From Alphaproteobacteria bacterium (GTDB taxonomy: Bacteria > Pseudomonadota > Alphaproteobacteria > CAAHEQ01 > UBA3637): a DNA stretch of 64,000 nt. The notes beneath the pieces were generated by a model, which worked only from the letters and a program-made list of their open reading frames with translations, searched no databases and had not been told where the DNA came from. Both the position numbers and the translations under genes were made by a program. This document shows positions 1 through 64,000 of the stretch, piece by piece. The number at the start of each line of letters is the position of its first letter. Position 1 is the stretch's first letter. Where the stretch lies: positions 443 to 64,442 of the forward strand of contig JBGUXS010000078.1 in the NCBI GenBank assembly GCA_045118155.1, read 5' to 3'.

Positions 1-608
1 TTCTATTTTACAATCTTAAGTATTATTTGGAATTTCCTTTACAAACTTTATTCCTTTGGCAAGGGGGGATGTCTTTTCATGGGGGCCTGATAGGGGTTAT
101 CATCGCAACATTTTTATTTGCTAGGAAAAAACATATTCCAGTCCTAGCTTTGGGCGATATTTTATGTTGTGTTGCCCCGATTGGTTTATTTTTGGGGCGT
201 CTTGCTAATTTTGTAAACGCTGAACTATATGGGCGTATTACGACATCCGTTCCATGGGCAGTTATTTTTCCTGGGCAAACCCTTCCCCGCCATCCTAGTC
301 AAATTTACGAAGCTTTATGTGAAGGGTTCATTTTGTTCTGTGTTTTAAACAGCCTCTGGTGGTTTTCGGCAAAATACCGAGAAAAAAATGGATTTTTCAC
401 AGGGCTGTTTTTCTTGCTCTATGGTTTAATGCGTTTTGGATTAGAATTTTTCAGAGAGCCCGATGCCCATCTTGGATTTGTATTAGGACGATTAAGCATG
501 GGGCAAGTTCTTTGTATTCCTATGGTTATAGGGGGACTTTATTTGATACGTAACGCCTCAACCAAAGTCCAATTCAAGCGTCTGGTAAAAAGGGGAAAAA
601 ATGACTAA
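1..608 (+). CDS. lgt: prolipoprotein diacylglyceryl transferase Lgt, 5'-truncated by the window edge
   Basis: Frame 3 is open from nt 3. Motifs GGMSFHGGLIGVI, RLANFVNAELYGR and HPSQIYE match the middle and C-terminal parts of Lgt. Confidence 0.9.
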   Translation, partial: LFYNLKYYLEFPLQTLFLWQGGMSFHGGLIGVIIATFLFARKKHIPVLALGDILCCVAPIGLFLGRLANFVNAELYGRITTSVPWAVIFPGQTLPRHPSQIYEALCEGFILFCVLNSLWWFSAKYREKNGFFTGLFFLLYGLMRFGLEFFREPDAHLGFVLGRLSMGQVLCIPMVIGGLYLIRNASTKVQFKRLVKRGKND

Positions 609-1188
609 CTTTCGTCGTCGTTATACTTGGATTCAAAATATCGGACGTTTACTTAAAAAGAAGCTAATTATCCCCCTGTGGCGTTCGCCACATCCCCCAG
701 AATACAAAGCTCTAGGGGTGGCTATTGGGTTAGGATGGGCCATGACCCCTTTAGTTGGAGTACAAATGTACCTAGTCTGGATGACATGGTTAATCATGAA
801 AAAAGTCTTTAACAAACCATTTTCTTTGGCTTTGGGATTAGCTTGGACGTGGGTAACCAATGTTTTTACAATGGTGCCCATTTATTACGTTTTTTATCTA
901 ACAGGGCGGTTAATGATGGGAAAGGGGCTAACCGAAGATCATTCTGTTAAACAACAAATTGCAGCAATTTTTTTAGGTCCTCAATCCTTTGTTCAAAAAT
1001 GGGGAGATTTTTTCAAGGCTTTAATGAAAGAATGGGGTATTACAATGATGATGGGGTGTATCCCTTTTATTATTGCGGCTCTACTTTTAGGGTATTATGT
1101 AACTCTTAGGTACGAATCCTTACGAGAACATCATCGTCAATTACGTCAGCAAAAAAGGGAACAAAATGGAACAACCAGAAAATTTTAA
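601..1188 (+). CDS. DUF2062-family membrane protein
   Basis: SPHxxALGxAIGxxxxxTPxxG followed by TM helices, typical of DUF2062. The start overlaps the lgt stop. Confidence 0.7.
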   Translation: MTNFRRRYTWIQNIGRLLKKKLIIPLWRSPHPPEYKALGVAIGLGWAMTPLVGVQMYLVWMTWLIMKKVFNKPFSLALGLAWTWVTNVFTMVPIYYVFYLTGRLMMGKGLTEDHSVKQQIAAIFLGPQSFVQKWGDFFKALMKEWGITMMMGCIPFIIAALLLGYYVTLRYESLREHHRQLRQQKREQNGTTRKF

Positions 1189-1804
1189 GGATTTATCCCA
1201 AATTACGGGTTATTTTTTAAATAAGGAAGAATCTTTGACTGGGGCAGAAGATTTAGCCTTGATGAAACAAGTACACGGGTCAACTGTTCTGGTCATTGAT
1301 AAAGCACCGGATCCGGAAAATCCCCCCATGGCAGATGGTTTTATTACACAAACACCGGGATTAAAATTAGCGGTAAAAACGGCTGATTGTATTCCTTTAC
1401 TTATTGCTGACCCTTTACAAAAAACCGTTGGTGCCTTTCATGTGGGATGGAAACCAGGCCTCTTGGGTATTGTAGAAAGTGCTATCCTTACTTTTCAAAA
1501 ATTGGGGAGTCAACCTCAACATTTGGTCGCCGCTTTAGGGCCTGCTCTAGGGAAGCCAAGCTTTCCCGTCAGCAAAGAAATGATGCAACTGTATCCCGAA
1601 CCAGAACGCATTTTTTTTGAACAAAAGGAAGAAGGTATCTTTTTTGACAATACCGCCTATATCATCTATCGTTTAAAACGGGCAGGAATCCAAAATATTT
1701 GGGCCAGTTCCACTAACACTTACCGAGATTTGACCTATCACAGTTTTCGCCGTGAAAATGGGGCCAAAGGGCGACAATATAGTATTATTTTTCTAAATAC
1801 TTAG
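1166..1804 (+). CDS. pgeF: YfiH/PgeF-family laccase-domain protein (peptidoglycan editing factor / purine nucleoside phosphorylase LACC1 family)
   Basis: QVHG, ADGFIT, TADCIPLL and AFHVGWKPG motifs. Confidence 0.8.
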   Translation: MEQPENFKDLSQITGYFLNKEESLTGAEDLALMKQVHGSTVLVIDKAPDPENPPMADGFITQTPGLKLAVKTADCIPLLIADPLQKTVGAFHVGWKPGLLGIVESAILTFQKLGSQPQHLVAALGPALGKPSFPVSKEMMQLYPEPERIFFEQKEEGIFFDNTAYIIYRLKRAGIQNIWASSTNTYRDLTYHSFRRENGAKGRQYSIIFLNT

Positions 1805-2142
1805 GGCATTTGATTTCGCATAAGGGCCAAAATGGCATCAAAATCATCATTTTCCGCAACTTGATTACGATGAGTTTTGTGACATGTTTGACATTGATAT
1901 AAAATATACATCTTCCCATTTTTTTGTTCCACACCAATAGGTTTTAATACTCCTTGACAAGGATTAGCCCTATCTCCCGGAGAAATATCAACGTGCTTAC
2001 TTGTCAGACATTTAGGACAATGATCGGTGTACCCATTTCCCTTCACAAATGTTCCACAGACACAACAAATAAAATCTTCTTGAGTTCGTTGAAAGCGCTT
2101 TACCATAAGAGGTATTTTAAGCGATTTATAGGTAAAATTCAA
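1801..2142 (-). CDS. RNHCP-domain zinc-ribbon protein
   Basis: Cys-rich: CCVCG...DHCPKCL...CQTCHKTHRN. 113 aa. Convergent with pgeF, overlapping it by 4 nt. Confidence 0.65.
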   Translation of the reverse strand: MNFTYKSLKIPLMVKRFQRTQEDFICCVCGTFVKGNGYTDHCPKCLTSKHVDISPGDRANPCQGVLKPIGVEQKNGKMYILYQCQTCHKTHRNQVAENDDFDAILALMRNQMP

Positions 2143-2144
2143 TA

Positions 2145-2179
2145 TTTTACTAGAAAAAAGCTTTTATTACGTGTATAAT
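2145..2179 (+). promoter_or_regulatory. putative promoter for the 2199-6524 operon; -10 TATAAT at 2174-2179 preceded by TG
   Basis: gtgTATAAT lies 20 nt upstream of ATG 2199. No good -35 was found. Confidence 0.35.
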
Positions 2180-2198
2180 ATATCCGAAAGGGTTTGGT

Positions 2199-3341
2199 AT
2201 GCAGAAAAAACGCACCTTTATTATTGGACTTATTTGGGGGCTAATCTTCTTTTGGTGGCTGCACAATTTTTTTTACTTGAATTGGTATTTTCGGTTTTAC
2301 AGTCCCAAAGCTTGGGTTTATTTACTTCATGAATTCAAGTACGGTTGGCGGGTACGGGCCGTTTCCGATTGGATCTTTATTTTTACCCTTATTTTCGCAT
2401 TACCTCTGTTTTTCTGGGGGTGGTATCTATGCTTAAAAATCAAATGGTTGGCTCTTTTTAAATGGATAAAAAAACAATTTTTAAAACTTACCAACAAAAA
2501 ATCAACTGTTGTAAAAAAACAAATGAAGTTAGCCGCTAAAAAAAGTGTGCAAAAAGAACGCCCCCCTGCCCTTGCAACCCCCAAAGTAACTAGTCCCGAA
2601 AAGAAAATGCAAAAAATGCCATCTTCTGCCATCAAAAAAGAAGAAATCGATTTAGATTTTTCTGCTAAAGAAGAATTTTTGAAAGAAGAAAACATTCAAA
2701 CGGCACCTCCTGCCAAAGAACATCGGGCCCCGGATCCACCAAAAGGGGGACCTTCTTTCCTATTTGAAGATGATGATATCCCGCAACAAAACAATGATGT
2801 TCGGGCCGACACACTGTTGTCTGAAATAAAAATGCCAGAACGAGAACGAACACAAGAAAATATCCCAGATATTATTCACGCGCATGGCTTTAAGCCCATC
2901 ACGGCCATTGTGCATCCAGATATTTCTTTTGCGGCCGTTTCTTCAGATACCCTTTTGGTTGCTTTTGTGGATGAAGAACCAGGAGATTGGCTAGCCGATG
3001 AAGAAGATTTTGAAGGGGAAGACCCCTTGTGGTTTTCAGAAAGTTTTCATCGGGTTTCCCCAGTTTTTAAACTATTAAAAGTTGCTAAAAAAATCAGGGC
3101 TCAGTTAGAAAATCAAGGACTTTCTCATAAAGTAATTCCTTACTTAATTGAAAAAATGGGAAATATTATTAACGTAGAAGATATGCAAGAAACGTGGAAA
3201 GAACTGGGGGTCATTGTCTGCCGAACAGATGTTGGGGGGGATGAAACATTACCCACAGTAGAAGCTTCTTTCCCGCAAGCAAAAGATGTTGCAGAAGCTG
3301 CTGATTTAGATATAATAAAAGAAATTTTAAAAAAGTTATAG
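2199..3341 (+). CDS. hypothetical membrane-anchored protein: two N-terminal TM helices, a Lys-rich linker and a strongly acidic C-terminal domain; first gene of the coupling-protein operon
   Basis: TM helices FIIGLIWGLIFFWWL and WIFIFTLIFALPLFFWGWYL. KK-rich stretch from about residue 90 to 150. D/E-rich C-terminal half. Stop lies 9 nt before the next start, with the RBS AGGGGGAAAAG inside its 3' end. Confidence 0.6.
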   Translation: MQKKRTFIIGLIWGLIFFWWLHNFFYLNWYFRFYSPKAWVYLLHEFKYGWRVRAVSDWIFIFTLIFALPLFFWGWYLCLKIKWLALFKWIKKQFLKLTNKKSTVVKKQMKLAAKKSVQKERPPALATPKVTSPEKKMQKMPSSAIKKEEIDLDFSAKEEFLKEENIQTAPPAKEHRAPDPPKGGPSFLFEDDDIPQQNNDVRADTLLSEIKMPERERTQENIPDIIHAHGFKPITAIVHPDISFAAVSSDTLLVAFVDEEPGDWLADEEDFEGEDPLWFSESFHRVSPVFKLLKVAKKIRAQLENQGLSHKVIPYLIEKMGNIINVEDMQETWKELGVIVCRTDVGGDETLPTVEASFPQAKDVAEAADLDIIKEILKKL

Positions 3342-3350
3342 GGGGAAAAG

Positions 3351-5522
3351 TTGGGCGCCTCTGACGCGATGTACACCGAACGTAAAAAATATACGTACTA
3401 TGTGGCAGCTATCGTAGTACTGGCTCTTTTTGTATCTTGGATAATGCTGTTAATTACAATTCCTTTACAAGCTTTTATCCGTCAAGGGTTAGATATTGAA
3501 GCTTGGAATTACAGTGTTTCCTTTTGGACACATGCTTGGCATCCAAAAGTCATTTTTCAAGTCCTCAATAGTTGGTTTGATTCCCTAAAAACGTTAAAAA
3601 ATCCCCATTGGACTTTATATTTACCCTTTTTATCCTTTTTTATTGGCTTTATCGTTTTAGTGATAGGGCTAAAAAAGAATCCCTTTGAATACACACCAAA
3701 TATTTTTGGGAATGGACGTTTAGCCACTTATGCTGATGTCAAAAAAATGAAATTATTTACTGGGTTCTGCATCGTTTTGGGACGTTTTAAAGGCAAGTTA
3801 TTAAAAATGCCAGAAACCTTAGCGGCCTTAGTTGTTGCGCCACCGGGGACTGGTAAAACCGCTGGGGTGGTGATTCCCACCATTTTTGAATCCCCAGGAT
3901 TGAGTATTATTGTAAACGACCCTAAACCAGAATTATGTTATACCACAACCGGATATCGGGCACAACAAGGGCCTGTGTTCGTTATTAACTGGGGGGCCGA
4001 TGATGAACCAGAAAAAGGGATTTTCTTCCCTAGTTGGAATCCACTTTCTGCTTCATGCTTACCAGCACCAGGTCCCGCCAGAGATATGTACATAGACTCT
4101 ATGGTGGCTATTTTGGTAGAAGTTAATGAAAAAGATCCTCACTGGGGGAAAACTGGGCGAAATGCTATGTCTGGTTTTTTGAACTTTATCGCCAGTAAAT
4201 GTGAACGGGCACTTGCTAACGATTACTTTACTTCACGTTTAATGGACGATTTATTTGATGATGAAGACGCGGCCGTTTTAGAAACATACTATGCGGATAT
4301 GAACGATCCTGATACAGGGTCTGCTTTACAGGCATTAAAAAATGGGTCTATGACACGGGAATCTTACGTCCCTATCGGTACATGGGCGGGGCTACCTTCT
4401 GTTTGGCAAGGAAAAGAACCTTGTATTGCTATGATTTTGGACTGGCTGACGGAAATGCAAATGAAAATCAATGCCGATATTAAACGCCGTATGGATGAAG
4501 GGGATCAAATGGCGGCCATGGCAGACCCCATGCGGGATCTATTGGAAAGTGCCATCAGTGAAGCAGCCCGCTATGGCTATGCCAGACGTTCTGTCACAGA
4601 ACTCAATCAATTATCCGCCACACCGGATAAGGAACGGGGGTCTATTTTATCCACGGCCCTTTCTGGGATCAGTATTTTTAAAAACTCGGCAGTGCGTTCT
4701 AGAACTAAGTTCAGTGACATTACTTTCCGTGATTTACGTGGGATGCGTGATCCTATTACAGGGGAACAAAAACCTATTTCGGTTTATCTATCCGTTAACC
4801 AGGTAGATGCCCAAGCCTTAAATGTCATTACTGGGATTTTTGTTGAATTGATGAGCAGTTTCTTAATCGCGAACCCCCCAAATTTTGTTGGGGCAGGCGG
4901 GAAAAAGGCGGGACCATTTCCTGTTTTATTTGTGCTTGACGAGTTTCCACAAATGCCAAAATTGGATGCTGTGAAAAACGGGCCTGCCGTAGGGCGGGGA
5001 CAGAAAGTTTCTTATTTGCTCATTGGGCAGGATCTTGGACAGATTTCTGGTAAATACGGGAAAGATGATTTGGAAACAATCATTACAACAACAGCCGCTA
5101 AAGTCATTCTTTCTCAAAACAACGAACAAACCGCTGAACGTTTTACAAAAATGATTGGGACTAAAACGATTCAAGTAACAAGTTCTAGCCGAACTGAAGG
5201 GATTTCCAACCAAAATAACCCCTTTGCGGCAAACGTAAGCCGTTCCTACCAAAGCTCAAACGTGGTCCAAGTATCTGATATGATGAGCTTAGATATGCTT
5301 AAACAATACGTTTTATTCCAAGGATATCTAAACCATCCTATCTTAGCGGATGCCCCTCGTTATTACTTAGATAAAGTCATGCAAAAGAAAGCGGCCATTC
5401 CCCCTTCCCCATTTGTTCCGTATTGGATTGTAGCGCAACGGGAAGATACCGATTTAGAAACATTAAAAGCTTTGATGCAAGAGGAATTAGCAGATTTGGA
5501 TATTATCATAGAGGATGAATAA
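3351..5522 (+). CDS. virD4: type IV secretion coupling protein (VirD4/TraG/DotL family ATPase)
   Basis: Two N-terminal TM helices. Walker A VVAPPGTGKTAGVVIPT. Walker B VLFVLDEFPQMPKLD. NDPKPEL motif. Acidic C-terminal tail. TTG start at 3351; alternative ATG at 3369. Confidence 0.8.
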   Translation: MGASDAMYTERKKYTYYVAAIVVLALFVSWIMLLITIPLQAFIRQGLDIEAWNYSVSFWTHAWHPKVIFQVLNSWFDSLKTLKNPHWTLYLPFLSFFIGFIVLVIGLKKNPFEYTPNIFGNGRLATYADVKKMKLFTGFCIVLGRFKGKLLKMPETLAALVVAPPGTGKTAGVVIPTIFESPGLSIIVNDPKPELCYTTTGYRAQQGPVFVINWGADDEPEKGIFFPSWNPLSASCLPAPGPARDMYIDSMVAILVEVNEKDPHWGKTGRNAMSGFLNFIASKCERALANDYFTSRLMDDLFDDEDAAVLETYYADMNDPDTGSALQALKNGSMTRESYVPIGTWAGLPSVWQGKEPCIAMILDWLTEMQMKINADIKRRMDEGDQMAAMADPMRDLLESAISEAARYGYARRSVTELNQLSATPDKERGSILSTALSGISIFKNSAVRSRTKFSDITFRDLRGMRDPITGEQKPISVYLSVNQVDAQALNVITGIFVELMSSFLIANPPNFVGAGGKKAGPFPVLFVLDEFPQMPKLDAVKNGPAVGRGQKVSYLLIGQDLGQISGKYGKDDLETIITTTAAKVILSQNNEQTAERFTKMIGTKTIQVTSSSRTEGISNQNNPFAANVSRSYQSSNVVQVSDMMSLDMLKQYVLFQGYLNHPILADAPRYYLDKVMQKKAAIPPSPFVPYWIVAQREDTDLETLKALMQEELADLDIIIEDE

Positions 5523-6064
5523 TGACGGAAGATTTTAAGTTTGAAGATGGTCTAGGACAGGATTATTGGATTCGTGAATTTCATAAAATTCCCTTTCCAG
5601 GAATGGAATTGTTTGAAGTAACTTTTTTTAGACGTATAGAAGGGGCCTATGTGGATAAACATCAGCGCTTTAGAGAAATGGCCGTTGATTTTCTAAAAGA
5701 TTTAGGGAAAGAGGAAGAAGAACTTTATGCTTTTGAATTTTCTGAGGCCGAAGTCGCTTTGATTAAAAAAGGTCGTCTACCAGAAAATTATACTGTCCAT
5801 TTAAAATATCCTTTAGAATACGGTTGTGCATTGATCCCAGAACAATTTGTTTTGATGCCTATTGCCCCTTATTATCGGGATATTAATACTTATATCTTCA
5901 GACAACTTATAACCGATGAAGGAATTAAAAAGCCCCATCACCTTTATGTTCCCACACCAACAGGGCGTATTTATAAACCTTATTCTGGGGATGCAAGTGG
6001 CAGCGGTGGGAAAAGTAATACTTCCCAAATGGCGGCTATGTTTAACCAGGGGCGGGGGCGTTAA
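5522..6064 (+). CDS. hypothetical 180-aa protein with a Gly/Ser-rich basic C-terminus (...SGDASGSGGKSNTSQMAAMFNQGRGR), translationally coupled to virD4 (TAATG)
   Basis: Stop/start overlap with the T4CP gene. No recognisable motifs. Net-positive C-terminal tail. Confidence 0.55.
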   Translation: MTEDFKFEDGLGQDYWIREFHKIPFPGMELFEVTFFRRIEGAYVDKHQRFREMAVDFLKDLGKEEEELYAFEFSEAEVALIKKGRLPENYTVHLKYPLEYGCALIPEQFVLMPIAPYYRDINTYIFRQLITDEGIKKPHHLYVPTPTGRIYKPYSGDASGSGGKSNTSQMAAMFNQGRGR

Positions 6065-6065
6065 T

Positions 6066-6524
6066 ATGAAATTAATACATGTTGTTTTAAAAGCTATTTA
6101 TAAAGATGCCGCTGTTGTTTTTAATCCTGTGGCTTTGACTGATGTTCAAAAGGCCTCTTTTGAAATTGTAAAAAATAAAGGGATTAAAATTCCTAATGAT
6201 TATGCTGCCTTTTTAACAGAAGTTGATGGATTATCCTGGAATGGATTGTATCTTTTTTCCTTAAATGAAAAGGAACGTCAAGATGGCGCTTTTGTGCACC
6301 CTGGCATTCTACAAACATACCATAAGGGCTTAAAAAATCCGATTTTTAAAAACAGGCTTTTATTAGGATACGGCCCTGAAGAAATCATTACATATCATGC
6401 GGGAAAAAAAGAATATCAAATCCTAAGTCAATATGATTACAGAATCCTAGTACGGCTTCCCCGCTTCTTTGATGTACTGTATCACTATACCCATGCTTTA
6501 TTTGAGGATGCCCCTAAGGACTAG
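6066..6524 (+). CDS. SUKH/Smi1-Knr4-like protein (immunity-protein fold), 152 aa
   Basis: IPNDYAAFLTEVDGLSWNGLYLFSL ... LLLGYGPEEIITYH resembles the SMI1/KNR4 (SUKH-1) signature. ATG at 6066 sits 1 nt after the previous stop. The track ORF 5916-6524 is an over-extension into the previous gene. Confidence 0.5.
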   Translation: MKLIHVVLKAIYKDAAVVFNPVALTDVQKASFEIVKNKGIKIPNDYAAFLTEVDGLSWNGLYLFSLNEKERQDGAFVHPGILQTYHKGLKNPIFKNRLLLGYGPEEIITYHAGKKEYQILSQYDYRILVRLPRFFDVLYHYTHALFEDAPKD

Positions 6525-6931
6525 GACAAATCTTGCTTAACATGTGGCGTTTGCAAAAGTTCTTCAATGTGATCGGCCACTTCTAAGGAAGTATCTTTTT
6601 TAAAGATTAAATCTGGCACAATTCTTAACCGGATTTCTTTTCCAATGCGGTAACGAAAAAGGCCTTTATGTGCATTTAACAACTTCACTTGTTCATTCAC
6701 ATCAATTCCCCCGATACCATTTACAAAAACACTTGCGTAACTCAAATCTGGGGAAATGTTAGCTTGTGTGATTTGTAAAGCCCTTGGTTTTAAACCTGAA
6801 ATAAACAAATCCTCTTTAACCAACATCTGTCCAATTAGACGCCGAATGCTTTCTGAAACCCGAAGTTGCCGTTGTGATTGTTCTGACGTTTTCATAGAAG
6901 CTATTATACCTTTTTTTCTTGTTCCTTTCAA
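6521..6931 (-). CDS. rbfA: ribosome-binding factor A
   Basis: RQLRVSESIRRLIGQML...ISPDLSYASVFV...IVPDLIFKKD matches the RbfA pattern. The true start may be the internal Met (MKTSEQ). Confidence 0.8.
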   Translation of the reverse strand: MKGTRKKGIIASMKTSEQSQRQLRVSESIRRLIGQMLVKEDLFISGLKPRALQITQANISPDLSYASVFVNGIGGIDVNEQVKLLNAHKGLFRYRIGKEIRLRIVPDLIFKKDTSLEVADHIEELLQTPHVKQDLS

Positions 6932-6939
6932 GAATCTTT

Positions 6940-7680
6940 TTAGAACAAGTATCTAAGCCCCACCAAAACCGTCTGACTTTTATTTTCAACAGAAATCGGA
7001 GTTTTAGAAACTTTATCTGTCAATGAAATACGGCCTGGATCCATATAACGGTACCCTACATCTAAATCCAAATCCCGACCTAAATGTGTCGTGACACCGG
7101 CGGCTACATTCCAAGCCATTTTATACTTCCATGTTTCATGATTATAATGGTTCGTTCCTTTGTCTGATTGAACACGAATACGGGATTGGCTGACCCCGAT
7201 TCCTCCCCCAATATAAGGGCTAAAAGTATAAGAAGGGAACAAATCATAATAGGCATTCAAAAAATAAGTATTCATTTTAATATTGCTTGCCCGAACCCGT
7301 GTTCCATCATCCAACTTAAATACCGCATCCCTTTTCCCATGAGAATTATAGCTACCTTCAAGTTCCGTCCGCACATTTCCAAGCATTGTTTTGACTTGAA
7401 CCCCCAAAGCCCCGCTTAATTCCATCAGCTCATCCTTTTTTTTCTGAGATTGCCCCCCAATAGCGGGTTCAAAATCCCGTCCTTTATAGCCGATTTTTGC
7501 CTCAACATAAACCCGTTGACTAGGTTCCAAAGAATTATCTTTCAGACTCTCTTCCATATATTTGTTCTTATCATCCATCACGTAAAAATCAGTATCTCCC
7601 GCATAAGAGGCATAGTAGACACCAGCTTGTGCGTAATAACTTGACAAAACAAAAAAAGTAAAAATAAGCTTCTTCATCAT
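6940..7680 (-). CDS. outer-membrane beta-barrel protein (OMP_b-brl / Omp25-opacity-like)
   Basis: Signal peptide MMKKLIFTFFVLSSYYAQA. Alternating hydrophobic beta-strands. C-terminal ...GLRYLF with a terminal Phe. Confidence 0.7.
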   Translation of the reverse strand: MMKKLIFTFFVLSSYYAQAGVYYASYAGDTDFYVMDDKNKYMEESLKDNSLEPSQRVYVEAKIGYKGRDFEPAIGGQSQKKKDELMELSGALGVQVKTMLGNVRTELEGSYNSHGKRDAVFKLDDGTRVRASNIKMNTYFLNAYYDLFPSYTFSPYIGGGIGVSQSRIRVQSDKGTNHYNHETWKYKMAWNVAAGVTTHLGRDLDLDVGYRYMDPGRISLTDKVSKTPISVENKSQTVLVGLRYLF

Positions 7681-7698
7681 TTCATCCTCCTAAACCAA

Positions 7699-9510
7699 TT
7701 AGTCCCGTGTTACTTCGGGAAGGGTAAAATTATTTTCATCAAAAACACAGTATGTTTCAACCCGGGCGCTTAACGTATTGTCCCCCAAAGTTCCCCCTGT
7801 AAAATTCGTGGAACCCGCCCCCGTAACATAGCCAACTTCTATCCCCCATACTCTGGCAATATCCGCTTCGGTTTCTGCCTTTGCTTTATGAACATTATTA
7901 ACAGCCACAGCCACCGTATAGCGCGACACATTTGCATTTGTGACATTTGTGGTAGATCCATTTGTTACACCTTCAAAACTGTTCAAAACGTCCTTTCCGG
8001 TTGTTCGGATCGGGGTAACCACCAAAGCGGCCTTATATCCGGCCGGGCATGCTGGCGTTGTCACATTTGCCCGCAAGCAATTGTTCGTATATCCACTACA
8101 GTTCCCTAAATTAGCTTCTGTCGTTAATTCGGTAATAGATTTTGAAACATAATTCGGCAAGATATCACTTAATCTCGCCCCACCACGAGAAGCCAACTTA
8201 ACATCATTCATCACAGACGTATAAGCTGGATCTACCTGATAATGATCATACGTTTCTGATTCATTAGCAGCTTGAGCATCCACAAATTCAACGGATGAAT
8301 CAATACCTTTTGCAGACACGACTGCATTTTCTACTAACTGACCATCTGCATCATAAGCATTCAGCGTAACTTTCCCCTTGGAAGATCCATCTGTGGCTTC
8401 TTCAGCTTCGGCCTTTAAGACATCACGTCCGGCACTATCTCTGGTAATAATCTGCCCATTAGCATTGACAATAACCCGACGTTTGCCCGTGGCATCATAA
8501 ACGGTCACTGCCCGCTTGTCATTATCCACAGGATCAGTGGAAATAACGGCCGTTGAAACAAAGGCTTGAATTGTTTCCCCATCGTTCACGGGATCATCCA
8601 TAGAAACCGCTTGACGTCCTACATGCAAATCATTGCGGACATAAACATTCCCCGGGGTTCCTGCCAATCCTTCATCCGTTCCGTTTTCAAGATGTTCTGC
8701 CCCTACCCAAAATAAGGGGGCACATTCTTCCCCTGCATCCAAAATTGTATAACCGGTTGCATCTTTTCTAAAGCAATTCGTATTTCCTTCGCCAATAGAA
8801 AAATAGCTCCAAGCATGCAAGTTTTTGAAAGCGGCTTCATCTTCTAAAGAAGAAAAGAGTGCCCCTTCATCAAATCCAGTAAATGCAACATAAGACGGGC
8901 TTACCACAGGTTCCATCATCAAAGATGCCCCTTCTAATTCCCAAGTTCCCATGGTGCCTACAAAATTATCCCCTTGGACGATACCCCCATCAGCCCCAAT
9001 CAAGGCAGCGATACTAGCCGCCCGCTTTAAATTCCATGTTCCTTGCGGCAGTGCCGATGCTTTAGGTAAGATAACTCCATAAAAAGAGGTCCCAACTTTT
9101 GCCCCTTCCGTATTTTCTAAATTTTTCCCAAAAAGGTAAAAATTGTATTTTTCAGCCGTACTTGATGTCAAAACATCCCCTGTGTACGTGTTATAGGTCA
9201 CTGGTAAGTATGTTGCCACATTTTTCCACAACGTGTTATATGAACAATTGGAAGTTTCTGTTCCAGACAATGCACAAACCCCACCACCGGCTGTGGCTAA
9301 TTCTTCAAGTTGCCTATGTTGCGTTTGGATAAAAGAGGAAAAAGCTTCCTTCATCGTACGCATTTCGGTCGCTACATTAACATTGGCTAGTTCCCGATTA
9401 CGTTGTGCCACTTGCCTATACAAAACAGGTCCCAACACCGCCAAGATCCCTAAGACGGCAATAGCTTCTATCATAATAGACCCAGATTGGGTTTTTACAG
9501 CTTTTTTCAT
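7699..9510 (-). CDS. large (603 aa) prepilin-type (class III signal peptide) protein, TadG/pseudopilin/minor-pilin-like putative adhesin
   Basis: N-terminus MKKAVKTQSG|SIMIEAIAVLGILAVLG: basic leader ending in Gly, Glu at +5, then a hydrophobic helix. The remainder is Thr/Asn/Gly/Asp-rich and predicted extracellular. Confidence 0.65.
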   Translation of the reverse strand: MKKAVKTQSGSIMIEAIAVLGILAVLGPVLYRQVAQRNRELANVNVATEMRTMKEAFSSFIQTQHRQLEELATAGGGVCALSGTETSNCSYNTLWKNVATYLPVTYNTYTGDVLTSSTAEKYNFYLFGKNLENTEGAKVGTSFYGVILPKASALPQGTWNLKRAASIAALIGADGGIVQGDNFVGTMGTWELEGASLMMEPVVSPSYVAFTGFDEGALFSSLEDEAAFKNLHAWSYFSIGEGNTNCFRKDATGYTILDAGEECAPLFWVGAEHLENGTDEGLAGTPGNVYVRNDLHVGRQAVSMDDPVNDGETIQAFVSTAVISTDPVDNDKRAVTVYDATGKRRVIVNANGQIITRDSAGRDVLKAEAEEATDGSSKGKVTLNAYDADGQLVENAVVSAKGIDSSVEFVDAQAANESETYDHYQVDPAYTSVMNDVKLASRGGARLSDILPNYVSKSITELTTEANLGNCSGYTNNCLRANVTTPACPAGYKAALVVTPIRTTGKDVLNSFEGVTNGSTTNVTNANVSRYTVAVAVNNVHKAKAETEADIARVWGIEVGYVTGAGSTNFTGGTLGDNTLSARVETYCVFDENNFTLPEVTRD

Positions 9511-9536
9511 GTGGCATTACCCCCTAATTTTTTCCT

Positions 9537-9565
9537 ATTATACACCTTTTTTTATTAAAAGTCAA
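9537..9565 (-). promoter_or_regulatory. consensus sigma70 promoter: TTGACT (9565-9560), 17 nt, TATAAT (9542-9537), driving the pilin-like/OMP genes
   Basis: Minus-strand sequence aaaaatacTTGACTtttaataaaaaaaggtgTATAATagg, followed by RBS agggggtaatgccacATG. Confidence 0.6.
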
Positions 9566-9662
9566 GTATTTTTAAAAAATCCCCCCTCAATTCTCATTCA
9601 ATCACTTTCTGCTTGAGTTTTTTTAGAAAAGAACTATCCTTCAGGACAGGAAGAGGTGCTTT

Positions 9663-10118
9663 ATGTCATATATTACACGAACGCTTGGGGAAGACGAAAA
9701 AGTTCAAGTTGTCGCTAAATTACATTGGATTTGCTATGTTTATCCGACCCTACTTCTTTGCTTATGTTTATTCTGTGGTTTACTGGGATTAGGGGCTAAT
9801 CCTGTTTTCTTACTAATCAGCTTTCTGATTGGGCTTTTGGCTTTTTACCATTTTTTAAATTTAAACGCCATAGAAATGGTTGTCACCAACAGACGGGTTG
9901 TCTGTCGCAAGGGTATTATTGGGATTAAAACTTGGGAACTAAAAAACAATAAGGTAGAATCCATAGAAGTCAAGCAATCTCTAAAAGGGCGTATTCTAGG
10001 TTATGCAACCTTATGGTTTTCTGGCACAGGCACTTCCAAGGTGTGCTTTCAAAACATTAAAAATCCTTGGTCCCTAAAGAAAAAAATAGATTTGATCATT
10101 GGGAAAGACGAAGATTGA
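9663..10118 (+). CDS. bacterial PH-domain (bPH_2, YdbS-like) membrane protein
   Basis: Two TM helices, then NRRVVCRKGIIGIKTWEL...SIEVKQSLKGRILGYATLWF, typical of DUF304/bPH_2. Confidence 0.65.
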   Translation: MSYITRTLGEDEKVQVVAKLHWICYVYPTLLLCLCLFCGLLGLGANPVFLLISFLIGLLAFYHFLNLNAIEMVVTNRRVVCRKGIIGIKTWELKNNKVESIEVKQSLKGRILGYATLWFSGTGTSKVCFQNIKNPWSLKKKIDLIIGKDED

Positions 10119-10150
10119 AAAATGGGCTTGAAAACCAAGCCCATTTTTTG
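10119..10150. terminator. bidirectional rho-independent terminator between the PH-domain gene (+) and rpsI (-)
   Basis: aaaATGGGCTTGaaaacCAAGCCCATtttttt: 9-bp stem, 5-nt loop, with an A-tract on the 5' side and a T-tract on the 3' side. Confidence 0.6.
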
Positions 10151-10163
10151 ATAACCCCAATTT

Positions 10164-10652
10164 TTAACGTTTGGAGAATTGGAACCGTTTTCTGGCCTTG
10201 GAGAACCCAGGCTTTTTCCGTTCCACCACCCGAGAATCCCGTGTTAAGAAACCGGCCCGTTTTAATAAGGTATGAAGTTCTGGTTCAAATAAATCCAAGC
10301 ATTTACTGATCCCATGACGCAAAGCATAAGCTTGCCCAGACAAACCACCACCACAAACGGTACATTGGACATCAAATTCACCAGCCCGGTTCGTAACCAT
10401 AAATGGTTGATTGATAATCATTTGCAACACTGGGCGTGGGAAATATTCAGCCATTTTCCGATCATTAACCGTGATAGTTCCTTTCCCCGGTTTAATTATC
10501 ACGCGGGCAATAGCATTTTTCTTTTTACCCGTGGCCTGAGAACGTCCCAAAGCGTCTTTCTTAGGTTGTCTTTTCGGTGCTTGTTCAGCCGCCGCCGGTG
10601 CTTCTGTCACCGTCTTTAAATCTTGCATTGATGTTACTGTTTCTTTTGTCAT
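10164..10652 (-). CDS. rpsI: 30S ribosomal protein S9
   Basis: C-terminus ...[18 protein letters not shown]. The N-terminal extension may be over-called. Confidence 0.9.
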
Positions 10653-11128
10653 TAAGCACCTCTTTTATTCTTCGGATTTTTAGAAGCAATATCCAACGGG
10701 GTCGGATTTTGCGCCTGATGCGTATGTTCTGCCCCAGCAAAAACACGTAATTTCGTCATTTGTTTTGCCCCTAATGGGTTCCGAGAAATCATGCGTTTTA
10801 CCGCCCGAAATAAAACCTCTTCAGGATGCTTTTCAAACATTTCTTTGATGGTTGTTTCTTTCAATCCACCCAAGTATCCTGAATAGTTATAATACATTTT
10901 TTCTGCCATTTTTTTGCCGGTCAATTTGACCTTAGCCGCATTAATGACCACCACATAGTCCCCGCAATCCTGACTAGGGGTATAACATGGTTTATTCTTC
11001 CCCCGTAAAATTGTGGCAATCTGACTGGCCAAACGCCCTAACACAACACCGTCGGCATCCACCAAATACCATTTGACATCACAATCCGCCGGTTTAAGGG
11101 TTTTCGTTGTTTTTGTTAATGTTGTCAT
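10652..11128 (-). CDS. rplM: 50S ribosomal protein L13
   Basis: [26 protein letters not shown]... Confidence 0.92.
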
Positions 11129-11157
11129 TTGTCATCCTTTTTAAATAATACGTTTTT

Positions 11158-11185
11158 ATTTTAACGTATTTTTTACGAAAGTCAA
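11158..11185 (-). promoter_or_regulatory. putative rplM-rpsI promoter: TTGACT (11185-11180), 16 nt, TAAAAT (11163-11158)
   Basis: Same aaaatacTTGACTtt context as the other promoters in the window. Confidence 0.45.
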
Positions 11186-11203
11186 GTATTTTTTATGTTT
11201 TTT

Positions 11204-11227
11204 GGTGCGGTAATATTATACCGCACC
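11204..11227. other. perfect 24-nt palindrome / 10-bp stem hairpin GGTGCGGTAATATTATACCGCACC in the pnp-rplM spacer
   Basis: Perfect inverted repeat flanked by TTTTTT on the 5' side and AAAAA on the 3' side (plus sense). These flanks are the reverse of a canonical terminator. Confidence 0.5.
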
Positions 11228-11235
11228 AAAAATAC

Positions 11236-13428
11236 TTAATCTTCTTTATTTTCTAGCTTTTGTTCTTCAGTTTTTTCGGATTTATGCTCTTTTTCAGGTT
11301 TTTCTGCCTTTTCCGGCACAGGAATTTCTTCCCCTGTTTCCTGATTAACACACTTCATACTCAAACGAATTTTGCCTTTTTCAAGCCCCATGAATTTGAC
11401 CTTAACACGATCACCTTCTTTTAGAACATCAGTAACTTGTTTTACACGATGTTGGGCAATTTCAGAAATATGTACCAATCCGTCTTGCTTGCCACAGAAG
11501 TTCACAAAAGCCCCAAAATCCATGATTTTCACAACGGTTCCATCATAAATTTGACCAATTTCAGGTTCTGCCACAATATTTTTAATCATGGCTAAAGCTT
11601 TCTGGGCAGATTCTTCAGATAAAGAAGCAATTTGAATCACCCCATTATCATCAATATCAATTTTAGCCCCAGATTGTTCCACAATATCCCGAATCGTTTT
11701 ACCCCCAGATCCAATCACATCTTTAATTTTATCTTTGGCAATTTGGATTAAGGTAAGGCGTGGAGCATGAGCGCTAATTTCTGTCCGAGGTCCCTGCAAT
11801 GTTTCAGCAATTTTTCCCAAGATGAATAACCGCCCTTCTTTAGCTTGTTTTAAGGCTTTTTCCATAATTTCACGTGTAATGGATGTAATTTTAATATCCA
11901 TTTGCAAAGCGGTTACCCCATCGGCAGTTCCAGCCACTTTAAAATCCATATCCCCTAGGTGATCTTCATCCCCCATAATATCGGATAGGATAACAAAGTT
12001 ATCGGCTTCTTTCACAAGCCCCATTGCAATCCCCGCGACTGGCTTTTTCAAAGGGACCCCAGCATCCATTAATGCCAATGTTCCCCCACAAACCGTCGCC
12101 ATAGAAGAAGAACCGTTAGATTCCATAATATCTGAAACTACCCGAATGGAATAAGGGAATTCTTCCTTACTAGGCAACATCGGGTGCAATGCCCGCCAAG
12201 CCAATTTTCCGTGACCGATTTCACGACGTCCCGGACTACCAAGGCGACCAACTTCCCCCACAGAATACGGTGGAAAGTTATAGTGGAGTAAGAAACTTTC
12301 CTTATATTCCCCAGATAGGCAATCCACCACTTGTTCATCATCCGCAGTCCCCAACGTTGCTGTCACTAACGCTTGAGTTTCCCCACGCGTGAATAAAGCC
12401 GATCCATGCGCCCGACTTAACAATCCAACTTCGCTTTCAATCGGCCGAATAGTTTTTGTATCCCGCCCATCAATACGAATCCCCGTGTTTAAAACCGCTT
12501 CCCGCATAACTTTGGATTCCAAAGAATGGAAAATTTGATCACACATGTAAGGTTCCACATCTGGATTGTCGGCAAATAAACCTTGAGCCTTTTCCCGTAA
12601 TTCCGCAAGTTTATCAAGTCTAACCAATTTTTCGTGAATTTGGTAAGCCGCGGCAATATCTGCCCGCAATTCTTTTTCCAATGTTTGTTCCACTAAATCA
12701 AAAGAAGCTGGCTTTTCTGGAACTTCCCAAGCATCTTTAGCACATTCTTCAGCAAGTTCAATAATCATTTTGATAACGGGCTTTAATTGTTCATGCCCAA
12801 AATAAACCGCTTGCAACATGACATCTTCTGGTAATTCTTGTGCTTCGGATTCAACCATTAACACCCCTTCAAGGGTTCCGGCTACAACCAAATCCAACGC
12901 GGATTTTTCAAGATCTTTTGGACTAGGATTTAAGACATAATTTCCATCAATATACCCAACACGTGCCCCCGCGATAGGTCCTAAAAAAGGCAAGCCGGAT
13001 AACGTCAAGGCCGCGGATGACGCAATCATTGCCACAATATCAGCTTGCGTTTCTTTTTCAAAGTTAATTAATGTCGCGGTTACTTGTGTTTCGTTGTTAA
13101 AACCTTTTACAAACAAAGGCCGAATAGGCCGATCAATTAACCGTGATGTTAAAATTTCGTATTCACTAGGCTTTCCTTCCCGTTTGAAAAAGCCCCCAGG
13201 GAAACGCCCCGCCGCATATGTTTTTTCCTGATAATTCACCGTTAGCGGAATAAAATCTTCAAATTTTTCTGGTGGAACCTTACTGGCACATACGGCTGCA
13301 TGTACCATTGTTTCCCCGTATTTTACAATAACGGAACCATCTGCCTGACGTCCAATCTTACCTGTTTCAATACTTAAGGTTTTGTCTCCCCATTGAATTT
13401 CTTTACGATAAATTTTAAATAATGACAT
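11236..13428 (-). CDS. pnp: polynucleotide phosphorylase
   Basis: RNase PH domains, KH and S1 domains. K/E-rich C-terminal extension ([25 protein letters not shown]). Confidence 0.95.
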
Positions 13429-13485
13429 ATTTTCTCTTTCCTTCCAATAAAAAGGGCCTTTACCCTTGCAAAGGCCCTGACAAAC

Positions 13486-13755
13486 TTACTTGCGCAAACC
13501 TAAGCGCCGTAAAATATCTTCATACCTCTTCACTTCTTTCTTTTTCAGGTATGTAAGCAGTGACCGTCGTTCTGCCACCATTTTCAACAATCCACGCCGT
13601 GAATGGAAATCCTTAGCATGTGTTTTCATGTGTTCTGATAAGTCCTTAATCCGTTCGGTTAAAATAGCAATTTGAACCTCTGGTGAACCGGTATCAGTTG
13701 GTGACAAAGCAAATTCTTTGATCAACTGTTGTTTTTTTTCTTTACTTAACGACAT
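13486..13755 (-). CDS. rpsO: 30S ribosomal protein S15
   Basis: 89 aa, ...[23 protein letters not shown]... Confidence 0.92.
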
Positions 13756-14668
13756 CCTCTATCCTTTCTATTTGTTCAATTAACATTCGTTTTGGCTTCA
13801 AGATGTATCCATCCCAAAAGGCCAACACCACACTTTGATTCTGCCAAGTCACAAGAACCATTCCCTTTTTTTCTGGGAGAAGTCCCTGCTTTACACGCAA
13901 TGCCTGTCCTTGGCACAACCGCCTTGCTTCTTCTTCCGAAACGGCCAGAACCAAGATGTCGTCCAGTACGGTCGCAATCGGTTTCAATAACAAGACTCTG
14001 GCATTATACTCTAGTTTTTCAATAAAATCAAGTGAAATCTCTTCCTTTGCCGTAAAGCACCCACAAGAGGTCCGACATAATTTTGAAATTGTGCCACAAC
14101 TCCCTAAGGCCAAGGCCAAATCTCGTCCCAAAGAACGAACATATGTCCCTTTGGAACAACGTACAGAAAAACTAGCTTCATGCCCCGCTTTTTTTAATAA
14201 TTTCAATTCATAAATCTGAATTTCCCTAGAGGCCAATTCAACCTTTTCCCCATTGCGGGCCAAAGCATAGGCCCGCTTTCCCCCTACTTTAAGGGCACTA
14301 TATACGGGGGGAACTTGACGAATTTTCCCTAAAAACTTGGGTAAAATTGCCCTAATTTCCTTTGCCGTTGGAATATAGGTACTTTGGGAAATAACTTCCC
14401 CTTCCAAATCATCGGTAGTGGTCTGTACCCCAAAACGAATGGTAAAATCATAGGCTTTTTCCCCATCCATCACATAAGGAATTAATTTTGTTGCTTTTCC
14501 AAATGCAATCGGCAGCACCCCTGTTGCCAGTGGGTCCAAAGTCCCTGTATGCCCTATTTTAGCAGGATGATAAAGGCGTTTCAAACGCCCAACCACCTGT
14601 GCAGACGTCAAACCCGCTGGTTTATCAATAACCAACCATCCAGATAAAAAATTAATTTCCTTAGGCAT
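13742..14668 (-). CDS. truB: tRNA pseudouridine(55) synthase
   Basis: [17 protein letters not shown]...[16 protein letters not shown]. Confidence 0.92.
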
Positions 14669-15059
14669 GGGCCACCAATGAACGTACCCGTTCTACCATA
14701 GAAAAAAAACCATTCCGACGCGTGGGGGATAAATGATCTTCTAGACCTAAATCCTTAAAAATCCGTTCTATATCCAATTCCCGAATAAAAGCAGCTGTTT
14801 GCCCATTAATTAGGGAAAGTAAAATAGCCTCTAACCCCCGTACAATAAAGGCATCGCTATCGGCAACAAAAAAGAACTTATCCCCTTTTTGCTGAACAGT
14901 AATCCACACTTGTGATTGGCATCCTTGGACCTTATGGGCTTCTGTTTTATCTTCTTCTGGCATCGGGGGTAAACTCTGTCCTAATTCAATTAGGTATTGG
15001 TATTTTTCTTCCCAATCCGTAAATAAAGAAAAATTATCAATTAATTCCTGTTCTGTCAT
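14661..15059 (-). CDS. sufE: SufE-like cysteine desulfuration (sulfur acceptor) protein
   Basis: VQGCQSQVWI active-site Cys motif. 132 aa. Confidence 0.8.
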   Translation of the reverse strand: MTEQELIDNFSLFTDWEEKYQYLIELGQSLPPMPEEDKTEAHKVQGCQSQVWITVQQKGDKFFFVADSDAFIVRGLEAILLSLINGQTAAFIRELDIERIFKDLGLEDHLSPTRRNGFFSMVERVRSLVAHA

Positions 15060-16462
15060 TCAATGTTTTTTAATCCTTCTAGTGTTAATTTTACCTTTAT
15101 TATATCAACACTGCGATTTTTTTCATCAAAAATACGCTTATCCTCTTGTAAAAAAGGACGTAAGTCTTTTAATAATCCAGCATCTTCAGTAGCTTGACAC
15201 GCTGAATTTTGTAAAAATTCTTTTTCTTGAGGGGTTGTTTGAACCGCCACATTTTGTAAATAGGTTTGCATCAAAGTACATTGTTCTTCATCAATCGGTT
15301 TGGCTGGGGGAGAAATAGCATCAAAATTCCGAATAAGAAATTCAATATCTCCAACGGGTTTTTCCTTTTCAATCTGTCCTGTAAAATGCACATCTATAAC
15401 CGCTTGTACACTTTCCAAACTTCCTTTAACATCCAAATCAGCCCCTTTTAGCAGCCCCCAAGAAAAATCTTTAGAAAGCAATTGTTCTACTAATATTTCA
15501 CGATCAAACTTTTTGGCTTTGATAACTAATTTTCCCTTTTCTGGGATAAACCCTTTGGTCGGGACATTCCCTATACACGCGAATGTTAGGTTAATTTCAG
15601 CTTCCTCCCCCTTAAATTCTACTTGCCCTTCTACCTGCGTTAAAATAATCTTTCTGGGGTAAACGGGAAATACTAAATCCGCCTGTGGTATTTCAAATTC
15701 AATTTTTCCTGTATCCGCCAATAACCATGCATTATGTAAAATAGGGGCTAATCCCTGAAACCGTGCTTTTTCCGTTAAAGAAGCCACCGTCCCTTGCACT
15801 TCTTTCCCCGTAAATGTCAACCCCAAAAGGGAGGCTTTTTGTTCAATAACGGGAACATGCCCCAAAAAAGAAAACATATATTTGCCGTTTGCTTCATCCA
15901 CTTTCAATTGCCATTCGGGGCGCGTCAGGTGTACATGGCTAGCACTCCACCGATCTTCGGCAATCAAATCCCAATACGGGTGCCATTTAAATTCATTTTG
16001 CCACTTTTCAACATAGAAAAAATTGGGTTCAAATACCGCGGTTGCAAAACCTTCTAGTTGTTCTTTTGGGGGAAAGTGTCCCCGATATAACGTCGTCCCT
16101 TCTAATTGCCCATCTGGGGTCAATAATACCCCTTGTGTAGGGAAAGTCATTTCATCCGGTGTTTCTTTAAGTGGCATCCAAACGGTCAGAACTTTTTTCT
16201 TCAAGTCTAAATCATTCTTCACAGATGCTTCTGGCAATATTAAACTTGCTTGATCGGCTCGTTGTTGCAAAACAGCCCCCGAAATCCCCAATGCCTTTAA
16301 CTTCGCCCTTAGGGCCTTAGCCAAAGTATCATGATCCGGTCGTGTCAACACAGTGGATGGGGTTACGTAAGACATAGCATTAGGGAAAAAACGCGTTAAC
16401 ACCGCGCCTTGCAAAGCAACTGCCCCTACAAGAGCCAGACGTCCCAATAATTTTGCTAACAT
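15056..16462 (-). CDS. hypothetical secreted/periplasmic protein, 468 aa
   Basis: N-terminal signal-like MLAKLLGRLALVGAVALQGAV. No recognised motifs. Overlaps the sufE start by 4 nt. Confidence 0.55.
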   Translation of the reverse strand: MLAKLLGRLALVGAVALQGAVLTRFFPNAMSYVTPSTVLTRPDHDTLAKALRAKLKALGISGAVLQQRADQASLILPEASVKNDLDLKKKVLTVWMPLKETPDEMTFPTQGVLLTPDGQLEGTTLYRGHFPPKEQLEGFATAVFEPNFFYVEKWQNEFKWHPYWDLIAEDRWSASHVHLTRPEWQLKVDEANGKYMFSFLGHVPVIEQKASLLGLTFTGKEVQGTVASLTEKARFQGLAPILHNAWLLADTGKIEFEIPQADLVFPVYPRKIILTQVEGQVEFKGEEAEINLTFACIGNVPTKGFIPEKGKLVIKAKKFDREILVEQLLSKDFSWGLLKGADLDVKGSLESVQAVIDVHFTGQIEKEKPVGDIEFLIRNFDAISPPAKPIDEEQCTLMQTYLQNVAVQTTPQEKEFLQNSACQATEDAGLLKDLRPFLQEDKRIFDEKNRSVDIIKVKLTLEGLKNIE

Positions 16463-16552
16463 ATTACAGTCTCCATCTTAAGCCTACAAGTATTTATGTA
16501 AAATCACAAGTTTTTTCTTTTATTTTTACATAAAGGGTATAAACTTTTCATC

Positions 16553-17224
16553 ATGACATGGGAACTAAAAGAATTTGATGTCGTACTTAGCACAAATGAA
16601 ACAGCTTGCGACTATCCACCGTTTACAGTTGTTATTGCAGGACGACAACTTAAAGGGCGTGGCCGAATGGGACGTGTTTGGCAAAGTCCATTGGGTAATT
16701 TATATGCCAGCTTCGTTTTCCCTAAAACGCAAACGCCTCCTGCTTTTTTATCATTTTTACTAGGGGTTTCTGTTGTTCAAACCTTGCACAAACCTGTTGC
16801 CTTAAAATGGCCAAATGATATTTTGCTCAATGGGAAAAAATGTGGGGGAATTTTATTAGAACAAGAAGACGATAAAATTATTGCTGGTTTAGGTTTAAAT
16901 CTTAGCTCTTGCCCTAAAAGCGGAGTTATGTATCCTGTGACACATCTAGGATATCGGGGAACCCCCGCTCTTTTTACAAAACGTCTATTAAAAAGCATTG
17001 AAAAAAATTATGAACTTTTAGAAACAAAGGGCTTTCCCTATCTTCGGGAAATATGGCTATCGCACGCTTATGGGCTAAAAGGTCCTGTCAAAGCTGTCTT
17101 GCCCAACAAAGAATTAACAGGCATTTTTTACGATTTAACCCCAAATGGGGAACTTGTTCTTATTACCCCAGATAACAAGAAACATCTTATTTCTTGTGGG
17201 GATATCTTTTTTAAGAAACCTTAA
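16553..17224 (+). CDS. birA: biotin-[acetyl-CoA-carboxylase] ligase (group I, no HTH domain)
   Basis: QLKGRGRMGRVWQSPLGNLYASFVF. Confidence 0.85.
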   Translation: MTWELKEFDVVLSTNETACDYPPFTVVIAGRQLKGRGRMGRVWQSPLGNLYASFVFPKTQTPPAFLSFLLGVSVVQTLHKPVALKWPNDILLNGKKCGGILLEQEDDKIIAGLGLNLSSCPKSGVMYPVTHLGYRGTPALFTKRLLKSIEKNYELLETKGFPYLREIWLSHAYGLKGPVKAVLPNKELTGIFYDLTPNGELVLITPDNKKHLISCGDIFFKKP

Positions 17225-17249
17225 CTTATCACTTTTACGTTCGCATACG

Positions 17250-17285
17250 CTCACCGAACTCCCTCAACGTGAGTTCTCATCTTCT
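17250..17285 (+). terminator. possible weak terminator hairpin after birA (GAACTCcctcaacgtGAGTTC followed by a T-rich stretch)
   Basis: 6-bp stem. The 12-nt right arm is also complementary to part of the adjacent tRNA-Ser. Confidence 0.3.
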
Positions 17286-17303
17286 TTAATATTTACCTTG
17301 AAA

Positions 17304-17393
17304 TGGCGGATGGAGTGAGATTCGAACTCACGTTGGGCGTAAACCCAAACACACTTTCCAGGCGTGCGCCTTCAACCACTCGGCCATCCATCC
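17304..17393 (-). tRNA. tRNA-Ser (anticodon GGA), 90 nt, long variable arm, encoded CCA
   Basis: Cloverleaf read by eye from the reverse complement: acceptor GGATGGA/TCCATCC, D-arm GCCGAGTGGTTGAAGGC, anticodon loop CTGGAAA, long variable arm, T-arm GTGAGTTCGAATCTCAC, 3' GCCA. Confidence 0.85.
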
Positions 17394-17444
17394 ACATTGT
17401 TTATTAAAGCATATTTTTACTCAAAAATCAAGAGATATATTTTC

Positions 17445-18818
17445 CTATCCCCCAAGAGCTTTATAGATATGAATTAAATCCTGATATAAGGCATGGGTTG
17501 CCTGCACAAGTTCTCTTTGGCCAGCAATTAAATTCTGAAAAGCCGTGAGTACTTCAGAAAATGAAATCAACCCCCCAGTATATTTATCATATGTCAACTG
17601 ATAAACTTGTTGTAAATGGCTTAAACTTTGGTGCCTTAAATCATGAGTTTTTAAATCTTGATCTAACTCAACATAGGCATTTTTCACTTCATGAACCGCC
17701 GTCAGTAAAGCCTTTTCATAAGCAAGCAATTTTTCTTCCTTCATTTCTTTTTGAAGGATAATATTCTGTCGTAATACGCCCCAGTGAAACAACGGGGTAC
17801 TTACCCCAGGAAGTAGATGATATGTATAACTTTTATGATTAAGCAAAGAACTGACTTTATTATCTTGAAATCCCAAAAAAGTAGATAAATTGACTTTTGG
17901 GAAAAGCTCAGCAACAGCCATCCCAACAGCCGCATTTTGCCCAATTAATTCTTCTTCGGCGACACGGACATCTGGCCGATTCCGAAGCAATGAAACGCTA
18001 GCATCATACACCCGATTAACATCAAACAAAAACGGCTCTAAAATAATATTATGGGAACTTGCCAACTCTTTATTAAGCGTATTTGGTAAGTTCCCCAATA
18101 ATAAAGCAAGCGTATTTTTCTCTACCTGTTCTTGGGCTTTTAAGCCAGGTAATGCCGCCTTTGTTTCTGCTAACAAATATTTGGCTTGTTCTAATTCTAA
18201 TTTCGTTTCCAAGCCACTTTGATATTTCTTTTGAACCAAGTGTAACAAATCTTCTTGTGTCTTTATATTGCGCTGTAATAGGGATATCTGAGCTTGGACC
18301 ATACGTAATGACATATAAGCTAACGCTAATTGTGCCTGCACAGAAACAAAGACATTTTTTAATGCTTCTTGGGCCCCACGATAACTACTTTCTGCTTGCT
18401 CTGTCTGGCGACGTCCTCCGCCAAAGATATCTAATTCCCAATTGACATCAAAACCAACTTGATAATAATCTTCCTTAAGCAACATTGGCATAGATTTAGG
18501 CTCTTTTACATAGGTATACCCCGCTTCAATATCCACCATCGGTAAATTCTGCACGGATGTCTTTTTTAAAAAAGCACGTGCTTGTCTTAACCGCATAAGC
18601 GCTTGCCCAATATCTAGATTTTGTTCAGCTGTTTTAGTAAGCATACGGGTTAAAGGGGCTTCGTGAAAATCACTTAAATGAAAAGGTGCGTGAACCTGTT
18701 TGTTTTGAGATAAACCTAAAATTTGAGCCACTTCTTTATCTTCAAAAAAGATGGGACGTTGATAATCCGGTCCAACCGTGCACGAAACCAACACAAAAAA
18801 AAGAATAATTTTTTTCAT
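17445..18818 (-). CDS. RND efflux outer-membrane factor lipoprotein (NodT/OprM family)
   Basis: Lipobox LVSC. TolC-family repeats. Last gene of the operon. Confidence 0.85.
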   Translation of the reverse strand: MKKIILFFVLVSCTVGPDYQRPIFFEDKEVAQILGLSQNKQVHAPFHLSDFHEAPLTRMLTKTAEQNLDIGQALMRLRQARAFLKKTSVQNLPMVDIEAGYTYVKEPKSMPMLLKEDYYQVGFDVNWELDIFGGGRRQTEQAESSYRGAQEALKNVFVSVQAQLALAYMSLRMVQAQISLLQRNIKTQEDLLHLVQKKYQSGLETKLELEQAKYLLAETKAALPGLKAQEQVEKNTLALLLGNLPNTLNKELASSHNIILEPFLFDVNRVYDASVSLLRNRPDVRVAEEELIGQNAAVGMAVAELFPKVNLSTFLGFQDNKVSSLLNHKSYTYHLLPGVSTPLFHWGVLRQNIILQKEMKEEKLLAYEKALLTAVHEVKNAYVELDQDLKTHDLRHQSLSHLQQVYQLTYDKYTGGLISFSEVLTAFQNLIAGQRELVQATHALYQDLIHIYKALGG

Positions 18819-21800
18819 ATCTTTTTCCTTTTCCGGCGTATTTTAGGAACCGGAACCTTAAAATAACAGTGACGGCCAATCCCTTCACAAATACCATATA
18901 AGGCCGGAATAAATAAAATCCCAATACATGTAGCCGCTAACATCCCCGCGAATACCGTAACCCCAATGGATATCTGGCTGGAAGCCCCTGCCCCCGTGGC
19001 AAGCAACATAGGGACAACCCCTAAAATAAATGTTAAAGCCGTCATTAATACGGCACGAAAGCGTTCTTTTGCCCCATAAATACAGGATTGAACCAACGAT
19101 TGTCCTTGTCCACGGGCTTGTAAAATAAATTCCACAATTAAAATCGCATTTTTACTAGCAAGACCAATGAGTAATACTAACCCTAGCTGAGCATAAATAC
19201 TTAAAGGAAGGCCCCAAATCATGAGGCCTATCAAGGCCCCTAATAAAGCAAAAACATTTGAAAAAATGACCGAAAATGCCGTTAACCAACTTTCATATAA
19301 CCCAACCAAAAACAAATATCCAAAAATAATTGCCAACACAATTAAAATAAGAACCAAGCCCGATGTTTTAACCTCTTGTAAGCTCAATCCTGTCCAAGCT
19401 AACGCATACTTTGGTCCTAAGTCGTTCACCATTTTTTGCACCTGTTGAATTCCTTGCCCAGAACTCACCTCTTGTTTTGTAGCCGCTGTCACTGGAGCAC
19501 TTAAATACTGGTTAAACCGATACACAATCTTAGGGCTGAGTATGGTTTTGAACTCTATCAAATTTTTAAGGCGCACCATATTTCCACCCAAACTTGGAAC
19601 ATATAAATTTTCAATATTATTTTGATCTTGACGATAGGGGAAAGCCGCTTGTACAATCACTTTGTTAACTTGCCCTTGAACAGGAATATTATTAACATAT
19701 TGAGACCCTAAATTCGCTTGTAATACAGAAAAAATATTAGAAATTGGGACATGATAATTCAACGCTTTTGTACGATCAATTTCCAAAAATAAATGGGGAC
19801 TTCCAGGGGTTAATGTACTAAATCCAAACACAAAATTAGGGCTTTTTCGTATTTTTTGTATAACAGATTGCGTAGATATAAATAATTTTTCAAAAGAAAC
19901 ATCTTCATCTATAGCATTAATTTGAAAAGAAAGGCCATCACTTGTTCCAACGCCAGGAATAGATGGTAAGGCATAAAATTCTATAGATGCTTGCGTATTA
20001 TGCGTATAATTTTCCTGTAAACCATTTAAAATATGTGCTAAAGAAAGTGTTTTTGTTGTTCGTTGTTCCCATGGTTTTAACCCCACTACCCCCATCGCAA
20101 TATTTTCCCCTTGTCCCCCTAAAAAACTAACCCCAACAACAGAAATAAAATAACGAACCCCAGGTAAAGCCAGTATTTTTTGAGATAATTTTTCTAAGAC
20201 CGCTTCTGTCCTATTCCGGCTGGCTGTTTCGGGTAATTGAATATTCGCAAAAATGACCCCCTGATCTTCCTGGGGGATAAAGGAAGTTGGCCTGATAAAA
20301 AACAAGAAAAAAGTTCCAATTAAGGTACAACTAATTAAAAAAGAACTTGTTTTTAGGTGTTCACAAAAAAACCGTACCGCAGATATATATCGCTTTTTTG
20401 TCCACTCTAACATTTCATTAAAAAAATCAAAGATCTTTAAAGGATTCTTACTCTGCCGTCCCAAAAATAAAGCACATAAAGCGGGACTTAACGTCAAGGC
20501 ATTGACCGATGAAAATACAACCGCTGTCGCAATTGTAATTGCAAATTGCTGGTAAATTTTCCCCGTAATCCCCGCCATTAACCCAACAGGAACAAAAATA
20601 GATAACAAGACAAGCGTCGTTGCTATTACCACAGTACTAATATCTTTCATTGCTTGTATAGATGCCTCTTTTGCGGGCAATTTCCTATTTGCCATTAGGT
20701 ATTGCACCCGTTCTACCACAACAATAGCATCATCCACAACCAAACCGATAGCTAAAATAAGGGCAAATAAAGTTAAGATATTAATATCAAATCCTAAGAC
20801 ATAAATAACTGCAAACGTACTGATTAATGATACAGGAATTGTTATCATTGGAATAAATGTCGCAAAGATATTTTGTAAAAAAAGATATACAACCCCAACC
20901 ACCAACAAAAAAGTAATTAATAATGTTTCAATAATCCCTTTTAACGATGCCCGCACAAAATCAGTAGAATCATATACAACTTCTAATTCCAATCCCTCTG
21001 GGAAATGATACGTCAAGGTTTTAATTTCTTGGCGTACTGCCTGCATCGTCTGCAAGGAATTTGTCCCAGGTGTCTGGCTTAAAGCCATAATAACTGCTGG
21101 CTGATTATTAAACAAAGAAGTCATTTGATAGGTATCCGCCCCCCAAGAAACTTCTGCCACATCTTTCAACCTAACAATTCCCCCTTTAGTATCCACAGCA
21201 ACCACAATTTCTTCAAAATCAGAAACACTTTTTAAAAATCCCTTTGCGCTTAAGGTTAAAACAAAAGCATTTGTCACAGGACTTGGGGCTGCCCCCAAAG
21301 ATCCAACACTAGCTTGAACATTCTGATTTTCAATTGCCTGAATAATATCTTGAGAACTTAATCCTAAAGCATTTAACTTCATAGGATTTATCCAAACACG
21401 AATACTATGTTGTGGGCCATAAACTGTTACATCCCCAACCCCATGTACCCGAGATAGTGGATTTTTTAAATAGGTATATGCATAATTACTTAAAAACAAA
21501 TCCGAATAAGAGTTATTTTTCCCTTTTAAAACAAGCATCCCTAGCATATTTGCTGATTGTAATTTTACTTCTATCCCTTCTTGACGAACTATAGGGGGCA
21601 GAATAGGTTCTACCTGTTGTAACCGATTTTGTACTTTAACCTGAGCTATATCAGGGTCGGTCCCAATATTAAAAGTAATGGTCAATTGATAAACACCATT
21701 ATCATTTGAAGTAGAAGACATATATAACATATCTTCAACCCCATTAATTTCATTTTCAATTGGAATAGCCACTGTCTCTGTTAGAATTTGAGCATTTGCA

Positions 21801-21958
21801 CCGGGATAATTAACTGAAACAATCACTTGCGGAGGGGTAATATCTGGATATTGGGAAATTGGCAACACACTTATCGCTAATCCCCCCAACAAAACCATTA
21901 CAATAGCAATAACGGCCGCAAACCTAGGATGAGTAATACAAAATTGGGAACCCGTCAT
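18815..21958 (-). CDS. RND (HAE1/AcrB-family) multidrug efflux transporter
   Basis: 1047 aa, 12-TM RND signature. The N-terminus ...LPISQYPDITPPQVIVSVNYPGA is AcrB-like. Confidence 0.92.
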   Translation of the reverse strand: MTGSQFCITHPRFAAVIAIVMVLLGGLAISVLPISQYPDITPPQVIVSVNYPGANAQILTETVAIPIENEINGVEDMLYMSSTSNDNGVYQLTITFNIGTDPDIAQVKVQNRLQQVEPILPPIVRQEGIEVKLQSANMLGMLVLKGKNNSYSDLFLSNYAYTYLKNPLSRVHGVGDVTVYGPQHSIRVWINPMKLNALGLSSQDIIQAIENQNVQASVGSLGAAPSPVTNAFVLTLSAKGFLKSVSDFEEIVVAVDTKGGIVRLKDVAEVSWGADTYQMTSLFNNQPAVIMALSQTPGTNSLQTMQAVRQEIKTLTYHFPEGLELEVVYDSTDFVRASLKGIIETLLITFLLVVGVVYLFLQNIFATFIPMITIPVSLISTFAVIYVLGFDINILTLFALILAIGLVVDDAIVVVERVQYLMANRKLPAKEASIQAMKDISTVVIATTLVLLSIFVPVGLMAGITGKIYQQFAITIATAVVFSSVNALTLSPALCALFLGRQSKNPLKIFDFFNEMLEWTKKRYISAVRFFCEHLKTSSFLISCTLIGTFFLFFIRPTSFIPQEDQGVIFANIQLPETASRNRTEAVLEKLSQKILALPGVRYFISVVGVSFLGGQGENIAMGVVGLKPWEQRTTKTLSLAHILNGLQENYTHNTQASIEFYALPSIPGVGTSDGLSFQINAIDEDVSFEKLFISTQSVIQKIRKSPNFVFGFSTLTPGSPHLFLEIDRTKALNYHVPISNIFSVLQANLGSQYVNNIPVQGQVNKVIVQAAFPYRQDQNNIENLYVPSLGGNMVRLKNLIEFKTILSPKIVYRFNQYLSAPVTAATKQEVSSGQGIQQVQKMVNDLGPKYALAWTGLSLQEVKTSGLVLILIVLAIIFGYLFLVGLYESWLTAFSVIFSNVFALLGALIGLMIWGLPLSIYAQLGLVLLIGLASKNAILIVEFILQARGQGQSLVQSCIYGAKERFRAVLMTALTFILGVVPMLLATGAGASSQISIGVTVFAGMLAATCIGILFIPALYGICEGIGRHCYFKVPVPKIRRKRKKI

Positions 21959-23136
21959 TCTTCCTCCACTGACGAAGCAATGTTTGCTTTTTTCCCAATA
22001 TTTTCACTTCCCATAGAGGTCATGACGACTTTTTCTCCTGTCGTCAATCCCTTTAAAATAACAACATTTTCTCCCTGAACTGGCCCCAGAGATAATTGCC
22101 GCTTTTCAATAATTTGCTGATTATTTACTATAAAAACAAAAGGGATGTCTTCTTCCCAAGATAATTGATCTAACGACAGAACAAAAACATCATGAAGTGT
22201 TTTTTCTAACAAAACATCCACGTATGCTTGGGTAACAAGTAATCTTTGCCCATTTGAAAAATCAGCATACATCGTTAACGCATTTGTTTTAGAATTAATT
22301 TCATTATTTGTATAACTCAATGTTCCTGTTTCCGGATACCGCCGACCATCCGCTAGTTGCAAAGAGATTGTCCAATCTTCAAATGGCAGATGATGCGCAC
22401 TATATGATTCTACATAATCTTTATCCGAAATAGAAAACATAACCCTAATAGGATCTTCTTGAATAATACGCACCAATGCATCGCTTGAAGGTGCTACATA
22501 ATCCCCCAAAGATACTTTAATCGTTCCAATACGTCCAGAAATAGGGGCACAAATCGTTGTATAATCATAATTGACTTTAGCGACCTGCTCGGCGGCCTTA
22601 GCGGCCTCTAATGAGGCTAAAGCCGATAAAAAAGAAGCTTTTCCTTCATCCAATTGTGCTAAGGCAACCGCTTTTTCCCCTGTTTTTAGCAAACGTTGGT
22701 AATATTGATGCGCATTCACCAAAGTCGCTTCTGCAGATAAAACGTTTGCCTGTTCTAAGGCTAATTTCGCTTTATATTCATCTTGTTTTAAAATAAAAAG
22801 GGTTTGTCCTTCTAAAACATCTGCCCCATCTTCAACCAAAATATCTTCAATAAAACCGGCAAGAAAAGGGTGCACCTCTACGGAATTAATCGGCATCACA
22901 TATCCAATATAACGCCGTTGCAATGTCAATTCCTGTGGAACCATTTTTTTAACTTGGACTGTTAATGGCAAGACCTTTTTTTCTTCAAAAGGAGGGGACA
23001 TAAAACAATATCGCCCAACCCCTAAACTTCCTAAAATACATATCCCCAATATCCAAATCCATTTTTTTAAGCGCGTTCTATGTGCCATGGGGTCCTCATT
23101 TTCGTATTTGTTAAGAAAATACCTAATAAAATACAT
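21955..23136 (-). CDS. RND efflux membrane fusion protein (AcrA/HlyD family)
   Basis: Biotinyl-lipoyl/HlyD_D23 pattern. The true start is probably MAHRTRLKK (about 23088), which overlaps the eamA 3' end by about 20 nt. Confidence 0.85.
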   Translation of the reverse strand: MYFIRYFLNKYENEDPMAHRTRLKKWIWILGICILGSLGVGRYCFMSPPFEEKKVLPLTVQVKKMVPQELTLQRRYIGYVMPINSVEVHPFLAGFIEDILVEDGADVLEGQTLFILKQDEYKAKLALEQANVLSAEATLVNAHQYYQRLLKTGEKAVALAQLDEGKASFLSALASLEAAKAAEQVAKVNYDYTTICAPISGRIGTIKVSLGDYVAPSSDALVRIIQEDPIRVMFSISDKDYVESYSAHHLPFEDWTISLQLADGRRYPETGTLSYTNNEINSKTNALTMYADFSNGQRLLVTQAYVDVLLEKTLHDVFVLSLDQLSWEEDIPFVFIVNNQQIIEKRQLSLGPVQGENVVILKGLTTGEKVVMTSMGSENIGKKANIASSVEEE

Positions 23137-24011
23137 CCACCACCGATAACTTCAGTCCATACAAGAGATTCTTTGAGTAAAAAGAAAGCCTCTATCGTAC
23201 TAAAAATAGGCATTAAATAATACACAACACTTACTTTAATTGATCCTAATTTTTCCAGGGCCTTATTCCAGAAAAAATAAGCCAGAACAGAATTAAAAAT
23301 GCCCATATACAACATAATTCCCAATACACCCCAAGTTAAATGTTCTTGAATCAATGGGAATCGAATCGTTTCATAAATAAAAAACGGTAAGCAACCCAAC
23401 GCCCCCACCACAATTCCAACCGTTAAAAGACTTTCTTGAGACAAAGTTGAAGGTTTGGTGGACATTAAATAGCTATAAAAACCAAAACTACACGCCATAG
23501 CGACCATCCAAAAATCCCCCATTTGAAAAGGAAAATGAAAGATTTCCTGTAAACGACCTTTCAAAATAATTACAAAAACCCCAATAACAGCAAACAACAT
23601 ACCTATCTTTGCTCTCTTGTTAATAAAAGCTCCCCCTAAAAAATGGGCAAACAACAACAAAAAAACGGGCCCTGTAACTGAAATTAAAGACATTTGTACC
23701 GCAGACAGGGTATAACTGGCGTAATAAACACATGTATTGCAAAACGTGATTCCAATTAAAGAAGAATAAAGAATAAACTTCCATTCTCTCTTAAGATACA
23801 TTTTTTCTTTCATGACCCGCTTATACGTAAACGGAACAAGGCAAATTCCAGCAATTGCCCACCTAAAAAATGCTATTTGCCAAGGGGTTAAAATCCCTTG
23901 CAGGGCACTTCCAACAATAACATTAAAACTCCAAAAAAAAACAGCTAGTATCGCCAGCATATATGCCATGTAATATTCCCCTTTAAAAGGGGATATAAGG
24001 GGGGAAAACAA
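23067..24011 (-). CDS. EamA/DMT-family transporter
   Basis: 10 TM helices in two EamA repeats. First gene of the efflux operon. Confidence 0.75.
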   Translation of the reverse strand: MFSPLISPFKGEYYMAYMLAILAVFFWSFNVIVGSALQGILTPWQIAFFRWAIAGICLVPFTYKRVMKEKMYLKREWKFILYSSLIGITFCNTCVYYASYTLSAVQMSLISVTGPVFLLLFAHFLGGAFINKRAKIGMLFAVIGVFVIILKGRLQEIFHFPFQMGDFWMVAMACSFGFYSYLMSTKPSTLSQESLLTVGIVVGALGCLPFFIYETIRFPLIQEHLTWGVLGIMLYMGIFNSVLAYFFWNKALEKLGSIKVSVVYYLMPIFSTIEAFFLLKESLVWTEVIGGGCILLGIFLTNTKMRTPWHIERA

Positions 24012-24035
24012 GAGATACTACATAAACTTTAGTAT

Positions 24036-24069
24036 AAAAAAAGGGGGGAATAATTGCTTCCCCCTTTTC
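24036..24069 (-). terminator. rho-independent terminator after rne (GGGGGGAAtaattgcTTCCCCC; minus sense followed by T7)
   Basis: 7-bp GC-rich stem with a U-tract. The A-tract on the other side makes it potentially bidirectional. Confidence 0.6.
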
Positions 24070-24086
24070 AATAATAATTCTTCAAT

Positions 24087-26123
24087 CTATGGCATTAATT
24101 TATTCCACCAACCTTTTTTCCCTTTTGGACTAGGTTCAGGTGTTTTTTCTGCCTGAGATTCTTGTTCTTTTGAAGATTTTTCTTTAGTTTTTCCTGAAGT
24201 TCTTTTTTTAGGGGCATCAGGTTCTTGACGTCGTTTCGCATCAAATAATACTAAAGATTCCTGAGGGACAACCTTAAATTTTTCTTCAGCAGTTTTTTCT
24301 TCTGTACCCCCATTTCCTTTTTCCTTCTTGGCTTTAAAAGACTTTTTACCCCGTGTATTTTGTTTGTTTTTTTCTTTTGTATCTTTTTCTTCCTTAATTT
24401 GTTCCACTTTTTCTTCTTTTACCGTTTCCTTTTTCTCAGGGGTTGGCTTTTTCTGAAAAATCTTTCTTAACGTACTTGTGGGTTTTTCTTCCACAGGCAA
24501 AGGTTCTTCGCGTTCTGTTTTTTCTAAACGATAATCCGTTAAAACCTGCATATCTGGATCAATCATAATCCGTAAGCTGAATTTGCCTTTTTCTTCTAGT
24601 TCTGTCAACGAAGACCGTGTATTATTCAACAAATACAACGCCACCTTTTCTGGCACAAAAACAATCACATTTTTATTGATAAGTTCTGTTCCGAACCCTT
24701 CTAACAAATGGATCATCCTAATGGCGCAAGATTCCACCGTCCGAACCCGTCCCTTTCCTGCACAACAAGGGCATGGGACATATGAACTTTCCAATACACT
24801 AGAATGTAATCGTTGCCGAGACATTTCCATTAAACCAAAACCCGATATTTTCCCCATTTGAATACGGGCCCGGTCATGACGTAATGCTTCCCGCAAAGCA
24901 CGTTCAATATGTGCATTATTCTTTGGTTCCATCATATCAATAAAATCAATCACAACAAGCCCTGCTAAATCTCTAAGCCGCAATTGACGGGCCAATTCTT
25001 CGCAAGCTTCCAAATTCGTTTTTAAAGCGGTTTCTTCTAAATCCCGTTCCCGAATTGCCCGACCCGAATTCACATCCACCGTTACCATGGCCTCGGTCTG
25101 ATCAATCACTAAATATCCACCAGATTTAAGCTGAGCAACATTGTTATACAAAACCTCTATCTGATTTTCTATTTGGTATTTAGAAAACAATGGGATATCC
25201 CCCCGATATTGAGTTACTTTTTTAGCTTGAGAAGGAAGAAGTAACTTAACAAAATCTTTTACCGATTTAAATGTATCAACCCCTTCTACAAAAACATCTT
25301 CTATATCCGCTGTAAAAACATCCCGCAAAGAACGCTTAATAATATCCCCTTCTTCATGAATCAATTTCGGGGCAATAGAAGATAACGTTTGTTCCCGAAT
25401 TTTCATCCAAGTTTTGATTAAATAATCATAGTCCCGACGAATATCCGTTTTTTTCTTTTCTTGACCGGCTGTTCTAATAATAACACTCATTCCTTCCGGA
25501 ATAGGCAACTTACTGACAATTTCTTTTAAATTCTTACGTTCTTTAACATTCGTAATTTTCCGAGAAATACCAGCCCCTCGCCCATTATTTGGCATCAAAA
25601 CACTATACCGTCCCGCCAAAGAAAGATATGTCGTCAAGGCCGCCCCTTTATTACCACGTTCTTCTTTAATAACTTGGACCAACATGACTTGCCCATGATG
25701 AATCACTTCTTGAATTTTGTATTTTTTAAAAAAAGATGTTTTGGGAATATGAACATCATCCGAAGCCGGGGCAGAAACAACCTCAACATCCCCTTCCACC
25801 GCGGCATCATCTTCCATATCATCACTATCTTTATCTTCTTGGTTAATCAGCTGTTTTAAAGCTTCCTTATCCGCAACTGGAATTTGATAATAATCAGGAT
25901 GAATCCCACTAAACGGTAAAAAACCGTGCCGATGACCACCATAATCTACAAAAGCGGCTTGTAAAGAAGGTTCAACCCGAATAACCTTCGCTAAATAGAT
26001 ATTTCCTTTAATCTGTTTTTTTGTGGATGTATCCACATCCATCTCAACCAATTTCCCATCATCCACGACAGCCACACGGACTTCCTCAGGATGACGCGCA
26101 TCAATAAGCATCTGTTTTGACAT
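24087..26123 (-). CDS. rne: ribonuclease E
   Basis: S1 domain MLIDARHPEEVRVAVVDDGKL. DNase I-like catalytic region and Zn-link CPCCAGKG. K/E-rich C-terminal tail. Start taken at MSKQMLIDA; the track ORF extends to 26297. Confidence 0.9.
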   Translation of the reverse strand: MSKQMLIDARHPEEVRVAVVDDGKLVEMDVDTSTKKQIKGNIYLAKVIRVEPSLQAAFVDYGGHRHGFLPFSGIHPDYYQIPVADKEALKQLINQEDKDSDDMEDDAAVEGDVEVVSAPASDDVHIPKTSFFKKYKIQEVIHHGQVMLVQVIKEERGNKGAALTTYLSLAGRYSVLMPNNGRGAGISRKITNVKERKNLKEIVSKLPIPEGMSVIIRTAGQEKKKTDIRRDYDYLIKTWMKIREQTLSSIAPKLIHEEGDIIKRSLRDVFTADIEDVFVEGVDTFKSVKDFVKLLLPSQAKKVTQYRGDIPLFSKYQIENQIEVLYNNVAQLKSGGYLVIDQTEAMVTVDVNSGRAIRERDLEETALKTNLEACEELARQLRLRDLAGLVVIDFIDMMEPKNNAHIERALREALRHDRARIQMGKISGFGLMEMSRQRLHSSVLESSYVPCPCCAGKGRVRTVESCAIRMIHLLEGFGTELINKNVIVFVPEKVALYLLNNTRSSLTELEEKGKFSLRIMIDPDMQVLTDYRLEKTEREEPLPVEEKPTSTLRKIFQKKPTPEKKETVKEEKVEQIKEEKDTKEKNKQNTRGKKSFKAKKEKGNGGTEEKTAEEKFKVVPQESLVLFDAKRRQEPDAPKKRTSGKTKEKSSKEQESQAEKTPEPSPKGKKGWWNKLMP

Positions 26124-26322
26124 AAATTCCCCACTAATATTTTTTGAAAACAAGGCGTATCGGCGGTAAGGCTTACCCCTAATAAAGTAAAAAGCCCTAA
26201 ATAAATCATCAACATAGTTCCGCCAATCCGTAAAAAAACTTAAAACAATATTTTCTATTGCGTTTGTTATTATACCGATATACAATCCAAGAATCAAGTT
26301 ATTTTTTAAAGGGCCTTTATTT

Positions 26323-27459
26323 ATGCGTATCTTATACTTGTTTTTAATGGCTTTTTTGTTTGCTTTCCCCTCGTTAGGGGTAACGGTTCAAGATGTTCGT
26401 TTTTCGGCATCCTCTCCTCAAAAAGTACGGTTGGTTGCTGATTTATCCGAAAAAACAGAAGCTAAAGTTTTTAGGTTACAAAATCCCCCACGGTTAGTTG
26501 TTGATTTTGAAAAGGCAACTTTTTCTTCTGTTGTTAAAAATAATACTTTTAAACCTGTTGCCTTCATTGAAGGAATTCGTTTAGGGGTTCCTCAACCTAA
26601 TATCGGGCGGCTTGTCTTGGATATTCCCACAAAAGATTTAACCGAAAACCACTTTTTCCTTCCTCCGGGGGCGGGGAAAACTTGGCGTTTTGTCATTGAT
26701 TTAACGTTGGCCGAATCTACAAATTCAGAGGCAACAACTTACCATAAGGGGCTTACACCATTTCCAGCAAAAGCCCCCCGACAAAAAATTGTCATGTTGG
26801 ATCCGGGGCATGGGGGGCAAGATCCAGGGGCGATTTCTTCCACGGGGAAGTATGAAAAACACTTAACACTTTTATTTGCCAATGAAGCTAAAAAAGTGTT
26901 AGAAAAAAAAGGGTATACCGTTTATATGACCCGAACAAATGATACGGCCGTTTCTCTTCGATCCCGTATAGAAAAAGCCCATAAACACAATGCCGATATT
27001 TTTATTTCTATCCACGCCGACAGTGCCAAAAATAAATCCGCAAAAGGATTATCTATTTACACGATTTCTGAAAAAGCCTCTGATGCAGAAGCAGCCGCCT
27101 TAGCCGAACGTGAAAACAAAGCGGATATCATTTTAGGGATCAATCTAGAAGAATACCAAGAATCTATTGGCAACATTTTAATTGACTTAGCTAAACGCGA
27201 TACTATGGATAAATCTGCCCAATATGCAGAACTCTTTGTCAAGGAAGTTAAGCATACCGCCCAACTAAAAACCACCCCTCATCGCTTTGCTGGATTTGTG
27301 GTTTTAAAATCACCAAACATACCATCTGTTCTAATAGAACTTGGATATCTTTCCAACAAGAAAGAAGAAAAGATGCTTCAAAAGAAATCCTACCGAGCCG
27401 AAATCATTACTGCCCTTGCTAAAGGCTTAGATCAATACTTTAAAGAATTGGGGGATTGA
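26323..27459 (+). CDS. amiC: N-acetylmuramoyl-L-alanine amidase (AMIN + Amidase_3)
   Basis: Signal peptide, then an AMIN-like N-domain. MLDPGHGGQDPGA...HADS Amidase_3 motifs. Confidence 0.85.
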   Translation: MRILYLFLMAFLFAFPSLGVTVQDVRFSASSPQKVRLVADLSEKTEAKVFRLQNPPRLVVDFEKATFSSVVKNNTFKPVAFIEGIRLGVPQPNIGRLVLDIPTKDLTENHFFLPPGAGKTWRFVIDLTLAESTNSEATTYHKGLTPFPAKAPRQKIVMLDPGHGGQDPGAISSTGKYEKHLTLLFANEAKKVLEKKGYTVYMTRTNDTAVSLRSRIEKAHKHNADIFISIHADSAKNKSAKGLSIYTISEKASDAEAAALAERENKADIILGINLEEYQESIGNILIDLAKRDTMDKSAQYAELFVKEVKHTAQLKTTPHRFAGFVVLKSPNIPSVLIELGYLSNKKEEKMLQKKSYRAEIITALAKGLDQYFKELGD

Positions 27460-27758
27460 TGCCACCATTTTTAAGCCCTGATGAAGATTCGTGTCTTTTA
27501 CACATTTTATTGGTTCCTAATGCTAAAGAAAATAAGATTTATGGTCTTTTTAATGAACGATTAAAACTTTATATTTCTGCCCCAGCTGTGGACGGAAAAG
27601 CGAATAAAGCTTTAATTAAATACCTGGCTGATCTCTTTAACCTAAAAAAAAATCAGATTTCCTTGATACAAGGGGAAAGATCCCATCAAAAAACAGTACG
27701 ACTAGATGCCCCTATTGACCACATCTGTACTTGTTTAAGTCAACATATTTCCGTGTAA
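27456..27758 (+). CDS. DUF167 (YggU) family protein
   Basis: LKLYISAPAVDGKANKALIKYLADLF... Confidence 0.7.
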   Translation: MMPPFLSPDEDSCLLHILLVPNAKENKIYGLFNERLKLYISAPAVDGKANKALIKYLADLFNLKKNQISLIQGERSHQKTVRLDAPIDHICTCLSQHISV

Positions 27759-28805
27759 AATACGTGTAATCTCGCTTCCTTGCATCAAAGAAAAACCTAA
27801 GGCTTGGGCTTGTTGTATTTCTTGAGGGGTTTGAATATCAAACAAGATAATTTTTTCTTTAGGATAATTCAAAGTAGCAGCCCATTTCATCTGTTGACTA
27901 TTAATCTTTAGGTAATGCATCGGGATTTTATCCCATGCTAAATAGGATATTTCCTCCGGAATGCGTAATAAAAAGAGGGATTGTTGATAACAAGGTATTT
28001 TTTGAATACTTTGCCATAAATCCCGTTCCCAAAGAAAATCTGATAAACTTATTTCATAAGAAATACCTTGATGTTGATACAATTGGTGCATTTCCTGATA
28101 AACGGGTTGGGTTAAAAGATAAGGACTCGCAGAAAAAACTCCTCCTTGTGTTTTGGGCAATTCCTTTTTTAAAATTTTTGTATACAGCGCATTCTTAAAG
28201 GCCCTTTTCAAATATGTATCAGAATCCAATATCACCTTTGGAAATAGAACTTGACGGACATCAATATCTTTACAAAAAACACTGGTAAATACAGGAACCA
28301 TCTCGGTTAAATCATGAACCTGACAAATGCATTGATGCCGTGTTAAATGTGAAACATCCGCTGTTTTTAGCTCTGATAAAATATGTGTGAGAGTTGGGGT
28401 ATCCAAGGGCAATGAAGGAATTTTTTGAAGCACTTTTAAATCAGAAAAATCTGCTGTTGGGGTTAGCTCTTGATGATTAATTTTATGGATCAAAGCATTA
28501 AAATCTGTGATTAAATTAAAAAATGATAATTTATGTTCTTGGAAAAAGGATTTTTCCAGCCCCTTTAATTTCAAGGAAAGCAACATCATATCCTGTAATT
28601 TATTATGGGCAAAAAAGGCAACGCTATCCCCTTCGCTTAAAAAGAACAATTTCGTTTGATATGTCTGTTCAAAAGAACTCAAAAAATGCAAAAGAACCTT
28701 TTTTTTCTCATCTTCTTTAGGTAAAGGAATATAAAGAGCATGCCCTTTAAATGTTCTTTTTTCAAGATATTTGAGATAGTCAAAAACACTATTATACCGC
28801 ATCAT
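27735..28805 (-). CDS. hypothetical protein with a degenerate EAL-like C-terminal domain
   Basis: C-terminal ...YLKINSQQM...KIILFDIQTPQEIQQAQALGFSLMQG mirrors the EAL end (KID...EGVE...GCD..QG) but lacks the catalytic residues. Confidence 0.5.
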   Translation of the reverse strand: MMRYNSVFDYLKYLEKRTFKGHALYIPLPKEDEKKKVLLHFLSSFEQTYQTKLFFLSEGDSVAFFAHNKLQDMMLLSLKLKGLEKSFFQEHKLSFFNLITDFNALIHKINHQELTPTADFSDLKVLQKIPSLPLDTPTLTHILSELKTADVSHLTRHQCICQVHDLTEMVPVFTSVFCKDIDVRQVLFPKVILDSDTYLKRAFKNALYTKILKKELPKTQGGVFSASPYLLTQPVYQEMHQLYQHQGISYEISLSDFLWERDLWQSIQKIPCYQQSLFLLRIPEEISYLAWDKIPMHYLKINSQQMKWAATLNYPKEKIILFDIQTPQEIQQAQALGFSLMQGSEITRILHGNMLT

Positions 28806-29874
28806 ATCCCCTTAAATGTTGCACACACACGCATTGTGATGCTTGATGCGGGATCGCCCCCATTTGCATACACGTTTGTAAAGCACAATCTCCCCCATAT
28901 GGACACGTTTTTTTTCGAGAAGCCGCATGAATCAAATCAATAAAATCACCTTGAAAAAAGGTATATGGGGAAGACAGAATTTGAGTTAATTTTTCTTGCG
29001 TATCCACTCCTGTTACAAAAACAGGAACATGATTGATTGATTGTGTTAAACAAACTTCTACGGGAAGAAGTAAAAAATCAGCTTCTAATAAATCAAAACG
29101 ATAAAAGGCCGTTTCTGCAGTAATGCCCCCAATACCTAACCGATACTGTTTTCCTGGACGAGTTAGGGCTTCCTTATACAGATTTTTATTTAACAAGACT
29201 TCTGCAATATCTAAAATAATCCAAACTGGGTCATTATTTTCAATCCAAGCACTTTCCAACGTTCCTTGCACCATCAAAGGCAATGTCGTTTGTTTAAACA
29301 GCTCTTTATTTGGGTGTTGCAATAATTGTTTCTGTATTTTCTGAACTAACCACATTGGAAGCTGATCCATATTGTTTTTTAAGGTCCATGTATATCCCCA
29401 CAGAGAGTTGCTCCCCTTTTGATAAATTACCCGCCTAAACCAACTATTTTTTTCGGGAATATCTTTTAAAAAAGCCTCATAATCAACCTCTTGATTCGTT
29501 TGCTTTTTAGCTATCTGAATCAGGGACAAAACCCCCATCAAATCCTGTGGTAAATGGAACAAGCGTACATTTTCTTCTTTTTTTCCTGTTTGAATTTGAA
29601 AAAATGTTTGAATTTGGCGCATCACATCCACAACTTGATGTTCATCAAGATCAACCCCTATTAATAAACGATCTTGTTGTTCAAATGTAAAAAGCCGACA
29701 ATATTCATACGCTAATAACGGTTCTAATAAATGTTCTATGACGTGCATCAACCTTTCGGCCCCTGGCAGACCTAATAATTGACTTGTCCCTATCCAAAGG
29801 ACAACCGACGGTGTTTCTAAAGCAGCGACACGCTTTATTGTTTCTAAGGCCAGTTGTTCTTGTGTCTCATACAT
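28792..29874 (-). CDS. hypothetical protein with a degenerate EAL-like domain and a Cys-rich C-terminal tail
   Basis: YRLGIGGITAETAFYRFDLLEADFLLLPVEV...VPVFVTGVDTQEKL...FQGDF parallels the EAL DDFGTG...KIDRSF...EGVET...QGY layout. Tail TCPYGGDCALQTCMQMG...QCVCVQH. Confidence 0.5.
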   Translation of the reverse strand: MYETQEQLALETIKRVAALETPSVVLWIGTSQLLGLPGAERLMHVIEHLLEPLLAYEYCRLFTFEQQDRLLIGVDLDEHQVVDVMRQIQTFFQIQTGKKEENVRLFHLPQDLMGVLSLIQIAKKQTNQEVDYEAFLKDIPEKNSWFRRVIYQKGSNSLWGYTWTLKNNMDQLPMWLVQKIQKQLLQHPNKELFKQTTLPLMVQGTLESAWIENNDPVWIILDIAEVLLNKNLYKEALTRPGKQYRLGIGGITAETAFYRFDLLEADFLLLPVEVCLTQSINHVPVFVTGVDTQEKLTQILSSPYTFFQGDFIDLIHAASRKKTCPYGGDCALQTCMQMGAIPHQASQCVCVQHLRGYDAV

Positions 29875-29980
29875 TTTTTCTTCCTAAACTTGAGCTTTCA
29901 GTATAAAGGATATCCTTGAAAAAACAACTTGTTTTTTTGGGAAAAATCTTGCATACTCCTTTCAATAGGAGGAATCACAC

Positions 29981-31951
29981 ATGCATTACTTAACAGGGGA
30001 AGAAGTTTCTGTCACATCCTTAAAAACAATAGCCCAAGAATTTGGTTTTATGTTGTGGCCGCACCCCGATGATCCTTTCTTATTGCATAAAACACCCTAT
30101 CAAAGTTTTCCAGAAATGCTTTCTGTCCTTACAGATCATATTACAGAAAAAAAACTTAATTCCCTCTTCACTTTCCCTGTTTCTTTCATCTTAGATGCGA
30201 ATGCACAATCTGAATCCTTACATAACTTCTTTAAATATCAAGCCCGTAACCAATTGGATAAAACCATCGGTGTCTTGCTAACTTGCCCCGTTATTTACGC
30301 CTGTGATGTTGCGCAAATTTTTACCGAAGCCTTACATCAACGATTACACTTTCCTAGCACACGTTACAGTAATATTCATATGGCTATTCATGAAGCGCTC
30401 GTCAATGGTTTAGTGCATGGAAATCTAAAACTACCTAGTTCTTTACGGCAATCAGCTCGTGATTTCGTTGATTACGCCCGCATTGTTAATGAACGCTTAT
30501 TAGACCCTGCCTATGCTAATAAATCCATCAGTATTTGGGCTACTTGGAATACCTCTAGATTGGAAATTAAGATTCGGGACGAAGGGGCTGGATATACGGT
30601 TTTACCCCCCCATAAAAAACATGTGGCAGAAAAACGTTCTGGACGGGGGCTTTATCTAATTGCCGGAACTGCTGATTCCTGCACAATTGATGATTTTGGG
30701 CGAGAAATCACATTATCTTTTATTCTAAATAATCTAAACAACGAACAAGATATCGGGGTTTCTGAAAATGCGGCTTTACTGCATGATCCTGTAACCGATT
30801 TTTCGGATTGTCGTATTTTAATCATTGAAGATAACCCCAGTAATCAAATCTTGGTTTCACAACTTTTAAACGTGGTTGGAATTGGTCATATTGAAACAGC
30901 TCAAGATGGGGTTGAAGGCCTTGAAAAAGCATTCAGTATGAAACCAGACTTAGTCATTTTGGACATCACTATGCCCCGAATGAATGGATATGAAGTACTT
31001 CACCAACTCAGAACAAATCAAGATACGGCCTCTATCCCGGTTTTAATTCAAACGGCTTCTGATACACGGGCAGCACGGGATAAAACTTTTAGTGCGGGGG
31101 CAACAGACTTTATCACAAAGCCATTAAATCCTTTGGAATTTTTCTCTCGGATACGGGTACACTTAGAAAATAGATTACTTGTAAAACATCTTGAAACGAA
31201 ACTCGCTCAAATCAATGAAGAACTAGAACTTGCCCAAAAAATGCAAGAAAGTTTATTACCCCCCACGGAAGCACTTCAAGATATCAGCCAACGTTATCAT
31301 CTAGATATTTCTTATACGTTCTTACCTTCTTCCCATTTAGGGGGGGATTTCTGGCAAATTTTTCCATTGGCTAAAGATAAGGTCGCTTTTTATATTTGCG
31401 ATTTTTCGGGACATGGGGTAAGTGCTGCCATGAATACGTTCCGATTACACACCTTAATCGGGCAAATGGATATGACGGCATTGAAAAAGCCTTCCGAATT
31501 TCTTTTTATGCTTAATAATTCTTTGGTCAACTTGTTGCCCAGGGGACAATTTGCTACTTTCTTCTTTGGTATTTTAAACAAGCGACAAGGAACATTAACA
31601 TATGCTGGGGCCAGTTCGCCCTTCCCTATTTTGGTTAAGGACAACAAACCCTCTTTCTTAGATACTTCCGGGATGCCTTTGGGAATTTTAAAGGACGTTA
31701 CTTATAAAGATAAAAAGGTACCATTTTCCAAAGAAATGGGCATTTTACTATACAGTGACTCTTTCACTGAACAACAAAATAAAGAAGGAAATCGCCTTGA
31801 TTATGATGGTTTTATGAAAATGACTCAGACGTGTTTCTCAGAAAAAACATCTCAACAAGTCATTGCCCAAATCATGCAAAAATTTCATGAATTTTCTGAC
31901 ACCCCTAGTACCGATGATATTACGGCTGTCTATTTGAAAGGCCTCTTATGA
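29981..31951 (+). CDS. multidomain signalling protein: RsbW-like HATPase_c_2 kinase domain, receiver (REC) domain and PP2C/SpoIIE phosphatase
   Basis: N-box IHEALVNGLVHGN, G-boxes IRDEGAGY and GRGLYLIAG. REC domain ILIIEDNP...DLVILDITMP...ITKP. PP2C domain GGDFW...ICDFSGHGVSAAM...DDITAV. Confidence 0.75.
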   Translation: MHYLTGEEVSVTSLKTIAQEFGFMLWPHPDDPFLLHKTPYQSFPEMLSVLTDHITEKKLNSLFTFPVSFILDANAQSESLHNFFKYQARNQLDKTIGVLLTCPVIYACDVAQIFTEALHQRLHFPSTRYSNIHMAIHEALVNGLVHGNLKLPSSLRQSARDFVDYARIVNERLLDPAYANKSISIWATWNTSRLEIKIRDEGAGYTVLPPHKKHVAEKRSGRGLYLIAGTADSCTIDDFGREITLSFILNNLNNEQDIGVSENAALLHDPVTDFSDCRILIIEDNPSNQILVSQLLNVVGIGHIETAQDGVEGLEKAFSMKPDLVILDITMPRMNGYEVLHQLRTNQDTASIPVLIQTASDTRAARDKTFSAGATDFITKPLNPLEFFSRIRVHLENRLLVKHLETKLAQINEELELAQKMQESLLPPTEALQDISQRYHLDISYTFLPSSHLGGDFWQIFPLAKDKVAFYICDFSGHGVSAAMNTFRLHTLIGQMDMTALKKPSEFLFMLNNSLVNLLPRGQFATFFFGILNKRQGTLTYAGASSPFPILVKDNKPSFLDTSGMPLGILKDVTYKDKKVPFSKEMGILLYSDSFTEQQNKEGNRLDYDGFMKMTQTCFSEKTSQQVIAQIMQKFHEFSDTPSTDDITAVYLKGLL

Positions 31952-32655
31952 TTCGGGTGTATATAGAGGCTCTGGACCCTAAAAAACCAACACCTCTTTC
32001 TGTGGATCACTATCATTATTTGGCCCACGTTATGCGTTTAAAAGCGGGGGACAGTTTTTTAGCGTTTAATCAACTTCAAGGGGAATTTTTAGCTGTATTT
32101 CAACCTAAAAACAAAAAAGAAGGTCATCTTTTACTACAAAAACAAACGCGTTTACCAGAACAACCTCGTCCGCCTGTAACACTTTATATCGCCCCTATCC
32201 GAAAAGAAAAAATGGAACTTGTGTTACAAAAGGCAACAGAAATTGGCGTAGAGATCATCCAACCTATTTTAACGAAACATACATGCCATCGGCCTTTATC
32301 AAAAGAACGGGCGGATATTATTATAAAAGAAGCGGTAGAACAATCTGAACGGCTGACATTACCTAATTGGCTTCCCCCTATATCTTTGGAAGAACTTCTT
32401 ATTAAACGTTCAACAGATATCCCTCTTTTTTACCTATCCGAACGAGGGGAAACGCAACATATTTCTTTGCCCGCCCCTCCTATAAGCTTTCTTATCGGAC
32501 CAGAAGGGGGATTTTCTAAGGAAGAAATTACCTTATTAGGTCAACAAAAAAACGCCCAAGCTATCAACCTAGGCGCTTTTATTCTACGGGCGGAAACAGC
32601 CGCTATTGCTATGCTAGCGACCTACCGCTTTCATAAACTGTTTTATACAGCTTGA
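31948..32655 (+). CDS. rsmE: 16S rRNA (uracil1498-N3)-methyltransferase
   Basis: MIRVYIE...HYLAHVMRLKAGDSFLAFNQLQGEF... with a C-terminal SPOUT fold. Confidence 0.8.
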   Translation: MIRVYIEALDPKKPTPLSVDHYHYLAHVMRLKAGDSFLAFNQLQGEFLAVFQPKNKKEGHLLLQKQTRLPEQPRPPVTLYIAPIRKEKMELVLQKATEIGVEIIQPILTKHTCHRPLSKERADIIIKEAVEQSERLTLPNWLPPISLEELLIKRSTDIPLFYLSERGETQHISLPAPPISFLIGPEGGFSKEEITLLGQQKNAQAINLGAFILRAETAAIAMLATYRFHKLFYTA

Positions 32656-32831
32656 CGTAGTTTTTCCTCACAGCAACACTTTTCTTCAACAAACCATATA
32701 CGATCTTCAAATTCGGATTTTTTCCCCTTATTGAATTGGCTAACAGGACGAAAATACCCCATAACCCGTGTCCAACATTCCACCGCTTGACGTTCATTAG
32801 AAAATTTTTCTAAAATTTGGTTATCTGTCAT
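32643..32831 (-). CDS. stand-alone glycyl-radical domain (NrdD C-terminal-like) small protein, 62 aa
   Basis: RVMGYFRPVSQFNKGKKSEFEDRIWF matches the class III RNR glycyl-radical motif (RVCGY...N.GK..E..DR). ATGA overlap with the nrdD stop. Confidence 0.6.
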   Translation of the reverse strand: MTDNQILEKFSNERQAVECWTRVMGYFRPVSQFNKGKKSEFEDRIWFVEEKCCCEEKLRQAV

Positions 32832-34897
32832 GCTTTGTTCTCCTTTTCTGCAAGTTCTTGACGTTTTTTTTCAATGAGTTCCGCATCACACTTTGGGCAG
32901 AACTTGTGTTCCCCACTAATATACCCATGCTTGGGGCAAATAGAATAGACAGGGGTAATAGAAACATAAGGAAGATGATAATTTTCTAATACCCGTCTAA
33001 TAAGTGATTTACAAACACTTGCTGAAGAAATCCGTTCATTCATATACAGGTGCAAAACCGTTCCCCCTGTATACTGTGTTTGCAATTCATCTTGATAATC
33101 CAACGCTTTAAACGGATCATCTGTGAAGTTCTGTGGTAATTGAGAAGAGTTTGTATAATAGGGGGCCTCTTTCTTTCCTGCTTGAATAATACCAGGATAG
33201 CGTTTTTGATCTTCTTTGGCAAAACGATATGTTGTCCCTTCAGCTGGCGTTGCTTCCAAATTGTACATATTTCCTGTTTCTGCTTGGAAATCCAGCATTT
33301 TTTCCCGAATATGTGTTAAAAATTCTTTAGCCATCGCCCGCCCTTTTTCCGAAGCAATGTATTCTTCATCATTAGTAAAGTTCCGAATCATTTCATTAAT
33401 ACCATTAACCCCAATCGTGGAAAAATGATTTCGGAATGTTCCTAAATATCGCCGTGTATAAGGATACAACCCCCGATCCATGTGCATTGAAATGGTTTTA
33501 CGTTTAATTTCTAAGGAAGTCTTCGCTAATTCCAGTAATTCATCCAAACGTTTATACAATTCCTCTTTCTTCCCCTTATACAGGTATCCCAAACGGGCAC
33601 AGTTAATTGTAACAACCCCAATAGACCCCGTTTGTTCTGCTGAACCAAATAAACCACCACCTCGTTTTTTCAATTCCGTCAAATCCAACCGTAACCGACA
33701 ACACATTGAACGAATATCTGAAGGCTTCATATCAGAACTAACATAGTTTGAAAAATAGGGTAATCCATATTTAGCCGTCATTTCAAATAACAATTCCGTA
33801 TTTTCAGAATCCCATGGGAATTCATTTGTAATATTGTATGTCGGGATAGGGAAAGTAAACGGCCGCCCTTTGGCATCCCCACTTCCCATAACTTCTAAAT
33901 AAGCCCTATTAATCATATCCATTTCTTTTTGCAGATCACCATAAACAAAATCTTGTTCCACCCCCCCAATGATAGGGTGCCGATTCTTCAAATCTTCAGG
34001 GCAATTCCAATCAAAAGTTAAGTTCGTAAAGGGTGTCTGTGTCCCCCAACGCGATGGTACATTCAAGTTAAAGATGAAGGATTGCATCGCTTGTTTTACT
34101 TCTTCATAAGGTAATTTTTCAATTCGTATAAATGGTGCTAAGTACGTATCCACAGAAGAAAACGCCTGTGCCCCAGCCCATTCATTCTGCAAAGTCCCCA
34201 AGAAATTAATCATCTGGCTAAACGCAGAAACAAGGTGTTTTGGCGGTTTAGATTCTGTCTTATTGGGAACCCCATTAAAACCTTCTTCTAATAAAACCCT
34301 TAAGGACCACCCTGCACAATACCCACTCAACATATCCAAATCATGAATATGATAATCCCCATTTCGGTGAGCTTCCCCAATTTCTGGCGTATACACGTGG
34401 CTCAACCAATAATTGGCCACCACCTTTCCTGCCGTATTTAAAATCAATCCCCCTAAGGAATATCCTTGATTAGCATTTGCGTTCACCCGCCAATCTGACC
34501 GATCTAAATATTCATTAATAGAAGCCACCGCATCAATAACCGTTTTCTTATCATTCCGCATTTTTCCGCGTTGTTCACGGTACACGATATAAGCCCGGGC
34601 AGTTTTGTAATAATTAGAGGAAATTAAAACCTGTTCAACCACATCTTGAATTTGCTCAATATTAGGATAAACCCCGAAAGCAAACCGATGCTTTAAAACC
34701 TTAATAACTTGTCTTGTTAATAACCACGCTTCATCTTGACCGAATTCAGCCGTTGCTTCCCCAGCTTTCAAAATAGCAACCATAATTTTAGTCACATCAA
34801 ACGGATACTGTTGCCCATCCCGTTTAATTACATAGCTCAACGGACTAATATCAATGGTTACATTTAGCGGCTGGGCTCCTGTCAAAACTTGCAACAT
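32828..34897 (-). CDS. nrdD: anaerobic (class III) ribonucleoside-triphosphate reductase, large catalytic part without a glycyl-radical domain
   Basis: N-terminal ATP-cone (VIKRDGQQYPFDVTKI...AYIVYREQR). SMCCRLRLD region. C-terminal Zn ribbon CPKHG...CPKC. The ORF ends before any RVxGY motif. Confidence 0.75.
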   Translation of the reverse strand: MLQVLTGAQPLNVTIDISPLSYVIKRDGQQYPFDVTKIMVAILKAGEATAEFGQDEAWLLTRQVIKVLKHRFAFGVYPNIEQIQDVVEQVLISSNYYKTARAYIVYREQRGKMRNDKKTVIDAVASINEYLDRSDWRVNANANQGYSLGGLILNTAGKVVANYWLSHVYTPEIGEAHRNGDYHIHDLDMLSGYCAGWSLRVLLEEGFNGVPNKTESKPPKHLVSAFSQMINFLGTLQNEWAGAQAFSSVDTYLAPFIRIEKLPYEEVKQAMQSFIFNLNVPSRWGTQTPFTNLTFDWNCPEDLKNRHPIIGGVEQDFVYGDLQKEMDMINRAYLEVMGSGDAKGRPFTFPIPTYNITNEFPWDSENTELLFEMTAKYGLPYFSNYVSSDMKPSDIRSMCCRLRLDLTELKKRGGGLFGSAEQTGSIGVVTINCARLGYLYKGKKEELYKRLDELLELAKTSLEIKRKTISMHMDRGLYPYTRRYLGTFRNHFSTIGVNGINEMIRNFTNDEEYIASEKGRAMAKEFLTHIREKMLDFQAETGNMYNLEATPAEGTTYRFAKEDQKRYPGIIQAGKKEAPYYTNSSQLPQNFTDDPFKALDYQDELQTQYTGGTVLHLYMNERISSASVCKSLIRRVLENYHLPYVSITPVYSICPKHGYISGEHKFCPKCDAELIEKKRQELAEKENKA

Positions 34898-35056
34898 ATA
34901 GTCTTTCCTTTCTTAAAAATTACTAAATATAGTTGTTTTACTCCTTTTTTTCTTTTTCTAGTCAACCGTTTTTCTCCCCCAAAGTCAATAGCTATTTTAA
35001 AAATAAAACAACTTTTTTTTAAACTCATTGAAAAATAGAAATATTTTTTAATGAAT

Positions 35057-35758
35057 CTATAACAAGCCCTCACGCATCAAAGATGTTACGGATTCTTTTC
35101 CTATGATTAAACTATCAAAAATATCTATATGCAATGGACGTAAAACAGCCTTTATTAGGCGGGTAGCTGTAATATCTTCTTCCGAGGGAATGGCCTCCCC
35201 TGACGGATGATTATGCACCAAAATGATATGACTAGCCCGTTCCACAATAGCCCGTTGTGCAATAACTTCCACAGGGATATGAACCATACGTTTTCCCCCT
35301 TTTTGAATAAGTTCATCTTTCAACAGGTACAATTGGGCATCCAATATCAATAAATGCAGTTCTTCCTCTGTTTTGTGGGCATAATTTAAATGGCAATAAT
35401 CCACTAGATTATCCCAATTTTCTAAAATGGGACGTTGAATCACTTCTAATTTTTTAGCCCGTAACGTCAATTCTAAACAAAACTTAAAAAAGGCCGCAGA
35501 TGTTTCTTGTAATCCTTTTATACTTACTAATTCTTCAACAGGGGCTTGCAAAATTCCCAAAATACTTTGAAAACGATCCATCAGTCGTTTTGCAATAGGG
35601 CGTACATCACATCTAGGGATCACAAACATCAAGCCCAATTCAACAAGATCTGTATCAGAAAGGGCCTCTGGTAACGTCAAAAACCGTGTCCGTAACTTCT
35701 GCCGATGTCCCGTATGGATATACCCAGCATCTTTGGTGGTCTTTGACGTTGTTTTCAT
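35057..35758 (-). CDS. radC: RadC-family JAB/MPN domain protein
   Basis: HNHPSGEAIPSEEDITATRLI JAMM motif. Confidence 0.85.
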   Translation of the reverse strand: MKTTSKTTKDAGYIHTGHRQKLRTRFLTLPEALSDTDLVELGLMFVIPRCDVRPIAKRLMDRFQSILGILQAPVEELVSIKGLQETSAAFFKFCLELTLRAKKLEVIQRPILENWDNLVDYCHLNYAHKTEEELHLLILDAQLYLLKDELIQKGGKRMVHIPVEVIAQRAIVERASHIILVHNHPSGEAIPSEEDITATRLIKAVLRPLHIDIFDSLIIGKESVTSLMREGLL

Positions 35759-36567
35759 TACCTTTCTTCCGCTTGCAGTATATTATTTTTAGAAGGATTT
35801 TTAACAAAGTTCAAAATATCTTGGACATATATATTCTTTCCTAAAGTAGGATCTTCTTCTACCTGTTGTATACGTTCAACAAATGTTGTTCCTTCCTTTT
35901 TGGTAAACAACGCCTTATACGCTTTTTGCAAAACGAAGATATCTTCTTTAGACATACCACGACGTTGCAACCCAATTAAATTGAGCCCTGCTAAATGCGA
36001 AGGGATTCCCCCTAGGGCTATCCCATAAGGAATCACATCCCGTGTAATTCCACACATAGCCCCTATCATCGCACCTTTCCCAATTCTGGTAAATTGCAAA
36101 ACCCCTGCCATCCCCCCAACAGTCACATTATCTTCTACTTTTACATGACCAGCTAAGCTAGCATTATTACTCATAACAATATTGTTTCCTAATTTGCAAT
36201 CATGAGCAATGTGGCTATACGCCAAAAAGAAATTATCATTTCCAATACGGGTAATATTATCATCTACATCTGATCCCCCGATGTGAACAGTAACCCCTTC
36301 TCTAAAAGTGTTTCTATCCCCAATAATTAACAAACCATCCGTTGCATCACAACGTTTATGTTGATGCATTCCCCCAATGGTTGCGAACTGGTACACCGTA
36401 CATCCAGAACCCATCGTTGTATGCCCATCAATCACCGCATGAGAAATTACTTTACAACCTGCCCCCATTTTAACAAAAGGACCTATCGTACAAAAGGGCC
36501 CTATTTCAACATCTTCTGCAAGTTCTGCTTTTGGATCAACAATACTAGTAGGATGAATTTTAACCAT
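35758..36567 (-). CDS. lpxA: acyl-ACP-UDP-N-acetylglucosamine O-acyltransferase
   Basis: Hexapeptide-repeat LbH fold, IHPTSIVDPKAEL... Confidence 0.9.
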   Translation of the reverse strand: MVKIHPTSIVDPKAELAEDVEIGPFCTIGPFVKMGAGCKVISHAVIDGHTTMGSGCTVYQFATIGGMHQHKRCDATDGLLIIGDRNTFREGVTVHIGGSDVDDNITRIGNDNFFLAYSHIAHDCKLGNNIVMSNNASLAGHVKVEDNVTVGGMAGVLQFTRIGKGAMIGAMCGITRDVIPYGIALGGIPSHLAGLNLIGLQRRGMSKEDIFVLQKAYKALFTKKEGTTFVERIQQVEEDPTLGKNIYVQDILNFVKNPSKNNILQAEER

Positions 36568-36576
36568 AATCCCTCC

Positions 36577-37050
36577 TTATGCTTTTTTCAACATCATAGC
36601 ACTAAAGACACACTGTGAAACAAGCTTTCCATCCACATAAGCTTGTCCCCGGAATTTAAACACATTTCTAACGACTTGTTCTTTTGTTACCTTCATTTCC
36701 AAAACATCCCCTGGGACAACAGGTTTTCTAAATTTCGCATCATCTAATGTCATAAAGTACACCATCTGATTATAGCGTTCTTCTTCAGGTAACATCATCA
36801 AGACAACAATTCCTGCAGTTTGTGCCATTGCTTCAATCTGCAAAACCCCTGGCATAACTGGATTTTCTGGGAAATGGCCTTGAAAAAAAGGTTCGTTAAT
36901 GGTAATATTTTTTACACCCGTTCCACTAACCCCAGGAACAATATCTTTAACTCTATCAATCATGATAAACGGATACCGATGCGGCAGCATCTTTAAAATG
37001 GTATCTATTCTAATTTCTGGTAACGTTTCTTCCATAGCCGTATCTGTCAT
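36577..37050 (-). CDS. fabZ: 3-hydroxyacyl-ACP dehydratase
   Basis: [13 protein letters not shown]...GHFP...PGVL hotdog motifs. Confidence 0.9.
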
Positions 37051-38126
37051 TTATGACTCCTTTTCAATACCCAAAGTTTTATTTTATCTTTCCACGAAAG
37101 GGGGACCCCTTGTTTCTTTTCCCCTAATTTTTGGATAAGAAGTTGCTGGCGTACCCAATCCAGCTTAGGCTGCGCCGGAGATCCCAAAACCGTCATACCT
37201 GCTGGGACATCCCGCATCACCCCAGATTGTGCCCCAATTTGCGCTCCTGTCCCAATATTTAAGTGTCCTGCAAAACCAACTTGTCCCCCAACGGTTACAA
37301 AATCACCAAATGTACAACTGCCCGCAATACCCACTTGTGCCACAATAACGCAACACCTTCCTAATTTTACGTTATGAGCAACTTGAACAAGATTATCAAT
37401 GCGTGTTCCAGAACCTATTTCTGTATCTCCCATAGCCCCGCGATCAACGGTGGTACAGGCGCCAATTTCAACATCATCTCCAATCTTAACGCGCCCCAAT
37501 TGAGGGCATTTTGTGGGACCAAATTTTGGGGACATCGCAAATCCAAAACCATCCTGCCCAATCATTGCCCCAGGATAAATATAAACTTTATTTCCCATAT
37601 CACAATGCGAAACAACCGCATTAGCCCCAATAATACACCCAGCCCCCATATGGACCCCAGCTTGAACAACGGCATTAGCTTGAATATGGCATCCTGAACC
37701 TATAACAGTATCCGCCCCCACAAAGGCCCCAGCATCAATTTGACATCCTTCCCCAATCTTGGCTGTGGGATCAATAAATGCCTTATCTGAAATTCCCGGA
37801 GTTATTGAATAAGGATAAAACGCCTGAGCTAACAAGCCATATGACCGATGAGGATCAACAGCTATTAAAGCTATGGTTCCTTCCGGCACCAAAGACAAAA
37901 ACTTTTCTGGGACAATCACCGCCCCAGCTTTTGTTTGTTTTAGGCTTTCTCGCACTGAAGGAATAAAGGCCCAGGAAACATCATCAGGGCCTGCTTCATC
38001 TAATGAAGCAACATCTTGCATAACCCTTCCCAAAGCATTGGTATCTGAAACTTTAACATCTGCGATACGGGCAACTTCTTCTAATGTAAAAGGACCCTTT
38101 TTATCAAAAAAACGTTTATCGGCCAT
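37047..38126 (-). CDS. lpxD: UDP-3-O-acylglucosamine N-acyltransferase
   Basis: LbH repeats. N-terminal [14 protein letters not shown]. Confidence 0.9.
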
Positions 38127-38140
38127 TTGTATTTTTATCC

Positions 38141-38713
38141 TTATGGTAAATGAAATTGCGTGGGATCAGGATAAACCACCTTAATTTCTTTTTTATTTAA
38201 AATTTTAATAACATCTTCTGTCATATCATAATGCTTTCCTGTATAAACCAATGTCCCCCGAAGCAAAATGATATCATACCCCTTTTTATCCCCGATCTCT
38301 CGGATAATATTTACCGCCGCTTCGTCCACTTCCTTGGAAGCAACTTGTGTGGCCTGCATAATACGTTGAGCCTCTTCTTGATAACGGGCTTGTAATTTTT
38401 CCATTTTCTTTTGCAAAGCCACTAATTTATCTTGGCTAGGCTTTTTACTCTTCCTTAAATCTTGTTCTTCTTTATCTAAAACCGCCTTTTCGGCCATTAA
38501 CTTTACTCGCCAAACATCTTCATATTTCTTTTGTTCCGCGGCAATTGTCTGATAAGCCTTTGCTTCATCCCGTAATTTTTGCCCATCCAAAATGCCAATC
38601 TTCATCCCACTTGGACGCATAAAAAGGAAAAGAATAAATGCCCCCAAGACAATTAAAATGATTTTGAAATAACGCCGAACAAATGGCAGAATTTTTTGTG
38701 CTGACTGTGTCAT
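38141..38713 (-). CDS. skp: periplasmic chaperone Skp/OmpH
   Basis: 190 aa, signal anchor, coiled-coil KE-rich body. Conserved position between bamA and lpxD. Confidence 0.8.
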
Positions 38714-40977
38714 TAGAATCCCTTTCCAAAGTTTAACCTAAACACTCTGCGATTATCCTCTTTTGCTTTTTTGATTGGGAAAGCAAAATCAAGATTAATC
38801 GTTCCCATCGGGGATTGCCAAACAATCCCTGTTCCAACAGAAACACGAACATCATCAGAATATACCATTGTATTCGGGTCATAATCATCCGGTTTCCCTA
38901 AGATACCAGCGTCCGTAAACAATTTTCCTTTAATTCCAAGTTCTTTAGGAAGCCCTAGTGGGAATGTTAATTCCATAGAAGCTGTCGTATACCACAAGCC
39001 CCCTAAGAAGTCATCACCTTGTTTAGCACCAACACCACCATATTCAAACCCACGAAGTAATGAATCCCCTAAAATATACCGGTTATTGATACGGACTGAT
39101 TGCCCCCCCAATCCCCAAATTTTTCCTGCATCACCCCGTACAGAGAAAACAACATCGTCCATCACCGGGAAGTACCGGATTCCCATCACATTAACACGGA
39201 AGAATTTTGTATCTCCACCGACACCGGCAAAATCTGTGCCAATTGATGTATAATACCCTTGGGTCGGATCCATTTTATTATCTCGTTTATCATAATACAA
39301 TTCTTGGCCAATCATAGAAGTTGAATAAGAACCGGCTTGTCCTTTAATATAAAGTGAAGCATCTTCTTTAATATCAGTGACTTTATCTCGTTTTAATGTA
39401 TAGCGCACAACCTGTCCTAAATAGTCATTGTAATGCCACCCAAAAGATAAGACCCCACCAGTACTCCGTGATTTATAGGAACTGTAATCTTCATTATCTT
39501 CTGTTGTATGGAACAATGAGATTCCCGCTGAAACATTTTGATCCATAAAATAAGGATCACTTAGATTAATTTGATATTGGGTTTCACGTTGCGACCACAT
39601 AACATCAAATCCAGCGGTTTTACCTGTCCCTAAGATATTACGCTCTTGAATACCAGTTTCAAACAACATCCCATCATAAGATGACCATCCAATCCCAACA
39701 TTAAAGGCCCCTGTTGATTTTTCCACAACATCCAACATAACATCCGTTTTGGCGGCACTTCCTGAAACAGGAACAACCTTAAAATCGGCCTTTTCAAAAT
39801 ACCCTAAATTATCCACCCGTTGTTTAGATAGCTGAATACGGGCAGGACTGTATGCATCTCCTTCTTTGAATCTCAACTCACGCCGAACAACTTTATCCAA
39901 TGTCCGCGTATTTCCCCGAATGTCAATCCGGTTTACAAACACCTTTTCTCCTTCAGCAACATTGAAAACAACTTGAACCGTTCTGTCTGTCGGGTTTGTA
40001 TTCAACATGGGCTGTACATCAGCAAAAGCATACCCGGAATTTGAAAATTTATCTAACAAATTAGAGATACTGGCCTCTATTCTATCGGCATTGAACCAGT
40101 TTCCTTCTTCCACTTCCAACAAATCCATCAGTTCAGAAGTATCCCCTTGGTATTCCGGTAAATTAACTTGGATTTTGGGCTTTGCAAATTTATACCGTTC
40201 TCCTTCGGTAAGATCCATATTCACAATAAATGCTTGCCGATCAGGGGTTAATTCCGCCCATGCCTTATTCACTTTAAAATCAACATATCCATGGTTCAAA
40301 TAAAACCGCCGTAATGCTTCTTGGTCATAATTCAACCGATCTGGGTCATATGTATCTGTAGAGGCAAAAAAACGGTACCAAGCGTATTCTTTACTAATCA
40401 AAGCGGCTTTTAAATCATCTGCTTTATAGGCCTTATTTCCAATGAAGTTTATTTTTTTAATAAACGTTTGATCCCCTTCGGTAATTTCATAGATAACATC
40501 TACCCTATTTTCATCTTTCTTAATAATTTTAGGAACAATTGTGGCCCCATAACGACCATGGCGTTGATATAACTGTAACATCCGTTCCACGTCATTTTGC
40601 ATTTTAGCCTTTGTCCAAACAGCCCGCGGTTTTAATGAAATTTCTGGACGTAACATCGTATCTTCTAGCTTTCGGTTCCCTTCAAAGAAGAGCTCATTGA
40701 CAATAGGATTTTCCTGAACTTGAACCCTAGCAATCCCTTGATTCATCGTTACTTTTACTTCAGAAAAAAGGCCTGTATCAAATAATGTCTTAACGGCCTC
40801 GTCTAAATCCGAACTTGATAGCACTTTGCCCTTTTGCCAATTTAAATAGTTCATAATTGTTGCATCTTCTATTCTATTAGTTCCCGTAATAGAAACCGCA
40901 TTCAAAACCTGATCAGCGAAGACCGAAGTTGATAACAATAAACTAGAACAAACAAAAGTGTAATACAGTTTTTTCAT
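38713..40977 (-). CDS. bamA: outer-membrane protein assembly factor BamA
   Basis: Signal peptide MKKLYYTFVCSSLLLSTSVFA, POTRA repeats, C-terminal beta-barrel ...FRLNFGKGF. Start set at MKKLYY; the track extends 28 codons further. Confidence 0.9.
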   Translation of the reverse strand: MKKLYYTFVCSSLLLSTSVFADQVLNAVSITGTNRIEDATIMNYLNWQKGKVLSSSDLDEAVKTLFDTGLFSEVKVTMNQGIARVQVQENPIVNELFFEGNRKLEDTMLRPEISLKPRAVWTKAKMQNDVERMLQLYQRHGRYGATIVPKIIKKDENRVDVIYEITEGDQTFIKKINFIGNKAYKADDLKAALISKEYAWYRFFASTDTYDPDRLNYDQEALRRFYLNHGYVDFKVNKAWAELTPDRQAFIVNMDLTEGERYKFAKPKIQVNLPEYQGDTSELMDLLEVEEGNWFNADRIEASISNLLDKFSNSGYAFADVQPMLNTNPTDRTVQVVFNVAEGEKVFVNRIDIRGNTRTLDKVVRRELRFKEGDAYSPARIQLSKQRVDNLGYFEKADFKVVPVSGSAAKTDVMLDVVEKSTGAFNVGIGWSSYDGMLFETGIQERNILGTGKTAGFDVMWSQRETQYQINLSDPYFMDQNVSAGISLFHTTEDNEDYSSYKSRSTGGVLSFGWHYNDYLGQVVRYTLKRDKVTDIKEDASLYIKGQAGSYSTSMIGQELYYDKRDNKMDPTQGYYTSIGTDFAGVGGDTKFFRVNVMGIRYFPVMDDVVFSVRGDAGKIWGLGGQSVRINNRYILGDSLLRGFEYGGVGAKQGDDFLGGLWYTTASMELTFPLGLPKELGIKGKLFTDAGILGKPDDYDPNTMVYSDDVRVSVGTGIVWQSPMGTINLDFAFPIKKAKEDNRRVFRLNFGKGF

Positions 40978-42068
40978 CCAAAAATCCTTTGCACAATTCG
41001 TGGTATATCTAATACCAGAGTAAACACAAGAAGTCCCCCTAACACAGCACAACCTACCCAAACAAGTACTGTCTGTAAGCGAACCGACACAGAACGACCT
41101 GTCAGCCCTTCCACAAGATACATTGCAAGATGTCCCCCATCCAACAATGGTATCGGTAATAAATTCATAAAACCAACTGCAATTGAAATATTAACAATAA
41201 ACAATAAAAGGGTTAATCCCCCACCTAATAAAGCATCCCCAGAAGCTTCAGCAATTCCCAACGGACCCCGCATTTCTTTTGCTGAACGTTTATGTAAAAT
41301 CATTTGTTTTAAATAAACAACCATATCCCATGTTGTCTGTCCTATAATCTGTCCTGAACGTCCTAAAGCCGCCAGCAAAGAAAACTTCTTTTGGCCAATT
41401 TCAACCTTAGGGGATGACTTAATTCCCAACATAGGGGTTCCTTCAACTTCTTCAAGTTTCGGGATGATAATGTCTTCTATTTTTCCTTCCCGCTGAACTT
41501 GAATAGCTAGCGGTTGCCCTTTTTCTTGTGCCAAAACAAAACGTAAAATATCCCGATAGCTTTCAACCCCTTTTTGATTCATTGTCAAAATACGATCCCC
41601 AGAAACAATCCCCGCCCGTTCAGCCGGCAACCCTGGCATCACTTCTCCAACAACAGGGGGAACAATTGCTTCCCCAATACACAAGAGCATCCCAGCCAAT
41701 ACAATCCACGCAAAAAAGTAATTCATCCCTGGTCCCGCCGCAATAATCAGTGCCCGTTGCCACCGGGGTTTAGATAAGAACATCTTTTTACGTTCAGACG
41801 CGGGAATTTTGGTATCTTTTTGGGTCATACTGGCCGCATCCCCGTCCCCTAACATCTTCACATATCCCCCTAGAGGAATCGCCCCGATTTTCCAAAGAGT
41901 TCCCTTCTTGTCTTTTCTGGAAAACAATGTCTTTCCAAATCCAATGGAAAATTCCTCAACCTGAACACCACAGCATCGGGCCACAAAAAAATGTCCCCCT
42001 TCATGAACAAGGACAATGATAGATAAGACAACAACAAAAGCCGTGAGATAAATACAGGCTTGTATCAT
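40974..42068 (-). CDS. rseP: RIP zinc metalloprotease RseP
   Basis: HEGGHFFVAR (HExxH), LGGYVKM, PDZ domain. Start probably MIQACI (ATGA overlap with cdsA); the track start is 42092. Confidence 0.88.
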   Translation of the reverse strand: MIQACIYLTAFVVVLSIIVLVHEGGHFFVARCCGVQVEEFSIGFGKTLFSRKDKKGTLWKIGAIPLGGYVKMLGDGDAASMTQKDTKIPASERKKMFLSKPRWQRALIIAAGPGMNYFFAWIVLAGMLLCIGEAIVPPVVGEVMPGLPAERAGIVSGDRILTMNQKGVESYRDILRFVLAQEKGQPLAIQVQREGKIEDIIIPKLEEVEGTPMLGIKSSPKVEIGQKKFSLLAALGRSGQIIGQTTWDMVVYLKQMILHKRSAKEMRGPLGIAEASGDALLGGGLTLLLFIVNISIAVGFMNLLPIPLLDGGHLAMYLVEGLTGRSVSVRLQTVLVWVGCAVLGGLLVFTLVLDIPRIVQRIFG

Positions 42069-42898
42069 GAAAACCACCCCTGCGTAAAGCACAACACAAA
42101 CAGTGCCAATCCCATTGCAGCAAACAACAATCCATCCACTCTATCAAACAACCCCCCATGCCCTGGGATTAAATTACTAGAATCTTTTAAATCTAATTGA
42201 CGCTTAATAAATGATTCAAAAAAGTCCCCAACTTGGGAAACGACCGCCAAAATACCGGCAGATATAGTCAACAATGTCCGCCATGGAATATTGACCGTTC
42301 CTTCTTGTGGATCATTCCCCATCCACAGGGCAAACAGAAAAGCCACCAGCATAGCAAATCCAACCCCACCGATAAGTCCAGACCACGTTTTATTCGGGCT
42401 AATCCGGGGACAAATCTTAGGCCCTTTTACTGTCGTCCCCACAAGGTAAGCCCCTATATCTGTTGCCCAAACCACAAAAAACAACCATAAAACAATATCC
42501 CGAGAAATCGATCCTTCAATGAAGTATAAATAGCTCAATGACACCACCGGAAGACAAATATAAGGCACCCCAAAAGCTAGCGCAATATTGAAACGGGATT
42601 TCCAAAAGATAAAGGCCGTTGATAACCCAACAACCCAAAGGGCAAATGAAGGATTATCTGGGGTCAAAAAGGCGCATAAACATACACTTAAAGTCATCAG
42701 TAATGCATTAATCGTAATGTTTCTGGAAATCATGTGTTCCCATTCCCAACACAACCCCGTTCCTAAAACAGCAAGTAAAATGGAATATGCCGGAATAGAA
42801 AAGTTTTCATAAATGGGTTTTCCAAACCAAACAATAGCCACCACCATAGGTGCTAGCACAAAAGAAGAGATAATACGTTTTGCAAGTTGAGAATTCAT
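42065..42898 (-). CDS. cdsA: phosphatidate cytidylyltransferase
   Basis: CTP_transf_1 C-terminal motif SFIKRQLDLKDSSNLIPGHGGLFDRVDGLLF. Start taken at MNSQLAKRIIS; the track ORF is over-extended to 43048. Confidence 0.88.
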   Translation of the reverse strand: MNSQLAKRIISSFVLAPMVVAIVWFGKPIYENFSIPAYSILLAVLGTGLCWEWEHMISRNITINALLMTLSVCLCAFLTPDNPSFALWVVGLSTAFIFWKSRFNIALAFGVPYICLPVVSLSYLYFIEGSISRDIVLWLFFVVWATDIGAYLVGTTVKGPKICPRISPNKTWSGLIGGVGFAMLVAFLFALWMGNDPQEGTVNIPWRTLLTISAGILAVVSQVGDFFESFIKRQLDLKDSSNLIPGHGGLFDRVDGLLFAAMGLALFVLCFTQGWFS

Positions 42899-43050
42899 TT
42901 TCAATCCTTTTCCTGTTTTGCGGATTTTCGCAGATTTACACGCCCTTGTCAAATATTTTTTATCCTTAAAAAGAAATGCCATTTTTTTTAAAAAAACTGT
43001 TGTCTTTTTACGAAAAGAAGTATATGAATGGTTTAATACTAGAAACATGA

Positions 43051-44112
<1,062 letters not shown>

Positions 44113-44120
44113 GAGGGTTC

Positions 44121-44972
44121 ATGGAAAACAGGGCTTTTCGTGTAAAACGGATGCGGGCGCAACTAAAACGGTTTGCGCCTGTCCTGTTTTTAATGATCGC
44201 CCTTTTTTCACTTTGGTTTGCAAAAAGTTCTTTGCCCGCGGTTGAATACGCGCGGCGTTGGACACTAAATACTGTCACCCCGGTATGGGCTGTTATCATA
44301 ACTCCTTTAAATTGGATTAACGCAGGGATTGATCATATCCAAGATTTCTTCCTAACTTATCTTGAAAATGACAAATTAAAACAAGAAAATGCGACGTTAA
44401 AGCAAAATATGGTTTTATTTGACTATCTAAAAATGGAAAATGAACGTTTGAAAAAACAGTATCATTATATTGATCTACCCATTGTTTCTATCGTATCAGC
44501 ACCGGTTCTTTCTTCTGAAACAGAAAAAGCACAAACCCTTTTAACCCCTGCTGGGACAAAAGACGGAATAAAAAAAGGATTTGTGGCGCTTTCCCCTCAA
44601 GGACTTGTCGGACGTGTTCTGTCCACGGGTTATGGATACAGTCGTATTTTATTACTAACTGATTTAACATCACGTATTCCCGTTATGGTGGGGCCACAAC
44701 GTTTTTTAGCTCTAGCCATTGGAACAGATGAAGATACATTAACCCTAACGGCGTTACCCGATGACGTATGCTACAATATTGGGGATGAAGTTTTAACATC
44801 AGGACATGGGGGTGTTTTCCCCGCCGGCTTGCGGGTTGGAACCATTGTTGATATTCAAGAAGACATTATTACCGTTCGTCCTACTTTCTCAAAAGAACAG
44901 GTTGAAACAATCCAACTTATTGATTTTGGTTTAACAGGATTACTATCCGAAGCCACATCATGTCAGGAGTAA
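44121..44972 (+). CDS. mreC: rod shape-determining protein MreC
   Basis: Coiled-coil N-terminus, then MreC beta domains. Conserved position. Confidence 0.85.
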   Translation: MENRAFRVKRMRAQLKRFAPVLFLMIALFSLWFAKSSLPAVEYARRWTLNTVTPVWAVIITPLNWINAGIDHIQDFFLTYLENDKLKQENATLKQNMVLFDYLKMENERLKKQYHYIDLPIVSIVSAPVLSSETEKAQTLLTPAGTKDGIKKGFVALSPQGLVGRVLSTGYGYSRILLLTDLTSRIPVMVGPQRFLALAIGTDEDTLTLTALPDDVCYNIGDEVLTSGHGGVFPAGLRVGTIVDIQEDIITVRPTFSKEQVETIQLIDFGLTGLLSEATSCQE

Positions 44973-45472
44973 GCATGCAAGCGCATCCTTGGTATGTTCA
45001 AAAAACTTTTTTACCCCTTCTAGGATGTTTATTCATTTTGTTACAACATGTCAATGGCTTTCATACAATTCCTGTTATGCCGACTATGATTTTCTTTTTT
45101 GCCTTATTTAACCCACCCCTTTTGCCTTTACTAACTGTTGTTGTTTTAGGAATTTTTGCAGACTTAATAGCTTCTAACTTTTTTGGGCTAAATACTTTTA
45201 TTTTTGTTTTTATTTTTTTTGCAGCAAACTTTTTCAAACGCTTTTTAAGCGATTTAAGTTTTTGGGGAATTTGGACTTTTTTCACCCTATTAAATGGCCT
45301 TATTTTTACGTTTAACGCCTTCATTTTTCTTCTTTCTTTTAATCACTTTCCGATTCTTCCATTCCTTCAAGAATGGATAGCATCCTGTTTCTTTTTCCCG
45401 ATATTCATGTTAATGTGTAATCGTTGCAATACTTGGCTAACTGGGGGGGATTATGATCGCTTGGAAGTATGA
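44960..45472 (+). CDS. mreD: rod shape-determining protein MreD
   Basis: 170-aa polytopic membrane protein following mreC. Confidence 0.75.
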   Translation: MSGVSMQAHPWYVQKTFLPLLGCLFILLQHVNGFHTIPVMPTMIFFFALFNPPLLPLLTVVVLGIFADLIASNFFGLNTFIFVFIFFAANFFKRFLSDLSFWGIWTFFTLLNGLIFTFNAFIFLLSFNHFPILPFLQEWIASCFFFPIFMLMCNRCNTWLTGGDYDRLEV

Positions 45473-47267
45473 AAAAGCGCAAGTCATTTTGCACCGTTTA
45501 GTTGCATTAGCGTGCATATTTTTCCTCATTTTTGTCATTTTGGTTTTACGTCTTTGTTATTTACAAATTTTTCAAGGCGAAAAATTTAAATTGCTTGCAG
45601 ATAAAAATCGCATTTCCGTTCGCGCAACCTTACCAATCCGTGGGACCATCTATGATCGGAACGGAATAAAGTTGGCAGAAAACAAAAAAAATTTTCGGGC
45701 AATTTTTATTCGTGAAGGCATCAAGAACTATAAGAAAGTTTTGGATAAATTTTCCTTACTCGTTTCTTTAAGCACAGAAGAACGGGCCCACATAGAAAAA
45801 GAATTAAAAAAGGTGCGGCCCTTTATGCCAGTTATGTTAAAAGATAATCTATCCTATCAGGAAATTGCCGCCTTAAGCTTAAACGCTCCTGACCTCCCTG
45901 GTATTCAGTTAGAAGAAGGGTTAACGCGGGTTTACCCCTTTGCTGAAAATACAGCACATGTTTTGGGATATTTGTCTATTCCCAGTGAAGATGATCTAAA
46001 AGAAAATGAACTTTTAAGTACTTTAACGGGTTATAAAATTGGATCCACTGGGATGGAAAAAGTTCTAGAAAACCACTTAATGGGCACCCCTGGTCTTTTA
46101 AAATCAGAAATCAATGCTTATGGACGCACAGTTCGTATTCTAGAAAAGGTCCCCCCCTTAGCTGGGGAAAATATTATGTTAACACTTGATGCACGTTTAC
46201 AACAATATGGGCTAGATGTATTTGGGGAACAAGCGGGTTCTGCTATTGTCATGGATATCCATACTGGGGAAATCTTAATGCTAATTTCGGCCCCTAGTTT
46301 TGATCCCAACTTATTTTTAATGCCCGTTTCCAGTAAAGATTGGACCGCGTTAAATACAAATAAGAAAAAACCTCTCACGAATAAAGCCCTCAGTGGCACT
46401 TATTCCCCAGGATCTATTTTTAAAATAGTAGTGGCTTTGGCTGGTTTAGAAAGTGGGGATATTAAATTAAATGAAAAAGAATATTGTTCGGGAAAAGTAA
46501 AATTGGGTCAACGCACTTTCCACTGTTGGAAAGAACATGGTCATGGAAATTTGGATGTCATCGGGGCACTCCGGGAATCTTGCGACGTCTTCTTTTATAA
46601 AAAAGCTCAAGAAATCGGGGTGGATAAAATTGTTGAAACAGCTCATAAACTTGGATTTGGAGAATTAACTGGCATTGAATTAATTGGTGAAAAAAAGGGA
46701 TTATTACCATCTAGGCAATGGAAGCAGGCGGTTAAAAAAGATGGATGGCGCATGGGGGATACCTTTAATTTAAGCATTGGACAAGGTTTCTTAAGTGCCA
46801 CCCCCCTACAAATGCTTCAAGCGGCTTCCATTATTGCAGCAGATGGGGTGAAGGTCCAACCTCATCTTTTAAAAACAAGTACACCATTCCCAGTACAAGA
46901 AGTCCCTTTTAAAAAAGATCATTTAGCTATTGTGCGCAAAGGGATGAACGAAGTTGTAAATGACCCGCATGGAACGGCCCATCGTTCAGCTTTTAATTTG
47001 GATGGGTTAAAAATGGCAGGGAAAACCGCTAGTACCCAAGTACGGGGAATCTCTTTAAAAGAACGTTTAGAAGGGGTAAAAAAACAAGAGGAACTGCCAT
47101 GGGAATATCGTGACCACGGGATGTTTGTTGCTTTTGCCCCAACAGATAATCCCCGTTATGCCGCTATTGTCGTCGTTGAACATGGGGGGGGAGGTTCCAA
47201 AGCAGCCGCCCCAATTGCTTCTAAACTTTTGAAAAAAGTATTACAGTTAGAAAAAGGACAAAACTGA
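45453..47267 (+). CDS. mrdA: penicillin-binding protein 2 (elongasome transpeptidase)
   Basis: PBP dimerisation and transpeptidase domains. SIFK (SxxK) and KTAS (KTG-like) motifs. Confidence 0.9.
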   Translation: MIAWKYEKAQVILHRLVALACIFFLIFVILVLRLCYLQIFQGEKFKLLADKNRISVRATLPIRGTIYDRNGIKLAENKKNFRAIFIREGIKNYKKVLDKFSLLVSLSTEERAHIEKELKKVRPFMPVMLKDNLSYQEIAALSLNAPDLPGIQLEEGLTRVYPFAENTAHVLGYLSIPSEDDLKENELLSTLTGYKIGSTGMEKVLENHLMGTPGLLKSEINAYGRTVRILEKVPPLAGENIMLTLDARLQQYGLDVFGEQAGSAIVMDIHTGEILMLISAPSFDPNLFLMPVSSKDWTALNTNKKKPLTNKALSGTYSPGSIFKIVVALAGLESGDIKLNEKEYCSGKVKLGQRTFHCWKEHGHGNLDVIGALRESCDVFFYKKAQEIGVDKIVETAHKLGFGELTGIELIGEKKGLLPSRQWKQAVKKDGWRMGDTFNLSIGQGFLSATPLQMLQAASIIAADGVKVQPHLLKTSTPFPVQEVPFKKDHLAIVRKGMNEVVNDPHGTAHRSAFNLDGLKMAGKTASTQVRGISLKERLEGVKKQEELPWEYRDHGMFVAFAPTDNPRYAAIVVVEHGGGGSKAAAPIASKLLKKVLQLEKGQN

Positions 47268-48430
47268 TGGGCTTTTTTAGGGAACGAAACTGTTATTTAA
47301 AAGATTACAATTTATCTTTTAAGGATAAATGTAAACGATTCAGTTTTATATTTACATTTTATATTTTTTGTGTGGTTGGAATAGGTTTAGGTATTCTTTA
47401 TTCTGTTGGTGGGGGTAATTGGTCTCCATGGGCCCTCAAACAACTTATGCGTTTTTTGTTGGGACTTGCGCTTTATTTAATAATCGCTTTTACAAATTTA
47501 CGCATGTGGATGAAATATGCTTACTGGATTTATGGGATTACTTTGGCATTACTTGTCGGGGTAGAAGTTATGGGGACTATCGGAATGGGCGCCCAACGAT
47601 GGTTGGATTTAGGGGTATTTCAATTACAACCTTCAGAACTAATGAAAATAACACTTATTTTAGCATTGGCCAGGTATTTTCACGGAGCCGGCCTAGAAGA
47701 TATCCGAACTATCCGTTCGGCTTTAATTCCCATTGGCATGATTCTTGTTCCAACGGCTTTGATTTTAAAACAACCTGATTTGGGGACAGCCCTTATGTTG
47801 ATTTTTGCTGGTAGCATGATGTTATTTTTAGCCGGTGTTCAGATTTGGAAATTTATTTGTGTCGGGATTTTAGGGGCAACATCTGTTCCTATTTTATGGT
47901 CTTTTTTACACGATTATCAAAAACAACGCGTTTTAACCTTTTTAAATCCCGAAAAAGATCCGCTAGGGGCTGGATATCACATCATGCAATCAAAAATTGC
48001 TTTAGGATCCGGGGGACTTTGGGGAAAAGGTTTTCTAGAAGGCACTCAAAGCCGCTTAAATTTCTTACCCGAAAAACAAACCGATTTTATTTTTACCGTT
48101 TTATCTGAAGAATTTGGGTTTGTAGGATCTATGATTTTATTAGCCCTATTTGCCCTTATTATTTTATATGGTTTTATTATTACTGTACGATGTACTAATT
48201 TTTTTGGGAAATTTTTAGCTTTTGGATTAACCGCAAATTTTGCTTTGTATATTTTTATTAATGTCGGTATGGTCATGGGGTTATTACCGGTTGTAGGCGT
48301 TCCCTTACCACTTGTTTCTTACGGGGGAACCGCCATGTTAACCTTAATGATGGGCTTTGGGTTAATTCAGTGTGTTCATATCAACAGCGACATGGAAATA
48401 GGACGACGAGGATCCATTGATGATGAATGA
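47267..48430 (+). CDS. mrdB: rod shape-determining protein RodA (SEDS family)
   Basis: FtsW/RodA 10-TM pattern. ATGA overlap with mrdA. Confidence 0.9.
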   Translation: MGFFRERNCYLKDYNLSFKDKCKRFSFIFTFYIFCVVGIGLGILYSVGGGNWSPWALKQLMRFLLGLALYLIIAFTNLRMWMKYAYWIYGITLALLVGVEVMGTIGMGAQRWLDLGVFQLQPSELMKITLILALARYFHGAGLEDIRTIRSALIPIGMILVPTALILKQPDLGTALMLIFAGSMMLFLAGVQIWKFICVGILGATSVPILWSFLHDYQKQRVLTFLNPEKDPLGAGYHIMQSKIALGSGGLWGKGFLEGTQSRLNFLPEKQTDFIFTVLSEEFGFVGSMILLALFALIILYGFIITVRCTNFFGKFLAFGLTANFALYIFINVGMVMGLLPVVGVPLPLVSYGGTAMLTLMMGFGLIQCVHINSDMEIGRRGSIDDE

Positions 48431-50171
48431 TATCAACACCCTGCTAGATCAAGCGTTTGATGCCTATAATCGTCAAGATTTCACAACCGCCGAAGCTATG
48501 GCACGCCTGGTTCTTTCCATGGCACATGAAGAACCAGATGCCCTGTACTTATTGGGACTTTTAGCTTTCAAATCCTACACTTTCAAGCAATCGGAATTAT
48601 TTTTAACTCAAGCTCATTTTTTACGTCCTGATAATGAAAACTATACCCTAGCGTTAGCTTTTACTTTACAATGTTTAGGTCAGGGAGAACGAGCCCTAGC
48701 CTTATATCAGCCATATTCAGAAAATGCCGAAGCCCTTTCTCAAACAGGGATGATCCATCTTATGTATCATCGCATTCCTTTTGCAAAAACGGCCTTTCAA
48801 AAAGCCCTATCTCTAGATCCCGCCCTCCCTTCGGCTTGGATTGGGAAAGCTTTGATAGAAAAAACAAAGGGACATCTTAAAACCGCCGAAGAAATTTTAA
48901 AAAAAATGCCTCTTAAAAACCAAGATACTTTTAAACAATTAGGATATATTTATAGAGAACAAGGGGATTTGAAAAAAGCTGTATCTGCCTTTGAGAAAGC
49001 CTTAACTTATGCACAAAGCCCTGACGCGTGGCATATTTTAGGCCAAATCTATTGTGAATTAAATCATCCTAAAAAAGCATTAGATGCCTATAACAACGCT
49101 TTAAAAATAACCCCAAATAATCCGGATATTCTTGTGGATAAGGCGACCCTTTGTCCAGAAAAACAAGCTAAATCTCTATATGAACAAGCTCTACAGGAAA
49201 ATCCTAATTATATTCCGGCTTTACACAATCTAGCTTGCTTATATACAAAACAAAAAGAAACCGCAAAAGCTTTGGATTTATATCAACGCATTATACAATT
49301 AAATCCTCAGCATCTACCTTCCTTATATAATCTCGCCATTATTTTAGAAGAAGAATCTTCATGGTCAGAGGCTTTAGGCCTTTATTTTAATTTACTGGTT
49401 TTAAAGGCCGATTTTTCAGATTTACCTTTTAGAATTTCTGCTTGCATTACCGAATTATTTCAAACAGGAAAAGAGGGGGAAAAAGAAGCGCTTCGTTTTG
49501 CCAAAGGTTGGATTAAACACTTTGCAAAAGATCCTATTGCTCTTCATACTTATGCTGTTTTAACCCATAAAAAAGGGGTAAATTCTCTAGATTATTTGAA
49601 GAGATTTTACAATCATTTTTCAGGCACCTATGATGACACCATGCATCTTTTACAGGCTGAATCTTTAAATATCATTTTAAAAAATCTGCCCAAAACTTCT
49701 TTTCACAATATTTTAGATTTGGGTTGTGGAACGGGAAAATTTGGATCTCTTTATAAACAACCATTTAAAACACTAACAGGGGTAGATTTATCTGAAGAAA
49801 TGCTAAAGAAAGCCCCTAAGAAATATACACATCTTATATGTCAAGATATCTTTACTTATTTAACCAAAACAAAAAAAACGTTTGATTTAATTATTTTGGC
49901 TGAAGTTGCTTGTTATATCGCAGATATGGAATCTCTTCTCAAAAATCTTGTTCCTCATATGAAAAAGGGAACTTTTTTAGCTCTAACAACTGAAACCGCC
50001 CTAAAACAACAAACATTATCCCCTTATGGCCGGTGGGCATACCCAGATGAAAAAATTGAAAAAATTCTGCATAACTTGGGATTAAAACTGATAAGAAAAA
50101 CTTCCTTTCCCTTAAGAAAAGAAAAGGAAGTTATTTTACCCGGAACGTTCTTTTTAATTCAAAGAACTTAA
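48417..50171 (+). CDS. TPR-repeat protein fused to a class I SAM-dependent methyltransferase domain
   Basis: About 9 TPR-like repeats, then [12 protein letters not shown] (motif I) ... FDLIILAEV. Confidence 0.7.
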
Positions 50172-51611
50172 TTTTTTTTCAAACAATTGATTCGCTAAAC
50201 CCGGATTCACTTTGCCACCAGATGCTTTCATAATCTGTCCGATGAACCACCCTTTCAACTTATCTTTCCCGGCTTTAATTTCGGCAATTTTATCTTGGTT
50301 CTGCGCTATAATTTCATCAATAATTTTTTCAATTGCCCCTGTATCAGAAACTTGCTTTAACCCTTTTTCTTCAACCAATGTTTCAGGGTCTTTACCTGTT
50401 TCAATCATCAATTCAAAGACATCTTTTGCAATCTTCCCCGAAATCACTCCTTCGGTAATTAAATGAACTAATGCCCCCAAATTTTCAGATGAAATTGGGG
50501 ATTCCAAAATACTAAGGCCTTGTTTATTCAAATAAGCAAATAAATCCCCCATAACCCAGTTCGCCACTTTTTTCGCATCGGCCTTTTGACACGCCCGTTC
50601 AAAATAGGCCGCTGTATCCATATCCATCGTTAAAATACGAGCATCATATTCCGGAAGGCCTAATTCTTCCATATACCGTTTCTTTTTAGCTTCCGGTAAT
50701 TCCGGCAAAGTGGCCCGAATTTTATCCACATACTCTTGTGTTAAAATTACAGGGGGCAAATCTGGATCCGGGAAATAACGATAATCATTCGCATTTTCCT
50801 TACCCCGCATAGACCGCGTTTCCATCGCATCAGAATCAAACAATCTGGTTTCCTGAATAACCGTTCCCCCAGCATCATAAAGATCTACCTGACGTTGCGC
50901 CTCTATTTCAATAGCCTGCATGACAAACCGGATAGAATTCATATTTTTCACTTCCACCCGTGTTCGCAACGTTTTTTCCCCGACTTTACGGACAGATACA
51001 TTGGCATCGCACCGCAAAGACCCTTCATCCATATTGCCATCACATGTTTTAAGGGCCCGCACAATCGCCCGTAATTGCCGTAAATAAGCCCCTGCTTCTT
51101 CTGGGGAATGCATATCGGGTTTAGACACAATTTCCATGAGTCCCACCCCGCACCGATTCAGGTCAATAAAGGAATGGACTGGATCCATGTCATGAATAGA
51201 TTTTGCTGCATCCTGTTCCAAGTGTAACCGTTCCACCCCGATTTTTTTCGTACCTTCTTCGGTGGTAATTTCAACAAATCCTTCCCCAACAATTGGATGA
51301 TATAACTGTGAAATCTGATAACCCGAAGGTAAATCTGCATAAAAATAATTCTTTCTGTCAAAACGGGAATATAAATTAATTTTGGCGTTTAAACCCATCC
51401 CCGTTTTCACACATTGTTCCACACATTTTTCATTTAAAACCGGCAACATCCCCGGGAACGCCGCATCCACAAAAGACACATGTGTATTTTGTTCCGCCCC
51501 AACTTTCGTGGACGCCCCTGAAAACACCTTAGATTCAGAAATAATCTGACAGTGGACTTCCAAACCAATAACTAATTCCCACTCGGCATCTTTTCCTTTA
51601 ATTGTGTACAT
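50154..51611 (-). CDS. gatB: Asp/Glu-tRNA(Asn/Gln) amidotransferase subunit B
   Basis: [12 protein letters not shown]..., GatB/YqeY C-terminal domain. Confidence 0.95.
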
Positions 51612-51614
51612 GAT

Positions 51615-53096
51615 TTATCCTTTCACCCGATGCGGGATTAATGGCATTTCTGCCCCATTTTCTAGCGCTTGTGCTACCTGGAAAACCGTTGTTTCATCAA
51701 AATGTCGTCCTATAACTTGAAGTCCTATCGGCAATCCATTTTTTCCAAACCCAACAGGAACCGCAACACTAGGTACCCCAGCCAACGAAGACGGTGTTGT
51801 AAAAACATCAGCTAAATACGCATCCAACGCACTCATATTTTTCATTTCCTGTTCAGAAATCGCCGTCGTTGGGGATGTTGGTACTAACAAAGCATCCACT
51901 TTATTATACACATCCATAAAGTCATTATAAATCAAACGACGCACCTTTTGTGCCCGCGTATAATAGGCATCATAGAATCCCGCAGATAACACAAAAGTTC
52001 CCAAGAAAATACGGCGTTGTACTTCTTCACCAAACCCTAAAGAACGTGTTTTTGTATAAAGTTCATCCAGTGTTTTTCCTGTTTCCCGAATGGTATAACG
52101 CACCCCATCATACCGGGCTAAATTAGAAGAAGCTTCGGCGGGACTAATAATATAATAAACCGGCAAAGCATATTGCGTATGGGGCAAACTAACATCCAAA
52201 ATTTCCGCCCCAGCCTCTTTCAAAATCCGAACCCCTTTATCCCAAACAGAGGCGACATCTGGGTTAAGCCCCTCTAACCGATATTCCTTTGGGATCCCAA
52301 TTTTCAACCCTTTAATCCCTTTTTTGCAAAGGGCCGCAAAATCTGGAACCAACTGGTTCGCTGAGGTAGAATCTTTGGCATCATATCCCGCCATATTTTG
52401 AAGCATCAAAGCCCCATCTTCCACGGAACGCGCCAAGACCCCCGCTTGATCCAAAGAAGAAGCATACGCCACAATTCCCCATCTAGAACACCGCCCATAA
52501 GTCGGTTTTACCCCAACAATACCACAAAAGCTAGCTGGTTGCCGGGAAGATCCCCCTGTATCTGTACCGGTTGCCGCCATACAAAGGCCCCCGGCCACTG
52601 CCGCAGCTGGTCCCCCAGATGATCCCCCAGGAACAAGGGTGTAATTTCCGTTTTCATCCGTCCACGGATTCTTGGTTAAGCCAAAATAACTGGTAATTGT
52701 AGAAACCCCCATTGCGAATTCATCGGTATTAACTTTTCCCAAAACAACGGTTCCGGCTTTTTGCAATTTTTCAGAAACTGTGGATTCATAAGGGGGAATA
52801 AATTCGCTTAAAATCCTAGAGGCCGCCGTTGTCCGAACCCCTTTTGTACAAAACACATCTTTATGTGCGATAGGGATTCCTTCCAACGCCCCGGCTTGTC
52901 CTTTTGCCCGGCGCGCATCACTTTCTTCCGCTTGTTTTAATGCCAATTCTGGGGTTTGTGTAATAAACGCATTTAAGGTTTTATCTGCCCGTTCCATTTC
53001 CGCAATATAGGCCTTGGTTAATTCCACAGAAGAAATTTCTTTTTTATCTAAAAGATCTAAAGCTTGGGCAACACGTAAATCTATCAAATCCGTCAT
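51615..53096 (-). CDS. gatA: Asp/Glu-tRNA(Asn/Gln) amidotransferase subunit A
   Basis: Amidase signature GGSSGGPAAAVA. Confidence 0.95.
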   Translation of the reverse strand: MTDLIDLRVAQALDLLDKKEISSVELTKAYIAEMERADKTLNAFITQTPELALKQAEESDARRAKGQAGALEGIPIAHKDVFCTKGVRTTAASRILSEFIPPYESTVSEKLQKAGTVVLGKVNTDEFAMGVSTITSYFGLTKNPWTDENGNYTLVPGGSSGGPAAAVAGGLCMAATGTDTGGSSRQPASFCGIVGVKPTYGRCSRWGIVAYASSLDQAGVLARSVEDGALMLQNMAGYDAKDSTSANQLVPDFAALCKKGIKGLKIGIPKEYRLEGLNPDVASVWDKGVRILKEAGAEILDVSLPHTQYALPVYYIISPAEASSNLARYDGVRYTIRETGKTLDELYTKTRSLGFGEEVQRRIFLGTFVLSAGFYDAYYTRAQKVRRLIYNDFMDVYNKVDALLVPTSPTTAISEQEMKNMSALDAYLADVFTTPSSLAGVPSVAVPVGFGKNGLPIGLQVIGRHFDETTVFQVAQALENGAEMPLIPHRVKG

Positions 53097-53100
53097 TTTC

Positions 53101-53388
53101 TTACTCCACTACCTTGGGGACAACATAAAATCCATGAACAGCATCAGGGGAATTCGCCATTAATTCTTCCTGTAAATTCCCAGTGGTCACCTCATCCGCC
53201 CGTTGGACATTTTTTTCTTCTGCGACACTGTAAAGTGGCTCAATCCCATCAACATTGACCTGTTGCAACTGCTCCACCCACTTTAAAATATCTTCCATTT
53301 CGTGAATAAATTTTTCCTGTTTTTCTTCTGGGATATTAAGCCGCGCCAGCTGTGCAATCCCTTTTACCGTTTTTGTATCAAAATGCAT
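53101..53388 (-). CDS. gatC: Asp/Glu-tRNA(Asn/Gln) amidotransferase subunit C
   Basis: 95 aa. Conserved gatCAB order. Confidence 0.85.
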   Translation of the reverse strand: MHFDTKTVKGIAQLARLNIPEEKQEKFIHEMEDILKWVEQLQQVNVDGIEPLYSVAEEKNVQRADEVTTGNLQEELMANSPDAVHGFYVVPKVVE

Positions 53389-53412
53389 TAAATGCCCCTC
53401 CTAGAAGTCTTT

Positions 53413-53441
53413 TTTATACATTTTTTCCGTTTAAAAGTCAA
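53413..53441 (-). promoter_or_regulatory. gatCAB promoter: TTGACT (53441-53436), 17 nt, TATAAA (53418-53413)
   Basis: Minus-strand sequence aaaaaaacTTGACTtttaaacggaaaaaatgTATAAAaaagacttctAGGAGGGGcatttaATG. Confidence 0.55.
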
Positions 53442-53517
53442 GTTTTTTTCATAAAAGCATTTTCTGCCTTTACTTTTCATCTCTTTTTGATTATGCTTGT
53501 TTCTACAAGGGGGTAAT

Positions 53518-53805
53518 ATGCGGGAACCTATTTTAAAAGCGGTCAGTATGCCGGCGCGTATTTTATGGGCGCCGTCGGTTCCGGCGTTGTTAAACATGGT
53601 TTGTCAATTACCTTTCATGTTGTTCTATGCGGGACAAGGGGGCAACCCTTTGCTATTCATGGGAACTATCATCGGGGTTCATGCCTTAATTGCTCTTTAT
53701 GCCGCGAAAGAACCTCATTTATCTAATATGTTCAAAGCCCAAGGTCCTTTCTTTAAGAAAAGTTCACAAATGTATACCTCATCAGGAAGAAAATACGCCC
53801 CATGA
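53518..53805 (+). CDS. virB3: type IV secretion system protein VirB3 (TrbD-like)
   Basis: Two TM helices. ILKAVSMPARILWAPSVPALLNMV...LLFMGTIIGVHALIALYAAKEPHL matches the VirB3 family. RBS AAGGGGG. ATGA overlap with virB4. Confidence 0.75.
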   Translation: MREPILKAVSMPARILWAPSVPALLNMVCQLPFMLFYAGQGGNPLLFMGTIIGVHALIALYAAKEPHLSNMFKAQGPFFKKSSQMYTSSGRKYAP

Positions 53806-56237
53806 ATCAAACAGATGTTTTCGCCCTTATTTTACAAAATGCTTCCTCTACGGGGTTACTTATTGCCTTGTTAGGAGTATTAGCACTTGTTTTTGTCATG
53901 GTTGTATTTGTGACCTCCTTAGGAAATATGTTACTTCCCAAACCAAAAGAAACCCTTGTTTCTGATTTTCTTCCTTTTTCAAGGCTAGACCCAGATGGTG
54001 CCACCATTTACATGCGTAATGGTACTTTGGCTCGTGTTTTTGAATTAACAGGAACGGATACCACTTTAGCAAGTGATATTGAACGTAAAGCCTTAATGGA
54101 AAAACGGCAACAATGGATTGATTCACTAAGTGAATTAGAAATTATTTGCAGGGTTATTACGATTCGTGAAAAAATTCCTTTAGCCGAAGAAACACTACAT
54201 CCAGATAATCCTTTGCTCAATAAAGTGTCAGAACTTTGGTTGAACAGTTTACACCGTATTTTCAGAAACAAACATTACCTAATTCTTTCCGTTAATGATC
54301 GTAAGGATGCCATTAATGATTTAATTCAGGCAACAAATGCGACTCTTTCTATTTTAGATGTTTATCATCCTATTCTTATTTCTGAAAAAACCCCAGATAA
54401 ACATCAAGACAAAAGCCCCTTTTGGGTTTTTTCACAACTTGTCAGCCCCGTATCAAACCCCAAACCCATTGTAGGCTTTGAAAAAGGGGAAGAACTTAAT
54501 TCCTTTTTAACGTCTGACTATATCCACTTCACAAAAGATGAAGGGATTATCCGTTTCTTTTCTGGGGATAGGGAAAAATTAGCCATTTGTATCGGTATTC
54601 GTAAGCCTGGGGATTTCATGGATGAACAAATGGTTGCCCGTATTTTAGGAATTGATTGTGAAGTTGTTATTACACACAATATCCATGCTATTCCAAAAGC
54701 AAAAGGAAACCTGTTAATGATTCAACAACGCCGTATGGCTTACTTAACAAGTTTTTCTGAAAGTGTACGTTCCCAATATAATACCGCCATGCAATTAATG
54801 GATCCTTCTGATATTAATTCACAAACCCTTAATGAATATTCTATGTCTATTATGGTTTATGGGGAATCTAAGGAAGAACTTGTTTTTGGACAACAGGAAG
54901 TTGAAAAAATATGCCGACTTTACGGGGTGACCCCTGTGCGAGAAGGTTGGATTACTCAAGCTGTTTTCTTTTCTCAAATTCCCTCTTATGAAGTATATCC
55001 ACGTACATACTTGTATTTATCGCGGGTAGTGGCGTGTTCCATTTGCATGGATAAAACAACTGAAGGCCGGCAAAAATCTGATTGGGGGCCTGTGCCTATT
55101 TCTTACTTCCGGACTATTACGGGGACCCCTTACGCTTTCCAATTTCATGTAACAGAAGAACCCTATGCTGTGGCACATACAGCCCTTATTGGTCCAACGG
55201 GACAAGGGAAAACAACCTTATTTTCATTTTTAGCAGGCCAATCTTCCCGTATTCCAGATTTACGGACTTATTTCTTTGACCGTAACAATGGGGCCAAAGT
55301 TTTTGCTTTATTACAAGGGGCTCCTTATGTGCGGTTTGATGGGGGGGACAATGCTGTTGCCTTAAATCCTTTCTTTATGCCAGATTCCCCTGAAAACAGG
55401 GCATTTTTACGATCTTGGTTACGCTCTATTACTGGCTGTACAGATGCTTTTTCCGAAGAAGAAATTGCCCGAGCCGTTACAACAGCTTATGACTATTTAA
55501 AACCAGAAGAACGTCTTTTGAAGAACTTGTATAAAAGCTCTTTTTCCTTAAACGGAGATATGCGCCGTGAACTAAAACGTTGGGTCAGTGATGATCAATA
55601 TGGTCGGATCTTTAATGCCGAAGAAGATAAATTAGATATTGATAACCGCTATACTGGTTTTGATTTTACGCATATTTTCCAAGATGGGACGTTGGCTCCT
55701 GCTGTCATCAGTTATATCATGTACCGCATTCATGAATTAGCTAGTTTAAAAGGGACCCCCTCGTTAGTGATGATTGATGAAACGGCCCCTATGTTAGAAC
55801 ATCCTATGTTCCGAGACAATTTCATTGTAGGCCTTCGGGAAGGACGAAAGAAACGACAAGCATTCTTATGTGCTTTCCAGCAACCTCGCTTTTTAGATGA
55901 AAACGGTTTAGGGGATGTGATTCGTGGCCAATGTCAAACCATTATTTTCTTTAGAAATTTACAGGCAACCCCCGCGGATTATGAATCTTGGAATTTAACC
56001 CCAAGTGAACTAAACTTTATTCTAGGAAAAGAATTTATTGATCATAAATACGCCATCCTTGTCAAACGGCCCGCTGTTAATGAATCTGTTATCTTAGATA
56101 TTAATTTGGGGGGATTAGGTCCCTACTTAAAAATTTATTCTTCTGGGAATAAAAATGTGGCCTTAGTTGAACGTCTTAGTCATGAACTAAAATATGCTAA
56201 AGATATCCTACAACAATATCTACAGTTATCTGATTAG
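53802..56237 (+). CDS. virB4: type IV secretion system ATPase VirB4 (TrbE-like), 811 aa
   Basis: Walker A LIGPTGQGKTT. Walker B SLVMIDETAPML. N-terminal TM helix. CagE/TrbE/VirB4 architecture. Confidence 0.88.
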   Translation: MNQTDVFALILQNASSTGLLIALLGVLALVFVMVVFVTSLGNMLLPKPKETLVSDFLPFSRLDPDGATIYMRNGTLARVFELTGTDTTLASDIERKALMEKRQQWIDSLSELEIICRVITIREKIPLAEETLHPDNPLLNKVSELWLNSLHRIFRNKHYLILSVNDRKDAINDLIQATNATLSILDVYHPILISEKTPDKHQDKSPFWVFSQLVSPVSNPKPIVGFEKGEELNSFLTSDYIHFTKDEGIIRFFSGDREKLAICIGIRKPGDFMDEQMVARILGIDCEVVITHNIHAIPKAKGNLLMIQQRRMAYLTSFSESVRSQYNTAMQLMDPSDINSQTLNEYSMSIMVYGESKEELVFGQQEVEKICRLYGVTPVREGWITQAVFFSQIPSYEVYPRTYLYLSRVVACSICMDKTTEGRQKSDWGPVPISYFRTITGTPYAFQFHVTEEPYAVAHTALIGPTGQGKTTLFSFLAGQSSRIPDLRTYFFDRNNGAKVFALLQGAPYVRFDGGDNAVALNPFFMPDSPENRAFLRSWLRSITGCTDAFSEEEIARAVTTAYDYLKPEERLLKNLYKSSFSLNGDMRRELKRWVSDDQYGRIFNAEEDKLDIDNRYTGFDFTHIFQDGTLAPAVISYIMYRIHELASLKGTPSLVMIDETAPMLEHPMFRDNFIVGLREGRKKRQAFLCAFQQPRFLDENGLGDVIRGQCQTIIFFRNLQATPADYESWNLTPSELNFILGKEFIDHKYAILVKRPAVNESVILDINLGGLGPYLKIYSSGNKNVALVERLSHELKYAKDILQQYLQLSD

Positions 56238-56617
56238 CATTCAATAACAACAAACGCCATAGCTTGTTTATCATCACTCAAAGAAATATGTAGATAACTA
56301 TTGGGGTAAGATTCTAAAAGTGTTTGTCGCGCTTTTTCAGAAAGCTTGATAATGGGCTTTCCATTATCCGTGTTTAAAATACTAATGTCTTGCCAAGAAA
56401 GCTTCATTCCAATTCCAACCCCTAAGGCCTTTGCAACCGCTTCTTTTCCTGCAAATCTTTTAGCATAAAATCTAACTTGCCTAGTATAAGATAACTCTTC
56501 TGCATACTGTCTTTCTTCGGGGGTAAATAAACGATGCAGCACTTTGTTTCCAAAGCGCTGCATTAAAAATTGCATTCGTTCTATTTCTAAGATATCTGTG
56601 CCGATACCTAAAATCAT
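56234..56617 (-). CDS. acpS: holo-[acyl-carrier-protein] synthase
   Basis: MILGIGTDILEIERM... 4'-phosphopantetheinyl transferase. Confidence 0.88.
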   Translation of the reverse strand: MILGIGTDILEIERMQFLMQRFGNKVLHRLFTPEERQYAEELSYTRQVRFYAKRFAGKEAVAKALGVGIGMKLSWQDISILNTDNGKPIIKLSEKARQTLLESYPNSYLHISLSDDKQAMAFVVIEC

Positions 56618-56625
56618 TGGGGTAT

Positions 56626-56976
56626 TTAAACCTCGTCCACAACTTGAAAGGAACCCGTTTCTGCAAGTTCCTCATCTGAATAAATGGCATCCCCCATCAA
56701 TTCGGCATCCACAGCTTTCAATTCTTCTGCATCGGCTACACTTTCTTTAACCGGGGTATAGCGTTGTAATTTATCCACCATTGTTTCGCGCACCGCATCC
56801 AAATCCACAGCCCCTTGTTCAATTTCACGTAAGGCTATCACTGTATTCTTATCACCATCTTTTTCAACGGTTGGGGCAACCCCTAATCCCAAAGATTTCG
56901 CCCGGCCAACCGCCAAAACGACCAATTCAAATCTGTTAGGAACTTTTTTAACACATTCTTGAATACAAGCGTCCAT
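56626..56976 (-). CDS. rpoZ: DNA-directed RNA polymerase subunit omega
   Basis: VPNRFELVVLAVGRAKSL. Confidence 0.85.
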   Translation of the reverse strand: MDACIQECVKKVPNRFELVVLAVGRAKSLGLGVAPTVEKDGDKNTVIALREIEQGAVDLDAVRETMVDKLQRYTPVKESVADAEELKAVDAELMGDAIYSDEELAETGSFQVVDEV

Positions 56977-56996
56977 ATGTATCCTCCGCCTAAAAG

Positions 56997-57161
56997 TTAT
57001 TTGACCTTCTTTTCTACAAATTCGACGTGTTTTCTGGCCTTACGGTCATATTTACGAACTTTCATTTTTTCGGTTTTACGTGAACTTTTTTTCGTAACGT
57101 AAAACACACCTGTTCCAGCCGTACTTTCAAGTTTAATTTCAATTGTTGTTGGTTTTGCCAT
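56997..57161 (-). CDS. rpmG: 50S ribosomal protein L33 (not in the ORF track, 54 aa)
   Basis: Hand translation of the reverse complement: [54 protein letters not shown], which matches the L33 consensus. Confidence 0.85.
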
Positions 57162-57197
57162 ACTCTATACCCTTCCTTAAACATAAAATCTCTTGTT

Positions 57198-57226
57198 ATC
57201 ATACTTAAAATTTTCTTAAAAGTCAA
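57198..57226 (-). promoter_or_regulatory. rpmG-rpoZ-acpS promoter: TTGACT (57226-57221), 17 nt, TATGAT (57203-57198)
   Basis: Minus-strand sequence ttttttcTTGACTtttaagaaaattttaagTATGATaac. Confidence 0.5.
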
Positions 57227-57322
57227 GAAAAAAAGTAAAAAAGCGTTTTTTTTAAATTTTAATCACATTTTATGCTTGCTTTTCCCACAAAAAAAAGGTT
57301 GAATGATGCGCAGAGGAGAATT

Positions 57323-58063
57323 ATGAAAAAAATACTGTTGTGTCTTGGTCTTATACTATCTCTTCCCCTGGGGGCAGAGGAGTTGTTTTGGACATTTGAT
57401 AACACGGGAAAAGAATCCCCTGTTCCCCCTGATTGTGATGGGGTTTTTAACGAGGAATTAGGACGTTTTGTTTTGCCAACCCCAGAAGAATTATATACGG
57501 CGGGGAATGCCTATTTCTTTAAAAGGGAAGATGAACAACGTAACGCAGGGTATTGTTTTGTGGCGGCTGCCTTACAGGGGCATTTGAACGCTCAGTACAC
57601 ACTCGCTCAGCTTTACAGCAAGGGGATGGTTTTGCCTAAGGATGATTTAGCCGCCTATAAATGGGCTTTTATTGCGGGGTTGCAAGGACATAAAGCCGCT
57701 GAACGACTAGCGGTTTCTTTGGAACAATATCTAACAACTGAAGACATCATGAAGGCCACAGATGAAGCTCAGGAATTTTTAAAAACGTTGCCGACGAAAA
57801 CACAACAAACATTGGCGGGATTAGATGCTGAATTAGAAAGTAAGCAGGCCTATCTTGATCAAATTTATGCTGATATTGATAACGAATTGAACATTACTTT
57901 ACCCGAAGTTAAAATAGATGATTCTTTAAATCCTATTTTCCCGGATGAAGAAGAAACAGTGATTTCCAAAAAAGTCCCTACCGAAAAAAAAGCTGCAAAA
58001 ACAAAACGGGAATCTGTTTTAAAGCCTCTTGATAACATCTTTACTCAAAAAGATCGGCCATGA
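57323..58063 (+). CDS. secreted Sel1-repeat (TPR-like) protein
   Basis: Signal peptide MKKILLCLGLILSLPLGA. Sel1-like repeats GNAYFF...AQLYSKGMVLPKDDLAAYKWAFIAGLQGH. The track start 57272 is over-extended. Confidence 0.7.
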   Translation: MKKILLCLGLILSLPLGAEELFWTFDNTGKESPVPPDCDGVFNEELGRFVLPTPEELYTAGNAYFFKREDEQRNAGYCFVAAALQGHLNAQYTLAQLYSKGMVLPKDDLAAYKWAFIAGLQGHKAAERLAVSLEQYLTTEDIMKATDEAQEFLKTLPTKTQQTLAGLDAELESKQAYLDQIYADIDNELNITLPEVKIDDSLNPIFPDEEETVISKKVPTEKKAAKTKRESVLKPLDNIFTQKDRP

Positions 58064-58392
58064 AGCGTTTTTTATTTACCTTATGTTTTTTTGTGCTTTC
58101 AAACGTATATGCTGATTTTTTACCTTTCACACAAGATATCCCTTTAATGCCCAATTTAGTTCTTCAAGAAGATTATTTATCTTTTGATACTCCCTCGGGG
58201 CAAATACTTAATTTATCGGCTAAAACACCCCTTCCTTGTCAAAAAGTTTTTGATTTTTATTCCCAGACTTTACCCGCGTTGGGGTGGCAAGAAGAAAAAA
58301 AAGGATTTTTTAAAAGAAATGAAGATACTTTGTCCCTTTCCTGCAAAGCATCAACGGTCACTTTTGAAATAACATTTGAAAATCCTTCTTAA
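58060..58392 (+). CDS. small secreted hypothetical protein (110 aa, 2 Cys)
   Basis: Signal peptide MKRFLFTLCFFVLSNVYA. ATGA-coupled to the Sel1 gene. Confidence 0.5.
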   Translation: MKRFLFTLCFFVLSNVYADFLPFTQDIPLMPNLVLQEDYLSFDTPSGQILNLSAKTPLPCQKVFDFYSQTLPALGWQEEKKGFFKRNEDTLSLSCKASTVTFEITFENPS

Positions 58393-58428
58393 TTCAGCTA
58401 TACTGTTTAGCGGAAGGAAGTAAGGTTA

Positions 58429-61400
58429 ATGATATCCCCCCCGTTTATTCATCTGCACGTTCATACCGCATATTCTTTGTTAGAAGGGGCCATCAAAGTA
58501 GAACATCTTGTTGAAAAAACCGTCCAAGATGGTTTGCCGGCTGTTGCGATGACGGACAAGGGCAATGTCTTTGGGGCGATGGCTCTGGCTCACAGTGCAA
58601 CCGATAGCGGGATTCAACCTATTTTGGGATGTGAATTACTCATTCGTTTAGACGACCCTACCCGTAAATTTGGAGAACCTCAATTTAAAAAACTTGTTGT
58701 GCTAGTCAAAAATGAAGAAGGCTATACCAGTATTCGCCATTTATTCAGAACCTATTACATGGGTCCTGGAAAAGAAGAAGTTCCCCATTTGACTCTAGAT
58801 GAATTTATATCTCAACCCCAGGGGCTTATCGTGCTTACTGGGGGACCGGATGGATTAATAAACACCTGCTTACTCAATAAATGGGATGAACAAGCTAAAT
58901 CTATCTTAAAAACACTTCAAAATGCTTTTCCTAACCGTCTTTATATTGAATTGCAACGTCATGGGACCGAAGAAGAAATTAAAACTGAACCCTTGCTTTT
59001 ACAATTAGCCCTAGATTTTAATTTACCGATTGTGGCAACAAATGAGCCTTTTTTTGAAGATGCGGCTATGTATGAAGCCCATGATGCTTACTTATGTATC
59101 GCCGATAAAACTTATGTTGTTGAACAAAACAGACGACGGGTAACTCCTGAACATTACTTAAAAACCGCCACCCAAATGACAGAACTTTTTTCGGATTTAC
59201 CAGAGGCATTAGAAAATACCGTTAAAATTGCTCAGCAATGTTATTTCATGGCAACAAAAAAGAAACCCGCCTTCCCAATTTTTGATTGTGGGGAATACAC
59301 CGAAGATGATTTATTAGATAAAAATGCCCACGAAGGGTTAAAATTACGGGTAGGGCACTTACCCCCTGAAGAACAAAAAGTTTATTTTGATCGCTTAGAA
59401 TATGAATTAGGCATTATTAAAAAAATGGGCTTTTCTGGTTATTTTTTAATCGTGGCTGATTTTATTAACTGGTCAAAGAACAATGGTGTTCCCGTAGGAC
59501 CAGGACGGGGATCTGGGGCTGGATCCGTTGTGGCATGGTCCATTAAAATTACAGGAATCAACCCTTTAAGATTTCATCTGCTATTTGAACGTTTTTTAAA
59601 CCCAGAACGGGTTTCTATGCCCGATTTTGATGTTGATTTTTGTCAGGAAAACCGTGAAAAAACAATTGAATACGTACAGAAAAAATACGGTTTTGATCAT
59701 GTGGCTCAGATCATCACTTTTGGTAAATTACAGGCCAAAGCCGTCATTCGTGATGTCGGCCGCGTTTTACAAGTTCCGCATCCCGTTGTGGATAGATTAG
59801 CTAAATTGGTTCCCAACACATTAAACATTACCTTAAAAGAAGCGTTAGAAGTAGAACCAGAATTGCAAAAGCAAGCTGACGCTGATGAAATGATTGCGCA
59901 TTTACTAAAGATTGCTTTGCAATTAGAAGGGCTTTATCGTAACACATCCACACATGCAGCTGGGGTTGTGATTGGGGATAAACCTTTGGAAGAAATTATC
60001 CCTATTTATAAGGACCCAAGTTCCGATATGCCCGTTACTCAGTATAATATGAAATACGTTGAAGATGCTAGCCTTATTAAATTTGACTTCTTAGGATTAA
60101 AAACACTGACAACTATTGCAAAAACAATGGGATTACTGGGGGACAAAGGCAATTTTAATATTCAAGACCTTCCCTTAGACGACCCCGAAACCTATAAATT
60201 ATTCAAGGCCGCTACAACGGTTGGTGTTTTCCAGTTAGAATCCGCAGGAATGCGCCAAATTTTACGGGATATGCAACCTGATACGATTGAAGATATTATT
60301 GCCCTAATTTCTTTATTCCGACCAGGGCCAATGGACAATATCCCCACCTATATTGCCCGTAAAAAAGGCCTGGAAGAACCTGATTATATGCATCCAATGT
60401 TGGAATCCATTTTAAAAGAAACCTATGGAATTATGGTGTATCAGGAACAAGTCATGCAGATTTCCCAAAAGATGGCTGGATACACTTTGGGGGGGGCCGA
60501 TTTACTACGCCGAGCCATGGGGAAAAAGAAAAAAGAAGAAATGGCAAAGCAACGAGATATTTTTATTGAAGGGGCTAAGAAAAACGGGGTTACCAAAGAA
60601 ACAGCAGAAACCGTTTTTGATAAAATGGCCAAATTTGCAGAATATGGTTTTAACAAATCTCACGCAGCGGCTTATGCCTATATTTCTTATCAAACGGCTT
60701 ATTTGAAAGCCCATTATCCGGCTGAATTCATGGCAGCCACCATGACTTTAGATAAAACAAACACGGATAAATTGGCGGTATTTAAAGCAGATATTACTAA
60801 ATTTGGGGTAGAGGTTGTCTCCCCAGATATTAATTTATCTGAAGTTGATTTTTCTGTGAAAGATGGAAAAATTATCTATGCCCTCTCTGCGATTAAAAAC
60901 GTCGGGGAAGCTGGGATGGCACAAATTGTAGAAGAACGTAAGAAAAATGGTCCTTTTAAATCTTTGCAAGATTTATTTTCTAGGGTAGATGCGTCTGCCT
61001 TCAATCGGCGCTATCTAGAACAAATGATTAAAGCCGGCGTATTTGATTCCTTACATAATAACAGGGCTCAGCTTTTTAACAATATTGATAAAATGTTAGC
61101 CTATGCCACAGGAACAACAGAACAACGCAATTCTAGTCAAATTAGTTTATTCGGGGAACAAACATTAGCGGAATTAAAGCTAGATCCTGCCACCTCATGG
61201 CCTATGTTAGAACAACTAGAGTATGAAAAAGAAGCGTTTGGTTTTTATCTTTCTCATCACCCTTTGGATATGTATGAAGGTGTTTTTGAACGTTTAAGAA
61301 TTGTCCCATCAACCGATATTGAATCAATGGTTCAAAATGTGGGGGCTATCTGCGTTAATGTAGCTGGAATTGTCGCTGGTTTTAGGGAACGTATAAATCA

Positions 61401-61833
61401 AAAAGGGAAAAAATTTGCTTTTGTTTCTTTAGCCGATAAAAGCGGACTATTAGATATTGGTTGTTTCGCAGAAAGTTATGAACTGTACAAAGATTTATTA
61501 AAATCTGGAAAACCCGTTTTACTAACAATAACCGCGGATTACAATAAAGAAGGGAACGCTATTCGTTCTTCTGTTCAAAAGGTAGAATATTTAGAAGATG
61601 CTGTTTCTAAAACACATTCTGTTCTACTTATTCATTTGAATCAATCACAGGCTTTACCGGAAATAAAAAAAGTACTTTCCACTTTGGCACCTGGAAACAA
61701 TGGGGTCTATTTTTTACTAGAAACACCTCTTGCCGATGTAGAAATCGGCCTTAAAGAAAAATACGCCATCCACACGGACACAATTGAAATTTTAAAGCGT
61801 ATTCCCGGGATTTCAGAAATTCAAGCCGTCTAA
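58429..61833 (+). CDS. dnaE: DNA polymerase III subunit alpha
   Basis: PHP domain (HLHVHTAYSLLEGA), polymerase core, OB fold. 1134 aa. Confidence 0.95.
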   Translation: MISPPFIHLHVHTAYSLLEGAIKVEHLVEKTVQDGLPAVAMTDKGNVFGAMALAHSATDSGIQPILGCELLIRLDDPTRKFGEPQFKKLVVLVKNEEGYTSIRHLFRTYYMGPGKEEVPHLTLDEFISQPQGLIVLTGGPDGLINTCLLNKWDEQAKSILKTLQNAFPNRLYIELQRHGTEEEIKTEPLLLQLALDFNLPIVATNEPFFEDAAMYEAHDAYLCIADKTYVVEQNRRRVTPEHYLKTATQMTELFSDLPEALENTVKIAQQCYFMATKKKPAFPIFDCGEYTEDDLLDKNAHEGLKLRVGHLPPEEQKVYFDRLEYELGIIKKMGFSGYFLIVADFINWSKNNGVPVGPGRGSGAGSVVAWSIKITGINPLRFHLLFERFLNPERVSMPDFDVDFCQENREKTIEYVQKKYGFDHVAQIITFGKLQAKAVIRDVGRVLQVPHPVVDRLAKLVPNTLNITLKEALEVEPELQKQADADEMIAHLLKIALQLEGLYRNTSTHAAGVVIGDKPLEEIIPIYKDPSSDMPVTQYNMKYVEDASLIKFDFLGLKTLTTIAKTMGLLGDKGNFNIQDLPLDDPETYKLFKAATTVGVFQLESAGMRQILRDMQPDTIEDIIALISLFRPGPMDNIPTYIARKKGLEEPDYMHPMLESILKETYGIMVYQEQVMQISQKMAGYTLGGADLLRRAMGKKKKEEMAKQRDIFIEGAKKNGVTKETAETVFDKMAKFAEYGFNKSHAAAYAYISYQTAYLKAHYPAEFMAATMTLDKTNTDKLAVFKADITKFGVEVVSPDINLSEVDFSVKDGKIIYALSAIKNVGEAGMAQIVEERKKNGPFKSLQDLFSRVDASAFNRRYLEQMIKAGVFDSLHNNRAQLFNNIDKMLAYATGTTEQRNSSQISLFGEQTLAELKLDPATSWPMLEQLEYEKEAFGFYLSHHPLDMYEGVFERLRIVPSTDIESMVQNVGAICVNVAGIVAGFRERINQKGKKFAFVSLADKSGLLDIGCFAESYELYKDLLKSGKPVLLTITADYNKEGNAIRSSVQKVEYLEDAVSKTHSVLLIHLNQSQALPEIKKVLSTLAPGNNGVYFLLETPLADVEIGLKEKYAIHTDTIEILKRIPGISEIQAV

Positions 61834-62048
61834 AATTTTTCAATATCTTCCGGCAAAATTGACATATTCCAATCATAGGAAATTTCCCCTTCGTCGTCAT
61901 TTTTATAAATGACCCCTAGGAATTCTTTTCCTACAAACACCTCACTGGGGGAATCTTTTCCTTCTCCTTCTGTAACACGAATTTCAGGATTCCAAAACAG
62001 TTGTTGCAAATACGTTTGGACTTTTTCCATTTCTTGTGCAGTCATCAT
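61830..62048 (-). CDS. DUF3126-family small protein
   Basis: MTAQEMEKVQTYLQQLF.NP.IRV...EVFVGKEFLGVIYKNDDEGEISYDWNMSI. The track start is over-extended. Confidence 0.55.
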   Translation of the reverse strand: MMTAQEMEKVQTYLQQLFWNPEIRVTEGEGKDSPSEVFVGKEFLGVIYKNDDEGEISYDWNMSILPEDIEKF

Positions 62049-62093
62049 GTTTTTTTCCTTTCTATTTAAGGGCATTTGTATCATAATAGAAGA

Positions 62094-63050
62094 ATGATAA
62101 AAAAGCAAGTTTTTCGTGATAAAAATCCAAATCTAATTTCCATTGCTCCAATGTTAGATTATACGGATACTTTTTTCCGCCTTTTTTTTAGGCATATTTG
62201 TGTTCATGCTATGCTTTATACAGAAATGCTTCCCATCGGGGCGGTTTTACATCAACCACAAACTTTTTTAAAAGCCCAACGCACCCCTGGCCCATTAACG
62301 GCACAACTAGGGGGAAATAATCCGGGGGAACTTGCAGAATGTGCCTACCGGCTAGAACAAGCGGGTTTTGATGGGGTCAATTTAAATGCAGGTTGTCCAT
62401 CTGAACGGGTACAAGCAGGGTCTTTTGGGGCATCGTTAATGAAAACCCCAGAAGTTATTGCTGATTGTTATCAAGCCATGGCGTCCAAAGTTAAGATCCC
62501 TGTATCTATTAAAACCCGTCTAGGATTCGTTGGGGAAGATTTAGCAGAAAAAACCCAAAATCTAACCAAAATTTTATATCAGGCAGGGTGTCGACACCTG
62601 ATTTTTCACGCTAGACCCGCCGCTTTAAACAAATCCCCGAAAGAAAATCGGCAAAATTTACCCTTGCATTATGAAATTGTGTATAAAATCAAGGCAAAAT
62701 ATCCAGATTTATCTATCACGTTAAACGGCTCTATTTTATCAGACGAGGCCATTCATACTCATTTACAGCATGTGGACGGCGTTATGATTGGCCGGTGGGC
62801 TTATGGGAATCCATATGCTTTAACAAGAATAGATAAGGATTATTTTGGGGATGATCATCCCATTTTAAAACGAACAGAAATTTTAGAAAAAATGATACCT
62901 ATTCTTGAAAAAGCCCCTGCTTTTTTAGAAGCCGCCAAAAGTATGATGGGATTGTTTCACGGGACACCATATGCAAAAAAATACAAAAATGTTCTCATGG
63001 CACGGGATTTAGGCCTTTTAAAAGAATGGCTTACCACCATAAAAGAATGA
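62094..63050 (+). CDS. dusA: tRNA-dihydrouridine synthase A
   Basis: IAPMLDYTDTFFR...NLNAGCPS...K..R.G TIM-barrel Dus motifs. Confidence 0.85.
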   Translation: MIKKQVFRDKNPNLISIAPMLDYTDTFFRLFFRHICVHAMLYTEMLPIGAVLHQPQTFLKAQRTPGPLTAQLGGNNPGELAECAYRLEQAGFDGVNLNAGCPSERVQAGSFGASLMKTPEVIADCYQAMASKVKIPVSIKTRLGFVGEDLAEKTQNLTKILYQAGCRHLIFHARPAALNKSPKENRQNLPLHYEIVYKIKAKYPDLSITLNGSILSDEAIHTHLQHVDGVMIGRWAYGNPYALTRIDKDYFGDDHPILKRTEILEKMIPILEKAPAFLEAAKSMMGLFHGTPYAKKYKNVLMARDLGLLKEWLTTIKE

Positions 63051-63159
63051 AACATCAACTTTCCGCGATTATAGGAAAAATATTGCGCAAAAAGGGGATA
63101 TCCTCGCATAAATCATCGCTCACCCTATCCATAAAAAATGCCCTATTTTGGGGCTTTTC

Positions 63160-63340
63160 TAAGCTAAAGGTGGCTGGATTAGGGATCAACGAATGACGGA
63201 ACGGATAGTTGGTGAGAACAAGCTGCTAAGCACAGTTTGAACCTTACGACGTGAGGAGGACCCGTTTACGGGAGTACCCAACCGAATCCGTCCACTTACC
63301 ACTTAGCAACACCCCAATATGCGGTCTTCGTATAACACAA
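63160..63340. ncRNA. candidate structured RNA in a locally GC-rich part of the 390-bp dusA-ORF63443 spacer; class and strand unresolved
   Basis: Local base composition differs from all other intergenic DNA in the window. Nested complementarity: gacggaacgg...ccgaatccgtcc, cccgtttacggg hairpin, gctaag...cttagc. No ORF. Confidence 0.3.
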
Positions 63341-63388
63341 ATTTTATAAATCACAAGAAAAATATAAGAAGAATAGGCCATATTGCAC

Positions 63389-63416
63389 TTGACTTTTTAA
63401 AATGAAAATATACTCT
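63389..63416 (+). promoter_or_regulatory. possible promoter of ORF 63443: TTGACT (63389-63394), 14-16 nt, TATACT
   Basis: gcacTTGACTttttaaaatgaaaaTATACTct. The spacer is suboptimal. Confidence 0.35.
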
Positions 63417-63442
63417 GTTATCAAAGAACAAAGGACATTTAT

Positions 63443-63808
63443 ATGTCACAGGAACGCATACCCAAAGACAAGGTAGAAATTATTACCTTAAGGCGTTTCT
63501 CTCACAGATTATTTTGCTTACCTTACACCGAAAAACAAAAAATAAAAGAACAAGTTTTACACATGTCTTCGGCACTTAAACTGGCTCTACTCGCTAAAAA
63601 CTGTTTAACCTTAGAAAAAAATCTTAACCCCTTAGAAAGCTATACCATCACTCCAGAACAATTTAAAAAAAATTTTTATACGCCGGCGCGTCTACTGTTT
63701 GATCACCCTGAATATCAGGCCCTTTTTATTTCTTTTCTTTTTACAGATCATTTGGTCACTAAACAAAAAGCATTTCCTAAAAAAGAAAAACTGCTTTCTG
63801 CTTGCTAA
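63443..63808 (+). CDS. hypothetical protein, 121 aa
   Basis: Open frame with an upstream promoter-like element. No motifs. Confidence 0.45.
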   Translation: MSQERIPKDKVEIITLRRFSHRLFCLPYTEKQKIKEQVLHMSSALKLALLAKNCLTLEKNLNPLESYTITPEQFKKNFYTPARLLFDHPEYQALFISFLFTDHLVTKQKAFPKKEKLLSAC

Positions 63809-63849
63809 ATAACAAAAATATTTTATTTTATAGTTAGGAGGATTTTTCT

Positions 63850-64000
63850 ATGATACAAATGCAACCACTTTCTTTTGAATTAAACGATTTGGAACCGATT
63901 ATTAGTGCCAAAACAATTGATTTTCATTACAATAAGCATTATGCCACCTATGTACAAACAGCGAATGATTTGTGTGCCAAGACACCCCTTGCTGACTTAC
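63850..64000 (+). CDS. sodB: Fe/Mn superoxide dismutase, N-terminal fragment (runs off the window)
   Basis: Strong RBS TAGGAGGA. LSFELNDLEPIISAKTIDFHYNKHYATYV resembles the SOD N-terminal helix (LPYA.DALEP.IS..T.E.HH.KHH..YV). Confidence 0.7.
   Translation, partial: MIQMQPLSFELNDLEPIISAKTIDFHYNKHYATYVQTANDLCAKTPLADL

Follow-up and report, generated by a model that had tools for sequence, protein, structure and literature searches.

The window is a stretch of 64,000 nucleotides from an alphaproteobacterial genome with 39% G+C, in which about 20 transcription units were looked at. Five of these are preceded by a short motif that contains the hexamer TTGACT: an operon encoding a 603-residue protein, an outer-membrane beta-barrel protein and RbfA, the operons rplM-rpsI, gatCAB and rpmG-rpoZ-acpS, and a reading frame of 121 codons without family assignment (ORF63443). 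An earlier note on this DNA had placed L13/S9, GatC, L33/RpoZ/AcpS and NrdD downstream of such hexamers, and these gene identities are borne out. Its description of the 603-residue protein as pilin-like holds for the G-x4-E N-terminus, and support is limited to this feature and a sub-threshold match to ComGG (E=0.0026). At Rfam gathering thresholds, tRNA-Ser is the only RNA in the window, and no known RNA family was found in the rplM upstream region, which contains a GGTA-N6-TACC palindrome. Coordinates are summarized in Table 1.

Table 1. Motif sites and other candidate promoters in the window (positions as window coordinates; TSS, predicted transcription start).
Feature	Position	Strand	Motif copy	Upstream tract	-35 and following bases	Spacer (nt)	-10	TSS	Start or 5' end
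Promoter, 603-aa/OMP beta-barrel/rbfA operon	9537-9580	-	ACTTGACTTT, 9558-9567	T6A5, aC	TTGACT (9560-9565)	17 (TTTAAT AAAAAAA GGTG)	TATAAT (9537-9542)	~9530	ATG 9510
Promoter, rplM-rpsI	11158-11205	-	ACTTGACTTT, 11178-11187	two A6, aC	TTGACT (11180-11185)	16	TAAAAT (11158-11163)	~11151	ATG 11128
Promoter, gatCAB	53413-53452	-	ACTTGACTTT, 53434-53443	A7, C	TTGACT (53436-53441), TTTAAA	17, with A6	TATAAA (53413-53418), A at -7	~53406	ATG 53388
Promoter, rpmG-rpoZ-acpS	57198-57246	-	TCTTGACTTT, 57219-57228	T-tracts, tC	TTGACT (57221-57226), TTTAAG	17	TATGAT (57198-57203)	~57191	rpmG ATG 57161
Candidate, ORF 63443-63808	63387-63416	+	ACTTGACTTT, 63387-63396	none	TTGACT	16 or 14	TACTCT (16) or TATACT (14), poor		ATG 63443
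Candidate, tRNA-Ser(GGA)	17403-17432	-	CTTGATTTTT		TTGATT (17426-17431)	17	TTTAAT (17403-17408)		mature 5' end 17393
nrdD upstream region	34936-34988	-			TTGACT twice, 23 nt apart (34983-34988, 34960-34965)		best GTAAAA/TAAAAC
Candidate of other type, cdsA	42924-42952	-		A6-tat	TTGACA (42947-42952)	17	GAAAAT
Candidate, mreB	43000-43028	+		T8A7, ctg	TTGTCT, TTTT (43000-43009)	17	TATGAA

Recurrence and position of the motif

There are five copies of the 9-mer core CTTGACTTT, against 0.77 expected, and at least five copies were reached in 0 of 100 shuffled sequences, which confirms that the -35 module recurs. The exact 10-mer has four matches (0.15 expected; at least four in 0 of 100 shuffles). 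It had previously been assigned to four named sites; the copies upstream of the pilin-like gene, rplM and gatC are indeed exact, but the count was slightly wrong because the rpmG copy carries one mismatch. The remaining exact match precedes ORF63443, where a weaker copy had been described; it is the -10 region that is weak there, not the motif. With one mismatch allowed, the 10-mer is not significantly enriched (10 matches against 6.0 expected, 8 of 100 shuffles), and a generic promoter scan of the window was uninformative, with 51 matches against 48.3 in shuffles.

All five copies of the core lie in non-coding DNA, which amounts to 2.2 kb or about 3.5% of the window, and none in the approximately 61.8 kb of coding DNA; the prospect, raised earlier, of an equal frequency in coding regions is not what the window holds. 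Each copy points toward the next gene, with 53-65 nt between the -35 hexamer and the start codon, and TTGACT agrees with TTGACA at five of six positions at every site. The hexamer coordinates, spacers and -10 sequences previously reported for the four operons are reproduced in our analysis. The promoter of the 603-residue protein operon matches the consensus hexamers at 11 of 12 positions, the best value in positions 1-20000. The ORF63443 copy has neither a convincing -10 hexamer nor an upstream tract, which counts against a promoter at this site; if it is one, transcription would be predicted to begin near 63423.

The likeness between the sites extends a few bases beyond the hexamer. A C at -36 is found at all five sites, in non-coding DNA that is about 67% A+T and in which C is rare (16.6%). 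Downstream of the hexamer, the T run described before is present as TTTTAA at three of five sites and with an extra T at one more. The upstream A-run that had been claimed is found at three of five sites, with a T-run at rpmG and no tract at ORF63443; taken together, tracts of A5-A7 or T7 end at -38/-39 at four of the five sites, with none at 63389. These tracts resemble the proximal part of an UP element, for which they are weak evidence because the background is itself AT-rich. A further shared feature, absent from the earlier note, is an A-tract within the spacer (about -23 to -17), where most positions have A in three to four of the five sites. Outside the core, the resemblance falls to the level of random AT-rich DNA, with identities of 0.28-0.49 where 0.28 is expected. 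An extended -10 element (T at -15, G at -14) is not found at the window sites, where TG abuts the hexamer at 9565 and 53441 (tgTATAAT and tgTATAAA; -14/-13) and at none of the others. A CtrA box (TTAA-N7-TTAA) in the rpmG spacer (57205-57219) is attributed to chance, with five such boxes in the window against 8.1 expected.

Other regions of the window carry related signals. A candidate promoter of tRNA-Ser(GGA), absent from the earlier note, has its -10 hexamer 10 nt before the mature 5' end of the tRNA. Upstream of nrdD the reported pair of TTGACT hexamers is present, neither of them with a good -10 partner, and the region may be a weak or regulated promoter. The cdsA candidate is genuinely intergenic, since the reading frame is over-long and the CdsA domain begins at its residue 57. 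The mreB candidate has a T run directly after its -35 hexamer, as do the motif sites.

Conservation in related genomes

The relatives used for comparison are metagenome-assembled genomes of uncultured gut Alphaproteobacteria, with approximately 530 kb available for enrichment counts in a sample of limited size that favours the query loci; a scan of metagenomes with GatA gave two close loci (L081 and L082). Enrichment in the relatives' non-coding DNA rises stepwise as the motif is lengthened, from 1.8-fold for TTGACT to 2.9-fold for TTGACTT, 4.3-fold for TTGACTTT and 8.6-fold for CTTGACTTT.

Upstream of gatC, CTTGACTTTT and four spacer A's are invariant among six genomes with GatA/VirB4 identities of 70-95%. 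The invariant positions include the C at -36 and the T's at -29 to -27, while the -10 hexamer drifts (TATAAA, ATAAAA, CATTTT, TACTTT, TATACT). T-type -35 regions are kept at orthologous promoters of gatC (6/6) and rpmH (5/5), and the five rpmH promoters share the architecture of the window sites, as does the rpmG promoter in one relative (L161), with TAAAAT as its -10. At rplM, TTGAC and the T/A positions of the -10 are invariant in an alignment of 24 genomes, and 30 relatives have TTGAC[AT]-N16-17-TATAAA at the same place, in 28 cases as TTGACA with other flanks. TTGACA with other flanks is also found at the ortholog of the 603-residue protein gene in L162.

The gene for RNase P RNA has the same promoter architecture in the relatives. 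In 13 of them the conserved GTCAG 5' end begins 7-9 nt after the -10 hexamer, and in L015 and L019 position 1 of Rfam RF00010 falls 8-9 nt after it, so that this 5' end may serve as a natural proxy for the transcription start of the same promoter type.

Among the relatives' promoters, C occupies -36 in 35% of cases against a background of 16%, and wherever -30 is T, -29 is T as well (16/16, against 49% in a coding control). At -7, T accounts for 58% and A for 24%, with TATAAA as common as TATAAT; T-15 and G-14 occur in 45% and 38%. Upstream, A reaches at least 50% at -44 and -42 and is the commonest base at -45 and -43, with low information content. The uniformity at the five window sites exceeds the relatives' average and stems in part from the way the sites were chosen, since the promoter set across relatives shows little information overall at the flanks. 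Judged by conservation, the positions flanking the hexamer are truly informative and under selection. The shared UP-element/-35 module proposed in the earlier note is supported in this respect, both by the conserved flanks at gatC and by the stepwise non-coding enrichment in the relatives.

A housekeeping promoter reading and its rivals

We propose, with a probability of roughly 85%, that the five motif copies mark the strongest promoters of the sigma-70 type (housekeeping RpoD) in the stretch, with a -35 context typical of the lineage. The motif consists of a -35 box plus some adjoining bases and A/T tracts, and is an ordinary feature of a familiar type. Our computations cover the position, orientation and spacing of the sites, their statistical excess, their conservation at orthologous genes and the RNA 5'-end proxy in relatives, and from these we infer the identity of the sigma factor, contacts of the alpha C-terminal domains, transcription starts and promoter strength. 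Sigma region 4.2 would bind TTGACT and region 2 the TATAAT-like hexamer 16-17 bp downstream, with the alpha C-terminal domains probably contacting the A/T tracts (about -46 to -38), a subsite resembling the proximal part of an UP element. Transcription would start approximately 7 nt after the -10 hexamer, giving leaders of 18-30 nt with Shine-Dalgarno sequences. The additional shared bases would belong to an extended -35 context rather than to a separate element: the C at -36 would fall within the CTTGAC consensus known from Alphaproteobacteria, a T at -30 would go together with the T-tract at -29 to -27, which always accompanies it in the relatives, and this tract and the spacer A-tract most likely tune the shape and bendability of the DNA between the hexamers.

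The tight conservation at gatC of -36 and of -29 to -27, which equals that of the hexamer while the -10 drifts, reaches beyond the bases known to be read by sigma region 4.2, and another reader is possible. One form of this idea, suggested before, is that C-36, TTGACT and TTTT form a transcription-factor site overlapping the -35, for a class II activator or a repressor that coordinates a set of housekeeping and translation genes. The retention of T-type -35 regions at gatC and rpmH and the translation-related function of several targets would fit such a factor, but by inspection ACTTGACTTTTAA has no dyad or direct-repeat symmetry, and the motif corresponds exactly to a near-consensus sigma-70 -35 hexamer that has a -10 at the proper spacing. 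In function the targets are mixed (surface protein/OMP/RbfA, L13-S9, GatCAB, L33-omega-AcpS and an ORF of unknown function) and form no coherent regulon, TTGACA amid unrelated flanks serves rplM in 28 of 30 relatives and the ortholog of the 603-residue protein gene in L162, and the regions upstream of rplK, rplJ and rpoB in L164 lack the motif. We consider the factor site improbable, and the connection to translation genes that the earlier note implied is weak in this small, query-biased sample. A broader form, also unlikely in our judgement though less so, is that the clade maintains two -35 classes by selection, TTGACA(a) and C-TTGACT-TTTT with a spacer A-tract. The latter class would be read beyond sigma region 4.2, by a lineage-specific RNA polymerase contact or a factor, and would mark a fixed promoter set (gatCAB, rpmH and rpmG, with rplM and rnpB in some lineages) whose -10 hexamers are free to decay.

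The remaining readings fare worse. CTTGA also occurs in sigma-32 -35 boxes. A T-tract following GGAACTT is known from the ECF factor sigma-E (PMC3326320), and the sites could be promoters of an alternative sigma factor with a -35 resembling TTGAC/GAAC followed by T's; this is very unlikely given TATAAT-like -10 hexamers that are neither CCCCATNT nor CGTC/TCTGA, a spacing of 16-17, and targets from the housekeeping core (ribosomal proteins, RNase P RNA, rpmH, gatCAB). Equally doubtful is that only the TTGACT hexamers function, or not even these, and that flank identity reflects chance in AT-rich DNA and selection by eye. The high A+T content, the generic promoter scan and the one-mismatch count agree with chance, but the rare base C at -36 in all five sites, the failure of shuffled sequences to reach the exact 9-mer count, and the gatC invariance together with the stepwise enrichment in independent genomes largely refute it. 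Near-identical cores of 12-13 nt at several loci might also suggest that a promoter cassette, duplicated or mobile, was spread by recombination. We rejected this, as hardly credible, because the likeness stops at the core; the copies at rplM, gatC and rpmG are moreover conserved in place with their own genes in the relatives.

The main value of the housekeeping promoter reading lies in annotation, as the likely starts of several operons are fixed by it. It also yields a usable promoter model for poorly sampled uncultured gut Alphaproteobacteria, [A/T tract]-C-TTGAC(T-TTT or A-a)-N17-TAtaAa.

Comparison with known promoters

A literature search for TTGACTTT returned nothing relevant, and the comparison concerns the parts of the promoter. 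UP elements are built from A/T tracts, and their proximal subsite lies close to -43 (PMC3326320). The window tracts, like those of E. coli promoters of the rrnB P1 type, are A- or T-tracts of 5-8 nt that end 2-3 nt upstream of the -35 (PMC3326320). They differ in that no clear distal subsite is present at 9565, where a G7 run occupies -55 to -49, or at 63389, and they could simply reflect AT-rich intergenic DNA. The T-tract directly after the -35 core has a counterpart, by analogy only, in sigma-E promoters, where it is thought to act via DNA rigidity and backbone contacts (PMC3326320); sigma family, -35 core and -10 are different.

Closer matches are found within the Alphaproteobacteria. The sigma-70 (RpoD) consensus of Sinorhizobium meliloti, CTTGAC-N17-CTATAT, shares with the window sites the C immediately 5' of TTGAC, the 17-nt spacer and a strongly conserved -35 combined with a looser -10 (PMC2573895). 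In contrast, the -10 hexamers of the window are AT-rich and resemble TATAAT or TATAAA rather than CTATAT, and -30 is a T followed by a T run at all five sites, in a genome of 39% G+C. In the rrn promoters of Rhodobacter sphaeroides, an AT-rich UP-like stretch is combined with a spacer T-tract of 7 nt and with A at -7 (PMC7703639). An AT-rich upstream stretch, TTG at the -35 and the spacer T-tract of rrnA and rrnC recur in the window (Henry et al. 2020, PMC7703639), where the discriminators are A-rich instead of G+C-rich and the sample contains no rRNA promoter. The replacement of T by A at the last -10 position, seen in some R. sphaeroides rrn promoters, is found in the window only at gatC, and in the relatives the last base is often not T (compare PMC7703639). 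Existing knowledge of alphaproteobacterial promoters gains comparative support from the T-tract conserved after the -35 and from the gatC promoter with its strong -35 and loose -10; the overall picture is unchanged. The T-tract lowers basal activity in R. sphaeroides (PMC7703639) and is conserved in the clade to which the window belongs.

Motif copies and the bases around the -35 hexamer

The 10-mer ACTTGACTTT has four exact matches in the window (0.15 expected), and at least four were found in 0/100 dinucleotide-preserving shuffles. The earlier note had listed it at four sites, which holds except at rpmG, where the site reads TCTTGACTTT, with one mismatch; the copy before ORF 63443-63808, described as weaker, exists and is an exact 10-mer, and its weak part is the -10 hexamer. 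The common core CTTGACTTT occurs five times (0.77 expected; at least five in 0/100 shuffles). All five copies are located in non-coding DNA (~2.2 kb, 3.5% of the window); the coding remainder (~61.8 kb) has none. The recurrence is real. For TTGACT itself, density is 8.8 times higher outside coding regions (7 copies, vs 22 within them). Each motif copy is oriented to the next gene, with the start codon 53-65 nt away and a -10 hexamer 16-17 nt after the -35, and predicted leaders of 18-30 nt contain Shine-Dalgarno sequences.

Features in the window, with predicted transcription starts and -10 hexamers of the motif sites
Feature	Position	Strand	Detail
VirD4 homologue (VirD4-like gene)	3351-5522
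603-aa ORF and OMP beta-barrel gene	6940-9510
ACTTGACTTT, 603-aa operon	9558-9567	-	exact; TATAAT; start ~9530
AATACGT-N10-ACGTATT	11147-11170	-	brackets rplM -10, TAAAAT in loop
ACTTGACTTT, rplM-rpsI	11178-11187	-	exact; TAAAAT; start ~11151
GGTA-N6-TACC	11199-11232		core 11209-11222; 23 nt before -35
truB-internal site	14003-14032	-	aCTTGATTTT-N17-TATAAT, 10/12 match, ~250 nt upstream of rpsO
tRNA-Ser(GGA)	17304-17393
Promoter-like site of tRNA-Ser(GGA)	17403-17432	-	CTTGATTTTT-N17-TTTAAT
ACAACTATATTTAGT	34905-34935	-	between TTGACT pair and nrdD start
ACTTGACTTT, gatCAB	53434-53443	-	exact; TATAAA; start ~53406
virB3-virB4	53518-56237
L33 gene (rpmG)	56997-57161		Pfam/NCBIfam
TTAA-N7-TTAA	57205-57219		fills rpmG promoter spacer
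TCTTGACTTT, rpmG-rpoZ-acpS	57219-57228	-	one mismatch; TATGAT; start ~57191
ACTTGACTTT, before ORF 63443	63387-63396	+	exact; TACTCT (poor); start ~63423
cdsA candidate			TTGACA-N17-GAAAAT; A-type or weaker
mreB candidate			TTGTCTTTTT-N17-TATGAA; A-type or weaker
virB3 candidate			TTTACT-N17-TATGCT; A-type or weaker
dnaE candidate			TTGAAA-N17-TATACT; A-type or weaker

The flanks beyond the -35 hexamer are modestly meaningful. All five sites have C at -36 and TT at -29/-28; A at -37 and T at -27 are each found in 4/5, as is an A- or T-tract with its end near -38, and the spacer centre (-23 to -17) is A-rich. In ~530 kb of relatives the non-coding/coding density ratio rises from 1.8 for TTGACT to 2.9 for TTGACTT, 4.3 for TTGACTTT and 8.6 for CTTGACTTT; base composition does not explain the rise, because the extra C should reduce the ratio. 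A de-duplicated set of 66-71 intergenic promoters from relatives has C at -36 in 35% (16% background); at -30, A accounts for 79% and T for 21%. In promoters with T at -30, the next base (-29) is also T in 16/16 (49% in the coding-region control), and -29/-28 are TT in 11/16 (control 24%). TTGACT is therefore never alone in these promoters, but always TTGACTT(TT).

Conservation at orthologous genes and 5′ ends

The nearest genomes, in which L13 is ~70% identical, are MAGs of uncultured Alphaproteobacteria obtained from animal guts. Closer contigs were found via VirB4 (L161, 95%; L162/L163, 81%; L164/L165, 73%) and further relatives via GatA (L081 and L082, 70%). TTGAC[AT]-N16-17-TATAAA lies at the same position before rplM in 30 relatives, and TTGAC and the first -10 bases are invariant in a 24-genome alignment. 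Upstream of gatC, six genomes share an unchanged CTTGACTTTT plus four spacer A's; the remaining region has diverged and the -10 varies (TATAAA, ATAAAA, CATTTT, TACTTT, TATACT). This block belongs to gatC, since L082 retains it with a neighbour other than virB3. The rpmG promoter of L161 has an identical CTTGACTTTTAAgaaaattttaag with TAAAAT as -10, and rpmH in relatives is preceded by the same architecture, A7-nn-CTTGACTTTTTTT-N-TATAAA. Judged on sequence, the comparative evidence says that the window sites are functional housekeeping promoters.

The -35 type, ending in T or A at -30, is stable per gene: gatC (6/6) and rpmH (5/5) are T-type, and rplM is A-type in 28/30, with T-type in the window and in L015, its closest relative. 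The L162 ortholog of the 603-aa gene has TTGACAaaaa-N-TATAAT, and no such motif was found upstream of rplK, rplJ and rpoB in L164. The -35 type is unconnected to any single functional class.

Bacterial RNase P RNA has a mature 5′ end identical to that of its primary transcript, which would make this end a natural proxy for the position of transcription start. In relatives rnpB is preceded by TTGAC[AT]-N17-TAnnn[TA]; the conserved 5′ sequence GTCAG starts 7-9 nt past the -10 in 13 relatives, and position 1 of the Rfam RF00010 model 8-9 nt past it in L015 and L019. For tRNA-Ser(GGA) in the window, the distance from the -10 to the mature 5′ end is 10 nt. Most relatives carry rnpB, with a TTGAC[AT]-N17 promoter of its own, ~0.8 kb upstream of rplM and in the opposite orientation (L019 8723-9084, L015 8894-9260). 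The window carries pnp there, so its rplM synteny is unlike that of all sampled relatives.

Neighbouring elements and genes

Upstream of rplM, 26/31 relatives share an invariant palindrome, GGTA-N6-TACC (consensus GGTATTATAATACC). It lies a fixed 36 nt before the -35, or about 50 nt upstream of it by the location given for L001-L030, and is followed by near-invariant phased A-tracts. In the window it lies within a 9-bp GC-rich stem with T5/A6 flanks. It is essentially confined to this region (~600 kb searched) and moves with rplM despite differing upstream genes (pnp in the window, upp-like in L019). A canonical terminator was rejected, as an A-run follows, and Rfam gave no match for the region; the palindrome may act as an operator or as a module of curved DNA. 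The inverted repeat around the rplM -10, absent from the rplM promoters of relatives, may have arisen by chance or may be an operator specific to the lineage.

The truB-internal site could serve rpsO-pnp as an internal promoter; the rpsO start overlaps the truB end. ACAACTATATTTAGT resembles an NrdR box (consensus acaCwAtATaTwGtgt). A repressor may control the nrdD promoter; this would account for the poor -10 there. The CtrA-box form in the rpmG spacer is kept in L161 and is probably chance, with no enrichment window-wide (5 vs 8.1 expected). The cdsA candidate lies in genuine intergenic DNA, given that the CdsA domain begins at residue 57 of an over-long ORF.

Pfam and NCBIfam confirmed most gene labels of the earlier note (S9, L13, GatC, L33, RpoZ, AcpS, NrdD). 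Its 'pilin-like' label for the 603-aa ORF has as sole basis a sub-threshold ComGG match and a G-x4-E N-terminus. RbfA and OMP beta-barrel genes lie downstream of this ORF (Pfam/NCBIfam). Its ortholog and an OMP beta-barrel gene directly follow virB4 in L162/L163 (L162 2208-7507), which points to the 603-aa protein being a surface component associated with the T4SS. Genes for type IV secretion are dispersed amid housekeeping genes; virB3-virB4 (PF03135) is divergent from gatC.

Interpretation and known promoter systems

We consider the motif sites to be ordinary strong sigma-70 promoters with a lineage-typical extended -35 (probability about 0.85), adding a new instance to a known promoter kind; they are simply the best -35 matches among ~20 transcription-unit starts. 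The 'shared UP-element/-35 module' proposed earlier is essentially right, given the flank enrichment in relatives and the invariance of the gatC block. The other proposal, a transcription-factor site overlapping -35, could draw on -36 and -29 to -27 at gatC being as invariant as the hexamer, but is very unlikely: the motif is without symmetry, the downstream targets are heterogeneous, and orthologous promoters work with TTGACA and other flanks. Neither the -10 hexamers nor the housekeeping targets fit an alternative sigma factor. A duplicated cassette is ruled out by pairwise identities of 0.28-0.49 vs 0.28 expected beyond about -37 to -25, where the five sites resemble one another no more than random AT-rich DNA would, and chance by the CTTGACTTT shuffles, the gatC invariance and the stepwise non-coding enrichment.

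In sigma-70 promoters of this form, RpoD holoenzyme would place sigma region 4.2 on TTGACT and region 2 on the TATAAT-like hexamer. The A/T tracts, which stop 2-3 nt before the -35 begins, would match the position of the proximal subsite of UP elements, at which the minor groove is narrowed and bound by alpha-CTD (PMC3326320). The T-tract directly after the -35 and the mid-spacer A-tract probably act via DNA shape; sigma-E promoters also have a T-tract after the -35 core (PMC3326320), as an analogy only.

An AT-rich UP-like region is present in the rrn promoters of R. sphaeroides, along with TTG at -35, a 7-nt spacer T-tract and a -10 hexamer whose last base is A (PMC7703639). In promoters of the relatives, T at -7 accounts for only 58% and A for 24%; TATAAA and TATAAT are equally common, and TATAAA is nearly universal at rplM, rpmH and rnpB. 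This pattern fits the alphaproteobacterial relaxation or loss of -7T (PMC7703639), and the A at -7 hints at CarD-type activation. Discriminators of the window type are A-rich, whereas those of R. sphaeroides are G+C-rich. The C at -36 of the window sites belongs to the published S. meliloti sigma-70 consensus, CTTGAC-N17-CTATAT (PMC2573895).

Follow-up and report, generated by a model that had tools for sequence, protein, structure and literature searches.

Two overlapping genes of an uncultured gut alphaproteobacterium encode paired, degenerate GGDEF-EAL-like paralogues next to a SypE-like regulator gene

Introduction

What is left for a GGDEF-EAL protein to do once most of its active-site residues are gone? 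This question is raised by two overlapping genes, here called A and B, in a 64,000-nucleotide stretch of DNA (the window). Both are read divergently from a gene for a kinase-REC-PP2C fusion protein. The host is an uncultured gut alphaproteobacterium. Enzymes with GGDEF and EAL domains synthesise and degrade the bacterial messenger c-di-GMP. Degenerate GGDEF/EAL proteins are re-used as receptors and protein-binding regulators; to our knowledge, each characterised case of this kind is a single protein.

Results

Organization and conservation of the locus

The genes are arranged as follows:

27735-28805, minus strand: gene B, 356 aa; B-type protein with degenerate GGDEF-like and EAL-like domains and no tail
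28792-29874, minus strand: gene A, 360 aa; A-type protein with degenerate GGDEF-like and EAL-like domains and a Cys4 tail
29981-31951, plus strand: divergent neighbour, 656 aa; N-terminal ~105 aa, RsbW-like Ser kinase (HATPase_c_2), REC and PP2C (SpoIIE)

The two reading frames of approximately 360 aa and their 14-nt overlap, as described in an earlier note on this DNA, were reproduced. The overlap is reduced to 11 nt if the second Met of B is used, and public gene calls (P0003) start B one codon later, giving 355 aa. At related loci the genes overlap by 4 nt or 1 nt, indicating that translational coupling of A and B is conserved.

The position divergent from a kinase-REC-PP2C gene was also as noted, and the domains of the neighbour were identified by Pfam (HATPase_c_2 2.9e-11, Response_reg 4.8e-26, SpoIIE 5.2e-36). 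Direct reading located the N-box HEALVNGLVHGN, DEGAGY, the Asp of LDITMP, GGDFW, DFSGHG and DDIT. The same layout of N-terminal kinase, REC and C-terminal PP2C is found in SypE of Vibrio fischeri, an architecture whose usual substrate is a neighbouring STAS protein (PMC3610818). The neighbour differs from SypE in its additional conserved N-terminal ~105 aa, the fold of which is unassigned. The arrangement also differs from the SypE-SypA pair: no STAS gene was found nearby, and it is the A/B operon that lies beside the gene. No STAS Pfam family was detected among the called genes of any locus, 10 small ORFs of the window or ORFs from the partial genomes. Comparison of STAS with the N-terminus of the kinase and the N-domains of A and B by hhalign gave less than 1% probability, a weak negative obtained with a small Firmicute profile.

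The A/B pair with the same kinase-REC-PP2C neighbour was present in at least six lineages at 23-48% identity. Between lineages the identity was 23-36% for A, 25-48% for B and 54-69% for the neighbour, which adjoins A/B at every gut-clade locus covering the region upstream of A. The dN/dS values of A and B are about 0.06-0.07, equal to those of the neighbouring genes; both genes are under purifying selection. The recurrence of the pair, the shared neighbour and the low dN/dS rule out a chance pattern. Synteny of rsmE with the kinase gene equals that of A/B, so conserved adjacency alone is no proof of a functional link. A word-indexed homologue search returned only two to four proteins per query, joint alignment included, which indicates that the A/B family is very sparsely sampled.

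Both proteins carry EAL-like C-terminal domains

The following domains were delimited:

27753-28415, minus strand: EAL-like domain of B, residues ~130-350, placed by HMM-guided alignment and motif map
28825-28905, minus strand: Cys4 tail of A, residues 324-350, C-x5-C-x4-C-x12-C (CPYGGDC ALQT C ... C)
28906-29487, minus strand: EAL-like barrel of A, residues ~130-323
29500-29874, minus strand: GGDEF-like domain of A, residues 1-125

The earlier note had read the C-terminal parts of both proteins as EAL-like with replaced catalytic residues. Neither A nor B had a match in Pfam (even at E<=1), NCBIfam or PDB sequences. The orthologues P0016, P0046 and P0009 gave no EAL match in Pfam either, and a 13-sequence family profile had no match in PDB, where deeper profiles are needed. 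The EAL-like reading is derived instead from four indirect lines of evidence, which are concordant: profile-profile alignment, profile search, a PDB profile match and AlphaFold models. In hhalign the B family aligned with real EAL domains at 81% (E 1.2e-5) with the landmarks in register. The C-terminal parts of A and B were homologous at the profile level (93.5%), both being collinear; BLASTP found no similarity between A and B, and their kinship is visible only with profiles. In the exhaustive profile search PF00563 was matched by 97 of the 108 relatives (90%), and the family profile reached a solved EAL domain in PDB, 8pps, with 2.6e-10.

The fold predicted by AF2 was confident. In the model of B the C-terminal residues 220-352 had pLDDT of 73-92. 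The best 50 Foldseek matches of the B model were all EAL, and the top PDB matches for the AlphaFold models of A and B were all EAL or tandem GGDEF-EAL structures. Structure prediction, which had been suggested as the check on the EAL fold, thus returned the barrel, and the models support an EAL-type (beta/alpha) barrel fold in the C-terminal halves of both proteins. Pfam and NCBIfam fail to see this most degenerate branch, whose members are annotated as 'hypothetical protein'.

Every motif equivalence proposed earlier was recovered in an HMM-guided alignment with real EAL domains. In A, 'LGIGGITAET' corresponds to the DDFGTG block, 'VTGVDTQEK' to the EGVET block and 'FFQG' to QGY; in B, 'YLKINSQ' corresponds to LKIDRSF, 'LFDIQTPQE' to EGVET and 'LMQG' to QGY. 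The same alignment bore out the replacement of catalytic residues in both proteins. A has other residues at every one of the catalytic positions E, N, E, DD and K (I220, GG, L269 and others); all that survives is the D of 'GVD' together with Q308-G309. B retains Q157 (YQP-type), E250, D255, K299 and Q341-G342; its EAL motif has S for E, NLS has S/A for N, DDFGTG has R in place of the first D, and FDIQ stands where EGVE would be. The residue set of an active phosphodiesterase (E, N, E, DD, K, E and Q of the EAL, NLS, ExxE, DDFGTG, KID, EGVE and QGY motifs, in that order) is therefore incomplete, A keeping Q308 and B keeping E250, K299 and Q341. In the gut clade as a whole, about two catalytic residues are left in A and about four in B.

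N-terminal domains and the Cys4 tail

The N-terminal ~125 residues of A and B are degenerate GGDEF-like domains, which extends the earlier description. The GGDEF / nucleotidyl-cyclase palm fold is present. The position of the GG(D/E)EF hairpin is occupied by E-Q-Q-D-R in A and SEGDS in B, and the metal-binding DxD of beta1 is replaced by G-T-S; the features of an active cyclase are missing. In A, A-Y-E-Y lies opposite the RDVD I-site of PA0575, an alignment of moderate confidence, and A lacks the RxxD I-site that PelD-type receptors have five residues upstream of the A-site. The N-terminal half of the AF2 model of B, made from a 6-sequence alignment, was poor, so that the GGDEF-like assignment of B is based on its collinear alignment with A and on the wider family.

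The Cys-rich tail reported for the upstream protein is real: C324, C330, C335 and C348 are invariant across all A orthologues. Among 140 full-length representatives the tail was present in 17, all of A-type, and in none of the 101 B-type proteins. It forms a putative metal-binding mini-domain, which probably holds a metal (Zn or Fe-S) or serves as a redox site. A literature search for a characterised member of the family or for Cys- or Fe-S-tailed EAL proteins found nothing specific, and members of the duo family appear to be unstudied.

A wider alphaproteobacterial family

The A-type/B-type tandem was also found in less degenerate relatives among Alphaproteobacteria, which Pfam recognises as EAL. 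These make up an uncharacterised family of 'EAL domain-containing proteins' of ~400-430 aa, exemplified by Thalassospira tepidiphila WP_338185420.1 and the MAG proteins MCK5296585.1 and MBO5997444.1. They are full-length true homologues of A and B (joint-profile E values as low as 1e-19), with the same GGDEF-like plus EAL-like build and often the same tandem. Unlike A and B, they are at or near the Pfam EAL threshold and retain E, N, E, D, K, D/E and Q, which points to nucleotide and metal binding as a probable property of the ancestor. In the wider-family pairs the Cys4 tail is found on all three upstream partners. A and B are ancient paralogues, the upstream A-type with the tail and the downstream B-type without it.

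The wider family has no adjoining kinase-REC-PP2C gene, and relatives in Thalassospira and Azospirillum are single copies without a SypE-like neighbour. Since both pairs and singletons occur without such a neighbour, the link to the kinase is clade-specific. The Azospirillum relative was considered as a model for the pair and rejected, being a single copy from which the tail is absent.

The divergent control region

Features of the spacer are listed below:

29875-29980, no strand: divergent control region, 106 bp from A to the kinase-REC-PP2C gene, read directly and aligned across six lineages
29900-29905: -10-like box for A, AGTATA, by direct reading
29919-29937, no strand: perfect 19-nt palindrome, AAAAAACAA-C/G-TTGTTTTTT
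29952-29957: -10-like box for the kinase gene, CATACT, by direct reading

The columns of the palindrome are invariant in the six-lineage spacer alignment. One exact copy was present at each of 13 out of 13 loci, always upstream of A, and none was found at wider-family loci. A weak copy occurs upstream of nrdD. Its halves resemble back-to-back -35-like TTGTTT hexamers, with outward-facing -10-like boxes 16-17 nt away. A scan for consensus promoters and terminators detected no site in the spacer and fewer sites overall than in shuffled sequence. The palindrome could represent two overlapping -35/UP elements instead of an operator. A compact bidirectional promoter would drive the A/B pair and place it under common control with the SypE-like gene. 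The palindrome is a sharply defined control element that would be easy to test.

The exact 19-mer was matched at least 120 times in metagenomes, with A/B only in the window's own organism. The other matches are attributed to chance in AT-rich DNA and so carry no information on a regulon.

Discussion

The explanation that we favour, with a probability of roughly 0.55, is that A and B are co-transcribed, coupled, catalytically dead GGDEF-EAL paralogues which form a non-enzymatic hetero-complex tied to the SypE-like regulator. Each would be a free-standing protein with two dead domains in tandem, GGDEF-like then EAL-like, and together they would represent a branch of an old alphaproteobacterial duo, the less degenerate members of which keep most EAL metal-binding residues. 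Judged by its residues, the gut-clade pair appears to have given up the chemistry of a diguanylate cyclase and almost all of that of a phosphodiesterase. Both proteins are thus presumably without catalysis, and the pair is most likely a non-enzymatic A-B complex acting as a pseudoenzyme scaffold or sensor. B would have at most a vestigial nucleotide pocket; the retention of Q157, E250, K299 and Q341 means that it may bind a ligand. The complex would probably belong to the pathway of the SypE-like regulator as input, scaffold or target.

The earlier note regarded the pattern as typical of non-enzymatic c-di-GMP receptors or protein-interaction modules. The residue losses support the non-enzymatic part, but the receptor role is unproven and, from the residues present, unlikely for A. 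Receptors of the FimX/LapD type bind c-di-GMP at a degenerate EAL domain without hydrolysis and relay the signal, and we consider it rather unlikely that A, B or both work in this way. These receptors are among the closest structural matches (the best full-length ones being V. cholerae LapD 6pwj, P. fluorescens LapD 3pjw and FimX 4j40/7lkq), and the less degenerate relatives keep the residues listed above. B itself has the YQP-type Gln, one metal Glu, the Lys and QG, the Gln and QG corresponding to the FimX ligand contacts Q463 and Q673/G674 (PMC7288161). However, A is without this Gln, the EAL Glu, Asn, Glu, Asp-Asp and Lys, while B has neither the Asn nor the Asp and carries Lys at the Arg of EALxR, a position taken by Asp in other B orthologues. 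Pocket residues also differ among orthologues despite purifying selection, which is unexpected for a conserved ligand site. Further, no canonical GGDEF/EAL gene was present in ~220 kb from these organisms, a weak argument as this partial sample is a few percent of each genome. A still less probable idea is that the A/B complex takes the place of the absent STAS protein as phospho-substrate or partner-switching output of the SypE-like kinase/phosphatase. It would account for a SypE architecture lacking its usual adjacent STAS substrate (PMC3610818) near any locus and for the fact that, besides rsmE, only A/B is always co-located and co-promoted with the SypE-like gene. Against this, the case is contextual throughout, no Ser/Thr emerged as a conserved phospho-acceptor (T17 of B looks invariant but is Ile in L014_B), and with a small Firmicute profile and partial genomes a STAS partner could be encoded elsewhere.

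Two further explanations have very little probability. Functionless decay of once-active GGDEF-EAL enzymes would agree with the loss of catalytic residues and with divergence faster than that of the neighbour, but it is effectively refuted by dN/dS values no different from those of the neighbouring genes, and the intact ORFs in every lineage, invariant Cys4 motif, conserved overlap and confident fold also speak against it. An active c-di-GMP phosphodiesterase with an unusual active site, in one or both proteins, is just as hard to credit. The EAL fold is there, and B keeps one Glu and the Lys, but the EAL-motif Glu, the Asn, both Asp of DDFGTG and the Glu of EGVE are missing in A and B. All of these are required in characterised EAL enzymes, e.g. 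RocR and TBD1265.

In its fullest and quite improbable form, the proposal of a non-enzymatic complex would make A and B, and not a STAS protein, the partner of the SypE-like regulator: a GGDEF-like/EAL-like heterodimer that senses redox state or metal through its Cys4 (Fe-S or Zn) site, phosphorylated by the switch or gating it, autoregulated through the palindrome and independent of c-di-GMP. If true, this would be a signalling device assembled from c-di-GMP parts yet working without c-di-GMP, which its hosts may lack altogether. In A/B, a SypE-type kinase/phosphatase has a candidate partner that is not a STAS protein.

Among known pseudoenzymes, LapD and FimX share with A and B the domain order and fold, and both of their domains are non-catalytic. 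In LapD and FimX, sensor or transmembrane parts (HAMP, PAS, REC) are attached and the EAL pocket still binds c-di-GMP, whereas A and B stand alone at ~355 aa, have lost most of the pocket residues, form an obligate-looking paralogous pair and have the Cys4 tail on A. YdiV (RflP) and STM1697 are EAL-like anti-FlhDC proteins. YdiV is a lone EAL-like domain with no GGDEF-like domain, Cys tail or paired paralogue, unlike A and B, and acts on FlhD4C2, an enterobacterial target with no known counterpart for the pair. What is new here is a conserved two-gene duo, a unit spread across Alphaproteobacteria. Its members range naturally from near-canonical sites to fully dead ones, with purifying selection constant throughout, and are therefore useful for asking what role an EAL/GGDEF pseudoenzyme takes on after nucleotide chemistry is lost.

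Annotation of A and B

The two ORFs lie on the minus strand exactly where the earlier note had placed them, next to a divergent kinase-REC-PP2C gene:

27735-28805, minus strand: B, ORF of 356 aa
28792-29874, minus strand: A, ORF of 360 aa
29981-31951, plus strand (divergent from A): kinase-REC-PP2C gene, 656 aa

The two reading frames share 14 nt, and 106 bp separate the start of A from the divergent gene. Public gene calls (P0003, the protein record of B) start B one codon downstream, giving 355 aa. No terminator-like hairpin was found within 27300-30300; the G+C content of the window is about 39%. B also has a 24-nt 3′-3′ overlap (27735-27758) with a convergent DUF167/YggU gene (27456-27758, plus strand).

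Neither protein had a match in Pfam or NCBIfam, even at E<=1, or among PDB sequences in a sequence search, and no similarity between A and B was detected by BLASTP. A word-indexed search of 5.8 billion proteins returned only two relatives of A and three of B, and B orthologues in NCBI records are labelled 'hypothetical protein'. All organism-named relatives are uncultured Alphaproteobacteria from ruminant and other gut samples.

Degenerate GGDEF-EAL architecture

The C-terminal domains of A and B are EAL-like, and four independent lines of analysis are concordant, one of them being AlphaFold models, for which every top PDB match is an EAL or tandem GGDEF-EAL structure. In profile-profile comparison the B family matched real EAL domains (n=3: MorA 4rni, PA0575 5m3c, MucR 5m1t) with 81% probability and E 1.2e-5 over EAL positions 85-238, all landmarks being in register. 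Profile comparison also aligned A with B over the EAL-like region (93.5% probability) and showed the two families to be collinear along their full length. A joint A+B profile, run with HMMER against 1.84 billion representatives, identified 183 proteins at E<=1e-3, mostly of 400-430 aa; Pfam EAL recognises 97 of the 108 relatives tested, typically at model positions about 55-235. A family profile of 126 sequences matched solved EAL domains by sequence (RbdA 8pps, 2.6e-10; BlrP1, 7.3e-6; Lmo0131, 2.6e-4). The outcome that the earlier note had named as refuting its reading, a structure prediction without a TIM-barrel EAL fold in the C-terminal halves, was therefore not found. The interpretation in the earlier note was largely right but incomplete; it missed the nature of the N-terminal halves.

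These are GGDEF-like. Residues 1-125 of A were modelled with pLDDT 84-97 and an alpha-beta-alpha-alpha-beta-beta-alpha-beta-alpha topology, and a Foldseek search with A gave tandem GGDEF-EAL structures as its first 17 matches (RbdA/PA0861, LapD, DosP, MorA, PA0575; E about 1e-9 to 1e-7), with about 390-410 aligned columns. The family N-domain profile matched five real GGDEF domains at 77% (E 2e-5). In place of the GG(D/E)EF hairpin A has E-Q-Q-D-R and B has S-E-G-D-S; the metal-binding DxD of strand beta1 corresponds to G-T-S, and the I-site RxxD to A-Y-E-Y. On sequence grounds, these changes exclude cyclase activity and I-site binding.

To compare site residues, all A, B and wider-family proteins (less degenerate alphaproteobacterial relatives) were aligned with canonical EALs to the family HMM. 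Each motif equivalence proposed previously was reproduced.

State of the EAL site in the family-HMM alignment
Wider family (n=114), kept: N of NLS, 108; first E of ExxE, 113; first D of DDFGTG, 106; K of KID, 113; acid at second EGVE position, 107; Q of QG, 112
Wider family, kept: E of EAL strand, 7/7 aligned (three pairs and a Thalassospira singleton)
Wider family, lost: second D of DDFGTG (to G); first E of EGVE (to C/A/S)
Window B, kept: YQP-type Gln (Q157), E250, D255, K299, Q341-G342
Window B, lost: EAL Glu (to S), Asn, Asp (to R), EGVE
Window A, kept: D of 'GVD', Q308-G309
Window A, lost: all other site residues (I220, G-G, L269 and others)

Judged from these residues, hydrolysis by either protein is very unlikely, as is ligand binding by A, and ligand binding by B is doubtful.

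Conservation of the duo

The A-then-B order was also found in L005, L007-L010 (four ruminant-gut MAGs), L011/L012, L014 and L016, with overlaps of 1-4 nt in related loci. Across lineages, A proteins are 23-36% identical and B proteins 25-48%, compared with 54-69% for the kinase-REC-PP2C protein and 40-56% for RsmE. On the unsaturated pair L008/L009 (dS about 0.18), dN/dS was 0.062 for A and 0.069 for B, with neighbouring genes in the same range. The rapid protein divergence is thus explained by a fold that is tolerant but constrained, rather than by decay, and A and B are still functional.

Pairing is frequent in the wider family: L017 (427+393 aa), L018 (438+406 aa) and L019 (430+430 aa). The same division holds in each of the three: the upstream protein, which bears a C-x5-C-x4-C-x12-15-C tail, scores better against the A profile, and the downstream protein, which lacks the tail, against the B profile. 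Among 140 full-length representatives the tail is borne by 17, all A-type (0/101 B-type). It is a motif of ~35 aa, C-x5-C-[ST]-x3-C-x2-R...R-x2-C-x4-5-[ML][LV]D, covered by no Pfam model. Thalassospira and Azospirillum have one copy each, without the tail. The pair is an ancient, obligate-looking duo.

In L017 (3382-4538 and 4716-7182) the pair directly adjoins the alphaproteobacterial hprK / EIIA-Man / HPr (PTS-Ntr-like) cluster, and the L019 pair comes after a hybrid histidine kinase; such neighbours possibly hint at the ancestral signalling context of the duo.

The control region

The core rsmE <- kinase-REC-PP2C <- | -> A -> B is common to all gut-clade loci that extend upstream of A, and genes outside it vary. 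Spacer alignment of six lineages revealed a perfect 19-nt palindrome, AAAAAACAA-G-TTGTTTTTT (window 29919-29937), which is invariant in all six; the remaining spacer has diverged. Its 15-nt core is present as one exact copy per locus in 13/13 loci, always upstream of A, and is absent from wider-family loci. Direct reading located TTGTTT in each half; on the A side 16 nt, and on the kinase side 17 nt, separate it from a -10-like box that faces outward:

29900-29905: -10-like box of A, TATACT (AGTATA on the plus strand)
29952-29957: -10-like box of the kinase gene, CATACT

This spacing puts the palindrome at the position that two back-to-back -35 elements would occupy. It could work as the symmetric core of a bidirectional promoter, as an operator bound by a dimeric factor, or as both. 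A generic promoter scan did not flag it, and a metagenome-wide 19-mer search gave chance AT-rich matches only, the window's own organism excepted.

The SypE-like neighbour and proposed mode of action

EAL-like YdiV/STM1697, which act through protein-protein contact, are among the closest structural relatives of A and B. We propose that A and B are produced together from one transcript; the ancient, conserved tandem and its translational coupling suggest that they form a hetero-complex. The complex would be without cyclase activity and almost certainly without phosphodiesterase activity. By analogy with YdiV/STM1697 it probably acts through protein-protein contact, and probably in the same pathway as the SypE-like regulator, the two having a promoter core in common. 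For the Cys4 tail of A the simplest reading is a putative Zn or Fe-S site, which could be a structural or a redox/metal-sensing element. B may retain a vestigial nucleotide pocket. As degenerate GGDEF-EAL pseudoenzymes A and B belong to a known kind of protein; distinctive are the obligate-looking duo, the Cys4 mini-domain found only in A-type proteins, a gut-clade branch outside Pfam's reach, and the invariant palindromic control element connecting the duo to the SypE-like gene.

A live rival is that B is a c-di-GMP receptor, a role raised in the earlier note and unproven. B keeps the Gln and QG and has lost the EAL Glu; contacts listed for FimX include this Gln, the EAL-strand Arg and QG (PMC7288161).

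The 656-aa neighbour matched Pfam HATPase_c_2 (E 2.9e-11), Response_reg (4.8e-26) and SpoIIE/PP2C (5.2e-36), the same kinase/REC/PP2C order as in Vibrio fischeri SypE, and direct reading found its N-box, G-boxes, receiver Asp and PP2C motifs all present. It differs in an additional, well-conserved N-terminal extension of ~105 aa (residues 1-105; 29981-30295, plus strand) that contains YLTG..VS, LWP..PF, ITE.KL and LLTCPVIY.CDVAQIFTE and matched no family; a small profile detected no STAS similarity there, and residues 9-28 gave a weak RWP-RK-like match (E 0.05). SypE acts as both kinase and phosphatase on the STAS protein SypA (PMC3610818). No STAS gene was found in any locus, among ten small window ORFs or with a small STAS profile, all weak negatives because the genomes are only partly sampled. 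That A/B stand in place of a STAS protein is speculative but attractive.

Palindrome-like copies and a split nrdD

A 17-nt palindrome core with one mismatch at 20338-20354, within the coding sequence of a large RND-type transporter (18815-21958, minus strand), is probably due to chance. A weak intergenic copy, AAAAAAAAGTTGTTTTA (35004-35020; 2-3 mismatches), lies about 107-123 nt upstream of nrdD, with a possible NrdR-box-like ACAACTATATTTAGT nearer the nrdD start. The anaerobic ribonucleotide reductase NrdD is itself in two ORFs overlapping by 4 nt:

32828-34897, minus strand: 689-aa ORF, stopping right past the Zn-ribbon Cys motif
32643-32831, minus strand: 62-aa ORF with the glycyl-radical motif RVMGYFRP

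The 689+62 gene calls are identical in four independent assemblies (L001-L004), so the split is not a sequencing error.

Follow-up and report, generated by a model that had tools for sequence, protein, structure and literature searches.

The locus and the encoded protein

The window, i.e. the whole stretch of 64 kb that was analysed, contains the gene of a three-domain response regulator, the open reading frame of which was found exactly as an earlier note on this DNA had described it (table 1). The presence of three signalling domains in one polypeptide, also claimed there, is borne out by a Pfam run in which all of them score above the gathering cut-offs: HATPase_c_2 (PF13581) at residues 110-246 with 43.9 bits versus a cut-off of 27.4, Response_reg (PF00072) at residues 279-391 with 91.6 bits versus 30.2, and SpoIIE/PP2C (PF07228) at residues 466-652 with 124.8 bits versus 25. 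A promoter and terminator scan of the locus returned fewer matches than were obtained in shuffled controls.

Table 1. Positions, in window coordinates, of the regulator gene, of the parts of its product (aa, residue numbers of the regulator) and of the adjoining features.
Feature	Position	Strand	Basis or remark
Shine-Dalgarno sequence AGGAGG	29967..29972	+	8 nt before ATG; read from sequence
Three-domain response regulator gene, stop codon included	29981..31951	+	ORF, 656 aa
N-terminal alpha/beta module, aa 1-95, beta-alpha-beta-alpha-beta-alpha	29981..30265	+	no Pfam family
RsbW/SpoIIAB-type serine kinase (GHKL) domain, aa 96-250	30266..30730	+	PF13581, conserved motifs
Kinase-REC linker, aa 251-275, variable, disordered	30731..30805	+	pLDDT, 21% mean pairwise identity
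Receiver domain (REC), aa 276-395	30806..31165	+	PF00072, D328 invariant
Long helical REC-PP2C connector, aa 396-440, continuing from the last receiver helix	31166..31300	+	predicted model
PP2C/SpoIIE serine phosphatase domain, aa 441-656	31301..31948	+	PF07228, invariant metal-binding residues
rsmE (16S rRNA methyltransferase)	31948..32655	+	PF04452 and PF20260; start overlaps regulator stop by 4 nt

The kinase, receiver and PP2C motifs quoted in the earlier note are real, and their catalytic residues were found to be invariant or at least 90% conserved in a family alignment of 39 homologs with identity down to 28%. In the kinase domain the N-box residues E138, N142, H146 and N148 are invariant, as are G202 of the G1 box (D200-x-G202-x-G204) and G223 of the G2 box (G221-x-G223), with D200, G204 and G221 at least 90% conserved. 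The receiver has an acidic pocket formed by E283-D284 and an invariant phospho-acceptor, D328, while D284, T358 and K380 are conserved in at least 90% of the sequences. All the residues of interest of the PP2C domain are invariant, namely the metal-binding D456, D474, D593 and D645-D646 and the G477-H478-G479 motif.

An AlphaFold model calculated from the 39-homolog alignment has a mean pLDDT of 85.7, disorder being limited to the ATP-lid loop (residues 208-219) and to the kinase-REC linker (residues 251-270, pLDDT below 50). The pTM value of the whole-protein model is 0.49, so that it says nothing on the relative arrangement of the domains or on the contacts between them. The connector is modelled as a helix spanning residues 384-424 followed by a second one at residues 429-439, and the same REC-helix-PP2C layout is found in Pseudomonas aeruginosa RssB (3f7a/3eq2). 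The latter is also the best solved relative by sequence (3eq2, E 2e-33) and was matched by the REC-helix-PP2C half of the model in Foldseek (3f7a, E 7e-26); the PP2C domain also matched SiaA, SpoIIE and the RsbU domain of Rv1364c (3ke6). For the kinase region the best solved match was SenB (PDB 9qih, E 1e-4), which turned out to be a dead end, the literature on SenB being concerned with unrelated proteins.

The first 95 residues, for which no Pfam family was detected, were predicted to form a compact alpha/beta fold when modelled alone (pLDDT 89.4, pTM 0.83). In this fold strand beta-3 ends at D72, an invariant residue in the clade of the window protein, and the helix that follows starts with a conserved Ser, S79. 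Profile-profile comparisons gave a probability of only 0.25% for a relation of the module with STAS domains and of only 0.17% for one with receivers. On the other hand, the N-terminal extensions of the standalone kinases of related operons (see below) were matched with an HHalign probability of 94.5% (E 8e-8). The idea that the module may be a hidden, fused STAS domain was rejected on the basis of its low STAS probability and of its occurrence also in standalone kinases accompanied by their own STAS gene. Thus, as judged from these comparisons, the module is an ancestral trait of the kinase subfamily that was inherited from the standalone kinases and contains no fused STAS domain, and the homology links the fused gene with the lineage of these operons. 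This uncharacterised module of 95 residues marks a large subfamily of RsbW-like kinases.

Genomic neighbourhood

The surroundings of the regulator gene in the window are those of a housekeeping region of the chromosome. The rsmE gene is found directly downstream in 16/16 ortholog loci, in most of which its start codon overlaps the stop codon of the regulator, and the two genes are probably co-transcribed. The upstream neighbour varies within the clade of the window protein, and may be a nitronate-monooxygenase-like gene, other genes or a pair of unannotated ORFs, U1 and U2, which lie upstream of the regulator and divergent to it in the window and in two further loci (L001 and L002). Neither U1 nor U2 has similarity to entries of Pfam, NCBIfam or the PDB. 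The pair is absent from the other 14 ortholog loci and, owing to its restriction to the window, L001 and L002, it was rejected as the general missing partner of the regulator.

The earlier note had also remarked that neither a STAS nor a sigma-factor gene is nearby, and this holds throughout the window. A STAS profile that started from SpoIIAA and RsbV sequences, was then reconstructed with 48 locus matches and was later validated by Pfam on one match (L018) found no match among the ORFs of at least 60 aa in the whole 64 kb. Pfam sweeps of the window ORFs, supplemented by the precomputed annotation of an identical contig over roughly window positions 20-42 kb, returned no STAS, sigma-factor, Che or histidine-kinase gene; genes for histidine kinases, Hpt or Che proteins linked to the regulator are thus missing from the 64-kb window. 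Similarly, no STAS gene was detected within the available flanks of the 16 ortholog loci, which extend mostly 8-10 kb upstream and only 0.8 kb in the case of L009.

Family size and origin of the fusion

A word-indexed protein search yielded 714 homologs. The best 120 of them are 560-680 aa long, share all three Pfam domains with the window protein and show 48-68% identity to it over their full length; more than 100 full-length homolog clusters fall in this identity range. Where a name is given among these 120, it is either 'SpoIIE family protein phosphatase' or 'response regulator', and the named homologs come from Alphaproteobacteria MAGs, with the exception of one Pseudomonadota MAG. The identical protein, with identical neighbours, is present on six independent metagenome contigs, one of which is 234 kb long. 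An exhaustive search with residues 1-273 detected 1,985 cluster representatives (E <=1e-3), mostly matching in the kinase core; the best 150 are for the most part standalone kinases of 160-270 aa, accompanied by about a dozen fused forms of 550-665 aa. As these searches indicate, the window protein is one of a large conserved family in uncultured Alphaproteobacteria, and the bacteria that harbour it are probably gut- or host-associated.

The evolutionary setting of the gene emerges from a scan of species-representative genomes, which gave 80 loci with about 20 kb visible per locus, the ORFs being annotated with the STAS profile and four query segments. The distant relatives (66 loci, L017-L082) belong to Azospirillum, Niveispirillum, Bradyrhizobium, Rhodopseudomonas, Magnetovibrio, Kiloniella, Sneathiella and other genera, and a STAS gene is present in 54/66 of their loci, almost always directly upstream and on the same strand. 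In cultured Rhodospirillales and Rhizobiales the three functions are encoded by a STAS -> kinase -> REC-PP2C operon that has CheB and hybrid-kinase genes as neighbours. A typical operon consists of separate, often overlapping genes for a STAS protein (approx. 100 aa), a kinase (210-280 aa) and a REC-PP2C protein (approx. 400 aa, sometimes duplicated), preceded at a distance of approximately 2 kb by a CheB methylesterase gene and followed by PAS-containing hybrid histidine kinases; for examples of these loci, Pfam confirmed the assignments as STAS, CheB, hybrid kinase and HATPase_c_2. The kinases encoded by these operons belong to the same subfamily as that of the window protein, as they share with it the N-terminal module and an insertion between the N-box and the G1-box, and the REC-PP2C parts are 35-42% identical. 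However, in the operons three functions reside on three genes with CheB and hybrid kinases adjacent, whereas in the window they are fused and STAS, Che and histidine-kinase genes are unlinked.

Between these two arrangements stand the divergent fused forms L018 (a 'Rickettsiales' MAG), L090 and L091, in which the kinase and REC-PP2C are fused and the STAS gene is directly upstream; L091 additionally carries an MCP gene. Other fused forms (L089 and L092) have no adjacent STAS gene. In the clade of the window protein, which comprises the window, L001, L002 and 14 species representatives (L003-L016, 47-56% identity), the protein is fused and has the full N-terminal module, and STAS is absent from 17/17 loci within the available flanks. 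From this series it may be proposed that the ancestor was an alphaproteobacterial STAS -> kinase -> REC-PP2C operon linked to clusters of chemosensory and hybrid-kinase genes, that its kinase and REC-PP2C genes became fused and that, in the window's clade, the fused gene would then have moved away from the STAS gene and the upstream kinases into a housekeeping setting before rsmE. The series leading from separate genes, through a fusion with STAS upstream, to an unlinked fusion amounts to a natural experiment on the causes of fusion between opposing enzymes and their regulator. A search of the literature retrieved no experimental study on the alphaproteobacterial STAS -> kinase -> REC-PP2C operons.

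The loss of linkage was not accompanied by signs of degeneration of the protein. Within the STAS-less clade the mean pairwise identity is highest for the receiver (72%), followed by the kinase (65%) and PP2C (53%) domains, and falls to 32% in the N-terminal module and to 21% in the kinase-REC linker. Every ATP-binding residue of the kinase domain is invariant. The sequences thus give no hint of a decay of the kinase domain in this clade, and both the kinase and the phosphatase activities appear to be kept by selection. From the conservation of the kinase it follows that a substrate presumably still exists for the proteins of the STAS-less clade.

Comparison with characterised systems

The closest counterpart of the window protein is Vibrio fischeri SypE. 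The genetic dissection of SypE established that it consists of an N-terminal HPK-like/RsbW-like kinase, a central receiver and a C-terminal PP2C domain (PMC3610818). The kinase requires N52 and inactivates SypA, a STAS protein, by phosphorylating it, whereas biofilm formation is influenced in the opposite sense by the PP2C domain; SypE acts through this phosphorylation of SypA, without a known sigma factor (PMC3610818). The comparison was made with the published description of SypE rather than with its sequence, and no SypE model is present among the best 25 NCBIfam families for the window protein. Nevertheless, the architectural features of SypE are all found in the window protein, i.e. the kinase with the conserved Mg/ATP-binding Asn (N52 in SypE, N142 here), the central receiver and the C-terminal PP2C domain in the same order. 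A STAS substrate encoded in the same locus was found neither in the 64-kb window nor in the 16 ortholog loci, but L018, L090 and L091, which are fused relatives at a greater distance, do have one. Unlike SypE, the window protein has an extra module of 95 residues before the kinase and is not encoded in a polysaccharide locus. The difference in numbering between N52 and N142 implies that SypE is without the N-terminal module of some 90 residues, so that the two fusions may be independent, and the window-type fusion may have arisen, independently of SypE, from the STAS-kinase-REC-PP2C operon.

The same domains are found on one polypeptide, in the order REC-PP2C-kinase, in HsbR of P. aeruginosa and CrsR of Shewanella oneidensis, which in the unphosphorylated form are kinases of the STAS antagonists HsbA and CrsA and in the phosphorylated form act as phosphatases; their kinase domains bind RpoS directly (PMC6482189). 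For HsbR and CrsR there is a link to phosphorelay/chemosensory input, which may be compared with the Che-cluster context of the operon-type relatives of the window protein (PMC9855816). The two proteins thus share with that of the window a receiver, a PP2C domain and an RsbW-type kinase/anti-sigma domain, but differ from it in their adjacent STAS gene and RpoS-binding kinase. Assignment of the window protein to this group was rejected, its kinase-REC-PP2C order being permuted and no STAS gene being adjacent.

Membership of the RssB family was also rejected. The NCBIfam RssB models score far below their equivalog cut-offs (139 bits versus 700 and 82.7 versus 329 for NF045505 and NF007969), only the REC-PP2C half is aligned, and RssB, unlike the window protein, has no kinase domain. 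Mycobacterium tuberculosis Rv1364c has a sensory N-terminal domain in place of the receiver and a STAS domain of its own. It combines an RsbU-type phosphatase with an RsbW-type kinase (PDB 3ke6); an all-in-one protein of this type was discarded as a model, the window polypeptide containing no STAS domain. The arrangement of the classical RsbW/SpoIIAB module, with the kinase beside a STAS antagonist and a sigma target, was not found either, as neither gene is present in the 64 kb.

The view expressed in the earlier note that the architecture is unusual is therefore contradicted by SypE, which has the same order (PMC3610818), by HsbR and CrsR, which have the same domains (PMC6482189), by the phosphatase-kinase fusion of Rv1364c and by the large conserved family to which the protein belongs. 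The kinase-REC-PP2C architecture is already established, and the window protein is a SypE-type response regulator, which extends this design from Vibrio to a large group of uncultured Alphaproteobacteria. As to the note's proviso that the architecture might prove common and already characterised in the lineage, it is indeed common, and characterised in Gammaproteobacteria, but not in this alphaproteobacterial lineage. Modest novelty lies in the series from operon to fusion in Alphaproteobacteria, in the loss of linkage to STAS and to upstream kinases throughout the clade, and in an uncharacterised module at the N-terminus.

Proposed mechanism and alternatives

Because of the analogy with SypE, HsbR and CrsR and of its operon ancestry, the window protein seems reasonably likely to be a receiver-controlled kinase/phosphatase toggle that acts on a STAS-type partner encoded elsewhere. 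In such a mechanism the receiver, through D328, would decide which of the two opposing catalytic domains dominates, the N-terminal RsbW-type kinase or the C-terminal PP2C domain. Their common target would be one serine residue in a small partner protein, whose phosphorylation state would pass the signal on through partner switching. The partner would most probably be a STAS-domain antagonist, the gene of which lies elsewhere in the genome. We infer the logic of the toggle by analogy with the three characterised proteins; which protein serves as substrate, and where the phosphoryl group of D328 comes from, are inferences as well. The self-contained phospho-switch suggested in the earlier note finds little room here, as in every characterised case the target is a STAS protein distinct from the regulator, a STAS gene is present in 54/66 loci of the distant relatives, almost always directly upstream, and the N-terminal module, which also occurs in standalone kinases with their own STAS gene, is no built-in STAS domain.

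The lack of STAS at 17/17 clade loci, when the gene is adjacent in 54/66 relatives, is also what would be expected if the ancestral STAS partner had been lost and the kinase/phosphatase pair now acted on a different, non-STAS protein, be it a lineage-specific one, such as the U1/U2 pair, or another cellular target. The relocation of the gene to a housekeeping context with universal rsmE linkage, the strong constraint still acting on the kinase and PP2C domains, and the two ORFs divergent to the regulator in the window, L001 and L002 would agree with such a change of target. However, U1/U2 are missing from the other 14 ortholog loci and thus cannot serve as partner throughout the clade, none of the data point to another substrate, and a STAS gene that is unlinked is not necessarily absent from the genome (sypA and sypE, too, are not known to be adjacent within the syp locus), so that a re-targeted switch is regarded as unlikely. 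A little less likely still is that this probably host-associated clade has lost STAS genome-wide, with the fused protein working on a new non-STAS substrate or on itself, in which case a clue to the new target might lie in the N-terminal module or in the tight linkage with rsmE. If the clade were truly without STAS proteins, it would offer an example of a partner-switching enzyme pair that works on a different substrate; without such a loss, the window protein, however neat, is a signalling protein of an ordinary kind.

The classical role of RsbW-type domains is that of anti-sigma factors, and the GHKL domain of the window protein may mainly hold a sigma factor or another regulator, catalysis being secondary, in the manner of the CrsR and HsbR kinase domains, which bind RpoS directly (PMC6482189). 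However, no sigma-factor gene is linked in the 64-kb window, and Alphaproteobacteria are not generally known to possess RpoS. The invariant ATP-binding and catalytic residues argue for retained catalysis, and SypE, with the same domain order, works via SypA phosphorylation (PMC3610818), which makes a sequestration role improbable.

With no STAS at the clade loci, the kinase and the phosphatase could instead act on a residue of their own polypeptide, for example in the N-terminal module, where the placement of D72 and S79 loosely recalls the site of the STAS phospho-serine. The module and the acidic residue at position 72 are, however, also found in relatives that have a STAS gene, so that the module lends no support to such a switch in cis, which is deemed very unlikely. 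That the REC-PP2C half is a non-catalytic adaptor delivering a target to a protease, as might be thought from Pseudomonas RssB being both the best NCBIfam match and the best solved-structure match (3eq2), is hardly credible, given a score (139 bits) far under the cut-off of 700, the lack of a kinase domain in RssB and the invariance of all the PP2C metal-binding aspartates, which argues for a real phosphatase.

Kinase-domain insertion and relatives of the regulator

Between the N-box and the G1-box of its kinase domain, the regulator carries a strongly conserved helical insertion with the consensus SxLRQSARDFxEYARLLxERLNDPxYAQK (residues 149-182), which is also found in 'SenB', an unannotated PDB entry (9qih; E 1e-4). 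A 594-aa relative encoded at L092 (GCA_025998655.1) retains detectable HATPase_c_2 and SpoIIE domains with no receiver detectable between them, and may be a variant in which the receiver is degenerate; rsmE lies approximately 1.5 kb from its gene, on the opposite strand.

In cultured Rhodospirillales and Rhizobiales, genes for CheB, MCP and PAS hybrid histidine kinase/Hpt proteins adjoin the STAS-kinase-REC-PP2C operons (relatives considered: loci L018, L046, L054, L071 and L091); this setting suggests that the operons are outputs of chemosensory-type clusters. At several Azospirillum loci two REC-PP2C genes stand in tandem.

Genomic surroundings of the regulator

Features of the regulator, its surroundings and its relatives (positions in the window unless a locus is named)
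Feature	Position	Strand	Remark
VirD4/TraG-like coupling protein	3351-5522	+	type IV secretion gene
356-aa ORF	27735-28805	-	overlaps the 360-aa ORF; divergent from the regulator
360-aa ORF	28792-29874	-	overlaps the 356-aa ORF; divergent from the regulator
Kinase insertion	30425-30526		
nrdD, both pieces	32643-34897	-	
62-aa ORF	32643-32831	-	glycyl-radical motif TRVMGYFRP
nrdD body, 689 aa	32828-34897	-	stops just past the zinc-ribbon cysteines
102-aa ORF	53497-53805	+	precedes the VirB4/CagE-like ATPase
VirB4/CagE-like ATPase	53802-56237	+	type IV secretion gene
Split nrdD, L012	16-1111		
Split nrdD, L014	2-1073		
594-aa relative	L092, 6001-7785		

Comparison of the 356-aa and 360-aa ORFs, the latter Cys-rich at its C-terminus, with Pfam, NCBIfam and the PDB yielded no similarity; weak, shorter homologues (25-29% identity) occupy the equivalent position only in L001 and L002, two loci of the regulator's STAS-less clade.

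Downstream of the regulator, nrdD, which encodes the anaerobic ribonucleotide reductase, is in two pieces, the glycyl-radical motif being borne by a small ORF separate from the nrdD body, whose stop codon shares bases with the ATG of the small ORF (ATGA). The split is not a sequencing error, because an identical one is found in two divergent relatives, L012 and L014.

Type IV secretion genes are dispersed amid the housekeeping genes of the window, the small ORF ahead of the VirB4/CagE-like ATPase having no Pfam match; the occurrence of these secretion genes here fits a host-associated alphaproteobacterium.

What the first reader, a model, noticed from the sequence alone, without database searches (positions are those of the whole stretch)
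32643..34897. Class III ribonucleotide reductase with the glycyl-radical domain encoded as a separate 62-aa ORF, and no nrdG nearby
The 689-aa ORF has the NrdD ATP-cone, the catalytic region and the C-terminal Zn ribbon (CPKHG...CPKC) but terminates before any glycyl-radical motif. The next ORF, overlapping by ATGA, encodes RVMGYFRPVSQFNKGKKSEFEDRIWF, i.e. the NrdD glycyl-radical segment (RV[CS]GY...NxGKxxExxDR), as a stand-alone peptide analogous to the GrcA/YfiD spare-part protein of pyruvate formate-lyase. The junction is about 40 residues longer than the linker in intact NrdD. This could be a genuine two-piece RNR, a recent frameshift, or a sequencing error. The activase nrdG is not adjacent: rsmE and radC flank the locus.
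Basis: partly seen in the sequence, partly recalled or inferred. Interest (0 to 1): 0.7.

Follow-up and report, generated by a model that had tools for sequence, protein, structure and literature searches.

The report
Two-piece anaerobic ribonucleotide reductase
This bacterium makes its oxygen-sensitive DNA-precursor enzyme from two genes, a large catalytic protein and a separate 62-residue peptide that carries the radical-bearing glycine; hundreds of other bacteria share this conserved layout, and I found no paper that describes it.

Summary
A 689-aa NrdD (ATP-cone, catalytic barrel with an MCCR finger loop, Zn ribbon) stops 17 residues after the Zn ribbon. A 62-aa ORF that overlaps it by ATGA carries the whole glycyl-radical segment (RVMGY...NxGKxxE).

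- **Reproducible:** six independent assemblies show the same junction. Two of them have the nearby A8 run interrupted.
- **Under selection:** in the sister lineage both genes have dN/dS of about 0.01.
- **Widespread:** 75 of 80 related genomes, from Alpha-, Beta- and Gammaproteobacteria and Coriobacteriia, encode the peptide separately. These include Oxalobacter, Magnetospirillum, Ectothiorhodospira and Sulfuricella.
- **Independently translated:** the junction varies from -32 to +197 nt, in all three frames, with all three stop codons, and the peptide gene has its own Shine-Dalgarno site.
- **Fused forms are rare:** they sit scattered among the split forms.
- **A large family:** the 150 best matches among 1.84 billion representative proteins are all 54-153 aa.

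In relatives the activase gene nrdG follows the peptide gene, typically within about 27 nt. In this window nrdG is absent, which is the real local oddity.

Best reading: an obligate two-subunit class III RNR whose radical domain works in trans. It resembles GrcA but is not a GrcA-type spare part. A June 2026 review says that only the formate lyases have such small proteins.

The parts
32828..34897 (-). nrdD large (catalytic) subunit, 689 aa, 78.8 kDa. It has an ATP-cone, a class III RNR barrel and a Zn ribbon, but no glycyl-radical segment.
   Evidence: PF03477, PF13597 positions 2-529/562, NF006126 at 1133 bits. The identical protein is found in 6 independent assemblies.
34565..34834 (-). ATP-cone (res 22-111), the allosteric activity site.
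   Evidence: E 2e-21; coordinates.
33695..33706 (-). Finger-loop motif MCCR (res 398-401), which holds the presumed thiyl-radical cysteine. This is the double-cysteine type of class III RNR.
   Evidence: Sequence. All 70 split relatives analysed have MCCR. Motif classes are taken from PMC9669993.
32888..32938 (-). Zn-ribbon-like motif CPKH-x10-CPKC (res 654-670), with three Cys and one His.
   Evidence: Sequence. The motif is conserved in all relatives.
32831..32881 (-). C-terminal tail of the large subunit (ELIEKKRQELAEKENKA, res 673-689). It is charged and predicted helical, and it lies beyond the end of the Pfam match.
   Evidence: Helix 668-685 appears in both AF2 models, but both models have low overall confidence.
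32864..32871 (-). A8 homopolymer in nrdD. A +1 indel here would fuse the two ORFs. The run is not conserved.
   Evidence: The run is interrupted in L082, L086 and L087 with the frames unchanged.
32840..32845 (-). Shine-Dalgarno AAGGAG, 8 nt upstream of the small ORF's ATG and inside the 3' end of nrdD.
   Evidence: A GGAG-like site is present in 66 of 70 relatives.
32643..32831 (-). Gene for the stand-alone glycyl-radical subunit, 62 aa, 7.5 kDa. The start overlaps the nrdD stop (ATGA). The 3' end overlaps the convergent rsmE by 13 nt.
   Evidence: 517 homologues; the best 120 are all 46-80 aa; best 150 representatives are 54-153 aa; dN/dS about 0.01.
32697..32795 (-). Conserved core of the small subunit (res 13-45: ERQAVECWTRVMGYFRPVSQFNKGKKSEFEDRI). 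The presumed radical site Gly25 is encoded at 32757-32759.
   Evidence: invariant columns; aligns to T. maritima NrdD 612-644, RIVGY.
32670..32678 (-). CCC motif (res 52-54) in the C-terminal tail of the small subunit. Its role is unknown.
   Evidence: A C-x0-2-C tail occurs in 37 of 70 small subunits. In L025-L028 the CxC sits instead at the C-terminus of the large subunit.

Best explanation
This is a class III (anaerobic, glycyl-radical) ribonucleotide reductase built from two polypeptides.

The 689-aa subunit holds the ATP-cone regulatory site, the catalytic barrel with the MCCR finger-loop cysteines, and a Zn ribbon. The 62-aa subunit is the glycyl-radical domain that other NrdDs carry at their C-terminus. 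It is translated independently from its own Shine-Dalgarno site and is translationally coupled to nrdD through the ATGA overlap.

Inferred mechanism:
1. The radical-SAM activase NrdG abstracts a hydrogen from Gly25 of the free or loosely bound peptide.
2. The radical-bearing hairpin docks into the barrel of the large subunit.
3. The radical passes to the finger-loop cysteine, and nucleotide reduction proceeds as in single-chain NrdD.

Two consequences would follow from the radical domain being a separate protein. It would not need to swing out of the barrel on a tether to reach the activase. After oxygen cleaves it at the radical glycine, only a 7.5-kDa peptide would have to be replaced rather than the 79-kDa enzyme.

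Shown here: the two-gene architecture, its conservation, purifying selection on both genes, independent translation signals, tight linkage of the peptide gene to nrdG in relatives, and interchange with fused forms.

Inferred, not shown: radical formation on Gly25, docking in trans, and any benefit for repair or regulation.

In this particular lineage nrdG is not next to the locus and must be encoded elsewhere in the genome.
For: 1. **Complementary domain coverage.** The large ORF covers NRDD profile positions 2-529 and the small ORF covers 530-560. The large ORF aligns to T. maritima NrdD 100-612 and the small to 612-644.
2. **Not an artefact.** The identical NrdD and junction appear in 6 assemblies from different samples, which differ from the window at 12-15 nt. 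Two of them have the A-run interrupted.
3. **Purifying selection.** Window against L087: nrdD dN 0.020, dS 1.64; small ORF dN 0.037 with dS saturated; omega about 0.01 for both.
4. **Conservation.** 75 of 80 related genome loci encode a separate small ORF, 2 are fused, 1 ends at a contig edge, and 3 have none within the flank.
5. **Junction geometry.** Relative frames are 27/24/19; stop codons are TAA 33, TGA 29, TAG 8; the gap runs from -32 to +197 nt; a Shine-Dalgarno site is present in 66 of 70.
6. **Family size.** There are 4144 hits, 913 of them at E<=1e-10, among 1.84 billion representatives. The best 150 are all 54-153 aa.
7. **Linkage to the activase.** In all 75 loci with nrdG, the small ORF lies just upstream on the same strand, at a median of about 27 nt. 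This includes L055, where the small-nrdG pair sits 3.6 kb from nrdD on the other strand.
8. **Fused and split forms interconvert.** Fused proteins of 708-760 aa fall in at least 4-5 separate lineages whose nearest neighbours are split. Their linkers are as long as the summed tails here.
9. **Catalytic motifs intact.** The MCCR motif is present here and in all 70 split relatives analysed.
Against: - There is no biochemical evidence that the peptide is activated or that it binds the large subunit.
- The two AF2 models of an artificial fusion were of low confidence (mean pLDDT 62.6 and 65.3). They disagreed on the radical-domain region, so docking is not supported structurally.
- nrdG is absent from the 64-kb window. 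I could not locate it elsewhere in this organism.
- The repair advantage is argued by analogy with GrcA only.
Confidence: 0.82

Rival explanations
1. The split is a sequencing or assembly indel, or a recent inactivating frameshift (pseudogene), in an otherwise single-chain nrdD. The A8 run would be the likely site.
For: The small ORF's frame is open back to the A8 run, so a +1 nt change at 32864-32871 would join the frames.
Against: - The same junction occurs in 6 independent assemblies. Strain variants with an interrupted A-run keep both frames.
- An orthologue whose small subunit is 90% identical (L087) keeps the ATGA overlap.
- dN/dS is about 0.01 for both ORFs.
- 75 of 80 related species carry the split, with unrelated junction geometries.
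Confidence: 0.01
2. Programmed ribosomal frameshifting or stop-codon readthrough makes a single fused NrdD, so the two ORFs are not separate proteins in vivo.
For: The window has an ATGA overlap and an upstream A-rich slippery-looking run. About a third of relatives have the two ORFs in the same frame, separated by one stop codon.
Against: - Relative frames are evenly spread (27/24/19), all three stop codons are used, and gaps reach 197 nt with intervening stops.
- 66 of 70 small ORFs have their own Shine-Dalgarno site and ATG.
- The A-run is not conserved even among strains.
- In L055 the small gene lies 3.6 kb away on the opposite strand.
- No Rfam element was found in the region.
Confidence: 0.03
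3. The small protein is a true GrcA-like spare part that rescues an intact, single-chain NrdD encoded elsewhere. The truncated 689-aa protein would then be inactive on its own or have another role.
For: The GrcA precedent for PFL (PMC13450708). The rest of this genome, outside the window, was not seen.
Against: - The large subunit keeps every catalytic motif and is under strong purifying selection.
- It is co-located with the peptide gene in 74 of 80 relatives.
- No second nrdD was seen in the window or in the 10-kb flanks of the related loci, but whole genomes were not examined.
- Fused and split forms replace one another within the same clade.
Confidence: 0.05
4. In this lineage the RNR is non-functional or decaying because nrdG has been lost.
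For: No nrdG is present in the 64-kb window or in the orthologous L087 contig, whereas all 75 related loci that carry nrdG have it immediately downstream of the small ORF.
Against: omega of about 0.01 between the two lineages that lack an adjacent nrdG shows both genes are still under strong constraint. L061 and the Holosporaceae loci show that the three genes can be unlinked.
Confidence: 0.07

Closest known systems
Single-chain class III RNR NrdD with activase NrdG (phage T4, E. coli, T. maritima 4COI/4U3E, P. copri 8P23)
   Same: It has the same domains in the same order: ATP-cone, barrel with a finger-loop Cys (MCCR type, as in the T. maritima lineage), Zn ribbon, and an RVxGY...NxGKxxE radical segment. 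Relatives have nrdG in the same operon.
   Different: The polypeptide ends 17 residues after the Zn ribbon, and the radical segment is a separate 62-aa protein. The linker region is about 29 residues longer than the Pfam consensus. The Zn site has three Cys and one His. nrdG is not adjacent in this window.
GrcA/YfiD, the autonomous glycyl radical cofactor of pyruvate formate-lyase (and phage T4 vs.6)
   Same: It is a small stand-alone protein that carries a glycyl-radical loop, is presumably activated by the cognate radical-SAM activase, and can supply a radical domain in trans (PMC13450708; PMC1524935).
   Different: GrcA is homologous to the PFL C-terminus (Pfam Gly_radical), whereas this peptide matches only NRDD. 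GrcA backs up an enzyme that has its own radical domain. Here the partner has none, so the peptide is obligate. The June 2026 review states that spare-part proteins are known only for the formate lyases.
Split class II RNR NrdJa + NrdJb (Pseudomonas aeruginosa; Thermus phage phiYS40)
   Same: An RNR whose C-terminal accessory domain is encoded by a separate adjacent gene in one subclade and fused in others (PMC5704485; PMC9669993).
   Different: It belongs to a different class (B12-dependent). The detached part of NrdJ is a Cys-rich Zn-finger domain used for re-reduction, not the radical-bearing element.
Phage nrdD genes interrupted by introns, inteins or homing endonucleases (T4 nrdD intron; Aeromonas phage phiAS4; Aeh1 nrdA)
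   Same: RNR coding sequence in more than one piece (PMC3653736).
   Different: Those interruptions come from mobile elements or sporadic fragmentation at various positions. Here there is no intervening element, and the break sits at one domain boundary across hundreds of bacterial species.

Membership tests
Class III RNR catalytic subunit NrdD (Pfam PF13597 / NCBIfam NF006126) | NRDD catalytic domain above the curated threshold | tested here: met
   PF13597 at 588 bits (cutoff 26.2); NF006126 at 1133 bits (cutoff 548).
Class III RNR catalytic subunit NrdD (Pfam PF13597 / NCBIfam NF006126) | Finger-loop cysteine motif (MGCR or MCCR) | tested here: met
   MCCR at res 398-401. Motif definition from PMC9669993.
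Class III RNR catalytic subunit NrdD (Pfam PF13597 / NCBIfam NF006126) | C-terminal Zn ribbon preceding the radical loop | tested here: met
   CPKH-x10-CPKC at res 654-670, with His in place of the second Cys. Conserved in all relatives. Metal binding was not tested.
Class III RNR catalytic subunit NrdD (Pfam PF13597 / NCBIfam NF006126) | Glycyl-radical motif RVxGY at the C-terminus of the same polypeptide | tested here: not met
   The 689-aa ORF ends at profile position 529 of 562. The motif is on the separate 62-aa ORF.
Class III RNR catalytic subunit NrdD (Pfam PF13597 / NCBIfam NF006126) | Cognate radical-SAM activase NrdG encoded with it | tested here: not met
   None in the 64-kb window. 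Present downstream of the small ORF in 75 of 80 related loci. The rest of the genome is not available.
Class III RNR catalytic subunit NrdD (Pfam PF13597 / NCBIfam NF006126) | Glycyl radical formed, and NTP reduction activity | not testable with these tools
   Needs EPR and enzyme assays.
GrcA/YfiD-type spare-part protein | Small stand-alone protein containing a glycyl-radical loop | tested here: met
   62 aa with RVMGY at res 22-26.
GrcA/YfiD-type spare-part protein | Homology to the PFL-type Gly_radical domain (PF01228) | tested here: not met
   The Pfam scan at E<=0.01 returns only PF13597 NRDD.
GrcA/YfiD-type spare-part protein | Partner enzyme has its own radical domain, which the small protein replaces after damage | tested here: not met
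   The adjacent NrdD lacks the domain altogether. The same holds in 75 of 80 relatives.
Split RNR of the NrdJa/NrdJb kind | B12-dependent class II catalytic subunit with a detached Cys-rich Zn-finger domain | tested here: not met
   The protein is class III by Pfam and NCBIfam. This is an analogy of architecture only.

The most novel reading that the evidence does not exclude
A large, widespread subfamily of class III RNRs uses its glycyl-radical domain as a free, exchangeable 7-kDa protein cofactor. NrdG would activate it off the enzyme, which fits the peptide gene's closer linkage to nrdG than to nrdD. It would dock reversibly into the catalytic subunit, be discarded and replaced after oxygen damage, and possibly be released when dATP binds the ATP-cone. 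This would be the first glycyl-radical enzyme whose radical domain is obligately in trans. It would also give a natural minimal substrate for studying activase recognition and radical hand-over.
Probability: 0.45. Interest if true: 0.85.

Novelty: new variant of a known kind. Interest (0 to 1): 0.7.

Why it matters
All glycyl-radical enzymes face the same problem. The radical glycine is buried in the barrel during catalysis, yet it must reach the activase's active site to be activated. Oxygen then cuts the whole enzyme at that glycine.

A natural system in which the radical domain is a separate 60-aa protein makes several questions directly testable:
- What does the activase recognise?
- Is the radical domain activated on or off the enzyme?
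- How is the radical domain held in the barrel?
- Can oxygen damage be repaired by exchanging a subunit?

The system is present in cultivable bacteria (Oxalobacter formigenes, Magnetospirillum fulvum, Ectothiorhodospira, Sulfuricella).

It also matters for annotation and phylogenomics. RefSeq names both the roughly 690-aa and the roughly 60-aa proteins as the reductase itself. Surveys that filter on full-length NrdD, or that score NrdD as 'lacking the radical glycine', would misjudge this subfamily. For gut and rumen Alphaproteobacteria, it indicates an anaerobic route to dNTPs.

Tried and rejected
1. **Structure prediction.** I ran two AF2 jobs on an artificial fusion of the two window proteins, using block alignments A2 and A3. 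In A2, MAFFT misaligned the Zn-ribbon region of the query. A3 fixed this. Both models had low confidence (mean pLDDT 62.6 and 65.3; pTM 0.51 and 0.59), probably because the available homologues are all at least 65% identical. The radical-domain segment scored about 80 in one model and below 50 in the other. No conclusion on docking was drawn, and no fold search was run.
2. **Locating nrdG of this organism.** I searched with the NrdG of the closest relative and looked up three candidates, chosen mainly by matching sources and long contigs (P0223, P0129, P0130). All three sit in ordinary nrdD-small-nrdG operons of other organisms. The window has its own pnp and rpsO, only 71% and 58% identical to those next to P0223. 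Look-ups with two proteins from the window's edges, meant to extend the contig, found nothing on record.
3. **RNA elements.** An Rfam scan of 31500-36500 found nothing. The promoter and terminator scan was at background level.
4. **Other RNR genes in the window.** There is no second ATP-cone protein and no NrdR-like start in the window.
5. **Literature.** Eight searches and ten papers were examined (an eleventh look-up, Wei et al. 2014, was not held). I found only split class II NrdJab, phage RNR genes interrupted by mobile elements, and GrcA for PFL.
6. **A clustering oddity.** One cluster joined the Oxalobacter small protein with 227- and 244-aa NrdG sequences. I checked it and dismissed it as a clustering artefact.
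Full report
**What is in the window**

On the minus strand, a 689-aa ORF (32828..34897) is followed by a 62-aa ORF (32643..32831). The ATG of the second overlaps the TGA of the first (ATGA).

- Pfam places an ATP-cone at residues 22-111 of the large ORF and the NRDD domain at residues 141-672. The NRDD match covers profile positions 2-529 of 562.
- The small ORF matches the same profile at positions 530-560 (34.4 bits, above the 26.2-bit cutoff).
- NCBIfam assigns the large ORF to NF006126/PRK08270, 'ribonucleoside triphosphate reductase', at 1133 bits.
- Against solved structures, the large ORF aligns to T. maritima NrdD residues 100-612. A profile of the small protein aligns to residues 612-644, the RIVGY radical segment.

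The two ORFs are therefore the two halves of one NrdD, cut between the Zn ribbon (CPKH-x10-CPKC, res 654-670) and the radical loop (RVMGY, Gly25 of the small ORF).

**It is not an error or a pseudogene**

A +1 change in the A8 run at 32864-32871 would join the frames, so this had to be tested.

- The identical 689-aa protein, the 62-aa ORF and the same flanking genes occur on contigs from six independent assemblies (ENA, Logan, JGI).
- These strains differ from the window at 12-15 nt across the two genes. In two of them the A-run is interrupted (GAGAAAAAACG) and the frames are unchanged.
- A more distant orthologue (L087, small protein 90% identical) has GAAAAGAAACG and keeps the ATGA overlap.
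- Between the window and L087, nrdD has dN 0.020 and dS 1.64. The small ORF has dN 0.037 with saturated dS. This gives omega of about 0.01 for both.

**The split is a conserved architecture**

A search with the 62-aa protein returned 517 homologues. The best 120 are all 46-80 aa.

A scan of one genome per GTDB species with the large protein returned 80 loci at 67-87% identity. The breakdown is as follows:

| State | Loci |
|---|---|
| Separate small ORF adjacent to nrdD | 74 |
| Separate small ORF 3.6 kb away on the other strand, next to nrdG (L055) | 1 |
| Fused (L033, L078) | 2 |
| Contig ends at the junction | 1 |
| No small ORF in the flank (three Holosporaceae loci) | 3 |

Carriers include gut and rumen Alphaproteobacteria, which are the closest relatives. 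They also include Magnetospirillum fulvum, Ectothiorhodospira, Sulfuricella, Oxalobacter formigenes and O. paraformigenes, a Thioglobus MAG and Coriobacteriia.

Across 70 split loci the junction is unconstrained:
- The relative frames are 27/24/19.
- The stop codons are TAA 33, TGA 29 and TAG 8.
- The spacing runs from -32 to +197 nt.
- 66 of 70 small ORFs have a GGAG-type Shine-Dalgarno site. In the window this is AAGGAG, 8 nt before the ATG.

This rules out programmed frameshifting or readthrough as the general mechanism and shows independent initiation.

A profile of the small protein, scored against 1.84 billion representative proteins, gave 4144 hits, 913 of them at E<=1e-10. The best 150 are all 54-153 aa, and one of those is an edge fragment of a fused protein.

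**Fused relatives**

Proteins of 708-760 aa with the radical segment in cis exist, but they are few (13 of 197 cores). They fall in at least four or five separate places among split neighbours. For example, the nearest relatives of L033/P0433 are split proteins at 85% identity, while other fused proteins are only 76-78% identical to it.

The linker in fused proteins, between CPxCD and the conserved Trp, is 36-39 residues. The large tail and small N-terminus in the window sum to 37. The long linker is therefore a family trait. It is about 29 residues longer than the Pfam consensus, not about 40. The cis and trans states appear to interchange.

**Link to the activase**

In all 75 loci that contain an NrdG-type radical-SAM gene (CPxRCxYCHN), the small ORF lies directly upstream on the same strand. 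The median distance is about 27 nt, and 71 of the 75 lie within about 330 nt. This holds even where the pair is detached from nrdD. The peptide gene is thus more tightly linked to nrdG than nrdD is. That fits the peptide being the activase's substrate.

**The local peculiarity**

The window has no nrdG.
- No ORF of 90 aa or more has a CxxxCxxC motif.
- tblastn finds nothing.
- An unfiltered HMM built from 123 NrdG sequences, run against all 597 open frames, gives a best E of 0.87.

The small ORF instead ends in a 13-nt convergent overlap with rsmE, and radC lies upstream. The same context occurs in L087. Only one other locus (L061) has a small ORF without nrdG nearby.

Both genes are under strong constraint in this lineage, so the activase is most likely encoded elsewhere. 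I could not find it.

**Features of the small subunit**

- The invariant columns are R14, E18, W20-T-R-V-M-G25-Y-F-R-P29, N34, G36, K37, S39, E40, R44, F47 and E49.
- A cysteine sits 8 residues (PCEVW) or 6 residues (PVECW, as here) before the glycine in 69 of 70 relatives.
- 37 of 70 have a C-x0-2-C motif in a C-terminal tail that extends beyond the canonical NrdD end (CCC here).
- In L025-L028 the small tail lacks this motif, and the large subunit ends in ...QQACAC instead.

These cysteines may be metal ligands or a redox shuttle. That is speculation.

**Mechanism**

Shown:
- A catalytic subunit with intact class III motifs. The MCCR double-cysteine finger loop is the majority type, which PMC9669993 links to formate and/or thioredoxin use.
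- A separately translated radical segment.
- Co-inheritance with the activase in relatives.

Inferred: NrdG generates the radical on Gly25 of the peptide. The peptide then docks in the barrel and passes the radical to the finger-loop cysteine.

The P. copri work shows that the radical domain of a single-chain NrdD moves as a rigid body and becomes disordered when dATP binds the ATP-cone (PMC11226230). In a two-piece enzyme that carries an ATP-cone, the same motion would amount to release of a subunit.

By analogy with GrcA, oxygen damage would destroy only the 7.5-kDa peptide. Structure prediction could not test docking.

**Comparison with what is known**

The enzyme is a class III RNR by every sequence criterion except one. 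The radical glycine is not on the catalytic polypeptide.

It works like GrcA/YfiD in being a stand-alone radical domain, but it is not a member of that family. It matches NRDD rather than Gly_radical, and its partner has no radical domain to be replaced.

The nearest architectural precedent within RNRs is the split class II NrdJa/NrdJb. Phage nrdD genes in pieces are caused by mobile elements or sporadic breaks.

[quoted passage not shown] None of my searches found a description of a two-gene NrdD. Subscription-only papers are outside the library, so prior mention cannot be excluded.

The ORFs themselves are in public databases. RefSeq calls the 60-63-aa proteins 'anaerobic ribonucleoside-triphosphate reductase' or 'hypothetical protein'. 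Neither Pfam nor NCBIfam has a dedicated model.

**Verdict**

This is a real, conserved and apparently undescribed variant of a well-known enzyme: a two-subunit class III RNR with the glycyl-radical domain in trans. The window's copy is typical of the family except that it lacks the adjacent activase gene. Interest is 0.7. Confidence in the architecture is very high. Confidence in the trans mechanism is about 0.8. Confidence in a repair or regulatory advantage is moderate.

Noticed in passing
window 32670-32678 (-); loci L001-L080: The small subunit often ends in a Cys-rich tail (CCC here; C-x0-2-C in 37 of 70 relatives) that extends past the canonical NrdD C-terminus. In L025-L028 the small tail lacks it and the large subunit ends in ...QQACAC instead, a complementary pattern. 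It could be a redox shuttle like the C-terminal Cys pair of class I/II RNRs, or a metal site.
   Followed up: partly
window 32775-32783 (-), small ORF res 17-19; related loci: A conserved cysteine sits either 8 residues (PCEVW) or 6 residues (PVECW) before the radical glycine, in 69 of 70 relatives. A few have both (PCECW). The Zn ribbon of the large subunit has only three Cys plus one His, so a ligand supplied in trans is conceivable.
   Followed up: no
L055 (small ORF and nrdG at about 14985-15931, minus strand); L046, L047, L050: In Holosporaceae MAGs the small ORF travels with nrdG, 3.6 kb from nrdD on the other strand, or neither gene is within 10 kb of nrdD. This is the opposite of the window, where the small ORF stays with nrdD and nrdG is missing.
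   Followed up: partly
L061 12085-12246; L070 12120-12236: Variant radical motif WTRAMGYCRPV (Ala two residues before the radical Gly, Cys two residues after it) in two rumen proteobacterial MAGs. L061 also lacks nrdG nearby.
   Followed up: no
window 32643-32655: The 3' ends of the small ORF (-) and of rsmE (+, 31948-32655) overlap convergently by 13 nt, and no terminator-like hairpin was found. This very tight junction is where nrdG sits in relatives.
   Followed up: partly
window 34925-34945 (-), upstream of nrdD: The AT-rich sequence CAACTATATTTAGTA about 30 nt upstream of the nrdD start resembles, from memory, an NrdR-box half-palindrome. No nrdR (ATP-cone protein) is present in the window.
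   Followed up: no
window 29981-31951 (+): A 656-aa protein combines an HATPase_c_2 (anti-sigma kinase-like) domain, a response-regulator receiver and a SpoIIE/PP2C phosphatase domain. This is an RsbU-like partner-switching regulator, and it is conserved next to the locus in all strain assemblies.
   Followed up: no
window 11236-13755 (-); L088/L089: In another gut alphaproteobacterium the nrdD-small-nrdG operon lies convergent to pnp-rpsO. The window has its own pnp and rpsO about 20 kb from its nrdD, so the position of the nrd locus is not conserved among these genomes.
   Followed up: partly
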